The notes: generated by a model not told the origin, from the letters alone. A DNA stretch of 64,000 nucleotides from Amoebophrya sp. A120 (GCA_905178155.1 CAJINV010000020.1:620001-684000); one strand, 5' to 3'. Positions 1 through 64,000 are shown, counted from the stretch's first letter. A program made the numbers and translations.

Positions 1-20
1 CGAGAGAAGCAAAGAGGCAG

Positions 21-56
21 CATACCATGCGGTCCGACGTCGGACCGCATGGTATG
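21..56. repeat. 36-bp perfect palindrome
   Basis: cataccatgcggtccgac|gtcggaccgcatggtatg; second copy at 2731-2766 with a 22-bp perfect core (2738-2759). Confidence 0.95.
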
Positions 57-319
57 GCGCGCGATGGTGGGCCGGCCTCTCGCGCCAGGCCGTCCGTGCG
101 TGCGGCATGCATCGCGATGTGGGGCCGACCCCCCCCGGTTGGGTGGGCTTCCCCGGCGGGGTGTTCTTTGGTTCAGGAAATGGATAACGCAACTCCCCCG
201 GGTGGCCCGCCCCACAAGCGAGCCGGCGGGCGGGGCCCCGTGGCCCCTCTGGTATGTTGCCCTCCAGCACGAGCCTGTGTGCCTGGGTGGTTTGCCTTCT
301 CTTGTAAGATGTACCGCAG

Positions 320-3300
320 CGACCCCGTGAGCCGGCTCTATCTCTGCAGCTTTCCTGACAAGAACCGCCAAAAACGGCCGGGGGCTTGGGGCGTTGGCTC
401 GCATTTTTTCGCATGTTGAAGATGAAAAAAACCCAAGCGCGCCCGCCTGTTTGGTTTTGTCTTCAATGAATGCAGTCGCCGGTGGGCTCAGTCGGCCGCC
501 GGTGGAAAGACTGTCTGAAAAAATGACGTAGGGGGGTCGGCAAACGTGGCACCCTTCTCAGGCGCCGGCCGCGTGGGATTCTGGCGCGCGACTTGGGGCG
601 CCCAAAAGGGCGCCCCAAAAAACCCGCCCGAAGCCAGAACAGCGAAGCCGTAAGTATGGCAGGGCCGCGAAACCGGTCGCGAATCGAAAGCGGCCGCCCT
701 TTTGCCGGGTTCTCAGCGGGGGGGCGCTAGCTTTGCAAAAGGCGCGGGCGCGAAAAATAACACACAACGCAAAAAAGAAGAAACGCGCCAAGCGCGCGAA
801 GCCAGCCCGCATTCTATGGGCCCGCTTTTCCCTCGGTTTTTGGGCGCCCCCCGCGGTGCCCGGGCCGGCCCGATAGCATCGGGGTTGGCTTTCGGGAAGG
901 CGTTTTGGCAAGTTGCCCAACGTCTGCCATTTTCCCCAACCGGCCGCCATACCGTGCGGCATAACCTTACCCACCCCGGCACGGCGGGCCCAGAAAAAGC
1001 AAAAAAGTGGTGTGGGCCAAGGTCGGCGGGCAAAGAAGCGGCGCCGGCCTCATTATCTCCGCCCCGGCGGCCATATTTGGCGCATTGAAGTAGGCGCGCA
1101 GCACGCCGCGCGGGCGGCCCGGCCTCGCACGTTCGGGCCGCATGGCGTGGCGCGCTACGCTTCGGTGGAGCTGCCCGCGCCTCACGTTTTGGCTCGGCGC
1201 CTTTCTTTGGGCGCTAGCTAGAGGCCGTCCGGCCTGCCCCTTTCTCTTTCATATTCGCCGCCCCCCCGCACTTACATACAAAGCGCCGAGACCATGCCGC
1301 CGCTCCCGAGTGCTCCGCCTCGGTCGCGGCGGCCTTGCGCGGCCGGCTTTTCGCGAGTAGAAAGGGCGCCGGCGCAGCAGGGGCGCGCGCGGGGCGCCAC
1401 TCACATGCTGCCCCGCCGGCGCGCGCAATAAGTTCGCCCAGGAGGCTCTGTCCCCATTTTCGGGGAGACCGCCTCAGCCATGTAGAAAAGGGGGGGGGCA
1501 GCAGGATTCTTCGCAAGCCTGGCGGATGCGCAAGCCTTCAGGCTTTTCGGCTTTTGAGGGCGCGGCGAAGTCTTCTGCTTGAGTGCCGAAAACTTGCCGA
1601 AAACTTTCCCCCGAACTTTCCCGAAACTTTCCCGCTTCGGGATCATTTTCGGACTCGAAAACTTTTGGCTGACTTTTCAACTCCCGGTCTGTAACTTTTG
1701 GTCGACTTTTCAACGGGAGAATTTTTCGGGAAGGTTTCGCGGAAGGTTTTCGCCGACTTTTCGGGAAAGTTCGGGGGAAAGTTTTCGGCAAGTTCTCGGC
1801 AAAGTTTCCGGCAGAGTTTTCGGTAGAGGGGCGGAAAAGTTTCGCCGCCCGGCGCCTGCACTTTGTTCCTGCCCGCCAGCCGGGCCGCCCTCGGGCGGCT
1901 GCCTTGCGCCCGAAAAGAGGCAGGCACAGCCCCCCGGCAGGCACGCCTGCGGTTATTGCGCACGTAGCCAGGCAAGCGGCCGGCCCCGCCCCGGCGGGCG
2001 GCCGGCGCTACGTTGTCGCATGCGCCACCGGGCAGCGGATTCACGCCCCGGGGGCGCCGGTGCGCGTGTAGCTTGCTGCGAACCAAGAGAGGGCGCCCGG
2101 GCTTCGGCGGTTGCTACCGACCCCCTGAACTTGGTTGGCGCGTTGCGCCGTTCGGGGCGCGTGCGGGGCATGCGCTCCGCGTACTCCACACTTGCGGCGG
2201 CCGGCGGGCTCTTGGGGGCCCGGGCGCCGCTGGGGTTGGCGTCGGTTTGCCCAAACCCATAGACGGAAGGAACACCCGGCCCGGCCGCGCCAGTCCTTCG
2301 CCCCCCCCGCCCGCGACCGACCTAGACCGGGGCCACAGTGTGCCGGCCGGCAACAGCCGCGCGGGCGTGGCGCCTCCCTGCGCACTGCTGAGCCCGGGCG
2401 GGGGAGGCGTGTTATTGGGGCGCCGAAGCGATTCCGCCGCATCCGCCAGGCGCCAGCCGGCCGGGGCCGGCCTGTCTGGGGGCCTCCCGCCCTCTGATAT
2501 GGGGGCGCGCCTGCATGTTGGGCCCCGCCGGCCTGCCTGCGCGCCTGGAATACCGGGCGGCGCCGCCGCGGGTCTACTTCCTACGTGCCGGCGGCCCGAT
2601 TGCCACCCGTCGTTCGTCTCGCCCTTCGCTCGCCCTGCGCCCCACCCTGTGGGCCGGGATTGGGCGATCTGTTTCGTCTCTATCTGGTCAGCCGGGGCCT
2701 GTGCGTTTGCTGTTTTGCTTTTCCGACAAGCATACCGTGCGGTCCGACGTCGGACCGCATGGCACGCTCGACACCGTTTCGGGCGGGGCGAGCCATGTTG
2801 GGGCGCCGGGCGATGTGGTTGGTGCACGGGCGGAACTGCGCCCCTGCGTGCGACGTAGGGGAGGGGACGTCGTGGGGGCTTAGTTACCCTCGGGGCCTGT
2901 TTGCTTGCTACGTGTGGGGCTGTCGGACGGTAAGCCGCTGCTGCGTGTGCCCAGCGTGCCAAATATAGCCTCCGTGGCGGAGGTGGTGAGGTCGGTGCCG
3001 CTGGCTGCCTTGCCCGCCCGCCGGCCGTTGCCCTGGCCAGCCACTGTGTCTTTTTTCTGGGCCCCCCGTGCCGCTTTTGGTATGGCCATGCCGCGTGGCT
3101 TGGCCGTCTTTTGGAAAGCATGGTAGTTCTTTGCCAAATTTTCAGAACCCCTGTCCGAAAGCTAGCCCTGGCGGTATGGGGCCGATCCGGGCGCCGCGGT
3201 GGAGCGCCCTGAAACCGAAGGCAAACCGGTCCCATGGCATGGGGATTGGCCTCGCGCGCTTGGCGCGCTTTTGCTTTTCTGTGTTTTTTCTTTGCGCGCC

Positions 3301-3725
3301 GGCACCCTTTGCAAAGCTTCCGCCGCATAGAAACCGGCGAAAAGGCGGCGGCCGCTTTCGCGGCCGGCCAAATGCTCCGAACGGAGCCCCGGCCCTGTCG
3401 TGCGGCTTCGCTTTTCTGATTTGCCGCGAGTTTTTTGGGGCGCTCTTTTGCGCGCCCCAAATCGCCAGAACCCCACGCGGCCGGCGCCTCAGCGGGGTGC
3501 CCCTTTTCTTTGTCGGCCCTCCTGTGTCGTTAGTATTATCAGCCGGCGACCGATAGAACCCGGCGCCGGCGGTTCGTTGAAGTCAAACAAAGCCCAACAG
3601 GCTGGCGCGCTTTGATCTTCCTCATGTGGAAAAGCGCGAAACAGCAGCACACACCGCCGGCAGCTTTTGGCCGGTGGTTGCTTTGCATTAAGAAAGCTGC
3701 CAGGGTCGGGCCGTTTCGCGGTGGC
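320..3725. repeat. Long diverged inverted repeat, arms ~320-1130 and ~2900-3725
   Basis: e.g. 560 aggcgccggccgcgtgggattctggcg vs reverse complement at 3489 aggcgccggccgcgtggggttctggcg; gcgccaagcgcgcga shared; ends approximate. Confidence 0.8.
1584..1801. repeat. 43-bp inverted repeat (36 bp perfect: 1591-1626/1759-1794) in an array of AAACTTTCC-like units
   Basis: aacttgccgaaaactttcccccgaactttcccgaaa and its exact reverse complement. Confidence 0.9.
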
Positions 3726-4481
3726 GGCCCGCCGGCGGCGGGAGGCGCGGGCGGGCGCCGCGGTTCGCGGTGTTTGTGAGGCTTGGGCGCGCGCGTTTTT
3801 TGGCGAGGGCGCGTGCTGCCCGGTGCCCGGTTGCGTCGGGTTTAGGGTCTGGCGGACCGGCCCCCTTCCCTGCGTCGGTAGCCCTCCTCCTAGTCCGTTC
3901 CCGGGTAGGCCTTCCGGGCCTGGGGGGGGGCGGGTGGGTGCGATGGGCGGTCATGGCCTTTTTCTTTAGGGCGCCCGCGCCGGCAGCCGTTGGCTGGGTG
4001 CGGTCGGCGGGTGCCCGGCGCGCGCACGCTTCGGCGGGTTGAAAGGCGGTCGCTCGGGCTTCGCCGATCACCCGCGGGACAAGAGGAGGCGTCGGCGCCC
4101 AAGACCTCGCAGGCGCCCCTGTTCTGTCGCTTGGAGTATCTTCGCTGCGTTTTTTCGTTCTGAGTCGCATTACCAAATCGTTTTCAATGCCGTGAAATCC
4201 TGAAAAGTCAAATGAAAAGTTTTGGAAAAGTTCGAATCGCCCGCCAATTAGTCGTTTTCCCTTGTAAACGGGTCTCCACCAGCTTCCACTGGGATTGCTG
4301 TCGGGAATTTAAAGTGTGAATTTGTAACATACAGAAGAGTGGTCGCGCGCACATCTTGTTCTGCGCGGCGCTAATCAACATCCGAGAAAGCCGTGAACTT
4401 TCCTACGCGTGACAGATTTTTTTAAACAAGAAAAGACAGTAACGATTTACCATGGTCAGCTCCGGCGGGGTCGGGGTGGTG

Positions 4482-5699
4482 TTACCCCACAACGCGGCCG
4501 TCATATACATAGTCTACTTCGCTAACTCCACCGGGCGGGGTGATGTCGTCTTCATACTTTTGCACCCCTTCGGGCCAGTCGTACTGCTCGTCGCCGATCT
4601 TGAAATAATCGAACATGTTCTGCGCGCGCGACTGTTCCTGCGCCAAGTCGTTCCGCTTGGAAGCGACTTTCTTCACCAGCTCCTCCAGCAGCTTCTTCCC
4701 CTCCGGCACGTCCGGGGTGATCTCGTTGATGCCCTGGGCGACGCGGGCAGCGAACACCAGATACTCGGAGGCGTCCCCCGGACAAAAGATGTTGAAGTGG
4801 GAGGCATACCTGAAAAAAAAACATCACTCGTAGTACATCGTGTGTGCCTAGGGTGCCACATAAAAGAACGCTGCACCGACCGCCCCCCACCGTGGAGAGG
4901 GTCACTTCCCGCAAAATCTACAAAAGAAATTTAGCCAAGAAACTTTCCAAAAACTACCGAAACACTACAAGAGCTCGACCAAAATTATACAAAACAAAAC
5001 ACATCGCTTTAATCTCCGCGATCGGAAAGCCGTACGCTGTCAGCGCCAGTGTGTGCTGGCGCCAACGGATTAACTTCCGGAAATTGGGCGGAACCGAAAC
5101 CCCGTCGAATTTTCCCAAAGCAGTCAAAGTCGCGATGAGGCTGGGTCGAGTTTTGACTTTCGAAACCACCACCGTAGCGCGCGAGTTGATGGCAGTGAAA
5201 ATGTGCCCGGGGATCCCGTCCAGGTCACTGAAGTTGCGGGATTTGCAGTAGTTGTTCAGAGCAGTAGTGGTCGTCTCCGCGTAAGCCACGTTGTCGAACT
5301 CCTTGGGTAAGGCAGCGTCCTGCGGCAAAGCAGCGGCCGCCGCGGACTTCTTCGCCGCCCGCACAACGGAGCTGTCGACGATGCTAGCGTGCTGGCCACG
5401 TTTCTTCGCCGCCGCCTGGATGTCATAAGCCGCCAACTGGATCACCTTGCCCACCGCCGTTTTGGCCATCACATATACGGGGGGAATAAACATCGCCCCG
5501 CCGCGAGTTTGTCACGCATAATCGAAAACCACACAAATATCATGCAAAAAATCTGCATGACAAACCACGGGGGACGATAATAGCACTGCCATAGTTCGGG
5601 CTGGTCCTCGAAAACTGCTTTTTTTTTGATTTTCAAAAACTCCGCCCGCTCCTCGTTGGTCGGGGGACGGGAGAGGGCCTTCTTGTTGCGCTTCACCAT
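4482..5699 (-). CDS. Unknown protein (~315 aa, 3 exons: 5699-5594, 5468-4958, 4809-4482), possible accessory gene of the element
   Basis: Three ORFs join in frame via a hairpin intron (~5593-5469, boundaries tentative) and a GT-AG intron 4957-4810 (CG|gtag...ttttcag|G gives FRYASH); no domain recognised. Confidence 0.6.
5474..5593. mobile_element. Decayed hairpin introner-like intron
   Basis: Inverted arms atcgcccc..gtttgtcacgca / tgcatgacaaac..gggacgat; TAT..ATA on - strand; removal with 5 bp (125 nt) is in frame, but the direct repeat is not preserved. Confidence 0.45.
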
Positions 5700-6890
5700 T
5701 TTCAAGCGGGGGGCGGGGAAATAGAGGGTCTAATTCCGGCAAGTAATAAGCGAAAAATACGATGTGCGTCCTAGTGAGTAGCGCGAGAAGCTTAAACGTG
5801 ACTCGTTCGAGAAAACTGATTAGCGAAAACCTGACGCCAATGAGCAATACAAAAAACCTAAACCGTGACGCTTTTGAAAATGGCCGCGACTTCCTGCCAG
5901 TGTGATTGTCTACGCAAGACAAATCTAGCCCCTGGGAAGCATTGTCCAGAAATGTAATTGGTGCCAGATGCGCACTAAGTAAGCATCGCAAAATCAAACA
6001 AATACGGGAGTGGCGCATTACAAATTCAGGCTTCCAAACTACTCAGAAAATCTTGCGGGCGCGCCAAGCATGAGAACCAGAGATCGGGAGGAGCTGAGCT
6101 GTTGATCAAGATCTTTTTCTTGCTGTGACATCAGACATACTTGCGCAGGAGCGGAGTCTTGTGATCCTAGCGGCAGTCAACCTGCGCGGAAAACAATAAC
6201 TCCTATTGAACTGGCCATCTATCTGCGGAGTTAGAGCTTCGAAAAAAACAGGAATCTTCGATCCTATGAGCGACATCATACGACCTCAATGCGCTGCGGT
6301 GGAGCGTGTGTTTTCGGTGCTACTGCAGTAGGAGCCTCAAGTTTATTACTGCGGACCCCGCAAGGGCCGGAGGTCAGGGTTATAAATTATTCGTAGTGGA
6401 GGCTATATAAAGTGACTTCATAATGAAGCGCCGGAATTATTTTACGGTCCAGAGACCCCAACGAAACTACCCCCCCCACTCCGCTTCTTCTGTGCGCGTG
6501 CAAAACCTGGGCCGTCACGCCTGGTTTGAGTTTTTGAGTTCACTGCGAAGTTGAATCGTTTTCCCAAATTTTTTTTGTGCAAAAACAAACTTTTGCCAAA
6601 TTCCTATTTTGCATTCCCAAACTTTTTTTGTGCAAAAAAAATTCCGTCGCGGACCCCCGGAGAGGGCCGAGAGTGCAAAATCCCACACGTTTTTACAAAA
6701 ATACCTTCCGAAGGGGCTCCCCGGGTGATTTGTTTGTGGGCCCCGTGCGTCCCGTCTGCGTCCCGTGTGTGGTCCGTCGAAAATTTGGGAAAACGAAAAC
6801 ACGAAAAAGCCGGAAGCTTCGGTCCGCGAATCCTTGAAAAACTACCGCAGTCCGACCCTCCTGAGCGATCTTCTTTTGGCTTCCCAAAAA

Positions 6891-9800
6891 CTACTGGTCG
6901 CAATCTTCCTCCGGCTGGAAGTCGCGCAGGCCCTCAGCGCCGTCGGATAGCGGCCGCAGACGCCACATCGCCCTGTCGGGAATTTTTCGAAATTCCTTCT
7001 CCTTTCTCTTCATTTTCTCATCATTCAGAACCATGTGGCCCCGCGACTCGTCAAAAGACGCCAAAACCAGCTCCCACTGCTCCGCAACCACTTTTCCCAC
7101 CTCTCGGTCCTCCGTGCGTTTCGCGACAGCAGCCTTCGTTTCGTCGCCGAGGGATTTCAGAACGAATGCGTGGCGCGCGGCCCATATGTTCAGGACGTGC
7201 CGCACCTCATGCGGTGGCGAGTTACCCGTGATAGAGACCTCGAGCGACTTTTTTCCAAGAATATCGAAAAGCCAGTCCACCTCGATGAATCTTCTTGCAG
7301 TGTTCTTGTCGCGTGGCAGAATCTTCAACGTCCTACTCTCGAGCGGCTTCAGGCCTTTCTCGATTCTTTCGAAAGTGTCCTCGCTATCTCCGCTCTTGAT
7401 GAAGTAGTCGGAAAGGTCAGCGTCGCGCCGCTGCTTCGCGAATTCCTGCCGCATGGCGTTTCTTTCGGCCTCCGACAGCTGCATCACGGTGAGCCGATCG
7501 CGCACCTTGACCAGGTGCTGCTGCGCAGCTTCCTGCTTAGTGGCTGTGCTGGCGATCTGCTCCCGCAAGATTTCCAACGCCCCGCCCGGGGTGTCTTTGC
7601 TCGCGCCCAGGTCTGTCTTTTGCCGCTTCGCAGGCGGGACTGCAAGTTCCCCACTGTGTTTCAGGCTTGCCAAGAATTGCCGCAGCTCCACCGGGTCATC
7701 GATCTCCTGAGTTTTCCTCTTAATGTCCTGCGGGAGAGTGTGCTGCACCTGGGGCCCCGCTGGATCGGAGCCGATGTTCTTAGTCGCATTCGCCTGTCCA
7801 GCTGCGGGACCCGGGGAAAGCTGATCGAGATGTAACCGCCCACCGACCCGCACAGCGCGCTGTTGGTCAACAACACCTGCTACATGCACCCAAACACTTT
7901 GCTGCCCGAAATCCAGCCCCGAGCCCGTGCGCGACGCCAGGTCTTCCGGTGGGATCACCCAGTGTCCGTCTGGCGATCGATCGAGATGAATTCCCCAGAA
8001 GCCCATGGGGGTAAACTGGACCGACAATACTAGAAAGCCTCGGCGCTGGTCCTTGGCGGGGAAAGGGAAACCATCGCCCGGAATCGGGCCCATAAACTCG
8101 AGCAACAGGAGCCGGGCTATCGAGCGGACATCTTCCTCCGGGCCGTCGTCTGCCTCCTCCTGCAGAACATCGGGGTCGTCCGAAGCATCAGCGCCAGCGG
8201 CTGCTGCACCGCTTCCCGCCCCGGCAGCAGCCGGCTTCGGCGCCAGGCCCTTCGCCATTTTCACCACCGTCCAAACCGTTCCACTACTGGATGCTCCTTG
8301 AACCTGTGCCGCCGGCGGGCTAAGCCTTTTGCCCTTTCTCTCACAAAACTCCGCCCGCGCTTTTTGCGCGCCGTCCACACCAACTGCTGCCCAGCTTCCA
8401 GCGACGAACTTCTTCATCGAGGCGTAGAACCACGAGCGGTAGGTTGACTTGGACTGAGCCGAGCGCCGCGATTTCTCCTCCTGCTGCGCTTCCGCCATTT
8501 CCTGCAAATGCTTCGCCGTTGCCTCTTGAAACTCTTTCTCCGCCCGCTGTTTGTGCCAGTCCTTCGTGGCCTGGCTCTCATTTTTCCAATCGGAGCGAAC
8601 CGCCAGCCCCATCTCGTTTGTCCCGCCAGTCAACATCTCCCCCACATACAGGTCGACAGCCCGGGCTTGCTTCGGCGGATCTAGGTCCCAGCAGGTCTTC
8701 GCGTCCAGAACCTTGCTGTCGAGATTCTGCGCACTAAATAACATTTTGCGGACCAGAAACGCGGACGCCGACGCAACGCTGCGGGAGCTGATGGACCGGA
8801 GGTGCTGCTGGTAGTGGGCGTGCAGCTGCTCCACCGATATTGGCGAAGTGTTTTCCCGCAACCAGGATAAGATGAAGCGCTTTATCACGTCCTGTGCCTG
8901 CGCAACTGGGAGACCTCCGATAACCGCACCCAAACGCTCCACCGCCCTCTCACTCGGATCACGATAACTGACCACCTTATGCTGAAATTTTTCCGCCGCG
9001 GATTTCACCAGATGCACCCACGACCCGCTCTTGACCTTCATCAGCTTCGCCATTAGTTCGTCGTAGGCGTGCCGCTTCTGGTTCTTCTGTACAACGGTTG
9101 CGGAAAGTGAAAGAAGCCCTAGAACGGTGCCGGTTTTCAGTTTTTTCATCTGATCCGCCGACGCCCCCCACAGCTTCCAAAGATCGTCGGTCTTTGCGAG
9201 TCGAAGGCACTTCTGGAGATCCCTCTCGAACTTGTTCATCCAGGCTGGCCACCGGTCGGCGGTCTTCTTCAACATCATCCGCTTCTGCAACTGCGCGGCC
9301 GGGAATGCAACTAGGGAAACCGCCAGACACAAAAGGCGAGACTCCTGCTCGTCGGCTTCGAACTTGAAACGATCACCCCCGCCAATGTGTGGCTCGGCCC
9401 AGCTGCGGCGCCACTCGGCCCAGTTCAGCTCTCCTTTCAGGACCGCATGGCGCAGCCAACGCACTGCAGTTTCCGCGGCTGCTTGGGCGGTGGCCGCAAA
9501 ACGTGTGAAGCCCGGCCGCGTTGGTCGAACAAATGCCCCGTGAGTACTTTTTTCCCCCATTTTCATCAGCCTCTCGTCGTCAGCGCCGGTCAGGAGTGTG
9601 TCTCCCTCGTTTGGCTGAACACTCAGCCTGCCTTCCGCTTCCGGGTAAACAACCCTTTCCCCGACCCGCTTGCTGTCCAGTCCCATCATTTGGCAATATT
9701 CGCGGAAAACAGATCGCTGCGGATCCCCTTCTGTTGTAGCGTCTTCTACCGCCACCAGCCCCCGGTCGATCATCTTTTGTATGTTGTCCTGGATAGTTGC

Positions 9801-10812
9801 TGTCTGTGCGGAGTAGAGACGGGCTACTAAAAAAATTCTCTTTTCCAAAGCCTTCACGTTTTTCCCGAGAAGGTCGCAGACGAGGCTGCAGGCGTCTTGC
9901 ATCGAGTGGCTGACGGCGTGTAGACTACAAAACCGAGCGACACAGACTGCCCTCGGACTCAAATCGTGCACCCACTGGCAGAAGAGGTGCAGGGCGCCCA
10001 CGTTCGACTTCGCCGCGTCCACCACGATACTCACCTCCAGCACACCGGTCGCGCCGGTGGCCGCCTCCTTGAGCCCCGGGACGGAGGCTAGCAAATCAAA
10101 AACCATATCTGTCTCCGTTTGGTCGTCGTAGTGTTGCTTTTGAATCAGCCGCACCTCCGACGGCGTATTGAAGGTGATCCAACTTGCGCTGTCGGCTTTT
10201 TCTGGTTCAACATCCGAAAGAAGCCAGCTGACGTCACAGATGGTTAAAAACGCCTTGGCACTGCGGTCGATCGTCTGCCCGTAGCTCTGTTGTGCCCGAT
10301 GTCCGACCGGTGTTGCGTCCGCTTCGATACGAGTTAGCTTGTGGGTGGGCGTAAATGACTTGCACAGCTTAACCATGGCCGCCTTGTAGAACTGCATGAC
10401 GAGGAAGACGATCTTCGAATAAACCCGAGCGTGCCACTTCGAGATGAAGATGGAAATGCGTAGGCGCGGCGGCATTTGTGTTGCAGGATGTGATTGAGAA
10501 CATACATCAATCACGCTGTCCTCGCAACACAAATGCTGGCGCGCCTACAATTTCCATCGACATATTATCCGGCGCGGGCTGGTGCTTGAAGAAGCCGTCG
10601 ACGGAGTTGTTCCGGTTCTCCTCCTCTCCACTCTTCTGGCCCACACCTGCAACTTTCGCGTCGAGGTCCGGGACATCAAACTGCCTGGCCGGCAGGGTGC
10701 GGCCTTCCTTTGGAGCTGAATCCGAATGCCCCCCGCGTGGTGGCGTCGCCCAATCTGCTGCACTCAGTTTCTCCCCGGCCTTCAGCCGGGCCATCAAGCT
10801 CTTCGGTGCCAT
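6891..10812 (-). CDS. Putative DDE transposase (hAT-like motifs) with HMG-box-like segment, ~1264 aa, exons 10812-10565 and 10437-6891
   Basis: Ordered motifs IEADAT (D 10317-9), VVDAAKSN (D 10017-9), CSLH (9918-29), TRF (9498-9506), TSPISVEQLHA (E 8829-31); then PPKQARAVDLYVGE..DWKNESQATKDWHKQRAEKE (8505-8678). Confidence 0.7.
10443..10564. mobile_element. Hairpin introner-like intron in the transposase gene
   Basis: Arms 10449-10497/10507-10558; on - strand starts TAT with TTGTGTTGC 32 nt in; removal plus 5 bp (127 nt) gives PDKWHARV in frame. Confidence 0.65.
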
Positions 10813-11165
10813 CGCTAATCGTTTCAGCTTTCTAAGTCCTGCAAGTTCTCGTAGCGATAGGGAAACACTGCGAAGTAACCAAATTCCGATGCTGTGGGAA
10901 ATCTAGATGAAGTCTTCTAACGTTTCCAATATCGGTCGCTGTGAAAAAACATGTCCACTGTCGGTTTCGGCGTATGCTATGCAAAATTGAGACCAAACCT
11001 ATTCTATCTGAGAAAACCATGTGAGCCACTTGGAACGCTGCTGCTTGTATGGAACAATGGAGGATCCCGACCATCTTTTTTGAATTCGTTTTTTTTGAAA
11101 ATGAGTGCAATTTGTTTTCGATTTGTTCGTTAGGGGTACTTTCGCGCTAATGATTTTACATTCTC

Positions 11166-11317
11166 ACAAATTTGCGAAGGGCTAAGCAGCGCCTAAATCT
11201 GTGCCAAACATGTAATGCAAAAGGCGCAATCTTCCCCCTTGCTCTTGCACTTTTGCCATTCTTGCATTACAAATCCATGTAACAGTTGAAGAGAATGTAA
11301 CGGTTGAGAGCGCCATA
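11166..11317. mobile_element. Family B introner, one end only
   Basis: Aligns to the last ~145 bp of 35809-36044, ends gcgccata; the other ~90 bp is absent. Confidence 0.85.
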
Positions 11318-12800
11318 AAGTTTTTGAATTCCTACGAAATCCGGATGGGGTTCGGGCTGCACTTATCAAATGCCAAAATGTCTGGGTCTGGAAGATTCCG
11401 ACATCTGTCATGCTAGTCTGGCATGACTCTGAGCTCTGTATTGCGTGGCCGCAAAGAGCTCCTACTCCCTGTCATGCAAAAACGCAGTTTCTCATGCGGG
11501 ATACGGATACGCAACTCAGAACCATGAGAAAAGCTTGTCATGCTTGGCAGCGCATTACAGTGAGTGAGCTCACTATTCCCTTCCTTGCATCACAAGTTTC
11601 CAGACCCAGACATATTTGCATTTGATAGCACTGCGGGTGGGCGATCGAGGGCGCGATTGGGTCCGAGCACAAAATCGACGCGAGCTACCTGTCGCCGCAC
11701 GTGAACCTGTGTGCGAGACTGGAGACCGCGACGGATCAGTACGGGGTGGATATTTTGTTTTCCGAGCAATTCCACGATTTGCTCTCTTCCAAGGCGAAAG
11801 ACCGTTGTCGGAAATTAGATGTCATCATGGTCAAGGGGTCCAGCAAGGCCATCGGGATCTTCACGCTGGACTTGCACCACACGGCCTCGCAATCCGACAC
11901 TGGGGGCGGCGGCGTGTCCGGGAGCGCGGCGAGTACTGTGCTCGAGTTGCAGGCGCCGGAAGGGCACCAATGCGGAGAAGTGATCACGACGGGCGAGATT
12001 TCGAAGGAAAGCTTAGTCGGAAAGCTGGGAATTTTGTTCGATATGGACCAAGACTTGCTGCGGATGCAGGAGGGCATCACGCCGGAATTCCACACTTTGT
12101 GGAAACAAGCGTTCCACTTGTACATCAATGGCGCTTGGACGCCGGCGAAGGAGGCCCTGATGTATCAAATGCAAAAATGTCTGGGTCTGGAAGAATGCAA
12201 GTTTGTCATGCTTGTTTCGCATGACTCTTAAATCTGTCATGCACATCACCCAAGAGACCCATTTTTCTGTCATGCAGAAACGCAGTTCGTCATGCAGAAT
12301 AGGCAACACCTAGAAGCTCAGAAACTTGCCATGCTGAGCCAGCACTTGCGGCCTCCTCATGATACGCCACCCAGCATCACAAGTTTCCAGACCCAGACAC
12401 TTTTGCAGTTGATATGATGCGGGTCAACGCCATGCGGATGCAGCTCCAGCACCGAGCCGACGGGTATGGCGGTCTCAACTGTTACATTCTCAACTGTTAC
12501 ATGAATTTGTGATGCAAGAATGGCAACAGTCAATGGCGCAAGGTTGCTGCTTTCGCATCACAGCTTCGGCACAGATTTAGATGCTGTTTAGCCTCTCTGA
12601 GATTTGTCATGCGAAGCAGCTTGATCATCTCGCGGCTTAAGGTAGTCTTGCATGACAAATTTATTTGAGTATACGGTTGAGAATGTAACGTTTGAGAACT
12701 CCATAACGGGCCCAGTGAGTGCCTGCTGGCGTACATGCAACAGCTGGATTTTTGTCCGCCCGAGGATTGGCAGGGGTACCGGAAGCTGGAGTCGAAATAG
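11318..12800 (+). CDS. Class III adenylyl cyclase, C-terminal part (4 exons)
   Basis: Spliced MGFGLHCGWAIEGAIGSEHKIDASYLSPHVNLCARLE...DGPSECLLAYM..DWQGYRKLESK*, typical of alveolate adenylyl cyclases. Confidence 0.92.
11364..11627. mobile_element. Introner family A1
   Basis: TIR tatcaaatgc.aa.atgtctgggtctggaa; DR GCACT/GCACT; restores LHCGW. Confidence 0.95.
12163..12414. mobile_element. Introner family A1
   Basis: DR TGATG/TGATG; in-frame removal. Confidence 0.95.
12465..12705. mobile_element. Introner family B (opposite orientation to the other B copies)
   Basis: TIR tatgg.g.tctcaa..gttacattctcaac; DR ACGGG/ACGGG; restores DGPS. Confidence 0.95.
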
Positions 12801-13735
12801 TGAGAAGAGGAGCGGGAGGTGGCTTTCATGAAAAAGTCGATGACCTTCTATTCCTGAGCGGGCTTAACGTTTCCTCGCGAGGACAGAAATTCATTCTCAA
12901 GAGTTTTATTTTGCAATTTAAAGAACTGGATCGGGTTTTCGCTTTCGGGATTTTTGAGTGAACACAATTTAAGTAAACAAGCTAAGGCTGCAAAAGCCGC
13001 GGAGGACACATCTACTGGACAGAATAGTTGTATGAAGTTTTAACCGAAAGAGATGAAGAAAAGTTTACGAAAAAGTTCAAGTTGGTTCTCGGCACCTCCA
13101 TTACTACGCGGGGCGGAATACGGGCGAATAGGAAGCGACACAGGGGCTACATGAATTGAAGTAACGCTGCTGGTGTTGTCCACGTAAGCCTGAGCGAGAG
13201 CCGCTGTGATATTAGCAGTGAGTGAACAGGTGCACAGTCATTTTTTTCACAGTGGAATAAAGTCACGAAAGACAAAGAACTACGGCCCATGTAATCTCTC
13301 GTTGCTGTGCACGTGCACGACGAGCGTGCTGAGAAGTCGCCTTCACTTGGTGAGGCTGAGCAGAGGCATGTTGTTCGATCCCACCGGTCTCCATGAGGAA
13401 TCAGATCCACTGCTCTTAGCTTTTTTTTTTCGATGGATTTTTTGGGAAGTAGCGCATTGCCGGTGCGTATTTTTTTTGTTTGAAGATCAAGAAAGTGATC
13501 GACCTGTTGGGATTTTTTTTTGTAGTCTGCGCATGTCCCTTTCCTTTGACTGCTCGTCTTCTTTGTATTCTGTGGTTCCTCAGTCATTGCTTCGATCGAT
13601 AGTTTTGTCGTGCTGTAGTTCATCGTATGGCGTGGTAGCTTTATTGCAGCTTATTATTTCCAGCATCCAAGTAGACTGCTCAAAAATCGTCTTGCACCTT
13701 CATATACGTCAAAACTGCAACGAAAATAGAGCATC

Positions 13736-16700
13736 ATGGCAAAATCCAGATCTTCGAGAGCTTCACCGCGATCCGGTGGAAGCAAGCGGGGGGGAACTGC
13801 ACCCGCTGCTACTGTGCGTGCAGCTTCTCAGCGTCCGCCTGGAAGCGCGCGCAAGATGAGAAAGCAAGCAGAAAAGGCTGCAATGGCGGAGCAGGAAGAT
13901 GAAGATCATGAGCGTCGTTCTGCGTCTCCAGGCGCGATGAAACAACCTGTGACGACCGCCACGCCACACAAACGGCAAGTGCGAGGAGCAGGGGCGGCGA
14001 AGGCAAAAAATCTTCAAGCTCAACAAAATCAACAAGCAAAAGGAAGAGGATCTTCTACTGCATCCGCTTCGCACAACAATAAAGCAGCGGCCAGCCCGAC
14101 CGCGGTGCAGCAGCAGAATACGCTAAACGAGAAAGTTGATGGTTTGCTCGAAATATGCATTGCAAAAGTAACGTACTCGTATAAATGCATTACAAATTTC
14201 CTCAGCATGTGAAATAAAATTTGTAATGCAGATTTGCCTTGGAAACAAGATTTGTAATGCAAGACTTGCATTTGTACGAGTGCGATACTTTTGCACAGGA
14301 TACGAAAAAACCGAGCTGCTGCTCGACCAACTCTCCACGCCTGGCCAAGAAAAGCGGCAGCTAGCCGGAGTAGAGTCTGTAATGCTGAATCCAGGGGGCG
14401 CTGGGGACCACGGGGATCACCAGGCTGCGGCAGAAGTTCTTGCGCCGACCGAGAGCTGCAACGAGTGGGCGCCGCTGCCATCGTTTCCTAGCTACGAAGG
14501 TACTGAAAGTGAGTTGTGATTTGGATCATGTGGACAATGAAGATGGTTCAGTGTGCTGCGAGCGACGTAAGTAAGTACTTAGTTACTTGTACTCGGCTTG
14601 TTTTGCTGCAGTCTGTCACTTCAGGTTCGTTCAGATCTGACAGCATTATAATAAATCGTTCCAGTAAATTTTCACTACATGATCAGTTTCAAGCTCAACG
14701 GCGGACGCTGTGTACCAGCGGTTGCAGGCGCTGGAAGCCAAAGTCGAGGACCTGCAGTCAGAGCTGACGGTGAAGAGGCAATCCGTTTCTGTGTCCGTTG
14801 GCGCGGATCAACAGTCGTGCGCTGCTGATCTAGTACAACAATTACCGGGACCTCGTGGTGCACAGTCCTTCTCCTCTGATACAGCAGCGCTCGAAGTGCA
14901 CCATGCTGCACCGCTTTCAGGAGTAGGAGGAGGTGCACGACCAGGTACAACTTCGTTGACCAGTGGGGATGAACAACTGCAAGGCCGTGAAGGTACCCCT
15001 CAAATATTCGAAAGCAAAGTGGACGACATGCTGCGTCGGATTACCTCGAATAGCACAGCAGATCATGTTGGAAGGAACTCTCGCTCTTCCTCGACTTGTA
15101 GAACCAGGTTCGGCGCCTTAAACCTGCAGAAAAATGCGACTTCGGAAACACCAAATCGTTCCACCTTGTCGAGCACCAGATATAATAATGCTGCTCGGGG
15201 TTCCAGTTCCTCGACCGTTGGCTTTCTGGCAGGTGATAACTTTTTGTCTACAACTTCTTCCCAGCAGAGGACTACAGCAGCCAACGGAGCGGTAAACATC
15301 GTGCCAGACCTGGTTTTGATGGGTCCAACTACGACGACCCATTGCAGTTCCGTGCTCCAGTCCTCCGGGCCAGCACCTGCAAGGACTACACCAGGAGCTC
15401 CTCCACGACAAGACGCGACATCGACTTCTACTTCTGCGTCGGCGAAGAAGAATAGGCAAGGCGAAGGCGTAGCATCAACTACATCTGTAGTTCTTGGGGC
15501 GGGAAAAAAAGCTGGATTTCCGCGGTTTCAGCCTGTGACCACAGGCGGAGCCGAGTCTAGTGGTGGGAGAAAAGCTGCAGGACAACCCTTGCTGGGCGAT
15601 GAGGACAATTTCGAGATTTTTGAAGATCCGACCGCAGGTGCCGTTGGGACTTGTGCGGAGAAAACTGGGATAAACAAAGCGTCTGTGGACCAGCACCAAC
15701 CTCCGTCGATCTCGGAAAAGGGTCTAGAGCAGCTTCCTAGTGCAACTCCAGGCGGGACGACCGCGGCCGCGGGTACCAGTAGCTCCTTTCGTTGGATGAA
15801 ACCTGGCTCTATGGTCGATGAGAAGCAAGTGCTCAAGACCCGCGACACCAAGAATGTATCCTCTCAGGCGAATCATGCGGGAACACTGAACCACTTGCTC
15901 CCGCCGCAACCGCCATCTCAACATCAGCAACTCACGAGTGCTAATTTAGCAGCCACGTTTCCCACCTTGCTACAGACGCCGAACACAGGAAATGTGTTGG
16001 GTAGTTCCGGTGGCGGCGTGGTTGGTTATCGCAACCCAATGCTGTTTCCCGGTAGTACGACAGGAGGTGTACCTGGGGCTTTTCCGATTCTGTCAGCCGT
16101 TTCACCATGCGTTTCGGCTGCTGGCGATTCCGATAGCCACAAGTCACCGCTTTTTGGGGTTTTCCCGCAAACTACGACGAGTGCAATGCTTGTGTCCACG
16201 AAGACCGGAGCTGAAGCAAATGCAGTTGCGAAGGGCAAAAATGCATCAGGAGTACAAGCAGCATCGAAGAGTGTAGCGAATAAAACGAAGCCGACCAGCA
16301 AGCAGCTGGTCCAATCGCAACCATCTACGGGCGGGGGCAGGACCACAACCACAGCCACAGGAACACTACGCTCTGCGGCGCAAGCTCCAGCTGCTGATGC
16401 ACCGATAATCAACATCAACCAGGAGCACCAGGGACGACGAGGAGGCCAAAGTTGTCAACAGCAGCATGTGCATGGCCCCCGAAGTTCTTGTGCCACCACC
16501 ACGACAAGCGTAGTTACTGGTGAGCGCTACTCTCCCCGAGGAAAGCTGCAGAAATCCATGAAAAGCACACCGAGTACGACAAGCCGAGGTCCGCCGGCGA
16601 TGGCGTCGCATCAAGCGAAGGTCACGACGACCTATGGCGGCAAAAAGGAACAAATAGCCACTGCTTCGTCCCTGCTCGAGCCATTTCCGAACCAACCTTA

Positions 16701-18835
16701 TTGTTATTCCATAGGAGGAAGTAGATTTACACTGCACCACGACAACCACCACGAACAACGGCAGCCAGCGTTTCGTTTTGAATTCAGGTCCGATTATGCT
16801 GCATCAGATCTACTTCCCGAAGAACAGCAGCAACACGCGTCGGCACCGGCAGTCGAGACACCTGGTGCACTACTCTCTGTCCCCTTTCCAGGAAATAGCA
16901 CGGACACGGTCGCTGTGAAGATGCCATCAACGACCGCTGAGACTGCACAGACCACTTCCACATCTTCCTCCAGCCCGGCCAAGCAATTCATTCAAGCGGG
17001 AAACACGCCGGCGGGGTCGTTCAACGATCATTCGGCAGATGAGGAGCAGAAAATAACTAGCCAGCCACCACAGTTTGTGATGAACAGCAGCACTATTCCG
17101 GGGGAGGTGGATGTACCTCCATCACGAGCAGCAATTTCTTCTTCAAACACTGTGAAAAATATAATCACAAATCGGCACGTGGTTCCATTTTCCGAGCGAG
17201 ATGTCGGTAGCCAGCTTTATGTGCGCAACCTGGGCCTCGTTCACACGGCGACGACGCGTGACGGCTCTCCACTGTTGCGCAGCCGAGAAGGGAGCCCGCA
17301 CAGTTATCAGCACCACGCGCTGCTGAGACACCACGCGCCGGTCGTTAGCAGCAGGAGCAAGGTTCTCGACGTAGCAGCTGCTTCGCCTGGTGTTCGTTCG
17401 CCCTCCCCGGTAAACCATGGCGGGGCCGTTGTACGGCGAGCGATTCTTGGTGATGGTACCAAAACAGCGGAGAACCAACATGCAGAGGCGCATCTGCTAA
17501 CTCCGCGCACTGGACCGCCGGCGGTTCCGTGTCCCAGTCCGAAGCCGATTCGTACACAAGCTTCCCGCTTTTCCCCGCGGTGTCGGTCGCGGTCGAGAGG
17601 TGGTGCAGCGGGGCGAGACAGTCCTGCCAGACGCGAGCTGCAAGGTGGTGGTGCCGGTCGTGCGGTCTTTGTGGAAGGGCCGGAGCAAGGAGAACCACGC
17701 CGGAAGAGCAGCAGGAAGGAAAATAGATTCACACCCGTTGTGACTGCTGGGGGCCGCGTCGATGTCGAAGGACAAGGAGCGAACGCAGAACTGACTACAC
17801 CAAGGGCCAGTGGCAGGATGGCTCCTGCACAGGTTTTTGATACCCAACTACCAGTATTATTGCAAAGGCGGCCTGCGTACTTATTGGGCTCATGCATGTT
17901 GGTGTGTCTGGGTCTGGACGAGTCACTGATCATGTCGATGTTGTTTTATGAATGTCATAAATCCCTTTTTTCAGGTGGTCATCTCCCGAGCTTCTCAGCA
18001 GCAGCTTTCCGCTAGGAAGACAACAAGTTCTTCATCTTCCCATACCAAACCAGCGACAGGAAATAAAACCTCGACCACCCAAAGTCTTTCCTCCATGACG
18101 TCTCGATCTCCTTTCAAGCCGGTCGCACGAGCGGCCCATGGCAGTTGTGCGCCCGATAAAGAGCCAGCAGCTTCGATCGTCTTGGTATCAGCAAGGCACT
18201 ACTCGGGGAAAAACAAACACTCTGATGAATCGCGCGACCACAGTCCTGCTTCGCCCCGCGAGTTTTACGGTACGATTACGACACGAAAAAAGCAAAAAGT
18301 ACAGCGGAAGAATATACAAGACGTCGGCAACGGGAGCAGAAGTGAGACCGAGTTTCAACCGGAGAAAGAACAGGCTGCTGCAGTTGTCTATGCTGTTGAA
18401 AGCCACTACAACAACCAGGACCCGCACGACCCACAGGGAATGAATTATGAGGAGTACCATAGGACTTCCGCTTCTGCTTCAGGGACTGTTTCTGCACGCA
18501 ATGAGCACGCTGGGGGATCTTTGGGACAACATGCTGCTAGTTCCTTGGAAGGGACGCAAATCCAGCAAGAGAAGAAACCAACAGTGATTCAGTACCACTA
18601 CAAAACGCCGACGATAAACATTCCGGGGAAGAACGCATCAGTCCGGACCACGACACACAACAACTGGGCAGCTGCGCAACAACCTGCTCAGATTCAAGCA
18701 CCATCGTCTGGTGTTCCCTTCTACCGAACGCCGCTCGTTGCCAAGCCCCTCTTCGACGTCGTACAACGGACCGGGATGACTACAAATGGACCGCTTGCTG
18801 GACACAGAGACAAACACGTAGTGACGTACAGGTAA
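13736..18835 (+). CDS. Large S/T/Q-rich low-complexity protein with a short coiled coil, unknown function
   Basis: ORFs joined by introner 14154-14302 and GT-AG introns ~14500-14686 and 17833-17974. Confidence 0.75.
14154..14302. mobile_element. Introner family C
   Basis: tatgcattgcaaaagta..cgatacttttgcacaggata; DR CGAAA/CGAAA. Confidence 0.95.
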
Positions 18836-19802
18836 CTTTTATACAAAAAATTGATGAACAATGGAACAAATATTTCACGTAGTAGAACGACTTTTATCTT
18901 CTTTTCTTTAGAACGGCATACAGATCAACATCACATACTCATACATGAGTTTTTCAGGAAAGTACTTAAATCCGAAATCTAGTTTCTGTGTTGAGTGCGT
19001 GGTGCTTCTTGCTGCATACGTTAATTATGAGCGCATGGACTTCCTAATTGCTCATCTTGTATAATTTGGTAATCCGCAAACGCACTCTGCGAATTTGGGA
19101 TTGGGACGATGTCGAACCGCCCTGTATAATCAGCATTGAGGAGAATCAAAATTTGATGAATTTATTGAGGCCGCAATTAATGGACAGATCCAGATGTTTA
19201 ATGGTCGTCAGGAATGATCGCAGACGCATTTCTTTTGTATGAAAAGGTGAAACAACTCATCTTTTTTACGATTGCATACAGTGTCCGCAGCTCTTCGGTT
19301 TATGTATATGTTTCTGATTGCAGCTTTTCGGTTCTGCTTGAAAGTCCTCCAATGTCGGTTCACAAGTCGTGTCAATCTCAGTTCTAGTTGTTCTCGGTTC
19401 GTATGCTAAAAAAAAAATGAAATGATGTCGGTGTATATTTGCACTTTCCGAGCATCTTCTTTCTATCGTCATGACCAGTGTCGGTGTTGCAGCCAGCAGA
19501 ATCAGAAGTCGATCGGTCTCTCACCGTCCGAACTCAATGTTTTAGTTCGTGTGTTTCACGCTTTTTGTTGTCGTTTCCTCTCAGGTGATTCAAGTTACAA
19601 CTCAAACGCACTAAACACCAGTCTTATTATTTTCCATTGATTCTCGAATTTCGATAGGCGACCCCATCGCCGTGACTCACTAAGCTTACACCCATCAACA
19701 TCAAGACAAAAAAAATATGAATTCCCAAATAACATCATTTCCAACTACATCTAAACCAATCCTATTTCTTCGCCAAGAAGAACACAAGAACGAACTGCAA
19801 CC

Positions 19803-22800
19803 ATGAGCTGGCTTTTCGGGTTTGCGGACTCCGCCACGGCCGCGGAGCCGGCCCCCATCTCCCGGCTCCGGCGCACAAAGCTCGACGTGGAGTTTGGGAT
19901 TGAATGCGACTACCTGGTCGTTGGCGCCGGTCTGACCGGTCTTGCCTTCGCTGATGAGCTCGCGACGCTGAACCCCCGCGCGAAGATCGTCATTGCCGAC
20001 CCGAACCCCGAGCCGGGTGGCGCGTGGGTGAACGCGTACGATTTCGTGCGCCTGACCTGTCCCCGCGAGGACTATGGGGTGAACAGTCTGCCCTTCAACG
20101 CCGTCACGAATTTCGACGCGAAAATCGACGCGGGAACCGGACAACCGAAAATGTCGACTACGAGCGGGAGTGCAGCAGCAGAATCTGCTGTGCAAGCAAA
20201 ACCGGAGGAGCGCGCCAGCAAGCGCGAGGTGCTGCGGTACTGCCGGTCCGTGGCCAAGCGGCTGGAGCGAAAGGGAAATGTCCGGTTTTTCTTCCAGGCC
20301 GGCTACAAGGGCGCCTTCACAGCGGGAACATCAACGCCGGCGGAGATTTTTCATTTGGTGGAAATCAAAATCGAGGGCGAGCGGGTTATTTTCGACGAAG
20401 GCTTGGGTGGATCTTCAGCCGGTGAAACAAGCTTGTATCGAACGCAGCCGAAGGTTCTGCACCTCGACGAAACCACCGGGAAACCGGTGCCGGAAGTGTC
20501 CACCACGCGGTCCTTTTTGATGGCGCGCGTGAAGTTTCAGGTGGTGGACGCCACAGGGGACATGTTGGCGGCCCGGACCGGGCAGCTGCACGGGGGCATC
20601 GTGGGGGTTCGCGTGTCCCCCGACCACTACGACGTGAAGTTGTTACCGCCCAAGCAGTATGGGTTGCAAAAATGTCTTGATCTGGAAGATTGCAACTTGT
20701 ATTGTAATGCTGTCTTTGGATTCCAAAAAAATCTGTATTGCGTGACCAGCAACAGGACTCCAGTGCGTGTTACGTGGAGAGGGCATTTCCCATGCGGAAT
20801 AGGCATCAGGAAGCCCTCCAAAAATCTGTGATGCTGAGGCATGCATTGCAGGCATCATGGATCATACAAAATACGCATGACAAACCTGGTAATGTTCCAG
20901 ACCCAGACAGCAGTTTTGCATTTGATAAGCAGTTCGCGTGGTTGACGACCAACGCGCTGCGCGGAAACGACCCGTTGACCGAGCGTGAACCGCACCGCCA
21001 GGACTACGCGGAACGGAAGAGGAAAACCGGATTTCAGCACTTGGCGCACCGGATTGTCGTGCAGTACGACCAGAACCAGAAGGGCGGCGCTGGCGGACGA
21101 GCAGGTCGCGGCTCTCATGCGATGAACAAGAAGAAGTCGCCCAATTCATCTGGAGCAGGATCTACTTCGTTGGTTGTACCGGCTGGTGCAAGAAGTAGAG
21201 CTGGTGCTCCCGGAGTAAACTCCCTGGTCTTGACATCTTCCAGTTCAGATTTGACCAGTGCAGGAGGTGGAGAGGACAACAACTCCACGACTTCCGGAAG
21301 TGACGGTGGAGGAGCTTCTCCTGGAGGTCTCACTGCCCGCGCTCAGAACGCAGCCGCGACTGCGACCCGCGGAAATGAGATGAACCACGAGGAGGACTTC
21401 GAGGACGAGACAGCCTACACGTCGCAGAAACAACAACTTTTTGAAAACACGAGGTGGAATGAGCGGGAACTTCTTGAACACAACAGCGAGATGAACCATG
21501 ATATGGATTTCTACGACGAGCAAAATTACGACGGGAATGCGTACGATGCGGATCTGCAAAACCTGATCGACTACGAGGCCTCCGAAACCAGCGACCTGAG
21601 TCCCGCACTAGTACAACATCATCATAACTTCGAAGCTGTCACGCACAACTCGTTACAGGTAGAAACCACGAGTAGCGAGGTGGAGGCGGTGCAGCATCAG
21701 GATCAGCAAGAACGCACTGGTACTCTGGTGAACACCGGCACGACGACCGGGACAGCCGGCGAGTCGAATACAACGTTTGAAGATGCTGGAGCTAAGATGA
21801 GGCCCATGATCTTCAGTACAGAAGACCGGATGTTGCGCAAAGATTCGCAACCCGCGCTTGCAGCTCCACACCAAGAAACTACAAGCATTCCGCGTACGGT
21901 AAGCGCGTTGCGCAACGCCTCGTCGATATCCCCCAGAAAAAGACCGACAGGTCATATTTGTAATGCAAAAATAAATAGACAAAAAAATCTGTATTGCATG
22001 CCCTAAACAGGATGTTATGGCCTCGCCCATGACAGATTTTCCTGTGTATTTATTTTTGCATTACAAATATGACCTGTCGGTCTTTTTCTGTGGGATAGTC
22101 GACCATGTCGCCAAAGAACATTTTTGCGCTGCACGACGGCGTATCCTGTGCAAAAGTATCGTACTCGTAGTAATTGCAAACATGCATTACAAATCTTGTT
22201 CGCAAGCTAAATCCGCATTACAAATTTTATTTCTCATTCTGAGGAAATTTGTATTGCAATTATACGAATACGATACTTTTGCAATGCATACGGCGCCGCA
22301 ACGCCCGGGGGCAACAAAGATTTCCGAACGTCGGGAAAGGATACCTTGGTGAAAACCACATCGGATCTCTTCCGGGGCACAAATTATACTAACCGAAGCG
22401 CAGGTGTTTCTACTTCTCCTGCAAGCGTCAATACTGCCACGGCCACCGCTAGTGCAGCTGCTCCCTCTCGCCCAGTGTTCGCGCTGCCGAACCCGCAGCC
22501 GCAAGAGCGCGACCGCCCCCCAAGGGGGCGGCAGACGGAGACACTGTTGAGTGGCGCGGAGGATTCGAATGCAACTGGGGGGTACGACCCCCTTCAGAAA
22601 TTTGTTAACCCGGGCGGGAGGAGTAGTGCTGCTGCTATGTCTAACTCTAGTCCACCTGGTGCAGCAGCAGGTTTCAGGCCAACATCATCTGTGTTCAATG
22701 CCACTGCGCAAAATTACCGCCCAGAATCGTCTACTTCGTTCGGCGCTGTAGTTACTACACAACGGCACCAAGGCGCGTTCCACAAAAATCACCCAACCCC

Positions 22801-25800
22801 CACGGTGCAGGCAAATTCAATTCCGCCGAAGAAGCAGCCGCTGACGACGCTGAGTGACTTTCTGCAACCGGCACTGCAGGGCCAAACGGGAACGGTTGCG
22901 GAGAAAATCGGATCGCCCAAGCCGCCGCCGCGACAGTATCTCTCGGCACTGGAGTCCCTACCGGGCTTCATGACGACGCTACCCGACGTCCTTTCTTCGT
23001 CCAGCAGTGAGGACGAGGAAATACTAAACGCTACTAGTGCTGACAATAAACACAAATCCGACGCGGACCGACGCTCCACCACCGACGGGGGTAACAACAC
23101 GACGACTTCTGCGGCGGAGGAAAATTCCTCGAAAGACACAGGAAAAATGTCAAACGAAAAGAACAAAAAGACGCGACGTGGTGGGACCACGATCGGTGGT
23201 ACTACAACTACATCAACGGCGAACACCAAGAAATCGAAACTTGTGATGCTGCACGACCAAGTGTGGACGTCGAAATCCCTGGAAGACGCCCTGGTCGCTC
23301 CGCCGACGGACAACGCCGCTAGTTACATCGTGATTGGGGGCGGGCAAACCGGGGTGGACTGCATTTCGGATCTGATCCTCCGGAAAAACGTGGATCCGGA
23401 CCAAATAACCTGGATTCTGCTCCCGAACGTCAATTACCGCATCGACTTGTTTGACAAGGTTGCCCGAGCGGCGGGCATGTTTATGCGCGGGCAATCTGCG
23501 ATGGATCTTCTCGACGAGGAAAAGAACAAAAACAACGACGCCACTGGAGGTCAAAAGCAGCAGCAGCGTCGCGAGCTGGGAAAGACGACCACTTCGTCCC
23601 CAAACTTACCGACCACGACGATCACGGCTGTTCTCACGAAGCCGGAGATGCGGGCGTGCAAGCAAGTGCACCAGATCCTGTACGGAAAGCCGACCCGGTT
23701 TGTGGACAAGGCGGGCGAGGCGAATTCCGTCGTGGAGATCCACTTCGAAAGCGGCCGCGCCGTGGAGTTGTCCCACGACGGGCGCGTGCTGGTGTTGGAC
23801 TGCGCCTCTTCCGTGCACGACCGGGCGACGGCCGCCAGCCTGGAGATCGAGCGCGACGGCGCATTATCCTGTGCAAAAGTATCGTACTCGTACTAATTGC
23901 AAATATGCATGACAAATTTTCTTCCTAAGGTAAAACAGCATTACAAATTCCACTTCTCTTCGTGCCAAAATTTGTAATGCAATTTATACTAGTACGATAC
24001 TTTTGCAATGCATGCGCATCGGTGGAACGGGTGTGGACCACCGCACCGGTGCTGCATCACGCGATTGAGGGCGCAGGATCATCTTTTTCGGGGGGCAACA
24101 TTTTGTCGGGAAGAACAAATAACGAAACATCTGCTGTGGCCTCGAAAAAACCTCCCGCAGCTACTGCTTCTTACTTTCCCTTCAGCTTGCTGACATCCGT
24201 GCCTGAAAATGAGGACGAGGAGCATCAGCCTGACGAGGAGAACCAGAACCAGTCCAACACTAGTTCCTCGTCTCTGAATTCCGGGAATCCGGAGTACCAA
24301 TTCTCCAACGCGAAATACATCAATCTCCGGTCCCTCACCCACGTTGCGCCGCTGAACCAGCACTGTTTCCTGGCTACCGTGATCGCGTTTCTCGATATGA
24401 CAGTGCACAACTCCCCCTCTCCCTCATTTGTCATGCAAAATCCCAAATCCAGTCGCTTCCCTGTCCCTGTGGCACTGTTTGCATGACAAATTTTGAAAGC
24501 CCAAACAGTACTGCAGTAGGCACATAAATTTGTCATGCACAGGCTCCAGGGTCGCTGGTGTTTGTATTGCTGTTCATGCAATACAAATGAGGGGGGGCTG
24601 GAGTTATGCACTGTCATACCCGAAACGGGGCTCCAGGACCACGACTTCCAAACCGCCTGGGAAATTCTGCACGACGAAATTTCCCTGTCCGCCGCCGAGG
24701 CGCACCAGGGCCTGGACGCGGAGGAACGTACACAACGCAAGTTCCGCGGCCCCTGGAGCGTGTGGGAGCGCCGGGTGCTGCACTACCTGCACAAATCGGT
24801 ATTGGAGAAGGCGATTTTCCCTGGAGAACAAAACCAGCGGCCCCCGACGGTCGCGGAGGTATTTGTGTTGCAGGCGAACGTGCGGAACATGCTGGTTTTG
24901 CCGTTTCTCGTGGTATCAATTGCAAATATGTCTGGGTCTGGAAGGTGGAAACTTGTCATGGTAAATCTGAAGCATGCAAAAATCTGTGTTGCATGAGTGC
25001 CAAAAGCTGTCCACTTTTGACCAAGGTGGAAGGGAGTTTCTCACGCAGGATAGGCATGGCAGAGACCTCGCAGAGTCTGTCATGCTAAGTCCCGCATTCC
25101 AGACCCCATGGGTCATGGAAAATCTTCATGACAAGATTACACTTTTCCAGACCCAGACACTTTTGCACTACTTGATACGTGGTAGGAGATGACAACGCGT
25201 TTTACCAGCACAAAAGCTCCATGTCGGCTCCTCGCGGCGGAGGTGGTTTTCTTGGGCGGTCTGGAGCAACGTCTTCCAATGCCTCCGCAACAAGCAGCCA
25301 CAACAAATTGCGATCCGGACTCTTCAACACGAAACTGCAGACCCACGGCGCCGCGTCCAACAACCTCGGGTCGAATTTGCTGGACCCGCTGTGTCACACG
25401 CCGGCCTTTCGCGTCATCGCGGCGTTGACGCACTACTTGCCGGTCGAGGTCTTCAACAATTGGGTGAAGTCGAAAAACTATCACAGTTTGACGTCGGAAC
25501 ATCAGCGGGGGGAGGATGCTGAAAGAAATGCGGGTGCCTCTCTTACAACGGTGCCTGGAGCAGCGAGCTCTCCCTTTGCCCCTCCGGCGCGCACTAAAAC
25601 CGCGCCGAAAAAACCCGGCCAGAAGCTGCCGAAGCGGTTGTTTCCCCTCCACCGGCCGGCGCTGATGGAGCGGGTGGCAGGACATATCCTGAGTAAAAAC
25701 GTCCCCACACCAGAGTCAGGATGTGGATGGGGATTTTGCAACACAAACCTAGGAGCTTTGTGAGTCACGCATGACAAGTTGCACTCCGCAGTGTAGTGCA

Positions 25801-27001
25801 GGTTAGCAAGTGTAGCCGCATCACAGATTCATCTGCTCATCCTGTTCACAGCATCACAAATTCCAAAACACGATTGGAAATGGCTCTCATGGGGATGCGC
25901 ATTACAAGTGTTCCTGTCTTTGCAAATCTGCATTACAACTCTGGTGTGGGGACGTTTTTACTCAGGATAGGACACCGGGCGGATTTGCTCGCCGGCACCA
26001 CCTATGCATTGCCAATATGCCTGGGTCTGGAACGCTGGAAATTGTCATGCTAATTCTGGATAGTGCAAAAATCTGTGTTGCGCGATTGCCAAAAGCTGCC
26101 CACTTTTGATCAAGTTGAGACGCGATTTCCCATGCAGGCGAGGCATGATAGAGGTCGCGCAGAATCTGTCATGCTAGAGCATATATGACAGACCTCATGC
26201 GTCGTAGAAAACCTGCATGACAAGTCTTGCGACCTTCCAGAGGACCCAGACATATTTGCATGTGATACCACCGCCAGCTGGATGAGCGATTTGTGGCAAC
26301 GCCACGTCGGCGACACGCTGTTTGCGATGAGCAGCACGAACGAGTTGGAGCTGTTCGCCGTTTATGAACTCTTGAAACAGGCGTGGCAGTCCCGCGCAGC
26401 GCAAAAGCTGAGTCGCGAAGAGCGGGAGCAGGGGGGTGAGTTTGGTCGTGCTCTGCTGGGAAATGACTCTGAGCAAGAAAATCTTCGAAGTGCTGCAAAT
26501 GAAAATAACGAAAGCGATCTTGGCGCAGATCATCTTGCATTTGACTCCGAAGAAGATGAGGAAGATACGAGTATCGAACGGAGGCTGAACCACTCCGCTT
26601 CCGAACGGGAGGACCAGGATCGCATCGAAAATCGGTTTTACAACAACATCAAAACTGAAAGAGCCGGAACTACGTTCCCAGCCTACCCCCGTTCCGGGAG
26701 TGGCGCCGCCCCGACAGCCACGGAAGACGAGGAGAGCAGCGACCTCCAGTCCAACGCCTCCTCGGCCGGACAATTGCAGCGGAATAAGCTGCTCAACGAG
26801 CGTCTGTTCGGGGAGATTTCCTCCACCGCAGTGGGAAGTAGTGTAGTGCCGAATCAACAGTACGAGATCCCGGGAGACGACAGTTTGTGCGGCGCGTCGT
26901 TTCACTACGAAGGACAGACGTCCGTGACGCTGGTGTCGTTGGGGCAGCTGAGTCTGCTAGGGGGCGGAGGACACAAAGTGGAGATCGTCACGGTGGTGTA
27001 A
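19803..27001 (+). CDS. FAD/NAD(P)-binding oxidoreductase-like protein, 1793 aa, 9 exons
   Basis: DYLVVGAGLTG, PGGAWVNAYDFVRL, YIVIGGGQTGVD, VDPDQITWI; removing 8 introners gives a 5382-nt open frame. Confidence 0.85.
20658..20927. mobile_element. Introner family A2
   Basis: DR AGCAG/AGCAG. Confidence 0.95.
21927..22097. mobile_element. Introner family D (~65-bp TIR)
   Basis: tatccc.cagaaaaagaccgacaggtcatatttgtaatgcaaaaataaata; DR GTCGA/GTCGA. Confidence 0.95.
22142..22290. mobile_element. Introner family C (reverse of 14154)
   Basis: DR CGGCG/CGGCG. Confidence 0.95.
23865..24014. mobile_element. Introner family C (ends ATG)
   Basis: DR CGCAT/CGCAT. Confidence 0.93.
24396..24618. mobile_element. 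Introner family E
   Basis: TIR tatgacagtgca.aactcc; DR CTCGA/CCCGA. Confidence 0.93.
24914..25177. mobile_element. Introner family A3
   Basis: DR CGTGG/CGTGG. Confidence 0.95.
25685..25969. mobile_element. Introner family F
   Basis: 32-bp perfect TIR tatcctgagtaaaaacgtccccacaccagagt; DR GGACA/GGACA. Confidence 0.95.
26003..26267. mobile_element. Introner family A3
   Basis: DR CCACC/CCACC; interior similar to 24914. Confidence 0.95.
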
Positions 27002-28250
27002 GGAAACCAGAAGACGGCTTTGTCGTGGTGCATCAACAAGAAGACTGGGAGATGCAGCCGCTCTCTCTCTCTCTCTCTTCCTCTTGCAACGAGTTTTTGC
27101 ACGAGTTGCAAATGCTAAGACTATCATGTTAGCATTGCGTTTTTCATTTTCAGCAGTTCGTTTACGTTTTCTCCACCACGATTATTTGCTATCCCCATGT
27201 CTGTACCGATACCGAAGCAATATATTGCTTACAAGGTAATAGCTACTTTTCTTATCAAGGTTGTTTATGTTTTACTTACAATTACATGCAGTTTGTGCTT
27301 GGTGAGAGCCAGCAATCGTTTATTTCAAGCTCAGTTCTTTAGTGCGTTTTTATTTGAAGACAACACAGCGATCGAAAGTTACAAATGAGCGACAACTCGA
27401 CGAAGTAGAGACTGGTGTGAGGGTAACTGTTCTCGCACACACGTACTGACTCATTGCTATTGTATACGTTTTCTTCTTTTCACTTTGGAGTAAGATCCTA
27501 CAATTGATTTACTGATTCTGATTCTCTTTCTCTATAAAGTAGTTTTTCGAAATGATAGATATTGAAGCAGTGCCGGCCGTGGCAAGAGCAAATCACTGTT
27601 TCAAAAAAACCAAGGCACGAGGACTTCGATCCAACATCTCCAAGAATGTATAACAAGAGCCTTACCATGGAGCCATTGATTTGAGACACGAAAACATGTT
27701 AGAGGTCGATCTATACATAGTAACAATTCCGTATGGAGGCTGCGGTGGTCTTCACGACACGCCGACGGTCCGCAGGTAGTTGTACTAGGACTTTTGGTAC
27801 GCTGCCCACTGCTACTGCACTACAGCTGTTCCAACTTAAGCCGGCAGGGCTCCTTCCGCCTCGTCCATACACAATCCAGTGCGTAGTTCTTACACTAAAG
27901 ATCACAAGAACTTGAACTTCATTATCCTCACTGCTCGTACATTGCAAGATCTTCTTTTTTCGATGAAGATCTCTTTTTGGTGAGATTTTTACGATTTGGG
28001 TTGTCTGTGGTCTCCTGCTGCACGGCCTTGCGGTTCCCGTGCCTACCCGGTCTTTATTTTTTCCTGTTGCATGCAGTGCCATTCTTGTATAGTTGGAATT
28101 AGAACAAGTTCAGTTGAGTGTGGATGTACATGGAAGTAGAACAAGTTTCAGAAATTTTTACAACGAAAAGTAGAACATTGGCCTAGTTTCTTTCACTGAT
28201 TCTTTTGGTACGGATATAGAATCATCAGCGAGAACAAAGTCAAAGACAAA

Positions 28251-30262
28251 ATGCCGGGGCGACTGGTGTACCTAAAAGAATCGGAATACAAAGCCTACAA
28301 GAGTCTTGTGGCAGCTAAATTTTGCGGAATCAAGCTTGATGCTGCAGTTTACAATCCGAGTCGGGATTCACTAGGTAATACTATAGTTGATTAGGAGCAC
28401 GATTTCAGGTCAACCATGTTATGGTTGATGTACTTATCGCCGTAATAAAGTCGCTTTTCTCTTGTCATCACACAAAATTTTTTTCACGCATTAACTTTTG
28501 CATTTGTGATGACTACACGCAGAATATGCAAGGTTGCGTTTGTGGTGAGTTCACGCGTAAACGCATGTTGTAGCGCATTACTAGGAGCGAAGTTATCGTA
28601 GCACGAGAAAAGAAAGTTACTCTACCAACTACAAATCATTGCAGAGCACAATCCGTGGAAGAGGTTACCGTATCTGGAAACCGAAGGAGGTGTGATCGCC
28701 AATAGCAATGCCATCGCCCGCCACATCGGCCGCATGCGGCCAGACACGAACCTGTTCGGTACAGAGTTATAACGTTATGCTGCATGGTATGATGCATGTA
28801 TGGTGGCGAGACATCAACTTGAACCTCGATCATCGTGATGATTTTTATCTTTCAAAACTGTTATACTTGACACGAAACAGGCGCGCGCTTCGGGGAAGCT
28901 TGCCAAGTAGACTCCTGGATGGAGTTTTGCACCCGAGAAATCGAAGTCCCCGCCGGAGTTCTCGTGTACTATTTTTTTTTGCAGAGAAAAAATCGATTAT
29001 CATCTCTTCTATGGTCATGCTGCTTCAAATTAATACATAGCCGACAGAGCAGCGGCCGAAGAACATGCTTAGTTAGAGTAATATCAACGTTCTTAGCTGC
29101 TCCTGCGCAGGAGCGACGACCATCGCAATGCTGCGACAGGCTAGGCGTAAATTATCAAAAAACAGGTGGTCGCAGCAGAAGCTGATCGCCGCACCGGAGC
29201 AGAAGGTGGTTGACTCAGCCGTCGCGGACCTGTCTCGGTCCCTGCAGCTTCTGGAGTCGCAACTCGAGAAGAGACCATTCGTCGTCGGGAAGGAGGTATC
29301 TTGAGTTCAAATCATGTGGAGTCTCTAACCCTATACCTTCAACTTGCATTGTTCAAATTCCTACTGGTGCAACTGCAAGTGCATGATTTCTGTTCGACTA
29401 GATCTAGAAGATGAAGATGGCATGTATGTTGAAGTAGATGGAACTGCTTCCGCACCTCCATGCAACGAACAATTTTAAAGGTAACCCTCGCCGATATCGC
29501 CCTGGTGTGTTCCCTTCTTGATGTGTTCAAATTTGTCCTGGACGACAAGTTTCGATCCGGCTTCCCAAAAGTTTCCGCCTGGTTTCAAACCTGCCTCGCA
29601 CTCCCCCAATTTCAGTCCGTGATCGGCGCCAAAGTTGCGTTGTGCACGAAGTCCAATTTAACCTTCGCCCCCCCGGCACGAACGAGCGGCACCCGAACGA
29701 GCGCGCAACAGGCCGCGCCGGCTTCGAAGCCAACGCCGCCACCAGCAGCCGCTAGCCAGCCAAAGAAGAAGGAATCCGTGGTTTCCCAGCCACCACCGGC
29801 CAAGCAATCGGAGAAGACGTCGGTCGTCAGCAACGCAAGCACGGGATCTGCCGCACCTGCAGCTGGATCCGGGCCCACCAAGGGCACGCCGGAGGAACTG
29901 GCGGCTTTGCAGGCGGCGAAGGATAAGGTTCGGGAACTGAAGACCGCCGGCGCGGAGAAAGGATTAATTGAAGCTGCGGTAGTATCCAGAAAAAAAAGTG
30001 TGTAAGTGTAACTTTCTTGGAGGAACAGCATGACAAATTTGCTCTGCATGACAGAGAAAACCTCTCATGCGTAGCTAGTACGTGAAAACACTTACGAGAA
30101 GAACTTCTGATGCATGTCCAGCATGACGAGTGTAAGTGTCTTGCATCCTCTGCAACACAAGTTTACACTTTACACAGTTTTTTTCTTGCATAGGTCGCAG
30201 AGATGAAACGGCTGAAGGACGTCTGTGGGGAGGTCGACCCGCCGAAGAAAAAAAAGAAGTAA
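28251..30262 (+). CDS. EF1B-gamma/ValRS-type GST-like domain protein with C-terminal WHEP-like domain
   Basis: Exons 28251-28374, 28645-28758, 28881-28965, 29166-29295, 29481-29982, 30198-30262; NPWKRLPYLET..SNAIARHI, QVDSWMEF, VTLADI, DKVRELKTAGAEKGLIEAAVAEMKRLK. Confidence 0.85.
29983..30192. mobile_element. Introner family G
   Basis: tatccagaaaaaaaagtgtgta..tacacagtttttttcttgcata; DR GGTAG/GGTCG. Confidence 0.9.
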
Positions 30263-31008
30263 ATAAAGATGCAGCAGAACACGGGTCAAGCTCAAGGTCA
30301 TACATGCCGGTGGAACAAGCACCTGCAAATGACCAATAGGACGTGTCTGTAGCACCAGAAGAGCACCACCACCCAAACGACCCGATGCAAGCGAATATTC
30401 TCATATTGGCGCAGGCTCCTGTAGTGCTGTTCAATAATTGTGGGACAGGTGCAGGTCGTGCAAAACAGAATGTAGCCCGCAGGTGTGTTTGTCCACATGA
30501 CAGCATTCCATAATATTCGCTAAAAACGATGAGGACGACGCATGTTCCAATTTCGCACATCATCGCAGAAAATATTACGATCATTCACTATCGCGGCCTG
30601 CCAGCTACTATCTACATACGCACTATCAACATACGCACTGCAGCTACTTTTCTTGCTTGTGTGCAACTGTGTTCATCAGAAATTTATTCGAGAAATAGCC
30701 CGTCAAGTACGCCTCATCGTCGGCTTCATTCGTCACGTAATGCCCTTACTTCGTCCGCTCCTTTCCAACATCGTCTTCTCTCTTCTTAGTCTCTTTGAAA
30801 GATCAGCGACACGTCTCTCTAAAACCGTGTCAAATATAGAAATAACACGTGCAACATATCCGTTTCCGTGTGCTCCTACTGCACAAATAAGTAGAAGAAG
30901 ATGTAAAGTGTCGGCAGAAGTTCATGTTGTATGAAGAAATGAACAGTCGCAACTCTGTGTGTTGATCAAAGAAACAAGCTACTTTTATAAAGTCGAATTC
31001 TATCCAAG

Positions 31009-34000
31009 ATGGCGACCAAAAAGCCCGATCCTCCCGAGGAACTCTCGGCCGCTAAATCCTACGCGGAAATGAAAGCGCAAGCGGAAGCACAATTGCTAGG
31101 GGCAGGTTTGTTCTACTTGACGAGTCATGATTTGTGCTGTGCGAGTTGTATTGCTAGCAGCTGCTGCAGGAGCTCCTGTGATAGTGATTGTGTGTCAAAA
31201 TTATATTCGATGAATGAAACGTATATGAAAAATAAAACCAAGACCTCTAAACACACCAGAATCCCGCACAACTGCCAATGTTGAGATGGGCTATCCTGGG
31301 GCGGAATGTTGGCCCGATGTGGATTGGCACGCCGTGATTGCCGCACAAGCTGGTATATTATCGAAATGAAATGGAATTGGAAAGTAGTGGGTACCGCCGT
31401 ACAAACTCGACATTGTAGTTAGTACAACTACGACCCACTACGAGTGTATCCTGCTTATTTAAGATGCTGCAGAGCCGCGTGATGTTAATGAATCAATTCG
31501 TGCTCCCCAAAAAATGAAAAAAACAAAAAGGTGCAGAGGCGATGGTCCACCAGAAAGACCCGAAGTCGACGCCTTCATGGCCCACCGCTGCCGAGAGCTG
31601 GCCGTCACCGGGGGACGTCGGCATGCAAGAGGAGTGGGCGCCAGAGGAACATCTACAGGCCGGAGCGGCAGACAGTGCGGCTGCTGCGTATTTAATATAT
31701 TTATATTCCATGATTTTGTATTTGTAATGACCGCTGTATAAGAGTAACACCATGACGATACGAACACGGTTCTTTGTTTCTGTTTGCGCATGAAAAAAAA
31801 TCACCATGAAAATCCCAGTCTTGGCGTCGGCACTGGTTCCGCGGCAAATGCGGAGTATTGGAACACGAGTGAAGTGACCAGCATGTCTTTGGAAGCGCTA
31901 GTATGGGATGGTGAAGAAGATGCAGATGGTTTTTGCAATAACACCAATTTCTGGTCGTCGACTGTAACACCTTGAAATTCCTCGCGCATTGTGAAGAATT
32001 GAGCAGACCCTAAGCTGTACTGCATCTTGATGTTTTGGTTTTGCTACCTCCAACATCTCCATAATATTGGTAACGCTATTGTAGTCTTCGACACGTCACC
32101 GGTCGTGTTGGACGTAAAAATAAAGAAATCAATCTTTTCACCACTTGCATACCGCGCAGTGACGCTGGAAGAGTTGGATCGCGAGGGCAAGCGCGACACC
32201 GAGGAATACGCACGTATTTTTGGCTGATGTTGATGGAAGATCTTCTTCATCTGTGCAGCACGACATGTTTAGAATATCAATCACATCTCCAGCTCCAGCT
32301 GGTATTGGCCGCAAACAAGTTGAAGTTGAAGCTTCTCTTTCCGCGCCCGAATTAGGCTGTTGCACCCACCTGCTGTTGTTACTCAATGAGAGTGATGAAA
32401 TGGAAAAAAAGACAAAAATTTCAGATGCCTACGGTAAGTACATGCGGGATAAAGCGGCGTATCTGGAACTGTACAAGAATTACATCCCTGGCGAAGCTTA
32501 TGCGAGGGTCAGGATCGAAATCGTCAAAGTTGAAATAGTTTGTGATGCATAAAATGCAACACAAAAGTTGCCTCTACTGCAGAGGACGCAAGGGATGCAG
32601 ATTGTAAGCCTGTAGAGGGGTAGAAATTGAGCTGCTAAAGTAGCATGACAAAGGGCGTCTTTCTTACCCAAACAGCATTACAAACTGGATTTCAGTTCAA
32701 CCCAAATTTGGCATGCGCCACTGGGAAGCTAGGCGCCAACTGGTATCCGTTTCATGCATCACAAATTATTTCAACTCTGACGATTTCGATCCTGACACTC
32801 CCATAAAGCTCCGTCCTCTATGGTGCCCGGTGGCGTTGGAGGTATTTTTAGAAAAATACTGTGACCAAGTGAACAAGTTTTGAATTTGCATGCTTACGAA
32901 GCAATCTGAAGAGCCAAGAAGTTCGAAAATTCCGCTCGCTGGATTTTCAAACTTCTACTAACCGTAACCCCCGAATAACCGCAATTTGTTATATCGTAAA
33001 CACTACCAGGCGCCGCGGAATGGTGGATGAATCTCCCGGCGAACCAAGCCTGGGCCGCTTTCGCCAGCGGCGCGGTATCCTCTGCAAAAGTATCGTACTT
33101 GTATTGCAATCATTCATGCATTACAAATCTTTTTCTTGAAAAGGTAGATCAGTATTACAAATTTTATTTCTCATGCTGGGGAAATTTCTTTGTAATGCAT
33201 TTTTACGAGTGCGATACTTTTGCACTGCATACGCGGTGGACAATTACAATAAGACAACGGACCTGAGCATGACGCCCTCCAAAGTTCCGGGCGCCGGGAA
33301 CAAAAATTTCTCTCCCGCCTTGCAAGCACAGCAAATGGCCGCGAAAGGAGCGTATTTACTTTCATTGCGGTGGGTTTCTACTTGTAGTCAAGAACAATCT
33401 CTGGAGCAGTCCGTTGTGGTATGGATCGCATTCTTGCTAATTCGAATTCGCAGGCTCCGAATCGAATGATCCCCTTCTTGACACTGGTGATCACCGAAAA
33501 ATGATTGCAACATACATAGGTATTTTGCCGCCTTGATGGAGCAGTGGGGCGCCACGCAGAACCCCTGGGGCGCCGCTCCTGCGACGACCGCGCACGGAGG
33601 AGGAGGAAAAGGCGTAGCCTTCCCTGGAGCTCATCATGCCACCAAAGGCGCCGGCGGAGCTTCGCCCACGAGCAAAGGGAACTACAAGGGACGTGGTGGA
33701 AAGGGGTCCTCGCACGGAGCTGGAGGGGCTTATTCCGGATCTGCTGGAAAAGGATCAGCCGCGACTCACGGAAATCATGCAGCCACCCGTGGTTCTTCCG
33801 GAAACAAAGGCGGAGCTGCATCATCCGCCGCCGCCGCAGCAATGCACCACTTTCCCAGTGCCGCGGCTCTCGGGGCAGCCGCCGCTGCAGCGCAATCTGC
33901 GGCCGCAGGACATAACGGTAGCTGTACCGCGGCGACGACCATCGACCAACTCGCCGCAGCGGCCTCGGCGTTGGCGGCACACACGGCGGCACAGAACAAC

Positions 34001-37000
34001 GCGATTGGTCTGGACCAACATGCCGCGTACAATAATCCGCTGATGAACCCGGCGTATTACGATCCTTACAACTACTGGCAGTATTTGGCAAGCCTGAATC
34101 CCTACATGGCCGCAGCCGCTTCCGCGGGACTGGGCGCAGCGGGGGCTGGTGGCGCATACACAACTTCTAACCAGCATCAAGGCAGCACGCATCTTCCCGG
34201 AGGAGCCGCGGCGGCCGCAGCGTTCGCTGGCTTTAGTAACGGAGCCGGAGCAACAACCGGAGGAGCAGGTGGTGGTCAATTGCATCAGCAAAACCAATAT
34301 GCATTGCAAAAGCATCGCGCTAGTATAAATTGCATTACAAATTGACTTAGCATTACAGATTGAATTTGTAATGCGGATTTGCCTTGAGAAAAAAATCTGT
34401 AATGCACAAACGTAATCAGTACGAGTACGATACTTTTGCACTGCATAACCAACATCAGCTCGACTCCGCTGCCGCCGCCCAGCAGACTATCAAAGTCAAA
34501 AATGCTCCCATCCCCGAATTTGGGAGCATTTGTATTGCAAACCTTTCCAAGTGAAACACTCACCCGCTTGCATCTATCAGCATCACAGATTTCAAATCGT
34601 GAATAGCAAAAATTTGTATTGCAAAAGACCCCAGCAAGAGTGGCGCTTGTCATGCAAGTGATGCGCTACACGCCTAGACTCTGCACCAGAAAGATTCATA
34701 CTTCTACTTTCATGCATGACAAAAAGTTTTCATCTGGAAACTTCGCATCACAAATTTTTGCGACTTTGGGGTCGGGGGCATTTGTCACTGTAATACAGAC
34801 CGCGGCTGCTTTATTCGGGGCCGTGGCGGGCGTGCCGAATCCGTTCAATCATGCCGCGACGGCGGCCGCGGCTGCGGCGAGTTTGTATGGCGCAGCGGGG
34901 ATGAACAAGCACGAGATGTTTGTCGACCAGCAGGACGTGTATAGCAGTAAACACAACAATTACAACCCATACACGACGACCTCGACGTATAACGCTTACA
35001 CCACCGGTAATATGAACAGTATGACGAGCTCGTCCCCCGCCTCTAATCATGCCACGACAGGCACTACTACTTTCACTACGCAGGCCGGCAAGAAGGGCGG
35101 CGGCCAGGGGCACCAGCAATTGCACAGTCGCTCGGGCTGGCAGGATGCGGCTTCTCGGTGGGGCGATGAGACCTGGAATAGTTGCACCAGTGCCGCAAAA
35201 AATACCGCCGCAACCACAGGAACTTCATCTGCGACGGGCGGAAAATGGTCTTCAGCGTCCGCGAATGTTAAAGGTACGACTACTGCAGCGGAAAACAAAT
35301 CGTCTACTGCTGTTGGTGGGAATAAGGGGCAGCACAACAAGGAAAGCAATTCCACGACGGCGACGACGACCTCAACATCTCAACAGCAAACTACCGCGAA
35401 AGGCGGCGCCACGCCGAAGGGCGCTGGTGGTGTGAGTAGCACTACAAGTAGCGGAGGTCATGGAACTACAACTGCAGCTGGAGCTGCTTCGTCGAATTGG
35501 AATAAGGGTGCAAACTCCACCGCCACTGCTGCAACTACTCCTGCGGGGGACAAAAACGTTCCCGCGTGGGCCCAGTATCTGGCATACCACCACTACTTGA
35601 GTGGGCATACTTCGACGAACAACACAGCTGGTGGTGGAAAGCCGTATAATAGCTCGAAGGATCATTACAACAATGCCGGTTCTTCTTTGAAGGATCACCA
35701 TCACAGCAGCTACGGGTCGTCCGCAAATAAAGCCAGCAAGCACGCGGACAAGGGCTTTGGGGGGAAGGACAAAGACGGCAAGGGCTTCGGGAAAAAGGGG
35801 ACGAAACATATGGGGTTCTCAAATGTTACATTTTCAACTGTTACATGAATTTGGCATGCAAAAACACCATCATCATCCTCACGATCAAGCTGCTCCGCAT
35901 GACAAATTTGCGAAGGGCTAAGCCGCGCCTAAATCTGCGCCAGCCTTGTAATGCAAAAGGCGCAATCTTCCTCCTTTCACTTTTGCCAGTCTTGCATTAC
36001 AAATTCATGCAACAGTTGAGAATGTATCATTTGAGAACTCCATAAAACAGCAGCTGTACTTTGACGCCTTCAAGACGCTGCAGCAGTGGTTTAACATATC
36101 CTGTGCAAAAGCATCGTGCATTGCAATCATGCATTTACAAATTGTTCTCTTAAGGTAAGTCCGCATTACAAATTTTATTTCTCATGCTAAGAAAATTTGT
36201 AATGCATTTATACAAGTACGAAGGAATGCGATACTTTTGCAATTCATATAACATGCACGGGACCACGACGAATAAGGCGGGGAAGAAGGGAAACAGTTCC
36301 TCATGGAACAACGCACACTCCGGGAAAGGAGGACACAACTCGCAGTACCATGGGAAAGGTAGAATAAATAATCTATTTCATGAGTCTATCTCAATCTGTA
36401 TCGGCGGTAGATCATGTGGTTCTTTGTGCACAAAAAGTCCAACTGCAACTTCGTCCAACGCACCACAGGCTCCTGGCACAAGAGCAGCTCGAAGGACCAG
36501 TACAGTAGTTCTTGGACATCCCGCAAAGATTCCTCGCACCGGAATACATGGTCATCGTCCGACGATACAACTCAGAACAATGCGACATCAGCGACTACCA
36601 CTACGAATAACACCTCCTCCGCAGGAGCGACCTCTACGAACAAAACCGACACAAACACTATCGGGAGCGGACAAACCACAACCATCACTACATCTGCCGT
36701 GAACAGCGACGGCAAGACCGGCGAGCTGCAAACCTCGTCTACCACAAATGATGATGAACTTCCTTCTGGTGCAGTCGTGTCGCAGCCCACTCCGGAGCAG
36801 TTGCAGCGCCAGCAGGAGCTACAGGAGGCGTTGGATGAGGAGGTGAAAAAGTTGAAGAGCGGCAATCTAGATGACCGGGAAGAGGACATTTCTGCGGAAT
36901 GCGACTTGCAAGCGGCAGAGCAGGATAAGTTGTCCTGTGTTGAGAAACACCAGGAAGTCGGAGGGACTGCCGGTTGTCCAGCGGGGGCAGAGGATTCTCA

Positions 37001-37271
37001 GGGAATTAGCAAAAAATCAGATGAAGATGAAGATGCTACCAACATTGTCGCCGTACTGCCTGCCGCTTGTTCCATTGTCGACTGCTCCACGCCGGAAAAT
37101 AAATGTGATAGAGCTAGCGCTTCTTCTGATGCGGATCAGGACGATGCGAAGAACGACCTGTGGAACGACCCGAATTCTTTGGAATCCCCCACCAATGAAC
37201 CAGCCCCGGAAGATTTTCATTCTTCGCAAGCCGCGCTTGCGTCAGAGGAAACCGCGGCTACGGCTTTGTAG
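31009..37271 (+). CDS. Multi-exon G/A/T-rich low-complexity protein (GKG repeats), unknown function
   Basis: ORFs join in frame across 7 introners and several GT-AG introns; 5' exons less certain. Confidence 0.65.
31902..32151. mobile_element. Decayed introner (unique family)
   Basis: tatgggatggtgaagaagat / atcttttcaccacttgcata; DR GCTAG/CCGCG decayed; in-frame EALAVTL. Confidence 0.6.
32499..32805. mobile_element. Introner family I
   Basis: TIR tatg.gag.gtcaggatcgaaatcgtca.agttgaaata; DR AAGCT/AAGCT. Confidence 0.95.
33076..33231. mobile_element. Introner family C
   Basis: DR CGCGG/CGCGG. Confidence 0.95.
34298..34447. mobile_element. Introner family C
   Basis: DR ACCAA/ACCAA. Confidence 0.95.
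34488..34795. mobile_element. Introner family J
   Basis: tatcaaagtcaaaaatgctccc / gggggcatttgtcactgtaata; DR CAGAC/CAGAC. Confidence 0.93.
35809..36044. mobile_element. Introner family B (complete)
   Basis: DR AAACA/AAACA. Confidence 0.95.
36097..36248. mobile_element. Introner family C
   Basis: DR TAACA/TAACA. Confidence 0.95.
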
Positions 37272-39239
37272 GAGGGAGTTTGCGTTTTCGTTTAGATGGA
37301 GATGGGCCTCACAACTTCGGCGCGGTGGCGGTGGGTTAATGAGAAAACTAATCTAAGAACTCGGTACGAGAGAAGAAAGACTCACAGCGTAGTCGTATCG
37401 TAATTTACTTATAAAATAGAACTGCCACGACGCTAGCGCTTCGTCTTGCTGGAAATGGAATTCAAGGGTGATAATTTATTCTGCAGCAACTTCACACGTC
37501 GAGCAAAGCGCGAATTCAAAAGTTTCGTTTTCTTCTGCTGATATGTAACGGAGGAGCTGCGCAAGCTCTACCGGAAAATAAATCAAGAATAATGTTTGGA
37601 GCAATAGCGCGTTTTTAAATGTAAATTGATTCCGTCACTGCTAATTTCAGTTTTGGCGGAGTTACTTCGATAAGCACCCTCGGAAAGAAATTTATCTCGT
37701 TGTAGTTGATACATTTGTTTTAGAAATAAGCTGATTTTTTTGAATGATTTTAATCTTCTATGTCATTGCTACCTGTTTCCAGATACAATCTGAATATGTA
37801 CTTTTACCTTAGAAATTAATAAAGCGTTTTGTTGTACTACACCTGTTGAATACTTACTATGGCCGTGCGTGGTCAATGTTGCATCGGTAGCTGCAGGAGA
37901 TGCAGACGTGTTTATGCTAGATTTATTGTTGTTAATAATATGTTGTTGACAGAAGTACTAGGATCAGACGAGGAACGCCAATTTTTGATCGCAGACTCAT
38001 TGACGAGCCACCTCAACGTACATGCGTTTGACGAGTCGACGTCTCTTAATTTCTTCTATTTCAAATTTTGTATTATTGAAAAATATTTCCAAACAATAGA
38101 TTTTGACTCCGCAGCTTAATTTGAATTCTAGGTACTACTATATCTTCGCAGAGGTTTCATCCGTAGACTAGGGTTTCGATGAGGGTCACAACAAGCTCGT
38201 ACTAATTAAAGGCTCCTGGCAAAGCAATCAATATCAAACCTGAGTTATCAGTTCGAAATTCGTATATCATTATCTGGGAAACGGGAAAGAATACCACCTG
38301 AACGATAGTTGACCAGAATATCAATCTCTTCATGGCGTATGTGCTTTCTGGCGGTCGGAGATTTGAGGTTGTTGTGAAGGAGCACAGAAGCTGATAGCTG
38401 GCTGCAGTCACTGCAGGACGAACTTTCATCATGCTTCTGCAACACATCTCACGTCTTCGGGCTGGAAGCAGTGCGTTGCCGCAAAGAGGATCTAGATGCA
38501 CTTTTATTTTCATGTTGATGGTTTTATTTTGCCACGGTTTCTTCACTTTCGCTTAGCATTAGCTGCAATATGCTATACTAGCGCGAAGACGTAATTCTAA
38601 GTTAGTTCTGATCAGCACGGGGCTTTGAACTTGAAAAAGTGCACGATAGGAAAATATATATATACGATTTCTTCGCCGAATGGAACTTCACTGAGCAATC
38701 TTCGAGGATATCGATGAACTACGATAAAATATTTAAGTCCATTCTTTGGCACTATGCTTTTCGTTTTCTTCTTGCTTAGCGCTTCTGCGAAAGAAGCCAA
38801 TACAAAACTCATGCCTGCAGGCAGAGCTGTACGAGGTTGAGCAGCCGATTTGTAACTCTGTTGAGCCATCCGATCTGTGTGCGTACGTCGTAACAACTAG
38901 AACTTCGCCAAGTTGTTGTATTCTCCTAGCCCCGCTGGGGCCACGATAGCTGCAGTTGAAAAAGTGACGGAGATTGCACGGACGGATTGCAGTTTCTCCT
39001 TGTCCAATACAAAAAGGGTGATTTTTGTGGCTCAAAGTTGATGTTGATGCGGACTACGAGGGCTTCCATCTGGAGGAAAGCAGGACCGTTGTCGTACTGA
39101 ATGCACCGAGGACGCGAAGGAGAGCATTGTTGTCTCTTGGCGCTGCAATCTCTTTATATCGTGAAGCACGTTGGTGAAGCCTATCTGTTTTTTGTAGCCG
39201 ATGTGTTCTTCACACTACGTGCCCTATCGCCTGACGTGC

Positions 39240-41900
39240 AGTTTGTTTGGCAACGTTGGCAGCTTCTCTGAAGTGATTGCCGTCCGCCTTTTGGATAGGT
39301 GCGGAAACCTTACCCGCCGCGCCTTCTGCGCCAAGGCAAGCAGCCGGCCCCAGACGGCGCCGATGTCGTGGCCGAAAACTGGAACGCCTACGCGCGCAGA
39401 ATTGTCGGGGCCACGCGCGCCCCGAAGTTGGCCGGTAATGGCCTTCGGGCCGTTCCGAAGGAACGCCAATGACAGCGAGCTAAGAACGACCCTGCGCAAG
39501 ACGTTCAGGAAGCTTATCGGGGTGCGCGCGCTCCGGCACCTCAGTGAAATTCGCGCCAGGCGCAAACCCCCTGCGGGAGGTGCTTCCGATCAGGCCAGAG
39601 CACGCGGGCGGTCGATCGCGCGCGCCGCTGCCGCTCCGCCGGCCGGGCGCCAGGCCGCGGGCGCACGCGGCGCGCGCCTAGCCGGCAGCGCGAAGGCGCC
39701 CGCGAGACGGCGCGATGGCGCGCGGCGGGTGGCCCTCGTTGGGAAGTCTGTCTGAAGGCAGGGCATTGGTATTGGCCGGCATTTCGCGGCTGCCCACAAG
39801 TTTTCTCCGTGGCCCAAGCAGACGCGGGCGCTCGGGCTCCTCGCCCACAAGGCCATGGACATCGTGAAGGCGGGGCATTCCGTGGAGGACATCGGCGCGA
39901 AGTCGGTGGAAGCGCTTGGCGACGAGGGCGGGAGCAAGGCAAGAACTGTGGGCGGGAGCAGTGGGACCCTCCGAGCGGACTAGTCTGGGCGCTGGGGTGT
40001 TACCTGTACCGTGCCGCAGGGAGGGGCGAGGCGTTGGCTGTTGGCGCCGTGCTATCGCGTGGAAGGGCCCAGCCGCTTTCCCTCGGCAGCACGCAGTGAG
40101 TTCCGGAAGAGGCCCCCGGCCGCCCCCGGTGGGGGACCGACGCGCGCGAAGCGATTGCGCTTCCGCCGCTGCCGCGCATCTGTCTGTCAATCAGATCGGC
40201 CCCCAGTAGCAGCAAAAGCAAAAAAATCATAACTCCCGGAAAAAATAAAGCAAAAAAAATTCTCCTGGTGTGTTTGCATTTCTCGCGACCGGCCCGGCCT
40301 TGCCTTTCCCCGCTCAGGTGTTGGCCGCCCGGATGTGGTGTCGGGGCTTGGTTTTCTCGCTGAGGCCGTGGAGTTGCAGCGCATGGGCGGCGGTTTTGTT
40401 CTTTCCAATGGCCGGCCGGGTTGGGTTCCGGACGGGGCCGGCGGCCTTGTCTTTCTTGGGCGCGAGGGGCGAATTTTTTTTGGGACAAAAAATAACTTTT
40501 CTTGGGACAAAAAATCTGAAAAAATTGAAAAAAATTCACTTTTTTTGGGTTTTGCCAGTTTCTTGCTGTTTTCCCTGTGGTTTAAAAAAGTTGGCCGGCG
40601 TGGCACACGTTTGGCACAAGCTTGGCACAAGCTTGGCACAAGCTTGGCACAAAAAAAATAATTTTTTGGCACAAAATTAATTCACTGCTCTCTCGATTTC
40701 ATCAATGAAAGACCAGTCCCCCGTGCCCGTCAGGGATAATCCGTTTCATTGAGGTCCTTGAGAGTTGTTGCGCATGCTTCTCCGGAGCCTGTGTCTTTTC
40801 GCCCTGGCCTTTTCCAATGGGAATGGGCCGCAGGTCATTGATCATATTCGCGCGCGCCGCTTGGCCAACCACGAACCGGGAAACCTGTAAAAAAATTTTT
40901 TTTCGGATTTTGATCGGGATTCGTGATTTTTTTATTTTCGAGCCCACTGGGGGCCGATCTGGTTGACATCTGTCTCGAGCGTTTGCGGTTCTGAAGTCCG
41001 CAAACAAAAAAGGCTGGGCGATTGGGCGGCGCAACGTGATGCCGGCGACGTTGTTCCGGGCCGCCCGGGCTTTCATAGCGGAAGAAATTGAAAAGCTTGA
41101 GCGCGCAGCTGCGCGGGAGGCGCTGAGCCGGACGCCCCTCCAGCGGCCCTGTTTCGTGGGCAACCCCCGCCGCCGCGTAGAGTTTCCTTCGTCACTTTGT
41201 CGCGCGCGTCTCTCTTCGCCCCCGGGGCCCCAAGTTTGCGAGACGTGTGGCCGCGTCGGGCCGCTAAGGGCTGCACCCGCCCCCGGCCTGCCCCGGAGGC
41301 GTTTGTGGTCGCTTGGCCCGCCACCGGCCCCTTTTGCCGCCCGGCAATTTGGGCCGGCCTTTGTTTCTTTGGGGCGCAGCTACCTAGCAGGGGGCGCGGC
41401 GTGTCCTATTCGCACGCCCCTGCGTTATCTCGCCAGAAAGGCAGGCAGCTTTCTTGCCAAAGCTGGCGCCACATAGTCGTCCGATGGATCGCGCGGTCGG
41501 TGGCCGCTGCGGGCGCGTGTGAGCCTGCGTGTCTGTTTTGGTTTCTGCGGCTACAAGGCTGTTGCGCATGTGTGAAGCGCCCCTACACCAGTAGCCAATC
41601 CATTGGGAGCGCCGCTGTGTTGTTTCGGAAGTGGCGCAGCCACACGACAGCCCATCTTGCAGCGCCTTCCAAGAATGAATTCTGTTCATGTGTATTGGCT
41701 TGGGATTCGCGATCGTGGTCCTCTGCGTCCGGTTCCGGGCCATAAATGAAGCGAATCGCATTCATCATTATCCGTTCGTTGTTGAAGAGACATTTGTGTG
41801 CATGTCTGGCGGCTAAGTGTGCTCGCCAGTAAGCGTGTTCGTGTCTTTTGTCGGTGTCAGCCCGCGGGCGCATCCATTGCCTGAGAGTCCTGATATTCGC
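39240..41900. mobile_element. GC-rich probable transposon remnant
   Basis: Composition like 1-4200; internal inverted repeat ~40183-40295/40860-40975; ttggcacaagc x~4 at 40611-40652; 41335-41440 resembles 1180-1285; ends not found. Confidence 0.4.
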
Positions 41901-42098
41901 GCGCTCCGGTGTTCGCGTTCCTGCCCTCCGCCGTAGTTTTTTGGTTTATAATAGTATGCAGCGGCGGTAGGAGCGTTAACGCTGGGCAGCCACCTTATTT
42001 CAACCAGAATTTCTTTACTTCATCTCTTTCTGCTCGCGCTGATGTAGGGGTGCCGCTCGCTGCTCCGCGTCAGAGCAAGGTAAGAGTTATTGCCCCAC

Positions 42099-45000
42099 AT
42101 GTTGACGTTGTGTGGTGAAAAGAATCTGAGCCAACGGCCCGCATGCGCGAGCCTTCTCGCTTGGTCGCTCATTTGTGTCTGCTTTTTATCCCGAACCGCC
42201 CCGGAAGTATCAGCACAGACGTCGCCAGAGCCGAAGCACCCGCAGAACCCTTCGAACCACAAAGGTCCATCGAGCCCCGCTGCGATACCGCCACAGCGGA
42301 TTCCTCCGGCAAGGCGGAAGCAGTGGGTCCAGAACTGTCCGGGGTATCGCCAGATCGGGCAGCAGCTTTGCCAGTTTGGCTTCGACCGGATCACGCGGCT
42401 GTTCGCGACGCGCTCCTGTTTCGATGCGGACTACGAACGCAGCTGGTGTTGTCCCGCGCCCGGAGCCACGCACCAGGTGGTGCTCCCCGACTGCTTCATT
42501 CCCGACGGATTCAACAGCCTCACGCCGCGGTTGTGCTGCAACAACGACTACACCACCCTGGCCGTGCCGCCCATTCACGCCAAGATCAATCTGGGGTTCG
42601 GCAGCAACTTGACCTGCTTGGTAGAAAGCGAAATAGGAAAGGCAGAAGAGGAGGAGGAAAATCAGGTACGAGATACGGCTTCAGGCGCCACCAGAGTTGC
42701 ATCATCTAGAAGTACTGCTGGGAACAACGAGCTGCTGCGAATCTTTCCGACGCTGGACGACATCTTCCGAGACATGTGTCCGGAGGCCAGAGAGGCCTAT
42801 CAGGCGGTCACGGTGATCTGGCAAACCATGAATCGCCGACCGCCAACCGAAGTTGCCATGATTTAAGGGAATGAATTCAACACTTTCCTGGAAAAAAGCC
42901 GTGGTCTACTTCCATTCTGCGCTTTATCTAGTGCCGCTTCCTTTCAGGCACAGCGTACGAAAGCAGACGAAAGCATCTTTTTTAGCTCGCATGTGGACAC
43001 GGGTGGTCATTTTTTTCCATCTGTTGTCGTGGCTTTACTATTGTGATTATCATCATGATTTGAAACAAGAAAGCAAACTACTTAGCGCGCCATTAGAAAG
43101 AATCCACACCACCTCCTGAAAGGAAGCGCCCCGCTATATAACGAACATACCGGATTGGGTATCGGGCATCAAGGGACGGTATCCAATTTTTGGACTTCTG
43201 AACGCGCTGCTGATCAGTTCCCCCCAAGAGCTCGAGCGCGCGTTTGTCGCAGCAGCAGGAGCTCCAGATGATGATACAGCTTCCAAACCGACTTCCTCGA
43301 CATCTGCCTATAAGTCCGTGACCAAATTTCACGCAGAAGACCTTCTGATCCCGAAGCGCTCGGCCGTGGCGTACCTGCACCTAGCGTTGGAGTACTTCGA
43401 CCCTTATGAGAGCGAAGACTACGAAGGCAGGCGTGCAGGAGAAGGAGAAGATGAAACGAAAAACCGCTCCGCCGTTCGCCACCGGACACAGCTGCTGGCG
43501 GATCAGACGTCGAGTGCTAGAGGGTCTACTTCCACCAGAAAAAGGAAAACTAGGAGAAAAAAACGCCCTCCACCGCGCTGGGAGACGTTTGTTCGGATGG
43601 CGCAGGACGCGTTTCACAAGTACGGCTGGACGGAGGAGATTGAAACGCACGTGAACTACCTGCTGGACCAGCTGTGGAGTAAGTGGGACGCGCCGAACCG
43701 GTGGCGGCACATCCCCTTCGAAGACTGGCGCATGTACGACCGGTTGAGCCGTGGCGTGCCGGTGCTGCAAGACAAAGCGCCGAAATTCACAGTAGACAAG
43801 CCAGACCTGAATTACCACGTTGGGAAGGTCGTCGCGGTGCACGAGGTAGAAGACCAAACTGATTCCCAAATTGTGCCTGCTGTGGACGACGAGAATAAAG
43901 CCCGTGGCACTAGTGCAGCTACCCGCCCTGCGGATTCCTACCCCTCCTGGGCGAAGCCGTTTCTGTTTTTCACCGACGACGCAGCTCTGTACACGGAAAG
44001 CAGTGGTGGTGCAACAACTGGGGAAAATGAATCTTCAAGCACACCACAACGGCCCGCACAGCCCGAGCCCTGTGGCAGCTACTTTGGTATTATGGAGAAG
44101 CTGAGCAAAGAGCCGGAAAAGGACGTAACTGTTCTCGACGTCGGGGCGGGGACAGCTCCTTGTGAAGCGCATTGGCGCTCGATTGGAAAGCACGTGAAGT
44201 ACTTGAAGCAGGACTTTGCGCAGTATGACGTTTTGCCAAACAGTGTGAAGAGGACACCGTCGCACTCTACCGAGGATCACCTGCTAGAGCACGGAAAACC
44301 GGAAACCCAAACCCTCAATGGAGAAGACCTTTTCGAGCAGCACCAGAAAGACCGGGACACTAAGGTGATCGAGATGAGCAAAAAGCTCGGCGTGAATCAG
44401 TTTGCGTTCGGCAGCAGCATCCACGCCGAGAAAGGGTACGCGAAAATGGACATTGTGTCCGACATCCTGCGCATCCCACTCGCGTCAAACTCCATTGACA
44501 TCATCATCCTCGACCAGGTGCTGGAGCACCTCCCCCACCCCGCCGACGCGATGAAGGAGTTGCATCGCCTGCTGAAACCTAAAGGCGGTATTCTTTTTCT
44601 TTCCCACCCCTACGGCAGCTACTTGCACAATCTTCCCTTTCACTACAACGGCGGGTTCACACACAGCTGGTTCGAGTTCCACTTGGGGGCGTTGTTTCTG
44701 AAGGAAGAAGAGAAGAAGGAGTTGCAGGCGGAACAACGGACGGAAGTAGCTGCTGGAAATGATGAAGAAAGAAAAGACGATGAAAATAGCGGCAGCACAA
44801 GAAGAAGTCGAGGCCAATTGTGGTGGAACTATCGGTGGGAGAAATCCGGGGCCGCCCTGCAGCGATCCCTGAGCGAAATCGACTGTTTCCAAGCGGTCCT
44901 CGGAAACTTCGCTCCCGGGCGAATCTTTCGGGAGCTGCTGCTCACACTGCTACCCGAAATCACTGACGTCATACCCGTATCAAATGCAAATATGTCTGGT

Positions 45001-45298
45001 TCTGGAAGAGTCCAAGGCTTGTCATGCTCTGCTAGCATGACTCCAAAGTCTGTCATGCACATTACCCAAAAGCCCCATTTTTCTGTCATGCAGAAACGCG
45101 CTTTGTCATGCAGAATACACAGCGCCGTAGTTACTCAGAAACTTGTCGTGCTGAGCTGCCAATGGAGGCGTCCTCATGATTGTCCTACCCGCATCACAAA
45201 TTTCCAGACCGAGACGCATTTGCAATGCATAACCCGGCCTCTGTCCCGGGGCGGAGCGCACCGTGCAAGGCGTGAATGTGGTCGCGGTGAAGGGGTAG
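42099..45298 (+). CDS. Class I SAM-dependent methyltransferase with N-terminal hydrophobic signal/anchor
   Basis: VLDVGAG, DILRIPLASNSIDIIILDQVLEHLPHP..ELHRLLKPKGG; intron ~42813-43122 and introner 44978; ends VNVVAVKG*. Confidence 0.85.
44978..45231. mobile_element. Introner family A1
   Basis: DR ACCCG/ACCCG. Confidence 0.95.
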
Positions 45299-46243
45299 AA
45301 GACCATGGTGACAGCCTGTGCTGAAGTGGTTTTTGGGCACACGCTGCTCTTCAGTTTGCCAAGAGGTGTGTAGTGTATGAGATCAAATGAACGCCTGTTG
45401 TTTCACTTACTTTTGTCTGTTTTTCCCTGCTTGGGTGGCTTGCTAGTGCCTATGCTTTTTCACGAATCAGTTTTCCCAAAATGACGTTGTGCATCTGCTT
45501 GGCAGCCGCCAAATGTAACTACTACACACGCTGCTTATTTCTCTTTCATCACGTAATACTCCGTTCCTGAGGGTCTACTTGTCCTAGACAATAAGGGAAA
45601 CTCAAACTCTAACTATCGCAAGAGCCATAGACGTTTGTTCACGACCCTGACTCTGAGCAGAGTCGATGCGAGAAACTGTCTTGTTATGTGCGTACAACCA
45701 CAACGAGCTCTGTCCAGCAGCGGTCCTACTCTTGTTTTTTCTTTCATCACGGGGGCCGCGAAGGCCAGTGGGAAGCATTGATACAACGCGCACCACAATC
45801 ACGCCAGAGAGATAAATCATGGATACGACCAATACATTCATCATCATCTTCAAGCGCCACGACGGACTGAGAGTGCACGTAGCGATTTGTCACCTTTGCC
45901 TCAATTTGAGTAAGAACGGAGTTAATGTTAACTCAGAACTCTGCAATCTTCCGCAAAAAGCGTCTGCTTTTTGTCTTAGTCAAATCACGACCTACAAACA
46001 AAGACAATGCTAGGACCCTGATCTTGATGTGCTTTTTCCGTGCGATGCGAATGACGTTGTAGTGAAATTATGTAACGGGGGCAGGATTCTGTCTAAAGAT
46101 GTTGAAGGTGTGGCGAGTGTCATTCTTTCACGTAACACCACACCCGCGTCTTTCCTTTCATTCGAGGGGACCACTTTGAGCACGCGCGAAGTTGAGCCTT
46201 TTCCCTGGTCGTAGAGGGGCACACTTCCGCAACTTCTTCTTAG

Positions 46244-49200
46244 TTATCCACATCCTCCTTACTCCACTCCGTGCGCGAGGACCCCTCCAGTTCGACAAGA
46301 ACGATGGTCGAAGCAGCCCCACCAGCGGTGAAGCAGGGCGTCACGCTCGAAGCGAGCGAGGCCGGCGTCCAGCCGGATCGGGTTTTGCCAGGGGAGGTGG
46401 ACGAAGACGGCTTCCAGCAGCAGCGTTCCCGACGACGGTCCTCGAAGAAGGCTTCTAGTATGAATTTCAAAAGTTGTTTCGTATTCGTACTTGTAGTATT
46501 TCTATTTGGAATTGGAGCCGTGCATTCCAAAGCTTTTTCTTAATAAGGTAAATCCGCATTACAAATATCATTCCTCATTCTCGCGCTGAGAAAATTTGCA
46601 ATGCAATTACTACATACAAGTACGATTACGAAGATACTTTCGCACTCCATATGTATCGCCGCGGAACAACTGGCGTCTTCTTCTGCCTCCAAGGAAAGCG
46701 GCGAGCCACCCGCGGCAGCAGGTGCGAAGAGGGACAGCAAAAAGTCGAATTTGGTTTGGCGTGTGAAGGTGCAAGAAGCAGAACCATCGACCACGTCTGC
46801 GGACGGCGTTGTGAAGCAGAGCAGCGAGGTCGCACCAGCAGCAAAAACGCCAATAAAACAAGACGTGAATTCGAAACCTGCAGCTTCCGGGCCCAATTCG
46901 ACGTCGAAGGGGCGACGAAGTTCCGGTACAACTACAATTTCTGCTAGCGGCCGCGTAACTACGGCAGCGTCCAAAACCACACCCTCGCAGCTGCGCGGGA
47001 GGGACTCGACGAACACGTTGACCGGTCGTGCTTCTGGTGCCGTTGGTCCCCCGGGAAGTAGTAGTGGAAAGAAGCAGATTCCGAATCCAGCGACAAGTGC
47101 TAGCAAAGCCGCGAAGGAGAAGGAAAAAGAGGATCGGCAAGCGGAGCAGGAAATTCTGGAACAAAATCTGAAGAAGCTGATCCGCCCTGCCAGTCCGGAA
47201 AAGGAAAAGGAAGAGGTACAGATGACGTACGCCGAGCGCTTGTTGAAGAGCTCCACCAGGTGGGTCCGGTCTGCGTTCGGGTTTGGAAGTAGTAGCTCCT
47301 CGAGTTCCAGTTCGGCCTCCGCCACTGCTGAGGCCACCGCTGCGAAGAATGCTGACACGGCGGAACACGTTGCGAACAACAAGAACTCTTCTGCAGCGGA
47401 TCAGGTAGATGCGGCAGAAGCCGCAGCTTCAGCAAAAAGAACCTCTGGTACATTCGCTCCTGCAAGCAGAGTTTCGAAAAAAGGCGAGGAACTACCGTCG
47501 GAGCAACAGGATGCCGGCTGGCAAACTGTTTCCGGGGATCGCCGGAAGTCCGCAAACAAGAGAAAGAGCGGGACTTCTGTCGGAGAAGTACAAAAAAAAC
47601 CGACGAGAGACGGCTCGGCAACAACCGACACCGATAAAGGAAAAAAGGGCACCGGTCGAGGGAAGGAAAGCCGGAAAAGCAAGTCAAGAAACTCCGAAGT
47701 CGTGAACCTGAGCCTGACTGACGCTGAATTACCTAGTACAACTGCGACGGCGAGTAGCACTGTCACAGACGCCGCAGCCGGAGTCGCAGCTAAAAACAAC
47801 AAGGGCAGCAGGAGGAGCAACAGAACGTCGTCTTCGAGTGCCGCTGCGGACATCAACCTCGGCATGTACATGAAGGAACTCCCAACTTCTGGGCGGAAAA
47901 GCAGTGGGTCTGCTCCGCGGAAGAGCGTTCCACCGCGCGTAAAGACGCCACCCCTGGTGGAACCGGTGATGAACAAAGGGACCGCTCCGTTGGGAATTGC
48001 AGCTGTTGCTCCTGCTGTGGCGGCAGCTGGTGCACCGCGAAGTTCCTCTAGTACCGCGACATCTAGTACGAACGTCGGTAAAAACTACGCGGAAGCTGCT
48101 GCACGAACGTCGGGCGCAACTAGCAAAAGTGCTTCTGTACTCGGAAACAGCAAGAGCACCAGCAAAGGTCGCGCGGCCTCTGCGGCATCCACGCCAGCCC
48201 CGGCGGGCCGTGGGAGCTTGAGTATCCAATCGCCTTCGCCACCCCCTTCCGGAGCGGGAGCAACGCGAGGCCCAGCGGTGGAGCAAAGTAAGGTGATGAA
48301 GCAAAAGACGCCGAGCTACCGGGATCTTTTTCGAGGAAGCAAGGGGAAAACGTGGTATTTATGATCCTTGGAACAAAGGAGTAGATGTACTAGAAGATGG
48401 TCATGACTTCTTTTCGATCCGCCCCATAGGGAGAGAAAGAGCAGTATCTAGTGGATGAAAGAATGCAAACTTGTTTATTTGCTGGTAGCGCTCGTCCAAC
48501 ATGATTTGGTTTTGGATTTCCATCCAGGTTCTCTATCACGGAGGACGATGCAGACTCGCCCCTGGATACCCGTCCGAAGAAGTCGGTCCGCATCAGCACA
48601 ACTTCAGTGGCGATGAACACGACCAGCGGCTCGAAATCGTCCATTGTGACCCCAAAAATCACCCCGAAGGGAGCAGCTGCAGGTGCCGCCAGCACAACTA
48701 CATCGGTGCTCATCGGCACCTCGGACGCGAGTGGCAGCAACGCCGTGGTTCCGCTCCTGGCGGAGCCGTCAAGCGCAGGAGCTGTGTCTGGCGGGAGGAG
48801 GAAAAAGGCAAGCAAACATCAGCAGCCGAACTCCGAAGCAAACGCGGATAATACTCGGGATTCGTCCGCCTCTCCAGCAAACAAAGAGGAAGCAGCATCA
48901 GTCGAGAAGAAACCAAGGCGGAGCAATAACAAGCTCCCGCTTTACCGCCATGAAATTTTCGCAAAGAAGAAAGAAGCAAAGATGAAAGGCGCTGGTAGTT
49001 GTACGGATTGCGAACAAGCTGCTATCCCAGAAGCCGGAGCCGGTGCGGAGCAGAAAGCAGAAGCTATTGACGGTGCAGCAGCAGCGGCCGAAAACCAGCC
49101 TCCAAAGAAGAAGAAAAACACCCGGGCTTCTAGGAAGAGACCTAAGCCAGCACCCGCGGCTGAGGGGGAAGAAGAAACTGCGGCGGTGACCGCCGCCCGA

Positions 49201-52200
49201 GCACCCGCTGGTCCCGAGAATGCACAAGAGCTACCCGCTGCCAATAAGAAATCTGCAAATAAGCCGAAGAAAGAGAAGCAGCCGGTAGCTGCGACGGGCA
49301 AAACTGCTGACACTGATGCAGCTCCTGCGGTAAAAACCGATAAGGGAGATAAGAAGACGAAACGCACTAACAAGGGTGAGGGCAAGGTCTCTAAGAATCA
49401 TTCCAAAGGGAAGGATAAGGAAGCTGCTAGCGCGACGTCGTCGAAAAAAGGGCGAAGCGCAGCGAAGAGAGGGCGCAGCCGCGGGACAACTGATTTGGAG
49501 AACTTGACCGACGCAGAGCAAGTTGACCTCGGGGAGGCAATAGCCGAACGGGATGTGAAGGAAGGGCGAGTGAAGCGGCACCGGAAGCCGAAGCATCAGA
49601 GAAGCGCTTCATCACACGCTAGGGCCCAGGAATCCTCCGGGGACGAGGCAGATGTGCAAAAAGCCGCGGTGAAAAAGGTGAGACGGTGCTGGTGCCGGCA
49701 AATTCTCTCTTGATCGATTTGGCTGAGCAGTTTTTGTCTTTCAACATGCTTGCAAAGTGATGAAATCAGAATTTATTCGTCGCTTGAAATTTCAGCATTG
49801 TTTCAAAAAATTTCTTTACAGCACCTCCCCACGATCCTGCGGCCTCCGCAATCCTTCCGAGAGAAATTCAGCACCGCCGCGCAGCACGCCGCTGGATTGT
49901 GCACGTAGCAATTGCTTTTTGTTCTTATTTCTGTTTCGGACCACGGTGATTTCATGTTCAAGTGAATTTCAAGCTTGCACCACTTGCTCCCCTTGGCTTG
50001 TTCGACAGGGACTGCGAAAATCGCAGGGCAAAGAGATTTATGAATACTGCATTTACAATTACAACAGGCCCTGCCAATTCTACCACACCAAAACTGGGTG
50101 CAAGAACGGCGCAGATTGCAAGTTTTGTCATCTTTGCCCGAATATGCATTGCAAATATGTCTGGGTCTGGATGGATGCCAGATTTGTCATGCTTGTCTGG
50201 CATGACTGAAAAGTTTGTGATGCGTGTCCAAGAAGAGACCCTTTGGCTTGTCATGCAAAAACGCAGTTTGTCATGCAAAAAGCGCGACACTAAGTCGCGC
50301 AAAAATTTCCCATGCTTGGCTGTGCAACATTACAGGGCATCCGCTATTGGCAGCATAGCATCACAAGTTTCCAGACCCATACATATTTGCATTTCATACC
50401 GAAAGGAGTCCAGCAGGCTTACAAAAAGACGAAGAAGCGGCTTTTGAACGCCTTGAGCTATGAACAGGCGCTGTGGTACTTACTTAATGGATCCTAATCA
50501 TTCCCAGCACACGAGAAAACCAAAACGCTAAAAAGTGTGTGCCCATCTGTTCTGTGTGACGGTTTGAAGCCGCTTTACAGGAAATAAGATATGAAGCGAA
50601 ATAGATCAGCTTTGTCTATACATTTGTATAAAACTGTCACGTCTTCTTCTTCACTCCAGGTGTTTCCCCGCTCAGACGATGGCTTTTTCCGGCGGCGACG
50701 GCATGATGTACGTCTACTACCCGCCCGACGAGAGTAATGGATACGCTGGCGCGGTAGCCCAGCTGCCCAACACGGAGGCGCTTCAAGACCCCACCGCCGC
50801 ACCCGTGGTGCACGAAGCTTTGCGGCTATCCAAGAAAAAAAGTGTGTATAGTGTAGCCGTGTGGGAAGAGCAGCATCAGCATTACAAATTCGTTTTGCAT
50901 TACAGAAGAAACCTGTCATGCGCAGCTAGTTCGTGAAAACACCTACTACGAAGCATGGCTATGACGCACTTCCAGCATGACAAGTGTAACGGTTCTTTTG
51001 CACTTTCTGCATCACAAACCCACACTCGCGCAGTTTTTGCGTTGCATAATGGCTCGCGGCACTGCAGGCCAGCGGTACGGTGGTGGATTACGTGGATCCT
51101 TTATGCAAAACAAGTTTCCCGCACAAGTACAAATAAACGCATCAAAAATTTTGCCAATTCAAACTCGTAACACTCGTCATGCTGACCAGCACTGAAGGCC
51201 TGTTTTGTTATGCAGGAGGCCGCGCATTCATTTTTTTTTGTACGTCACGCGTGCGGGAAATATACGTGTGGATATCCTTCAGGAGCCGGGGGAAGTTCTG
51301 CTGGTGGTAAAAAAGCCTCTAGCTCTTCCAGTTCTTCGGCCAGTGCTGGAGTTGAAGACGGCACGGACGACTGCGACAAGAGTTCGGAGCAAGATAGTGC
51401 TGTAGTTGTTCAACCAGGTCACGACAACGGAGGCCCTCTTGGAGCGGCAGGACTACTAGTTGGGCAACAGCAGCAACAGTATAACTACCAGCCGTACTAT
51501 CCGACACCATTGGGCTACAGCACGTACAACAATTATGGGAGTGTCAGGATCGGAATCGTCAGAGTTGAGATAATTTGTGATGCATTAAACGAATACCAGT
51601 TGGCGCCTAGTTTGCAAGTGGCGCATGACAAATTTGGGTAGAACTGAAATCCGGTTTGTAATGCTGTTTGGGTAAGAAGACGCCTTTTGTCATGCTACCT
51701 AAGCAGCTCAACTGCTACCCCTCATAGGCTTAAATGCATCCGTTCTTGCGTCATCTGCAATAGAGGCATTTTTTGCGTTGCATATTATGCATCACAAACT
51801 ATTTCAACTTTGACGATTTCGATCCTGACACATGCATAACAACCCCGCGATGTTTCAACCGTGGCTCTTTTTCAACAACAGCGGGTACGGACCAGCACCA
51901 GATATGGATTGCAAAAGTATCGTACTAGTACTTGCAAATTTGCATGACAAATCTTTTGGCTTTTTCTAAAGGTAGACCAGCATTACAAATTCCACTGGTC
52001 ATCATGCTGAGCAACTTTGTCTTGCAATCAAAGTACTATAAGTACGATACTTTTGCCATGCATACCAGGATCATTCTCACAATACAACCCGTACACCATG
52101 CCAACGGCTGGATCGGTCCTTCCTGATGGAGAAATCGTGCCTCCGCCGCCAGCGGAAGAGGAGGAGGAGCCTGATGCTGCGGAAGATGGTAGCGAGGAAG

Positions 52201-53048
52201 ATGCTGATCCTACGACGTCTTCTGGGGACCCGCCAGCAGGTATGAGCATTTTTGAGGTATGAGCGGGCACGCGGGAAGATCCGGAGGCAGAGGCTGCATT
52301 GTTTTTGTGAACTCATTTCTATCGTGCGCTGCCTGTTCAATGAGACTAGCATTGAGCTGCATTTATGTAAAGTCAACCTCTGATCGTGATCTCTAACTAG
52401 GTGCAGCTGCGAACAAGCCAGAAGATGTTGTTCCCTCGCCCGCCGGCGCAACAGCTGGTGCTCTGCCCTGGACCCTGCCTTCGCAGTGCAAAACGCGCAC
52501 CAGCTCCGATTTCCAGTTCGTCACAAGCTCTACGGATGCCAAGCTGATGGAAAAAATTTTGTCGTCAACATCTGGTACGTGAATTTTTTGGTTTCTTCAT
52601 CATACGCTGCGCACTGCGTTCATCTGGTGCGACGTGTTTTTCATGACAGACCAACAGCAAGTAGAAAAAAAAGTCGCTGGTGAATGATACTTCTGGTTCA
52701 CTGTGCTGTCACTTAAAACACACTGACCTATTGTTTTGTACTTCACGTTCAAAAAGTTTTCCCGCAGGCGCGTCTCCGACAGCGAATAAGTCCAAGCGGC
52801 CTGCGCTGCTGACGCAGACAGCGAGCGCCGGAGGGACCACAACGACGATTGCTGCCGATCCCAACCCGCAGAAACTCACCTCCCCGACGAACACGCGCCG
52901 GATGGGCACGCGCCCGGGGGCTCAGAAGAAATTGATGAGCGGCGGAACCCCAGCGGGCGGCAACGGAACCGGTACGGCGAACACGAGTCCCGACCAGTTC
53001 ACCTTCTCTGCCGACGCGCCGGTATTTGTCCCCAGTGCCTCAAAGTAG
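46244..53048 (+). CDS. Low-complexity protein with CCCH zinc finger and C-terminal PAM2-like motif (first exon not located)
   Basis: Spliced HAAGLCTPCQFYHTKTGCKNGADCKFCHLCPKG; C-terminus FTFSADAPVFVPSASK*. Confidence 0.75.
46459..46651. mobile_element. Decayed C-like introner
   Basis: DR TCTAG/TGTAT; in-frame ASSAAEQ. Confidence 0.8.
50143..50398. mobile_element. Introner family A1
   Basis: DR CCGAA/CCGAA. Confidence 0.95.
50827..51048. mobile_element. Introner family G
   Basis: DR GCGGC/ATGGC; interior similar to 29983. Confidence 0.88.
51534..51838. mobile_element. Introner family I (reverse of 32499)
   Basis: DR ACAAT/ACAAC. Confidence 0.95.
51903..52064. mobile_element. Introner family C
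   Basis: DR CCAGA/CCAGG. Confidence 0.93.
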
Positions 53049-54455
53049 GCCTTTTCAATAGAACAGACAGTGATACGGTACCGGGAAGGGGGAACGAAAC
53101 GAAAGAAAACGGGTGGAATTAGAAAAAAAGTACTTTGCACTAGAACAAAAAACAGAGAAAAGTACTATCTATCGCTAATAGACGCATGTAAGACCACGAC
53201 CCCTTGGTCTGGCCGCAGACTGGGGGCTGTCGTATAGAAATTGTTGAAGCTACTAACCCTTGACTGCTCTTCTGTTTACGGCTGTGGGATCTATTTCCCT
53301 AAACTTTTTCTTCTCAATATAGCAAATCATTGATTATGATTTTTGAAATAAAATCGTCGCAGTATTCAGACACTTCAATACAGTTTTAGTTTTTTAGAAA
53401 GTACGTAAAGCTAAAGTTTAGACAAGTGCAAGAACTCCGTAGTAAAACGGAGACGGACACTATGTTGTTGCTCTTTTTTTACATTATCACAAAAGTCCTC
53501 ATCTTTTTCGTAGTTACTACAGCCTATTTGAAAATAAATTAATTGTAGCCCGGCGCTACCTTATCCTTGTTACGCAAGCTGTTTTTTGAGTGGTTGCAAC
53601 TGCAACGTGGTGCAAAGCTTGAGGTGAAAATAAAGCTTCTTCTTCGTGCCATGAGATGCTATCATGATCCACAAAAATCTTGTTTGTCGCGCAGGTCTTC
53701 CTCTGTCTTTGAGATTTGAAAGTATAATTTCATCAGGAACCAGTTTGATATAGTCGTTTTCGTAGTGATGGGTGAAAATCAAAATAGTAGTCAGTAATCT
53801 TGTCGGACGATCCACCTTTCCGCTTAGCGGAAAAATGAGTCTGTACTCAACAAATGAATATGGAAAAATGTAATGCAGTGTAATGTTCTATGCAGAATTT
53901 CTTGAATTTTTATGTGAGTAAGAAAAGATTATCAATTCGCAATCGCGTGGAGCTGCAGGGAAATTCAAAATATGAAACCACGAGGCCAAGATACAGCACA
54001 AAAAAAGATACAACTTGGGATTGCATCACTCGCTAGGTCCTTCTTTCCAACCACGCATGACGATCCTAAGTAAATCGCCGAAAAAAGTAGACCATCGGGA
54101 CTACACGACTGCTGCACCTAGGGGAGGTTGTGTTCTTTTTCGTTTTTCTGTTGCTTCTCTATCAATGTGTCGTGGGCCTGTGTCAGCAAGTGTAGTAACT
54201 CTACTTTTCTTGCTATGTATTCAGTTTCAGAATTTTGAGAGGCGAGCGTGCAATAGACTTATTTCTCCTGAGGGATGTTGCCTGGCGCAGGCTACTAACT
54301 CCTATTCCAGCTCTTCACAAATTATTATCTAAGAAAGTCAAAGAGCATTCTCATTCGCATTCCTACAAATTCCGGCGACGGAGTGCCTCTGCACTTACCT
54401 CCACAAGGAACAAATTCAAATTGCGTATTAGGGTAAAGCACTCCTGATTAAGATT

Positions 54456-57400
54456 ATGTGCTGCCTCCCTTGCTGCGGTCCGTTGGGGGCTGCTCCGCCG
54501 AAACTGCGGTGTTTAGCCTACCTCTTCGTCGTTGCCGCGGTGCTGCTGGATTTCATTCTGCAGTTTCCGGTGACCTACAAGAATTTTGCGTACTTTCACC
54601 ACAACGTGGTCCACGACAATGTGGACACACTGTACCGGAAGCCGAATGTTGTACAAACCGCAGGTGAAGATGGCACAGGAGCTTCATCAGCCTCGTCCCA
54701 GCAGACCTTTTGGTCCAGCATGAAAAAGTTCTTTACTGACAAGGCCAACCTGGTTTCCGAAAAGCTGAAATACCTGACCGGCAACCGGGTTTCGCTGTTA
54801 AAGGCGAAGAAAAACGATAGCGCGAAGATCACGGTGCTGATCAATCAGTTCCAGCGGCCCTCCTGCTTGCGGAAGCAGTTGCGGGTGCTGCGTCGGTGCT
54901 CGATCGTGCACTCGATCTACGTAAACTGGTTCGATTTGAAGAACCCTGTTCCGTCCAGCGTGCAGGACTTCATCAGAGGCAGTGAGGACAGCGACGAATT
55001 TACCAGTTCATCTGGAGGTACCTCCGGAACAACTTCGACAAAAGGCGAGGGTGAGTTTGTCGAGGAGCTGGAAACCGAGCCGGAATACCGCATCTTTCCG
55101 CCAAGCCGACTCTTATCCGAGGAGGAGCAGAATAATAGCAAGATCGACAGGAGGATGAACTACTACGAAGAACAAGATGGGACCACGGCAGCTGATATGG
55201 CCGACAAAGAAGTAAAGGCAAAAACCCCTAAAGTAGTAGTAGAAGATTTCTATGCGGAGAAGCGGATGACCAGCTCCAGCCGGGCGAAAAAAAACAAAAA
55301 GCGAGGCCAGAAAGCCGCTTCTTCGGACATCAACCAAAAAAAAAATCCTGAGAAAGGAGCATCAAAGAAGGCCCCGTACCGATTGACAGAGAAGTTTCGA
55401 CCGCATCTGTTTCCTACAGACGCGGTTTTTGTCACCGATGTCGACATGTTTTACTCCTGCCACGCACTTCAGTTTGCCTACAACGTCTGGTCGCAGTACA
55501 ATGAAAACGAAGTGGAAGATATAGGAAACGTCCGCGCGGCACGAACAAGGATGCTAGAAGCGGCGGCACCTAGCACAGCTGCCACGGCGAGTCCGCCAAC
55601 AGCAGCGCCAACTGGTGTACCGCCTCCAGCAGCAGCCTCTGTAGCTGCAGCTCCATCCGAAATAAAACCCGTCGCTGCGGCGCCAGTGCCCGACGTTGCA
55701 AAGGCGATCGCTGCGCAGACTGCGGCGGTAAATGCAGTCGCGCAGGCAACGAAGGCGGTCGTAAAACAGAATTTGGACGCTCTTGCAGCGGCGAAGAACA
55801 CAGCTAATATGGACCAGGTGAAAATCCAGGCGGTGCATCGGGATCCGCACCCCACGATCTCGCAGTTCGTCAAAGCGGTGGGGTTTCATCCAAGGTACTT
55901 GTCCCGCATATGCATTGCAAAAGTATCGTACTAGTGCGAGTAGCATGACAAATAACAAATATAATGGCAATGCAGTTTGTACCGCTGTTACTGTCATGCA
56001 TGACAGCAATGAGTACGAGTTTACGATGCTTTTGCATTCGATGCCGCACCGCTAGTTACGATTGGTCGCTGAGTTACCGACACTCCCAGAAGTTCCTGCA
56101 CAATACCATTTTTGTCACCAAAGGGGCGCTGATTCACAAAGATTTGTTTTCCGATTTTTTCAAGCCAGAATACGAGAGTTTGAGGCAGCTCGTGGACCGG
56201 GAATTCGCGGGGGCAGATTTGCTGATGAGCTACGTGCTGGCGATGGAGTATTTTTTGTTTTTGAAGCGTCTTTTTCAAGAAGTGCACTTAGATGAAAAAC
56301 GCTAAAATCCGCCCTGCACCACTGCAACCTGGAACAAAATACAATCACAACTACTTCAGATACGGCCCCCACGCCTTCCGTGCGCTCTGTCCGAAAGAGA
56401 ACTACCACCTCGCCACCGCGGAGTCCTGTTCCGCCAATCGGCGGCCGAGCAACGTGTTCGCGCCGGTGCCGACGGGTGTTGAGGATACGATCGATTACGC
56501 GTACGACGCAGAAGCGGACATGCTGCTGGAGTACAATTCCGTCGGGCTGCGGAAGGCGAAACTGTCGTGGCGGCTCGCGTTCGAAAAAAGGCGGATGATC
56601 AAGCGGATCTTTGGAACGCAAAAACGAAACTATCTGAACAAGAACGTCAGGCAGCTGGAAGTCGGTGCTCCTAACGCCGAGATTATTGGGGCGTTGCATT
56701 CATCTCCGCCAAGTTCTTTCAAAGCTGAAGCCGGAAGGTCGACGGCTGCAAGTAGAAGTAGTCCCGAGGGACGAGAAATAAAAAAGGAGAATACAAGAGG
56801 CAGAGTGGCGGAACTACTAGGATTACACGACTTTTCTGTTCAAAAAGAACTACCTCAAGCGTCGAAAATAAAGGCACAAAGCACCACTACACCAGATGAA
56901 ACACAAGAAAGCCGAGAAGATGAAAACTATCCTCGTTCCCTTTCCCCGGCGGGTTTTGCGTCGACTGCCGGGTCGGCAGTGGCGCACGCCGCAAGCCGCG
57001 TCCCGTCGCACGACTCGGTGGACAGTGTGCTGGCGCGTGCGTTTCAGGGGCCCCCGGGGGCCTATACCCGCAGTAAGGACGAGGAGGGATTTGTATTACA
57101 ATGAAAAATGCCCCCAACCCAGAATTTGCAAAAGTTTCTCATGCAAAGTTCCCAAATAAAAGCTTTTTGTCTTGCATGAAAGGACTACGAGCCTTTCTGA
57201 TGCAGAATGTAGTTGCGCAAGGTAACTTTTGCGCACGACAGATCAGGCTGCTGTTGGGCCGCTTTGCAACACAAATTTGAGCTATTCAGCATGGAAAATT
57301 TGTGTATGGATATGCAAAACGGGGAGTGTTATTCCATTGGAAAGGTTTGCAATACAAATGCTGCGAAGTTTATCTGGGGTGGGGGCATTTTTCACTTTCG

Positions 57401-57770
57401 TAATTTGCGCTCAAGTCGAAGGTCTCCGAGTTCCAGACGTACTACGCAAACAGCGTCATTTGGGAAAGGCAAACCAGGTATCGATGAATGTTGTTGAAGA
57501 GTGTTTGTGTTGTAATGATTCTACTGATGTTGGACGATAATCTTCATCCCTCCCGACATCCTCCCCTTCAGTACTTTGCTTGTGCTTTAAGTGGAAAAAA
57601 ACGAACAAAGTATCATGGCAAGGAAATAACTTCACACCAGGTTCTACATGGACTTTTGGCGGTGGATTGACCGACAACTATTCGGAATGTGGAACCAACT
57701 AGACTGTCCGTCGGCACCCTGGCGGTCAATATCCGCCGAACAATTCTGGTTTATGCAGAAGGTTCACTAG
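54456..57770 (+). CDS. Glycosyltransferase family 64 (EXTL2/exostosin C-terminal-like), type II membrane protein
   Basis: N-terminal TM; ITVLINQFQR, EKFRP..TDAVFVTDVD..FAYNVW, VGFHPR, TKGALIHK, DLLMSY; junction near 56249-56341 unresolved; last exon inferred. Confidence 0.85.
55909..56043. mobile_element. Introner family C-like (ends ATG)
   Basis: DR CCGCA/CCGCA. Confidence 0.9.
57094..57402. mobile_element. Introner family J (reverse of 34488; ends GTA)
   Basis: DR ATTTG/ATTTG. Confidence 0.92.
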
Positions 57771-58953
57771 TAATGCTCATGGAGACGCACACGCGGATGT
57801 TGCGCTTGCGCGTCACACACTGCACTGTGCTGGATACTGCTTTGAAGTTGTGCCTTAGATGATCAAGACGTGAAACAAACTACACCATATTGCGCATTAC
57901 ATACAACCATACGTCATCATCAATCATATTGCGCTATGAGAACAAGAACTACAGGGTAGCTACGCGATTAAAGTCCTGTCAAAGTCAATCTTGCACACTG
58001 TATGAAGTGGCACTACGTGTTTCGCAAACGGCACTACGTGGTTCACAGCTCCCTGCATTTTTGTTTTCGAACTGCTATTCGTATTCGCTTCGCTTCGGCT
58101 TCAATCAGGAATGGTATCGGTTTCGCTTTTGCCTTCGGACAAAAAACTAAAATTCGGTTTTGCGTACTAGCGAGAAGTGCTTGCCCTCAGTTACCAGATT
58201 TCCTTCTTCGGTTTTTAGTGGCCCCTGCCCTACGTGCTGCGTTGTGTAGTATTCATTCTTGAAGATACAACTTCTTGCTTGACTTCCGTAGTTTCATCGG
58301 TGCATTTCGTTTTTGGTATTGTCGTTATAGCGCAAGAAAAACAGAAACAAAATCGGCGACCGGAGCGCTTCTTTTTTTTCGTGATCGCACCGAACGATAT
58401 ACGTTCGTGGTCTTTTTTGGATTTCCATTTTAATCGCTATTGCTATTGTCCAATAACACACCAGTGTCAGTTTCCCTCACCCTGCGCTTTTTTTTTTTGG
58501 GTCCAGCTACACTCGTAGCTGTATCGATCAAGTGTAGTGAGGGGCTTGCTTGAGCTCAAAGTGGCTTTGAAAGAAATTTTTGTACACAACTCGAAGTGCG
58601 AACTTTTTTTTGAAATTTTTAGAGTAGACGTTTGTTTGCAGTAACACACACTGTAAATTAAAATCAGTTGAAGTTTTCAATTTTTGCAAGAATTCGTTTT
58701 GCTGCCTGTGGCCGCAGAAGGCTCCAGTAAAGAGTCCGCTAAGTAGTGCAGCAAGTTCGTAACAAGTTGTAGCTGAATTCATCTGAATTCAGTGTAGTTA
58801 CACTCATAATTAGCATATTGTATACTAGTTTTTTGCCGAGTAGCCCTCGTCCAACAAAACCAGAAGGAGCTGTAACATAACCTTAAATGTAGTACACAGG
58901 AAGCCAAGAGGGCGCTTCCGTCGGCGGCGTCAGCAGTTACAACCGGGAAGAAG

Positions 58954-61900
58954 ATGTTTTTCGACCAACTACCGCCAGCGAAGAGACGTCGCAAGGGCAG
59001 CTTTGCCAATGTGCCGGCCTCGACGCCGAAGCGATTTTTTTTCGCCTTGATGCCCTCACGGTGGTCCAACATTATACAACCATCGCGGCTAGTACAACGA
59101 GTTCTAGTACAACTTCTGCCGCTCGTCCCCTTACTTCTTCTGCAGAACATTCATGTCGCTGCCTACACAACGAAGGAACATCGTTCTTGGGACTACACGA
59201 ACTGGACCATTAGCGACCGCGTCGAGGTCTTTTCGACGGACCAGTTTCCGCAGTACAGCTGCTACAAAATCCCCTACCTCTTCCAAACGCTGAACGGGAC
59301 CATACTGGCCTTCGCGGAGGCCCGCGGGCTATGGATTGCAAAAATGTCTGGGTCTGGAAGATTTCTAGATTTGTCATGCATATTTTCCATGACCAGCGTA
59401 ACGATACGATGTCTGTGATGCATGCTGTAGCATCACAGAGTTTTAGAGCGCTCTGTGATACCTCTACCGCATGAGAAACGAGCCCTCCGCGTAGCACAAA
59501 CTGGAGTCCTCTTGCTGGTCATGCAATACAAATTTTTTCAGAATCCAGAGACAGCATTACAAGTTTAGAATGTTCCAGACTCGGACACTTTTGCATTTGA
59601 TACGGGCCGACGGACGACAAATCTTCGATCGGAAACTGCATGGACTGGGACATCACGGACGTGGTCCTGCGCAAGTCGTACGACGGGGGCCATACCTGGT
59701 CCCCAATGACCACGCTGCTGCTATCACGAGAAAAAAGTGTTACAGTTACACATTTGTTGGAGTTTCTGCATCACAAATTTTCTTCGTACGGCAGAGAAAA
59801 CTTGTAATGTGAAGATCATAAGGGAAAACAGGAAGGAAACGAGGCTCCCAAGCATTTCCTGCGCAAGAAAGGTCGTCTGTGTTGCCGGTCTTGCAGCGCA
59901 ATGTGTCATTGTAACACTTTTTTCTTGCGATAGCTCCGCGGCCGGTACGACTGGCACTTCGTGGTCGGGAACCTCGTATCAAATGCAAATATGTCTGGGT
60001 CTGGAAGATGATTGCCAGGTTTGTCATGCATATTTTGCATGACCACCCATGATCATGATGCCTGTAATGCATAGTCTAGCATTACAGATTTTTAGAGGTT
60101 CCTGATGCGTATCCCGCATGAGAAATGCCCTCTCCGCGTAACACAAACTGGACTTCTCTTCCTGGTCATGCAATACAGATTTATTGTAGAATCCAGATCC
60201 AGCATCACAAGTTGCATTCATTCTTCCAGACCCAGACATATTTGCAATGCATACGTCGCTCCGGTGCAGGACGAGTTCTCGGGCCGGATCCTCCTCCCCT
60301 TCACCCGGGGCAACTCCCGCATATGAAAGCCTCAGAATGGAAATCCTCAAAGTGGAACTAATTTGTGATGCATGAAATGCAAGGCAAAAAAGACTGTATT
60401 GCAAAGGACACAAGGGGGACCGACTATTGTCCTGCTAGGGGTGAAGAATTGGAGTGCTGCTTAGCACGAGAGAAGGGCACCCCTTTGTCTTAACCTGCAT
60501 GACAGACATGCTTTAAGGGCCCGGGAAATTTGTCATGCGCCGACTACAAATGGCGTCTGAACTGGAATCGTTTTTTTGCACGACATATTATTTCCATTTT
60601 GAGGATTTCCAACCTGAGGCTTTCATACCGCATGTGGCTCACCTTCAGCGACAGCCAAGGCGAGAGCTGGGCGGACCCGTATAGGTTGAATTACGAGGGG
60701 TTTTGGTGGACCTGGGTGGGGTTCGGGCCCCCCGCGGGGCTGCAGATGAGCTACAGCAAGCTGTACCGGGGCCGGCTGATCATTCCGGGCTACTTTTCCG
60801 ACTCGCCTGTGTTTGACCTCACCGCCATTTTTGCCAGCTCGGCGTTTTTGTTGATTTCCGACGACGGCGGGGCGAACTGGGAGCGGGTAATTGTTTCAAA
60901 CGGCAACCAGGTATAAAAGTGCACAACTCCCCCTCCCCCTCATTTGTCATGCAAAATCCACAATCCACGCCTTACCTCTTCTTGGCACTGTTTGCATGAC
61001 AAATTCATCTGGCGGCCCAAATAGCACTTCAATCCTGTGCAAATTTGTCATGCAAAACCTGCAGTCTAGCTGACGCTTGTATTGCTGTTCATGCCCAACG
61101 AATGAGGGGGAGGGGGAGTTGTGCACTCTCATACCAGGAGCTGATCCCCGGTATCGCGGGCAACGAGGACCAGGTCACCGAGATGTGTATCAAATGCAAA
61201 AATGTCTGGGTCTGGAAGAATGCAACTTGTGATGCTGCATTTGGATGTCTAAAAAATTTGTGTTGCATGAGCAGCAAAAGGAGGCTAATTTCTGCTACGC
61301 GGAGAGGGCATTTGTCATGCGGAATAGGCATCAAGAATCCCTCAAAAAACCTGTGATGCTAGTGCATGCATCACAGACATCATGGCTCATGCAAACCGTG
61401 CATGACAGGTCTCAAAATCTTCCAGACCCAGACCTTTTTGCATTTGATAATGTGCGACGGATCCTTACTGCTGAACATGCGGACCTGGATCGGTGACCGC
61501 GTGCAGTCCTGGAGCTACGACGGGGGAAAAAGCTGGAGCGTCGTCGAGCGCACGGCGCTGCCGAACCCGTTTCAGGGGTGCCAGGGGTCGGTGGTGAGTT
61601 TAAATAAACACGTCCAGCTGTATTCGGGCTTGGGGCTATGCATTGCAAATAAAAATGTATCGTACTAGCGTACTAATTGCAGACATGCATGTTGACAAAT
61701 CGCCTTCCTTAGCTAAAACAGCATACAGATTTTATTTATCATGCTAGTGAATGCAATTTACACTAGTGCGATGTAGTGGCTTTTGCCTTTCATAGTTGCC
61801 GCCGGAAAGCGACTGGGACGCCGTTCGGAAGGATCTGAAGCTGTGGACCAGTGAAGACGGCGGGAGAAATTGGGTGGAGAGAATGGTATAGATACTTAAA

Positions 61901-64000
61901 GTACGCTTGATGAATGTTATTGCACGCTTCTTGATAACGGTTCGATATCGATACTAGATGTGGATGATAAAGTGTTCGAAGATGATGATCCTACAAGAGA
62001 TGAAATAAATTCGAAAACTACAAACTCCTACCACAGATCATCCACGAGGGCGGTGCATCGTATTCCGCTCTCTGGCGTCTGCTGGACGGGCGGATTGCGG
62101 TGATCTATGAGATTGGGAACCTGTCGCCAATTTTCATCCCTTTGAACATCTACGTGAAGATCCTGCCCCCGTTGGATGAATTTCTCTTCCCCGCCGGAGG
62201 TGCAACTGTCCTTCCCGACTACTCATATGCATTGCAAATATGTCTGGGTCTGGAAACTTGTGATGCCAAGTGGTGACGACTGAGCACACTCCTGAGTGCA
62301 GTCAAGCATGACACATTTTCAGGACGCCTTCTCATGTGTAATGCGCATGAGAAACTGCGCTTTTGCATGACAAAGAATTCGCGCTTTTGTGGGGCCGCAC
62401 GCAATACAGATTTTACAGGAGTGGTAGTGGAAGACACGCATTACAGATTCCAATTTTTCCAGACCCAGACATTTTTGCACTCGATAACCCCCCCGCCGAC
62501 ACAACCTCCTTCGCCTCCATGGGCTGCGCCGCTTCGTTATGAAATGCAAAAGCATCGTACTAGTATAAATTGCATTACAAATTAGCTCAGCACTACAAAT
62601 AAAATTTGTAAATGCTGTTTTACCTTAGGAAAGAGATTTGTCATGCCGAACAGCAATTACTACGAGTACGATACTTTTGCAGAGCATATTCGTCTCCTCG
62701 GACTGCGTACCGCACCGAGCCGCGCAGGTTCTGGCACATCGACGGCACGGACGCGTTTGTCCCGGTGTCCAGCACCGGGGTGCAGTACCAACAGCAGGCT
62801 GTTCTAGTACCTTCCGGAACGGGAACGACTAGTAGTACAAACGCGACGTTGTCTGCAATGATAAACAGTGACTACCCGACCACCTGGCGGCCGTTTCAGG
62901 TGCACAGTATGGATTGGCAGCAGCGACAGAAGTCCCGGTTTGATTCCAGCAGCTTCATGTTTTCCTTCACGTGGTGGGTGGTCATGTTGCTGCTGAGCAT
63001 CACCTTTGTGCTCAGCTTGCCTCTCCTCTTCCTCAGTTCGATGTGCTGCTGCTTGCCGACGTGTCGGCAAAGAAGAAGCAGTGAATTTTTGATCGTAGCC
63101 GGCGGCTGTGAGGGGAACTGTGCGGCGATTGGGGGGAACTTGCGGGAGAAGCTGGCTTCTCTAAAGCGTACTGCGGCCACTGCGAGGGACACAAATTCGA
63201 TGAAACAAGTCGTGGAACAAGAAGATGAACCACTCCAGTGCGCCGAAGATTCATCGACAGCTGCGGGAACCACCAGAGCCAAACCGGAAAGAAATACCGG
63301 AGATACAACTAGCGCCACTGTCAATATGGTTGACCCCCGTCGCGAAGAACAAGTCGAACTGGCGAATCGGAAAATAAATCTTCCGGCGGGAAGATCATGC
63401 TCGTCCTCGTGCACGACGACGACTGATGTCGAAAATATTAAAGGACTACAACAGCAGCTGCAAGATGAACGGAGTTCCTGCAAAAATAAAAGACAAATGA
63501 AAGAACATGAACATGATCGTCAACAACGACAACGTCAACACGATATTATGATGAAGGAGGACGCAAAGTGGTCTACTTCACCTACTACACAGCCGGTGAA
63601 CATGGGTGAGAACCAAAACCATGAAGGTAGTTTCAAAACACTGCTTGAAGTAGAACAAGAAGCATCAAGCTGCTTGAAGACCGAAAATGCCAAAGACTTT
63701 GGCGCCCTCTACCTCGCCGACAAGGAGCTGCAGGCTGGTGAGCAGGAGAAGCAAATGCGGATGCCATGCAAAGAGTCCGATCTCGTCCTCGGCGAATCAG
63801 AATCAGTTTCGATCACCTCGGTGAATTTCACGGACGCCAACAGCACTGCGACGCCAGTTGACCAGGAGACGGATCAGACCTCCAAAACGGATTTGAATAC
63901 AATTTTCGTACCACCCGCTGGCGTGACGAAGGATGTTGACGATGAGAATGGTCTACAGCTTCAGAAGTACTACTCCGCTACTTCAACTTCCCCAGGGGAC
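58954..64000 (+). CDS. Sialidase/neuraminidase (GH33-like, BNR repeats) with C-terminal TM helix; runs off the window
   Basis: YKIP..LAFAEARG; Asp-boxes SYDGGHTW, SDSQGESW, SDDGGANW, SYDGGKSW, SEDGGRNW; NE, NMR, ASYS; 9 introners plus GT-AG intron 61886-62036. Confidence 0.92.
59330..59602. mobile_element. Introner family A2 (reverse)
   Basis: DR CGGGC/CGGGC. Confidence 0.95.
59722..59932. mobile_element. Introner family H
   Basis: tatcacgagaaaaaagtgttaca / tgtaacacttttttcttgcgata; DR GCTGC/GCTCC. Confidence 0.93.
59977..60253. mobile_element. Introner family A2 (reverse)
   Basis: DR CCTCG/CGTCG. Confidence 0.95.
60322..60627. mobile_element. Introner family K
   Basis: TIR tatgaaagcctcag..tggaaatcctcaaa.tggaa.taat; DR CCGCA/CCGCA. 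Confidence 0.95.
60912..61133. mobile_element. Introner family E
   Basis: DR CCAGG/CCAGG. Confidence 0.95.
61188..61449. mobile_element. Introner family A2
   Basis: DR ATGTG/ATGTG. Confidence 0.95.
61637..61794. mobile_element. Decayed family C introner
   Basis: DR GGGGC/GTTGC; in-frame LGPPESDW. Confidence 0.85.
62226..62486. mobile_element. Introner family A1 (reverse)
   Basis: DR ACTCA/ACCCC. Confidence 0.92.
62538..62688. mobile_element. Introner family C
   Basis: DR TTCGT/TTCGT. Confidence 0.95.

Follow-up and report, generated by a model that had tools for sequence, protein, structure and literature searches.

The window, a 64,000-nucleotide stretch of the genome of Amoebophrya sp. 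A120, contains 36 introners with TAT...ATA termini and 5-bp target duplications, along with a predicted, unannotated gene for a hAT-like DDE transposase (Table 1). Introner elements of this genome were described by Farhat et al. (2021; PMC7789003), who count 29,850 repeated introns, grouped into 1,954 families, and by Gozashti et al. (2025; PMC12130899). The window elements resemble the published ones in starting with TAT, 7 loose nucleotides and an A-run, in their short direct border repeats, in their non-canonical splicing and in family length (about 106, 149, 209, 222, 256-262, 278, 305 and 321 nt in the published table). They are non-coding elements bounded by terminal inverted repeats (TIRs) and show no target preference; the duplication is 5 bp in 284 of 441 TSD-blind pairs, 6 or 7 bp in none, and no base preference was found at the last TSD position.

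Table 1. Features of the window. Distances (nt) run from the left / right element end to the first 9-mer copy, directed inward (in) or outward (out); letters in brackets are family names of the sequence-only reading. The last three rows lie outside the 36 counted introners.
Feature	Position	9-mer, left / right	TSD	Remarks
F0 (A1)	11364..11627	41 in / 32 in	5/5	
F0 (A1)	12163..12414	40 in / 32 in	5/5	
F6 (B)	12465..12705	42 in / 47 in	5/5	
F1 (C)	14154..14302	33 out / 42 out	5/5	
F0	20658..20927	44 in / 44 in	5/5	
F11 (D)	21927..22097	31 in / 31 in	5/5	
F1	22142..22290	42 out / 33 out	5/5	
F1	23865..24014	42 out / 34 out	5/5	
F5 (E)	24396..24618	32 in / 32 in	4/5	
F0	24914..25177	39 in / 43 in	5/5	
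F7 (F)	25685..25969	53 out / 31 in	5/5	six copies, all unidirectional
F0	26003..26267	39 in / 44 in	5/5	
F2	29983..30192	45 out / 32 in	4/5	spliced, 215 nt skipped
F4 (I)	32499..32805	41 in / 41 in	5/5	spliced, 312 nt skipped
F1	33076..33231	42 out / 33 out	5/5	spliced, 161 nt skipped
F1	34298..34447	34 out / 42 out	5/5	reversed vs 33076; spliced, 155 nt skipped
F10 (J)	34488..34795	42 in / 42 in	5/5	
F6	35809..36044	42 in / 42 in	5/5	
F1	36097..36248	broken copy / 43 out	5/5	
F0	44978..45231	41 in / 32 in	5/5	spliced, 259 nt skipped
F1-like, old	46459..46651	none / 47 out	3/5	spliced, 198 nt skipped
F0	50143..50398	41 in / 32 in	5/5	
F2 (G)	50827..51048	52 out / 31 in	3/5	
F4	51534..51838	41 in / 41 in	4/5	
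F1	51903..52064	39 out / 39 out	4/5	
F1-like	55909..56043	34 out / 37 in	5/5	
F10	57094..57402	42 in / 45 in	5/5	
F0	59330..59602	41 in / 40 in	5/5	
F2	59722..59932	46 out / degenerate copy at 31	4/5	
F0	59977..60253	44 in / 43 in	4/5	
F4 (K)	60322..60627	41 in / 41 in	5/5	one copy with 2 mismatches
F5	60912..61133	32 in / 48 out	5/5	
F0	61188..61449	39 in / 41 in	5/5	
F1, old	61637..61794	none / 50 out	imperfect	
F0	62226..62486	32 in / 40 in	3/5	
F1	62538..62688	34 out / 42 out	5/5	
Orphan F6 right part	11166..11317			
Degenerate palindromic element, 122 nt	10443..10564	motif-like copies about 32-33 from each end		in DDE gene
Predicted hAT-like DDE transposase gene	6891..10812			minus strand; main exon near 6891-10440, exon with the ATG upstream at about 10570-10812

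A shared, phased and repeated 9-mer

Introners of different families share a 9-mer, TTGT(A/C/G)ATGC, about 110-fold denser inside the window elements than outside: 81 exact copies fall in the 8,160 nt of the elements (9.9/kb) and 5 in the remaining 55,840 nt (0.09/kb), while 200 runs under a first-order Markov null average 0.89 exact copies and never exceed 5. An exact copy is present in 33 of the 36 elements. In another assembly, after masking, the density is 8.8/kb inside elements and 0.17/kb outside, so that the motif is not equally frequent outside introners, a possibility raised by the sequence-only reading. The variable position is C in 382 copies, G in 190, A in 158 and T in 5, T being nearly excluded; the copies are flanked by A-tracts, and in 11 out of 11 families the 9-mer is better conserved than the remaining interior. 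In the papers searched no description of it was found: the main texts of PMC7789003 and PMC12130899 name no shared internal motif and use the word "subterminal" 0 times.

Two quantised distances between 9-mer and element end had been proposed from the sequence alone, and the distances quoted are indeed there: the first class in the introners starting at 21927, 24396, 25685 and 50827; the mixed pair at 12163 and the inverted 33/42 pair at 14154, 22142 and 33076; the symmetric second class at 32499, 51534 and 60322 (41/41) and at 35809 and 34488 (42/42); the one-ended 39 at 24914, 26003 and 61188. When the first copy with at most one mismatch is tallied over all 72 window ends, inward copies lie at 31-32 nt in 13 ends, at 39-45 in 29 and at 37 or 47 in 2, outward copies at 33-34 in 7, at 39-43 in 9 and at 45-53 in 7, and 5 ends have none. 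The first class is sharp, whereas the second is broad (39-45), and off-class ends had been left out.

The shared, phased 9-mer is real and replicates in the other assembly, where 305 elements (610 ends) were collected without using the motif from 152 loci (about 594 kb unique, 14 of 64 parts scanned); these loci were fetched with the F0 pattern and 299 of the 610 ends fall in one cluster, so the sample is skewed. Inward offsets are 31-32 in 89 ends, 33-38 in 25, 39-43 in 273 and 54 in 10: the predicted peaks near 32 and 41 and the gap near 36 are recovered, the latter as a trough, together with a third step at 54. The 26 intermediate ends listed carry mostly distinct private indels and form no amplified subfamily. 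Family-level inward modes fall, in 13 out of 13 cases, within 2 nt of 31.5, 42 or 52.5, with a chance of about 8e-4 counting 7 lineages, the windows having been picked after the data were seen. Since the families are related, the offset classes are partly inherited; a step of 9-11 nt recurs, however, inside lineages (32 versus 39-41 in F0, 33-34 versus 42 in F1 and F12, 42-43 versus 54 in F3).

Further copies lie in element interiors, as the sequence-only reading had also reported; among 36 pairs of neighbouring copies with the same direction, 16, from 10 of 11 families, are spaced by 31-33 nt. Other internal spacings are multiples of 32 (63, 95-97) or multiples of 10.5 but not of 32 (52, 75, 83-85); for the 20 spacings other than 31-33, phasing has p 0.49 at a period of 10.3, 0.03 at 10.5 and 0.001 at 10.7. 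Off phase are outward copies at 36 and 45-48 and internal spacings of 18, 28 and 48-49. The 9-mer and its distances might simply be inherited, the families having grown out of one or two founder ends as a unit of about 31 nt was duplicated in tandem, with no selection on phase. The shared terminal sequence, the internal repetition of some arms (the stretches between terminus and first copy), the likeness of the F0/F1 terminus, 30-31 nt away from the first true copy, to a degenerate 9-mer, and the spacings that are multiples of 32 all fit this view; yet the 9-mer outlasts the rest of the interior in every family, the sequence between copies has diverged, and both the step of about 10 nt within lineages and the spacings that fit only 10.5 are left unaccounted for, so that we regard it as very unlikely. 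Taken together, the 9-mer is shared across families, phased, repeated and strand-neutral. A helically phased binding site at the DNA level, shared across families, is supported by the two replicated classes, the third step, the 31-33 spacing and the strand neutrality; the breadth of the second class counts against it.

Termini, arms and the number of enzymes

All window elements begin with TAT and have an A-run at positions 11-15 (in the other-assembly set TAT was a search condition, the A-run was not). The earlier statement that TIRs differ completely among families was overstated: families A and C have about 14 terminal nucleotides in common, I and K group into a single family, and a C-rich tract is common to several families. 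The arm at positions 14-30 is conserved within families at 0.70-0.96, the 9-mer at 0.84-0.98. Being as conserved as the 9-mer, the arm also fits family-specific enzymes, which counts against one shared machinery. The arms of the two ends match each other and vary in step: in F2, F4, F5 and F11 both ends switch to a changed arm jointly, with the body remaining that of the family. Arms match better within than between copies in F2 (p 0.0002), F4 (0.0008) and F5 (0.002), the difference not being significant in 8 of 13 families.

Several related transposases, each with its own 30-nt TIR, could therefore be envisaged, having in common only a 9-mer-binding domain or a host DNA-bending cofactor. The family-specific, end-matched arms and the four paralogous DDE genes of another Amoebophrya strain speak for them; the concerted arm changes within families would, however, require each subfamily to have its own new enzyme, although none has been reported from this genome (PMC7789003), and we consider this account rather unlikely. 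Little probability is also assigned to a chromatin or DNA-binding protein of the host that would shield or label the elements without taking part in transposition: it would suit a strand-neutral, phased and A-tract-flanked 9-mer to which no transposase has been tied, but not a motif nearly absent from host sequence (0.09-0.17/kb) and fixed in position relative to the cut site.

The 9-mers, lying at whole helical turns from the ends and from each other, are rather to be seen as the probable site at which a single transposition machinery, common to the families, would bind double-stranded DNA. On this preferred reading they would be subterminal sites, as in hAT elements, contacted in helical phase by one transposase that the families share. 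A multimeric DDE enzyme would place its catalytic core on the terminal TAT-N7-AAA and a separate DNA-binding domain on the 9-mers, whose copies would have to share one face of the helix; in amplifying masters the first inward copy would accordingly stay at about 31.5, 42 or 52.5 nt, with the next lying some 32 nt deeper. Rather than being read for its sequence, the family-specific arm at 11-30 nt would only be kept alike at the two ends, and splicing would rely on the element ends and their stem and not on the 9-mer.

Splicing and the branch-point alternative

Six window elements are cleanly spliced out in RNA-like contigs without canonical GT-AG sites, each junction skipping the element plus 5 nt: elements leave transcripts together with one duplication. 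F1 is spliced in both orientations within one transcript. The splice-site dinucleotide counts in the table of Gozashti et al. were left out, being possibly strand-mixed.

The 9-mer could instead act in RNA as a splicing signal, such as the branch point considered by the sequence-only reading; the branch point of these non-canonical introns would then be its reverse complement, GCAU-N-ACAA. This contains U-N-A-C, which resembles the branch consensus yUnAy, and in 112 of 185 strand-called elements, of symmetric families, a sense copy lies 31-46 nt before the 3' end. Strand was assigned by block calls, one of the 25 window calls being probably wrong. In the same 185 elements, however, exact 9-mers are equally frequent in both directions along the sense strand (194 versus 195), and one-way families are inserted in both orientations (10 versus 16, p 0.33), F1 even being spliced both ways. 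Of the 185, not all of which are known to be spliced, 73 have no sense copy within 46 nt of the 3' end; in 14 the nearest one is more than 110 nt away or absent. The 12 canonical introns with RNA support contain 0 exact copies, and in the reverse complement the variable position avoids A, the base that pairs best with U2. The 9-mer thus keeps neither to the sense strand nor to a set interval upstream of the 3' splice site, and its strand neutrality and absence from canonical introns make a branch point hardly probable, even though splicing must be unusual in these genomes, where U1 snRNA was not found (PMC7789003).

Post-insertion selection on an RNA stem is not supported either: the terminal stems of 159 elements have 151 G-U and 156 A-C pairs, with no sense-strand excess, and folding of the sense strand is more stable in only 94 of 181 elements.

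Known transposon systems and the search for an enzyme

Nearly all A120 families are listed by Gozashti et al. as TIR DNA of unknown superfamily (PMC12130899). Introners resemble hAT elements (Hermes, Ac, Tol2, Kat1) in the subterminal repeats, of either orientation, that lie close to each end. hAT elements combine short TIRs with numerous subterminal repeats that run in both orientations, are arranged asymmetrically at the two ends and depend critically on spacing (excerpts of PMC10368747 and PMC4763223), those of Hermes requiring an exact distance from the TIR (excerpts of PMC10368747), and the hAT5 group, like introners, makes 5-bp duplications (excerpts of PMC12730594). In contrast, the introner repeat is a 9-mer found from 31-54 nt in, far deeper than the Hermes 4-mer, introner arms differ among families, and no hAT element with introner ends was found. 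TA..TA termini are shared with IS3EU and GingerRoot (for IS3EU TAYGG..CCRTA, with TIRs above 30 bp; excerpts of PMC10045372, PMC12730594 and PMC6839031), and family 38 of A120 is listed as Ginger-like, with 5-bp TSDs and TA/TA termini (PMC12130899); the duplications of IS3EU and GingerRoot are, however, usually 6 bp long, a length not seen in introners.

The analogy with RAG recombination signals drawn by the sequence-only reading holds in outline and not in detail. A RAG signal consists of a terminus followed by a nonamer at two spacings about one turn apart, with 5-bp duplications, and introners share with it and with Transib a conserved terminus, a 9-mer at two such distances and the duplication length. 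Their termini are, however, TAT..ATA and not CA..TG, CA termini belonging to the CMCT clade (excerpts of PMC12730594); many internal copies are present, and the supposed spacer is as conserved as the motif, not free. Short and long ends are not paired: the same class is found at both ends in at least 6 of 13 families (F4 41/41, F5 32/32, F6 42/42, F9 43/43, F10 42/42, F11 31/31), hence no 12/23 rule applies.

The loci of the elements (about 0.6 Mb) yielded 0 transposase families and no integrase-like sequence in 221 ORFs and fragments, and no autonomous element; no transposase was found in the long elements either (L026, 834 nt; L018, 1104; L056, 631; L055, 481; L028, 457), none of which has an integrase-like ORF, or at 17 short-extent unpaired ends. 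L026 resembles the published family 38 in size only. Farhat et al. likewise found no transposase in A120 and rejected a general mobilisation by transposase (PMC7789003).

The DDE gene of the window is interrupted by the motif-bearing 122-nt element, and the frame opens once this element plus 5 nt is taken out of the sequence. Residues D28, D128, C158, H161 and E524 are invariant in the 4 full-length rows of its alignment, and the order of strands and helices fits an RNase H topology with a helical insertion (D, D, CxxH, E), CxxH being a mark of hAT, Kolobok, P and MuDR (PMC3706591). In the fold comparison of the model (pLDDT 52), Hermes (8edg_A) comes at rank 9, with Z 6.5, rmsd 7.0 and 317 residues aligned over model positions 17-562, eight helical-bundle rows scoring equal or higher; a single-sequence model (pLDDT 38) was unusable. 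In the ESM Atlas, named hAT-related clusters score 0.75-0.82 and unnamed ones 0.90-0.92. Pfam, PDB sequence search, Foldseek and two word-index homolog searches assigned no family. For the 1169-aa ORF of the window the only relatives found, 5 proteins, bear the name Amoebophrya sp. AT5.2, the gene family comprising the four paralogs mentioned above; no viral relative of the gene was found, introner family patterns had no match in viral contigs, and the Rfam search gave no match. No TIR pair with TSD was found around the gene in the window, so its link to the introners, as their candidate enzyme, is only a lead.

In its fullest form the preferred reading would have one divergent hAT-like transposase, encoded by this gene (6891-10812) or a paralog and since separated from its own element, move all TAT...ATA families in trans, reading only the terminus and the phased 9-mers, while the free but end-matched 20-nt arm doubles as a stem for U1-independent splicing and the gene itself is interrupted by a substrate; as a whole, we judge this unlikely.

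For intron gain through mobile elements Amoebophrya A120 offers a very strong example, and in the published view no transposase or shared signal accounts for this gain. With a common phased end code, many families become one system with defined cis requirements, in which mobility signals are separated from splicing signals in a lineage without detectable U1. The 9-mer may serve as a pull-down probe for the enzyme and as a signature for autonomous copies and for related elements in other genomes. If the fullest form is true, one trans-acting hAT-like enzyme would explain how a single genome came by tens of thousands of non-canonical introns that fall into hundreds of dissimilar families.

Motif density and distance from the element ends

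When the window was searched, blind to the motif, for TAT...ATA pairs bordered by a 5-nt direct repeat, 31 clean elements were found, and following stray motif clusters added 5 more (n=36), 26 of the 36 featuring a perfect 5-bp duplication. Their anatomy agrees with that of Amoebophrya A120 introners, whose inverted repeat begins with TAT, seven loose bases and at least 3 A (PMC7789003, in part). These elements contain 81 exact copies of the 9-mer TTGT(A/C/G)ATGC (9.9/kb) and the rest of the window 5 (0.09/kb), the Markov null expectation being 0.89; the wider profile is AAATTTGT(A/C/G)ATGCA, T being almost never found at the variable position. All motif distances quoted in the sequence-only reading were reproduced on re-measurement. 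Both proposed distance classes are present, but the second is broad (39-45 nt in 29/72 window ends), and some ends carry an outward copy only, or none. The claim that terminal inverted repeats (TIRs) differ completely among families did not hold: TAT and an A-run are common to all, and several of the families then distinguished co-cluster.

A family-A pattern matched 163 stretches of one other assembly, stored as 152 loci (~594 kb unique), which have only elements in common with the window. Searched blind to the motif, these loci gave 339 candidates scoring 15 or more, a shifted-repeat control giving 5, and 305 non-redundant non-window elements (score ≥16) were retained. Inward offsets at their 610 ends, a sample skewed by one family (299/610), show the suggested peaks, at 31-32 (89) and 39-43 (273), separated by a trough at 33-38 (25); further counts are 17 at 44-47, 10 at 54 and 29 at 62-63. 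Twenty-six ends at 33-38 mostly reflect small private indels, differing from one another. Clustering of 341 elements produced 13 families with at least 3 members, with inward modes of 31, 31, 31, 32, 32, 32, ~40, 41, 42, 42, 42-43, 43 and 54, all at most 2 nt from 31.5, 42 or 52.5 (~8e-4 with 7 lineages, the windows being post hoc). The motif is far from equally frequent outside introners, in the window as in the other assembly (8.8/kb inside, 0.17/kb outside with elements masked). Duplications are 5 bp long in 284 of 441 TSD-blind pairs, none being of 6 or 7 bp, and no target preference was found at insertion sites.

Splicing and the branch-point alternative

Six junctions in RNA-like contigs omit an element and exactly 5 nt (see table); these runs are only presumed to be RNA, but the same contigs also omit GT-AG introns. 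A contig of run X5 is unspliced throughout 45202-50166. Two junctions only, at 29982-30196 and 46456-46653, both with mismatched duplications, jointly locate the 5' cut a single nucleotide ahead of the terminal TAT. As GTAT starts 8 of 12 canonical introns, this TAT may also serve as donor signal. Within 28373-33519 an A-rich tract often precedes the CAG of canonical introns, in place of a pyrimidine tract. In run X7, 155 raw RNA reads match the F4-type left end (60322-60380) but have another flank and share three differences from it; they derive from an unspliced relative in another locus or strain.

Since the reverse complement of the motif resembles a branch consensus, the alternative that it is a branch point was put to test. 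A strand call was obtained for 185/341 elements, neighbours being concordant 131 to 1. On the sense strand the two motif orientations are equally common (194 vs 195), and in 73 of the 185 more than 46 nt separate the closest would-be branch copy from the 3' end. One-way families are inserted in both orientations (10 vs 16), both orientations of family F1 are spliced within one transcript, and no exact 9-mer is present in the 2,215 nt of the 12 canonical introns. These results argue against a branch point: the motif behaves like a double-stranded DNA signal.

Arms, copy spacing and end symmetry

The arm, between the terminal TAT/A-run and the first 9-mer, is no free spacer, because its positions 14-30 are conserved within families about as well as the motif, and usually better than the remaining interior, and because the two ends match (74-97% per position at 11 to 30). 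At positions 4-7, usually mismatched, the figure is 36-74%. In F2, F4 and F5 the arm changes jointly at both ends, among related copies chosen by TIR score. No G-U excess was seen on the sense strand; it is thus probably in master copies that the ends are kept matched, whether by the enzyme, homogenisation or the need for either-orientation splicing.

Neighbouring copies of the same direction are spaced by 31-33 nt, which is three helical turns, in 16/36 pairs and 10/11 family consensus maps, a rule missed by the sequence-only reading. The other 20 spacings include 52, 63, 75, 83-85 and 95-97, also 18, 28, 48 and 49; their phasing (p 0.49 at 10.3, 0.03 at 10.5, 0.001 at 10.7) lends weak support, being period-dependent and drawn from partly mirrored spacings. 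Families F2, F7 and F8 lack symmetry: their copies run in one direction, all of them or the majority. Several families, in window and loci, contain a convergent pair, 15-17 nt apart, in which a 7-nt gap separates the 9-mer from an inverted 9-mer. At least 6 families have the same distance class at both ends; there is therefore no 12/23-type rule, and the proposed analogy to RAG RSS is not supported in its details.

A candidate transposase and related systems

Coordinates of the features (window, unless a locus of the other assembly is named)
Feature	Position	Strand	Remarks
hAT-like DDE transposase gene, candidate	6891-10812	minus	unannotated; sequence and predicted model
1169-aa ORF within it	6894-10400	minus	
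784-nt element	40185-40968		TGTCAA...TTGACA ends, ~25-nt TIR, 6-bp direct repeat, no 9-mer
GC-rich region	588-3465		long nested inverted repeats: 588-650/3403-3465, 759-850/3201-3292, 848-998/3052-3202
Decayed motif-bearing elements or stray copies	5474-5593, 5844-6023, 51102-51223		
241-nt inverted-repeat element	6556-6796		no motif
Long elements	L026:632-1465, L018:505-1608, L056:3862-4492, L028:10307-10763		ordinary introner ends, captured or inserted interior, perfect 5-bp duplication
Splice junctions	29982-30196, 32494-32805, 33071-33231, 34292-34446, 44973-45231, 46456-46653		element + 5 nt skipped; RNA-like contig

None of 221 ORFs and fragments of the other-assembly loci matched a transposase family. 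The longest ORF of the window (1169 aa) has no Pfam match and weak hAT-related Atlas leads; among 1.84 billion proteins its only relatives are five of Amoebophrya sp. AT5.2, which has four paralogous genes. This settles the genus of the window, its strain assignment being a probable one, by resemblance. Residues about 575-650 resemble by eye an HMG box, without Pfam support. D28, D128, C158xxH161 and E524 are kept in the ORF and four full-length rows, arranged as they are in enzymes of the hAT, P, MuDR and Kolobok types (PMC3706591, in part). The predicted model (pLDDT 52) features RNase H strand order and a helical insertion. Hermes transposase, the sole row spanning the core among the top 50 of 48,161 chains (Z 6.5, rmsd 7.0, 317 aligned, rank 9), is a suggestive match but not a decisive one. 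A degenerate motif-bearing palindrome (10443-10564) interrupts the gene; once it is excised with 5 nt, the frame stays open into an ATG exon lying upstream, which has weak similarity to the N-termini of the AT5.2 relatives.

A link between this enzyme and introners is counted against by three observations: no TIR pair with duplication was found around the gene in the window; AT5, with four paralogous genes, has 99.98% canonical introns (PMC7789003, in part); and other element types lie in its neighbourhood. Elsewhere, 40185-40968, within a GC-rich stretch (39200-41700), is a separate TG..CA type system, 588-3465, with an internal 218-nt palindrome (1584-1801), is probably a different type of large TIR element, and 51102-51223 matches family F12.

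In the portions consulted, PMC7789003 found no A120 transposase, and PMC12130899 (dataset sd07) leaves nearly all 58 A120 families unassigned; family 38, near the L026 element in size, is listed there as Ginger-like with a 5-bp TSD and TA/TA ends. IS3EU/GingerRoot elements share TA..TA ends with introners, but their duplications are of 6 bp, not 5 (PMC10045372, PMC6839031, PMC12730594, in part); 5-bp duplications combined with subterminal repeats are reminiscent of hAT5 (PMC12730594, PMC10368747, PMC4763223, in part). No earlier description of the motif emerged from the literature searched, including parts of PMC11453091, nor from word checks in the main texts of PMC7789003 and PMC12130899. 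The elements are known and the signal is of a known kind, subterminal repeats being familiar, and the instance and its geometry are new. The motif, whose binding role is putative, unites families thought to share no mobiliser, and opens a way to find the enzyme.
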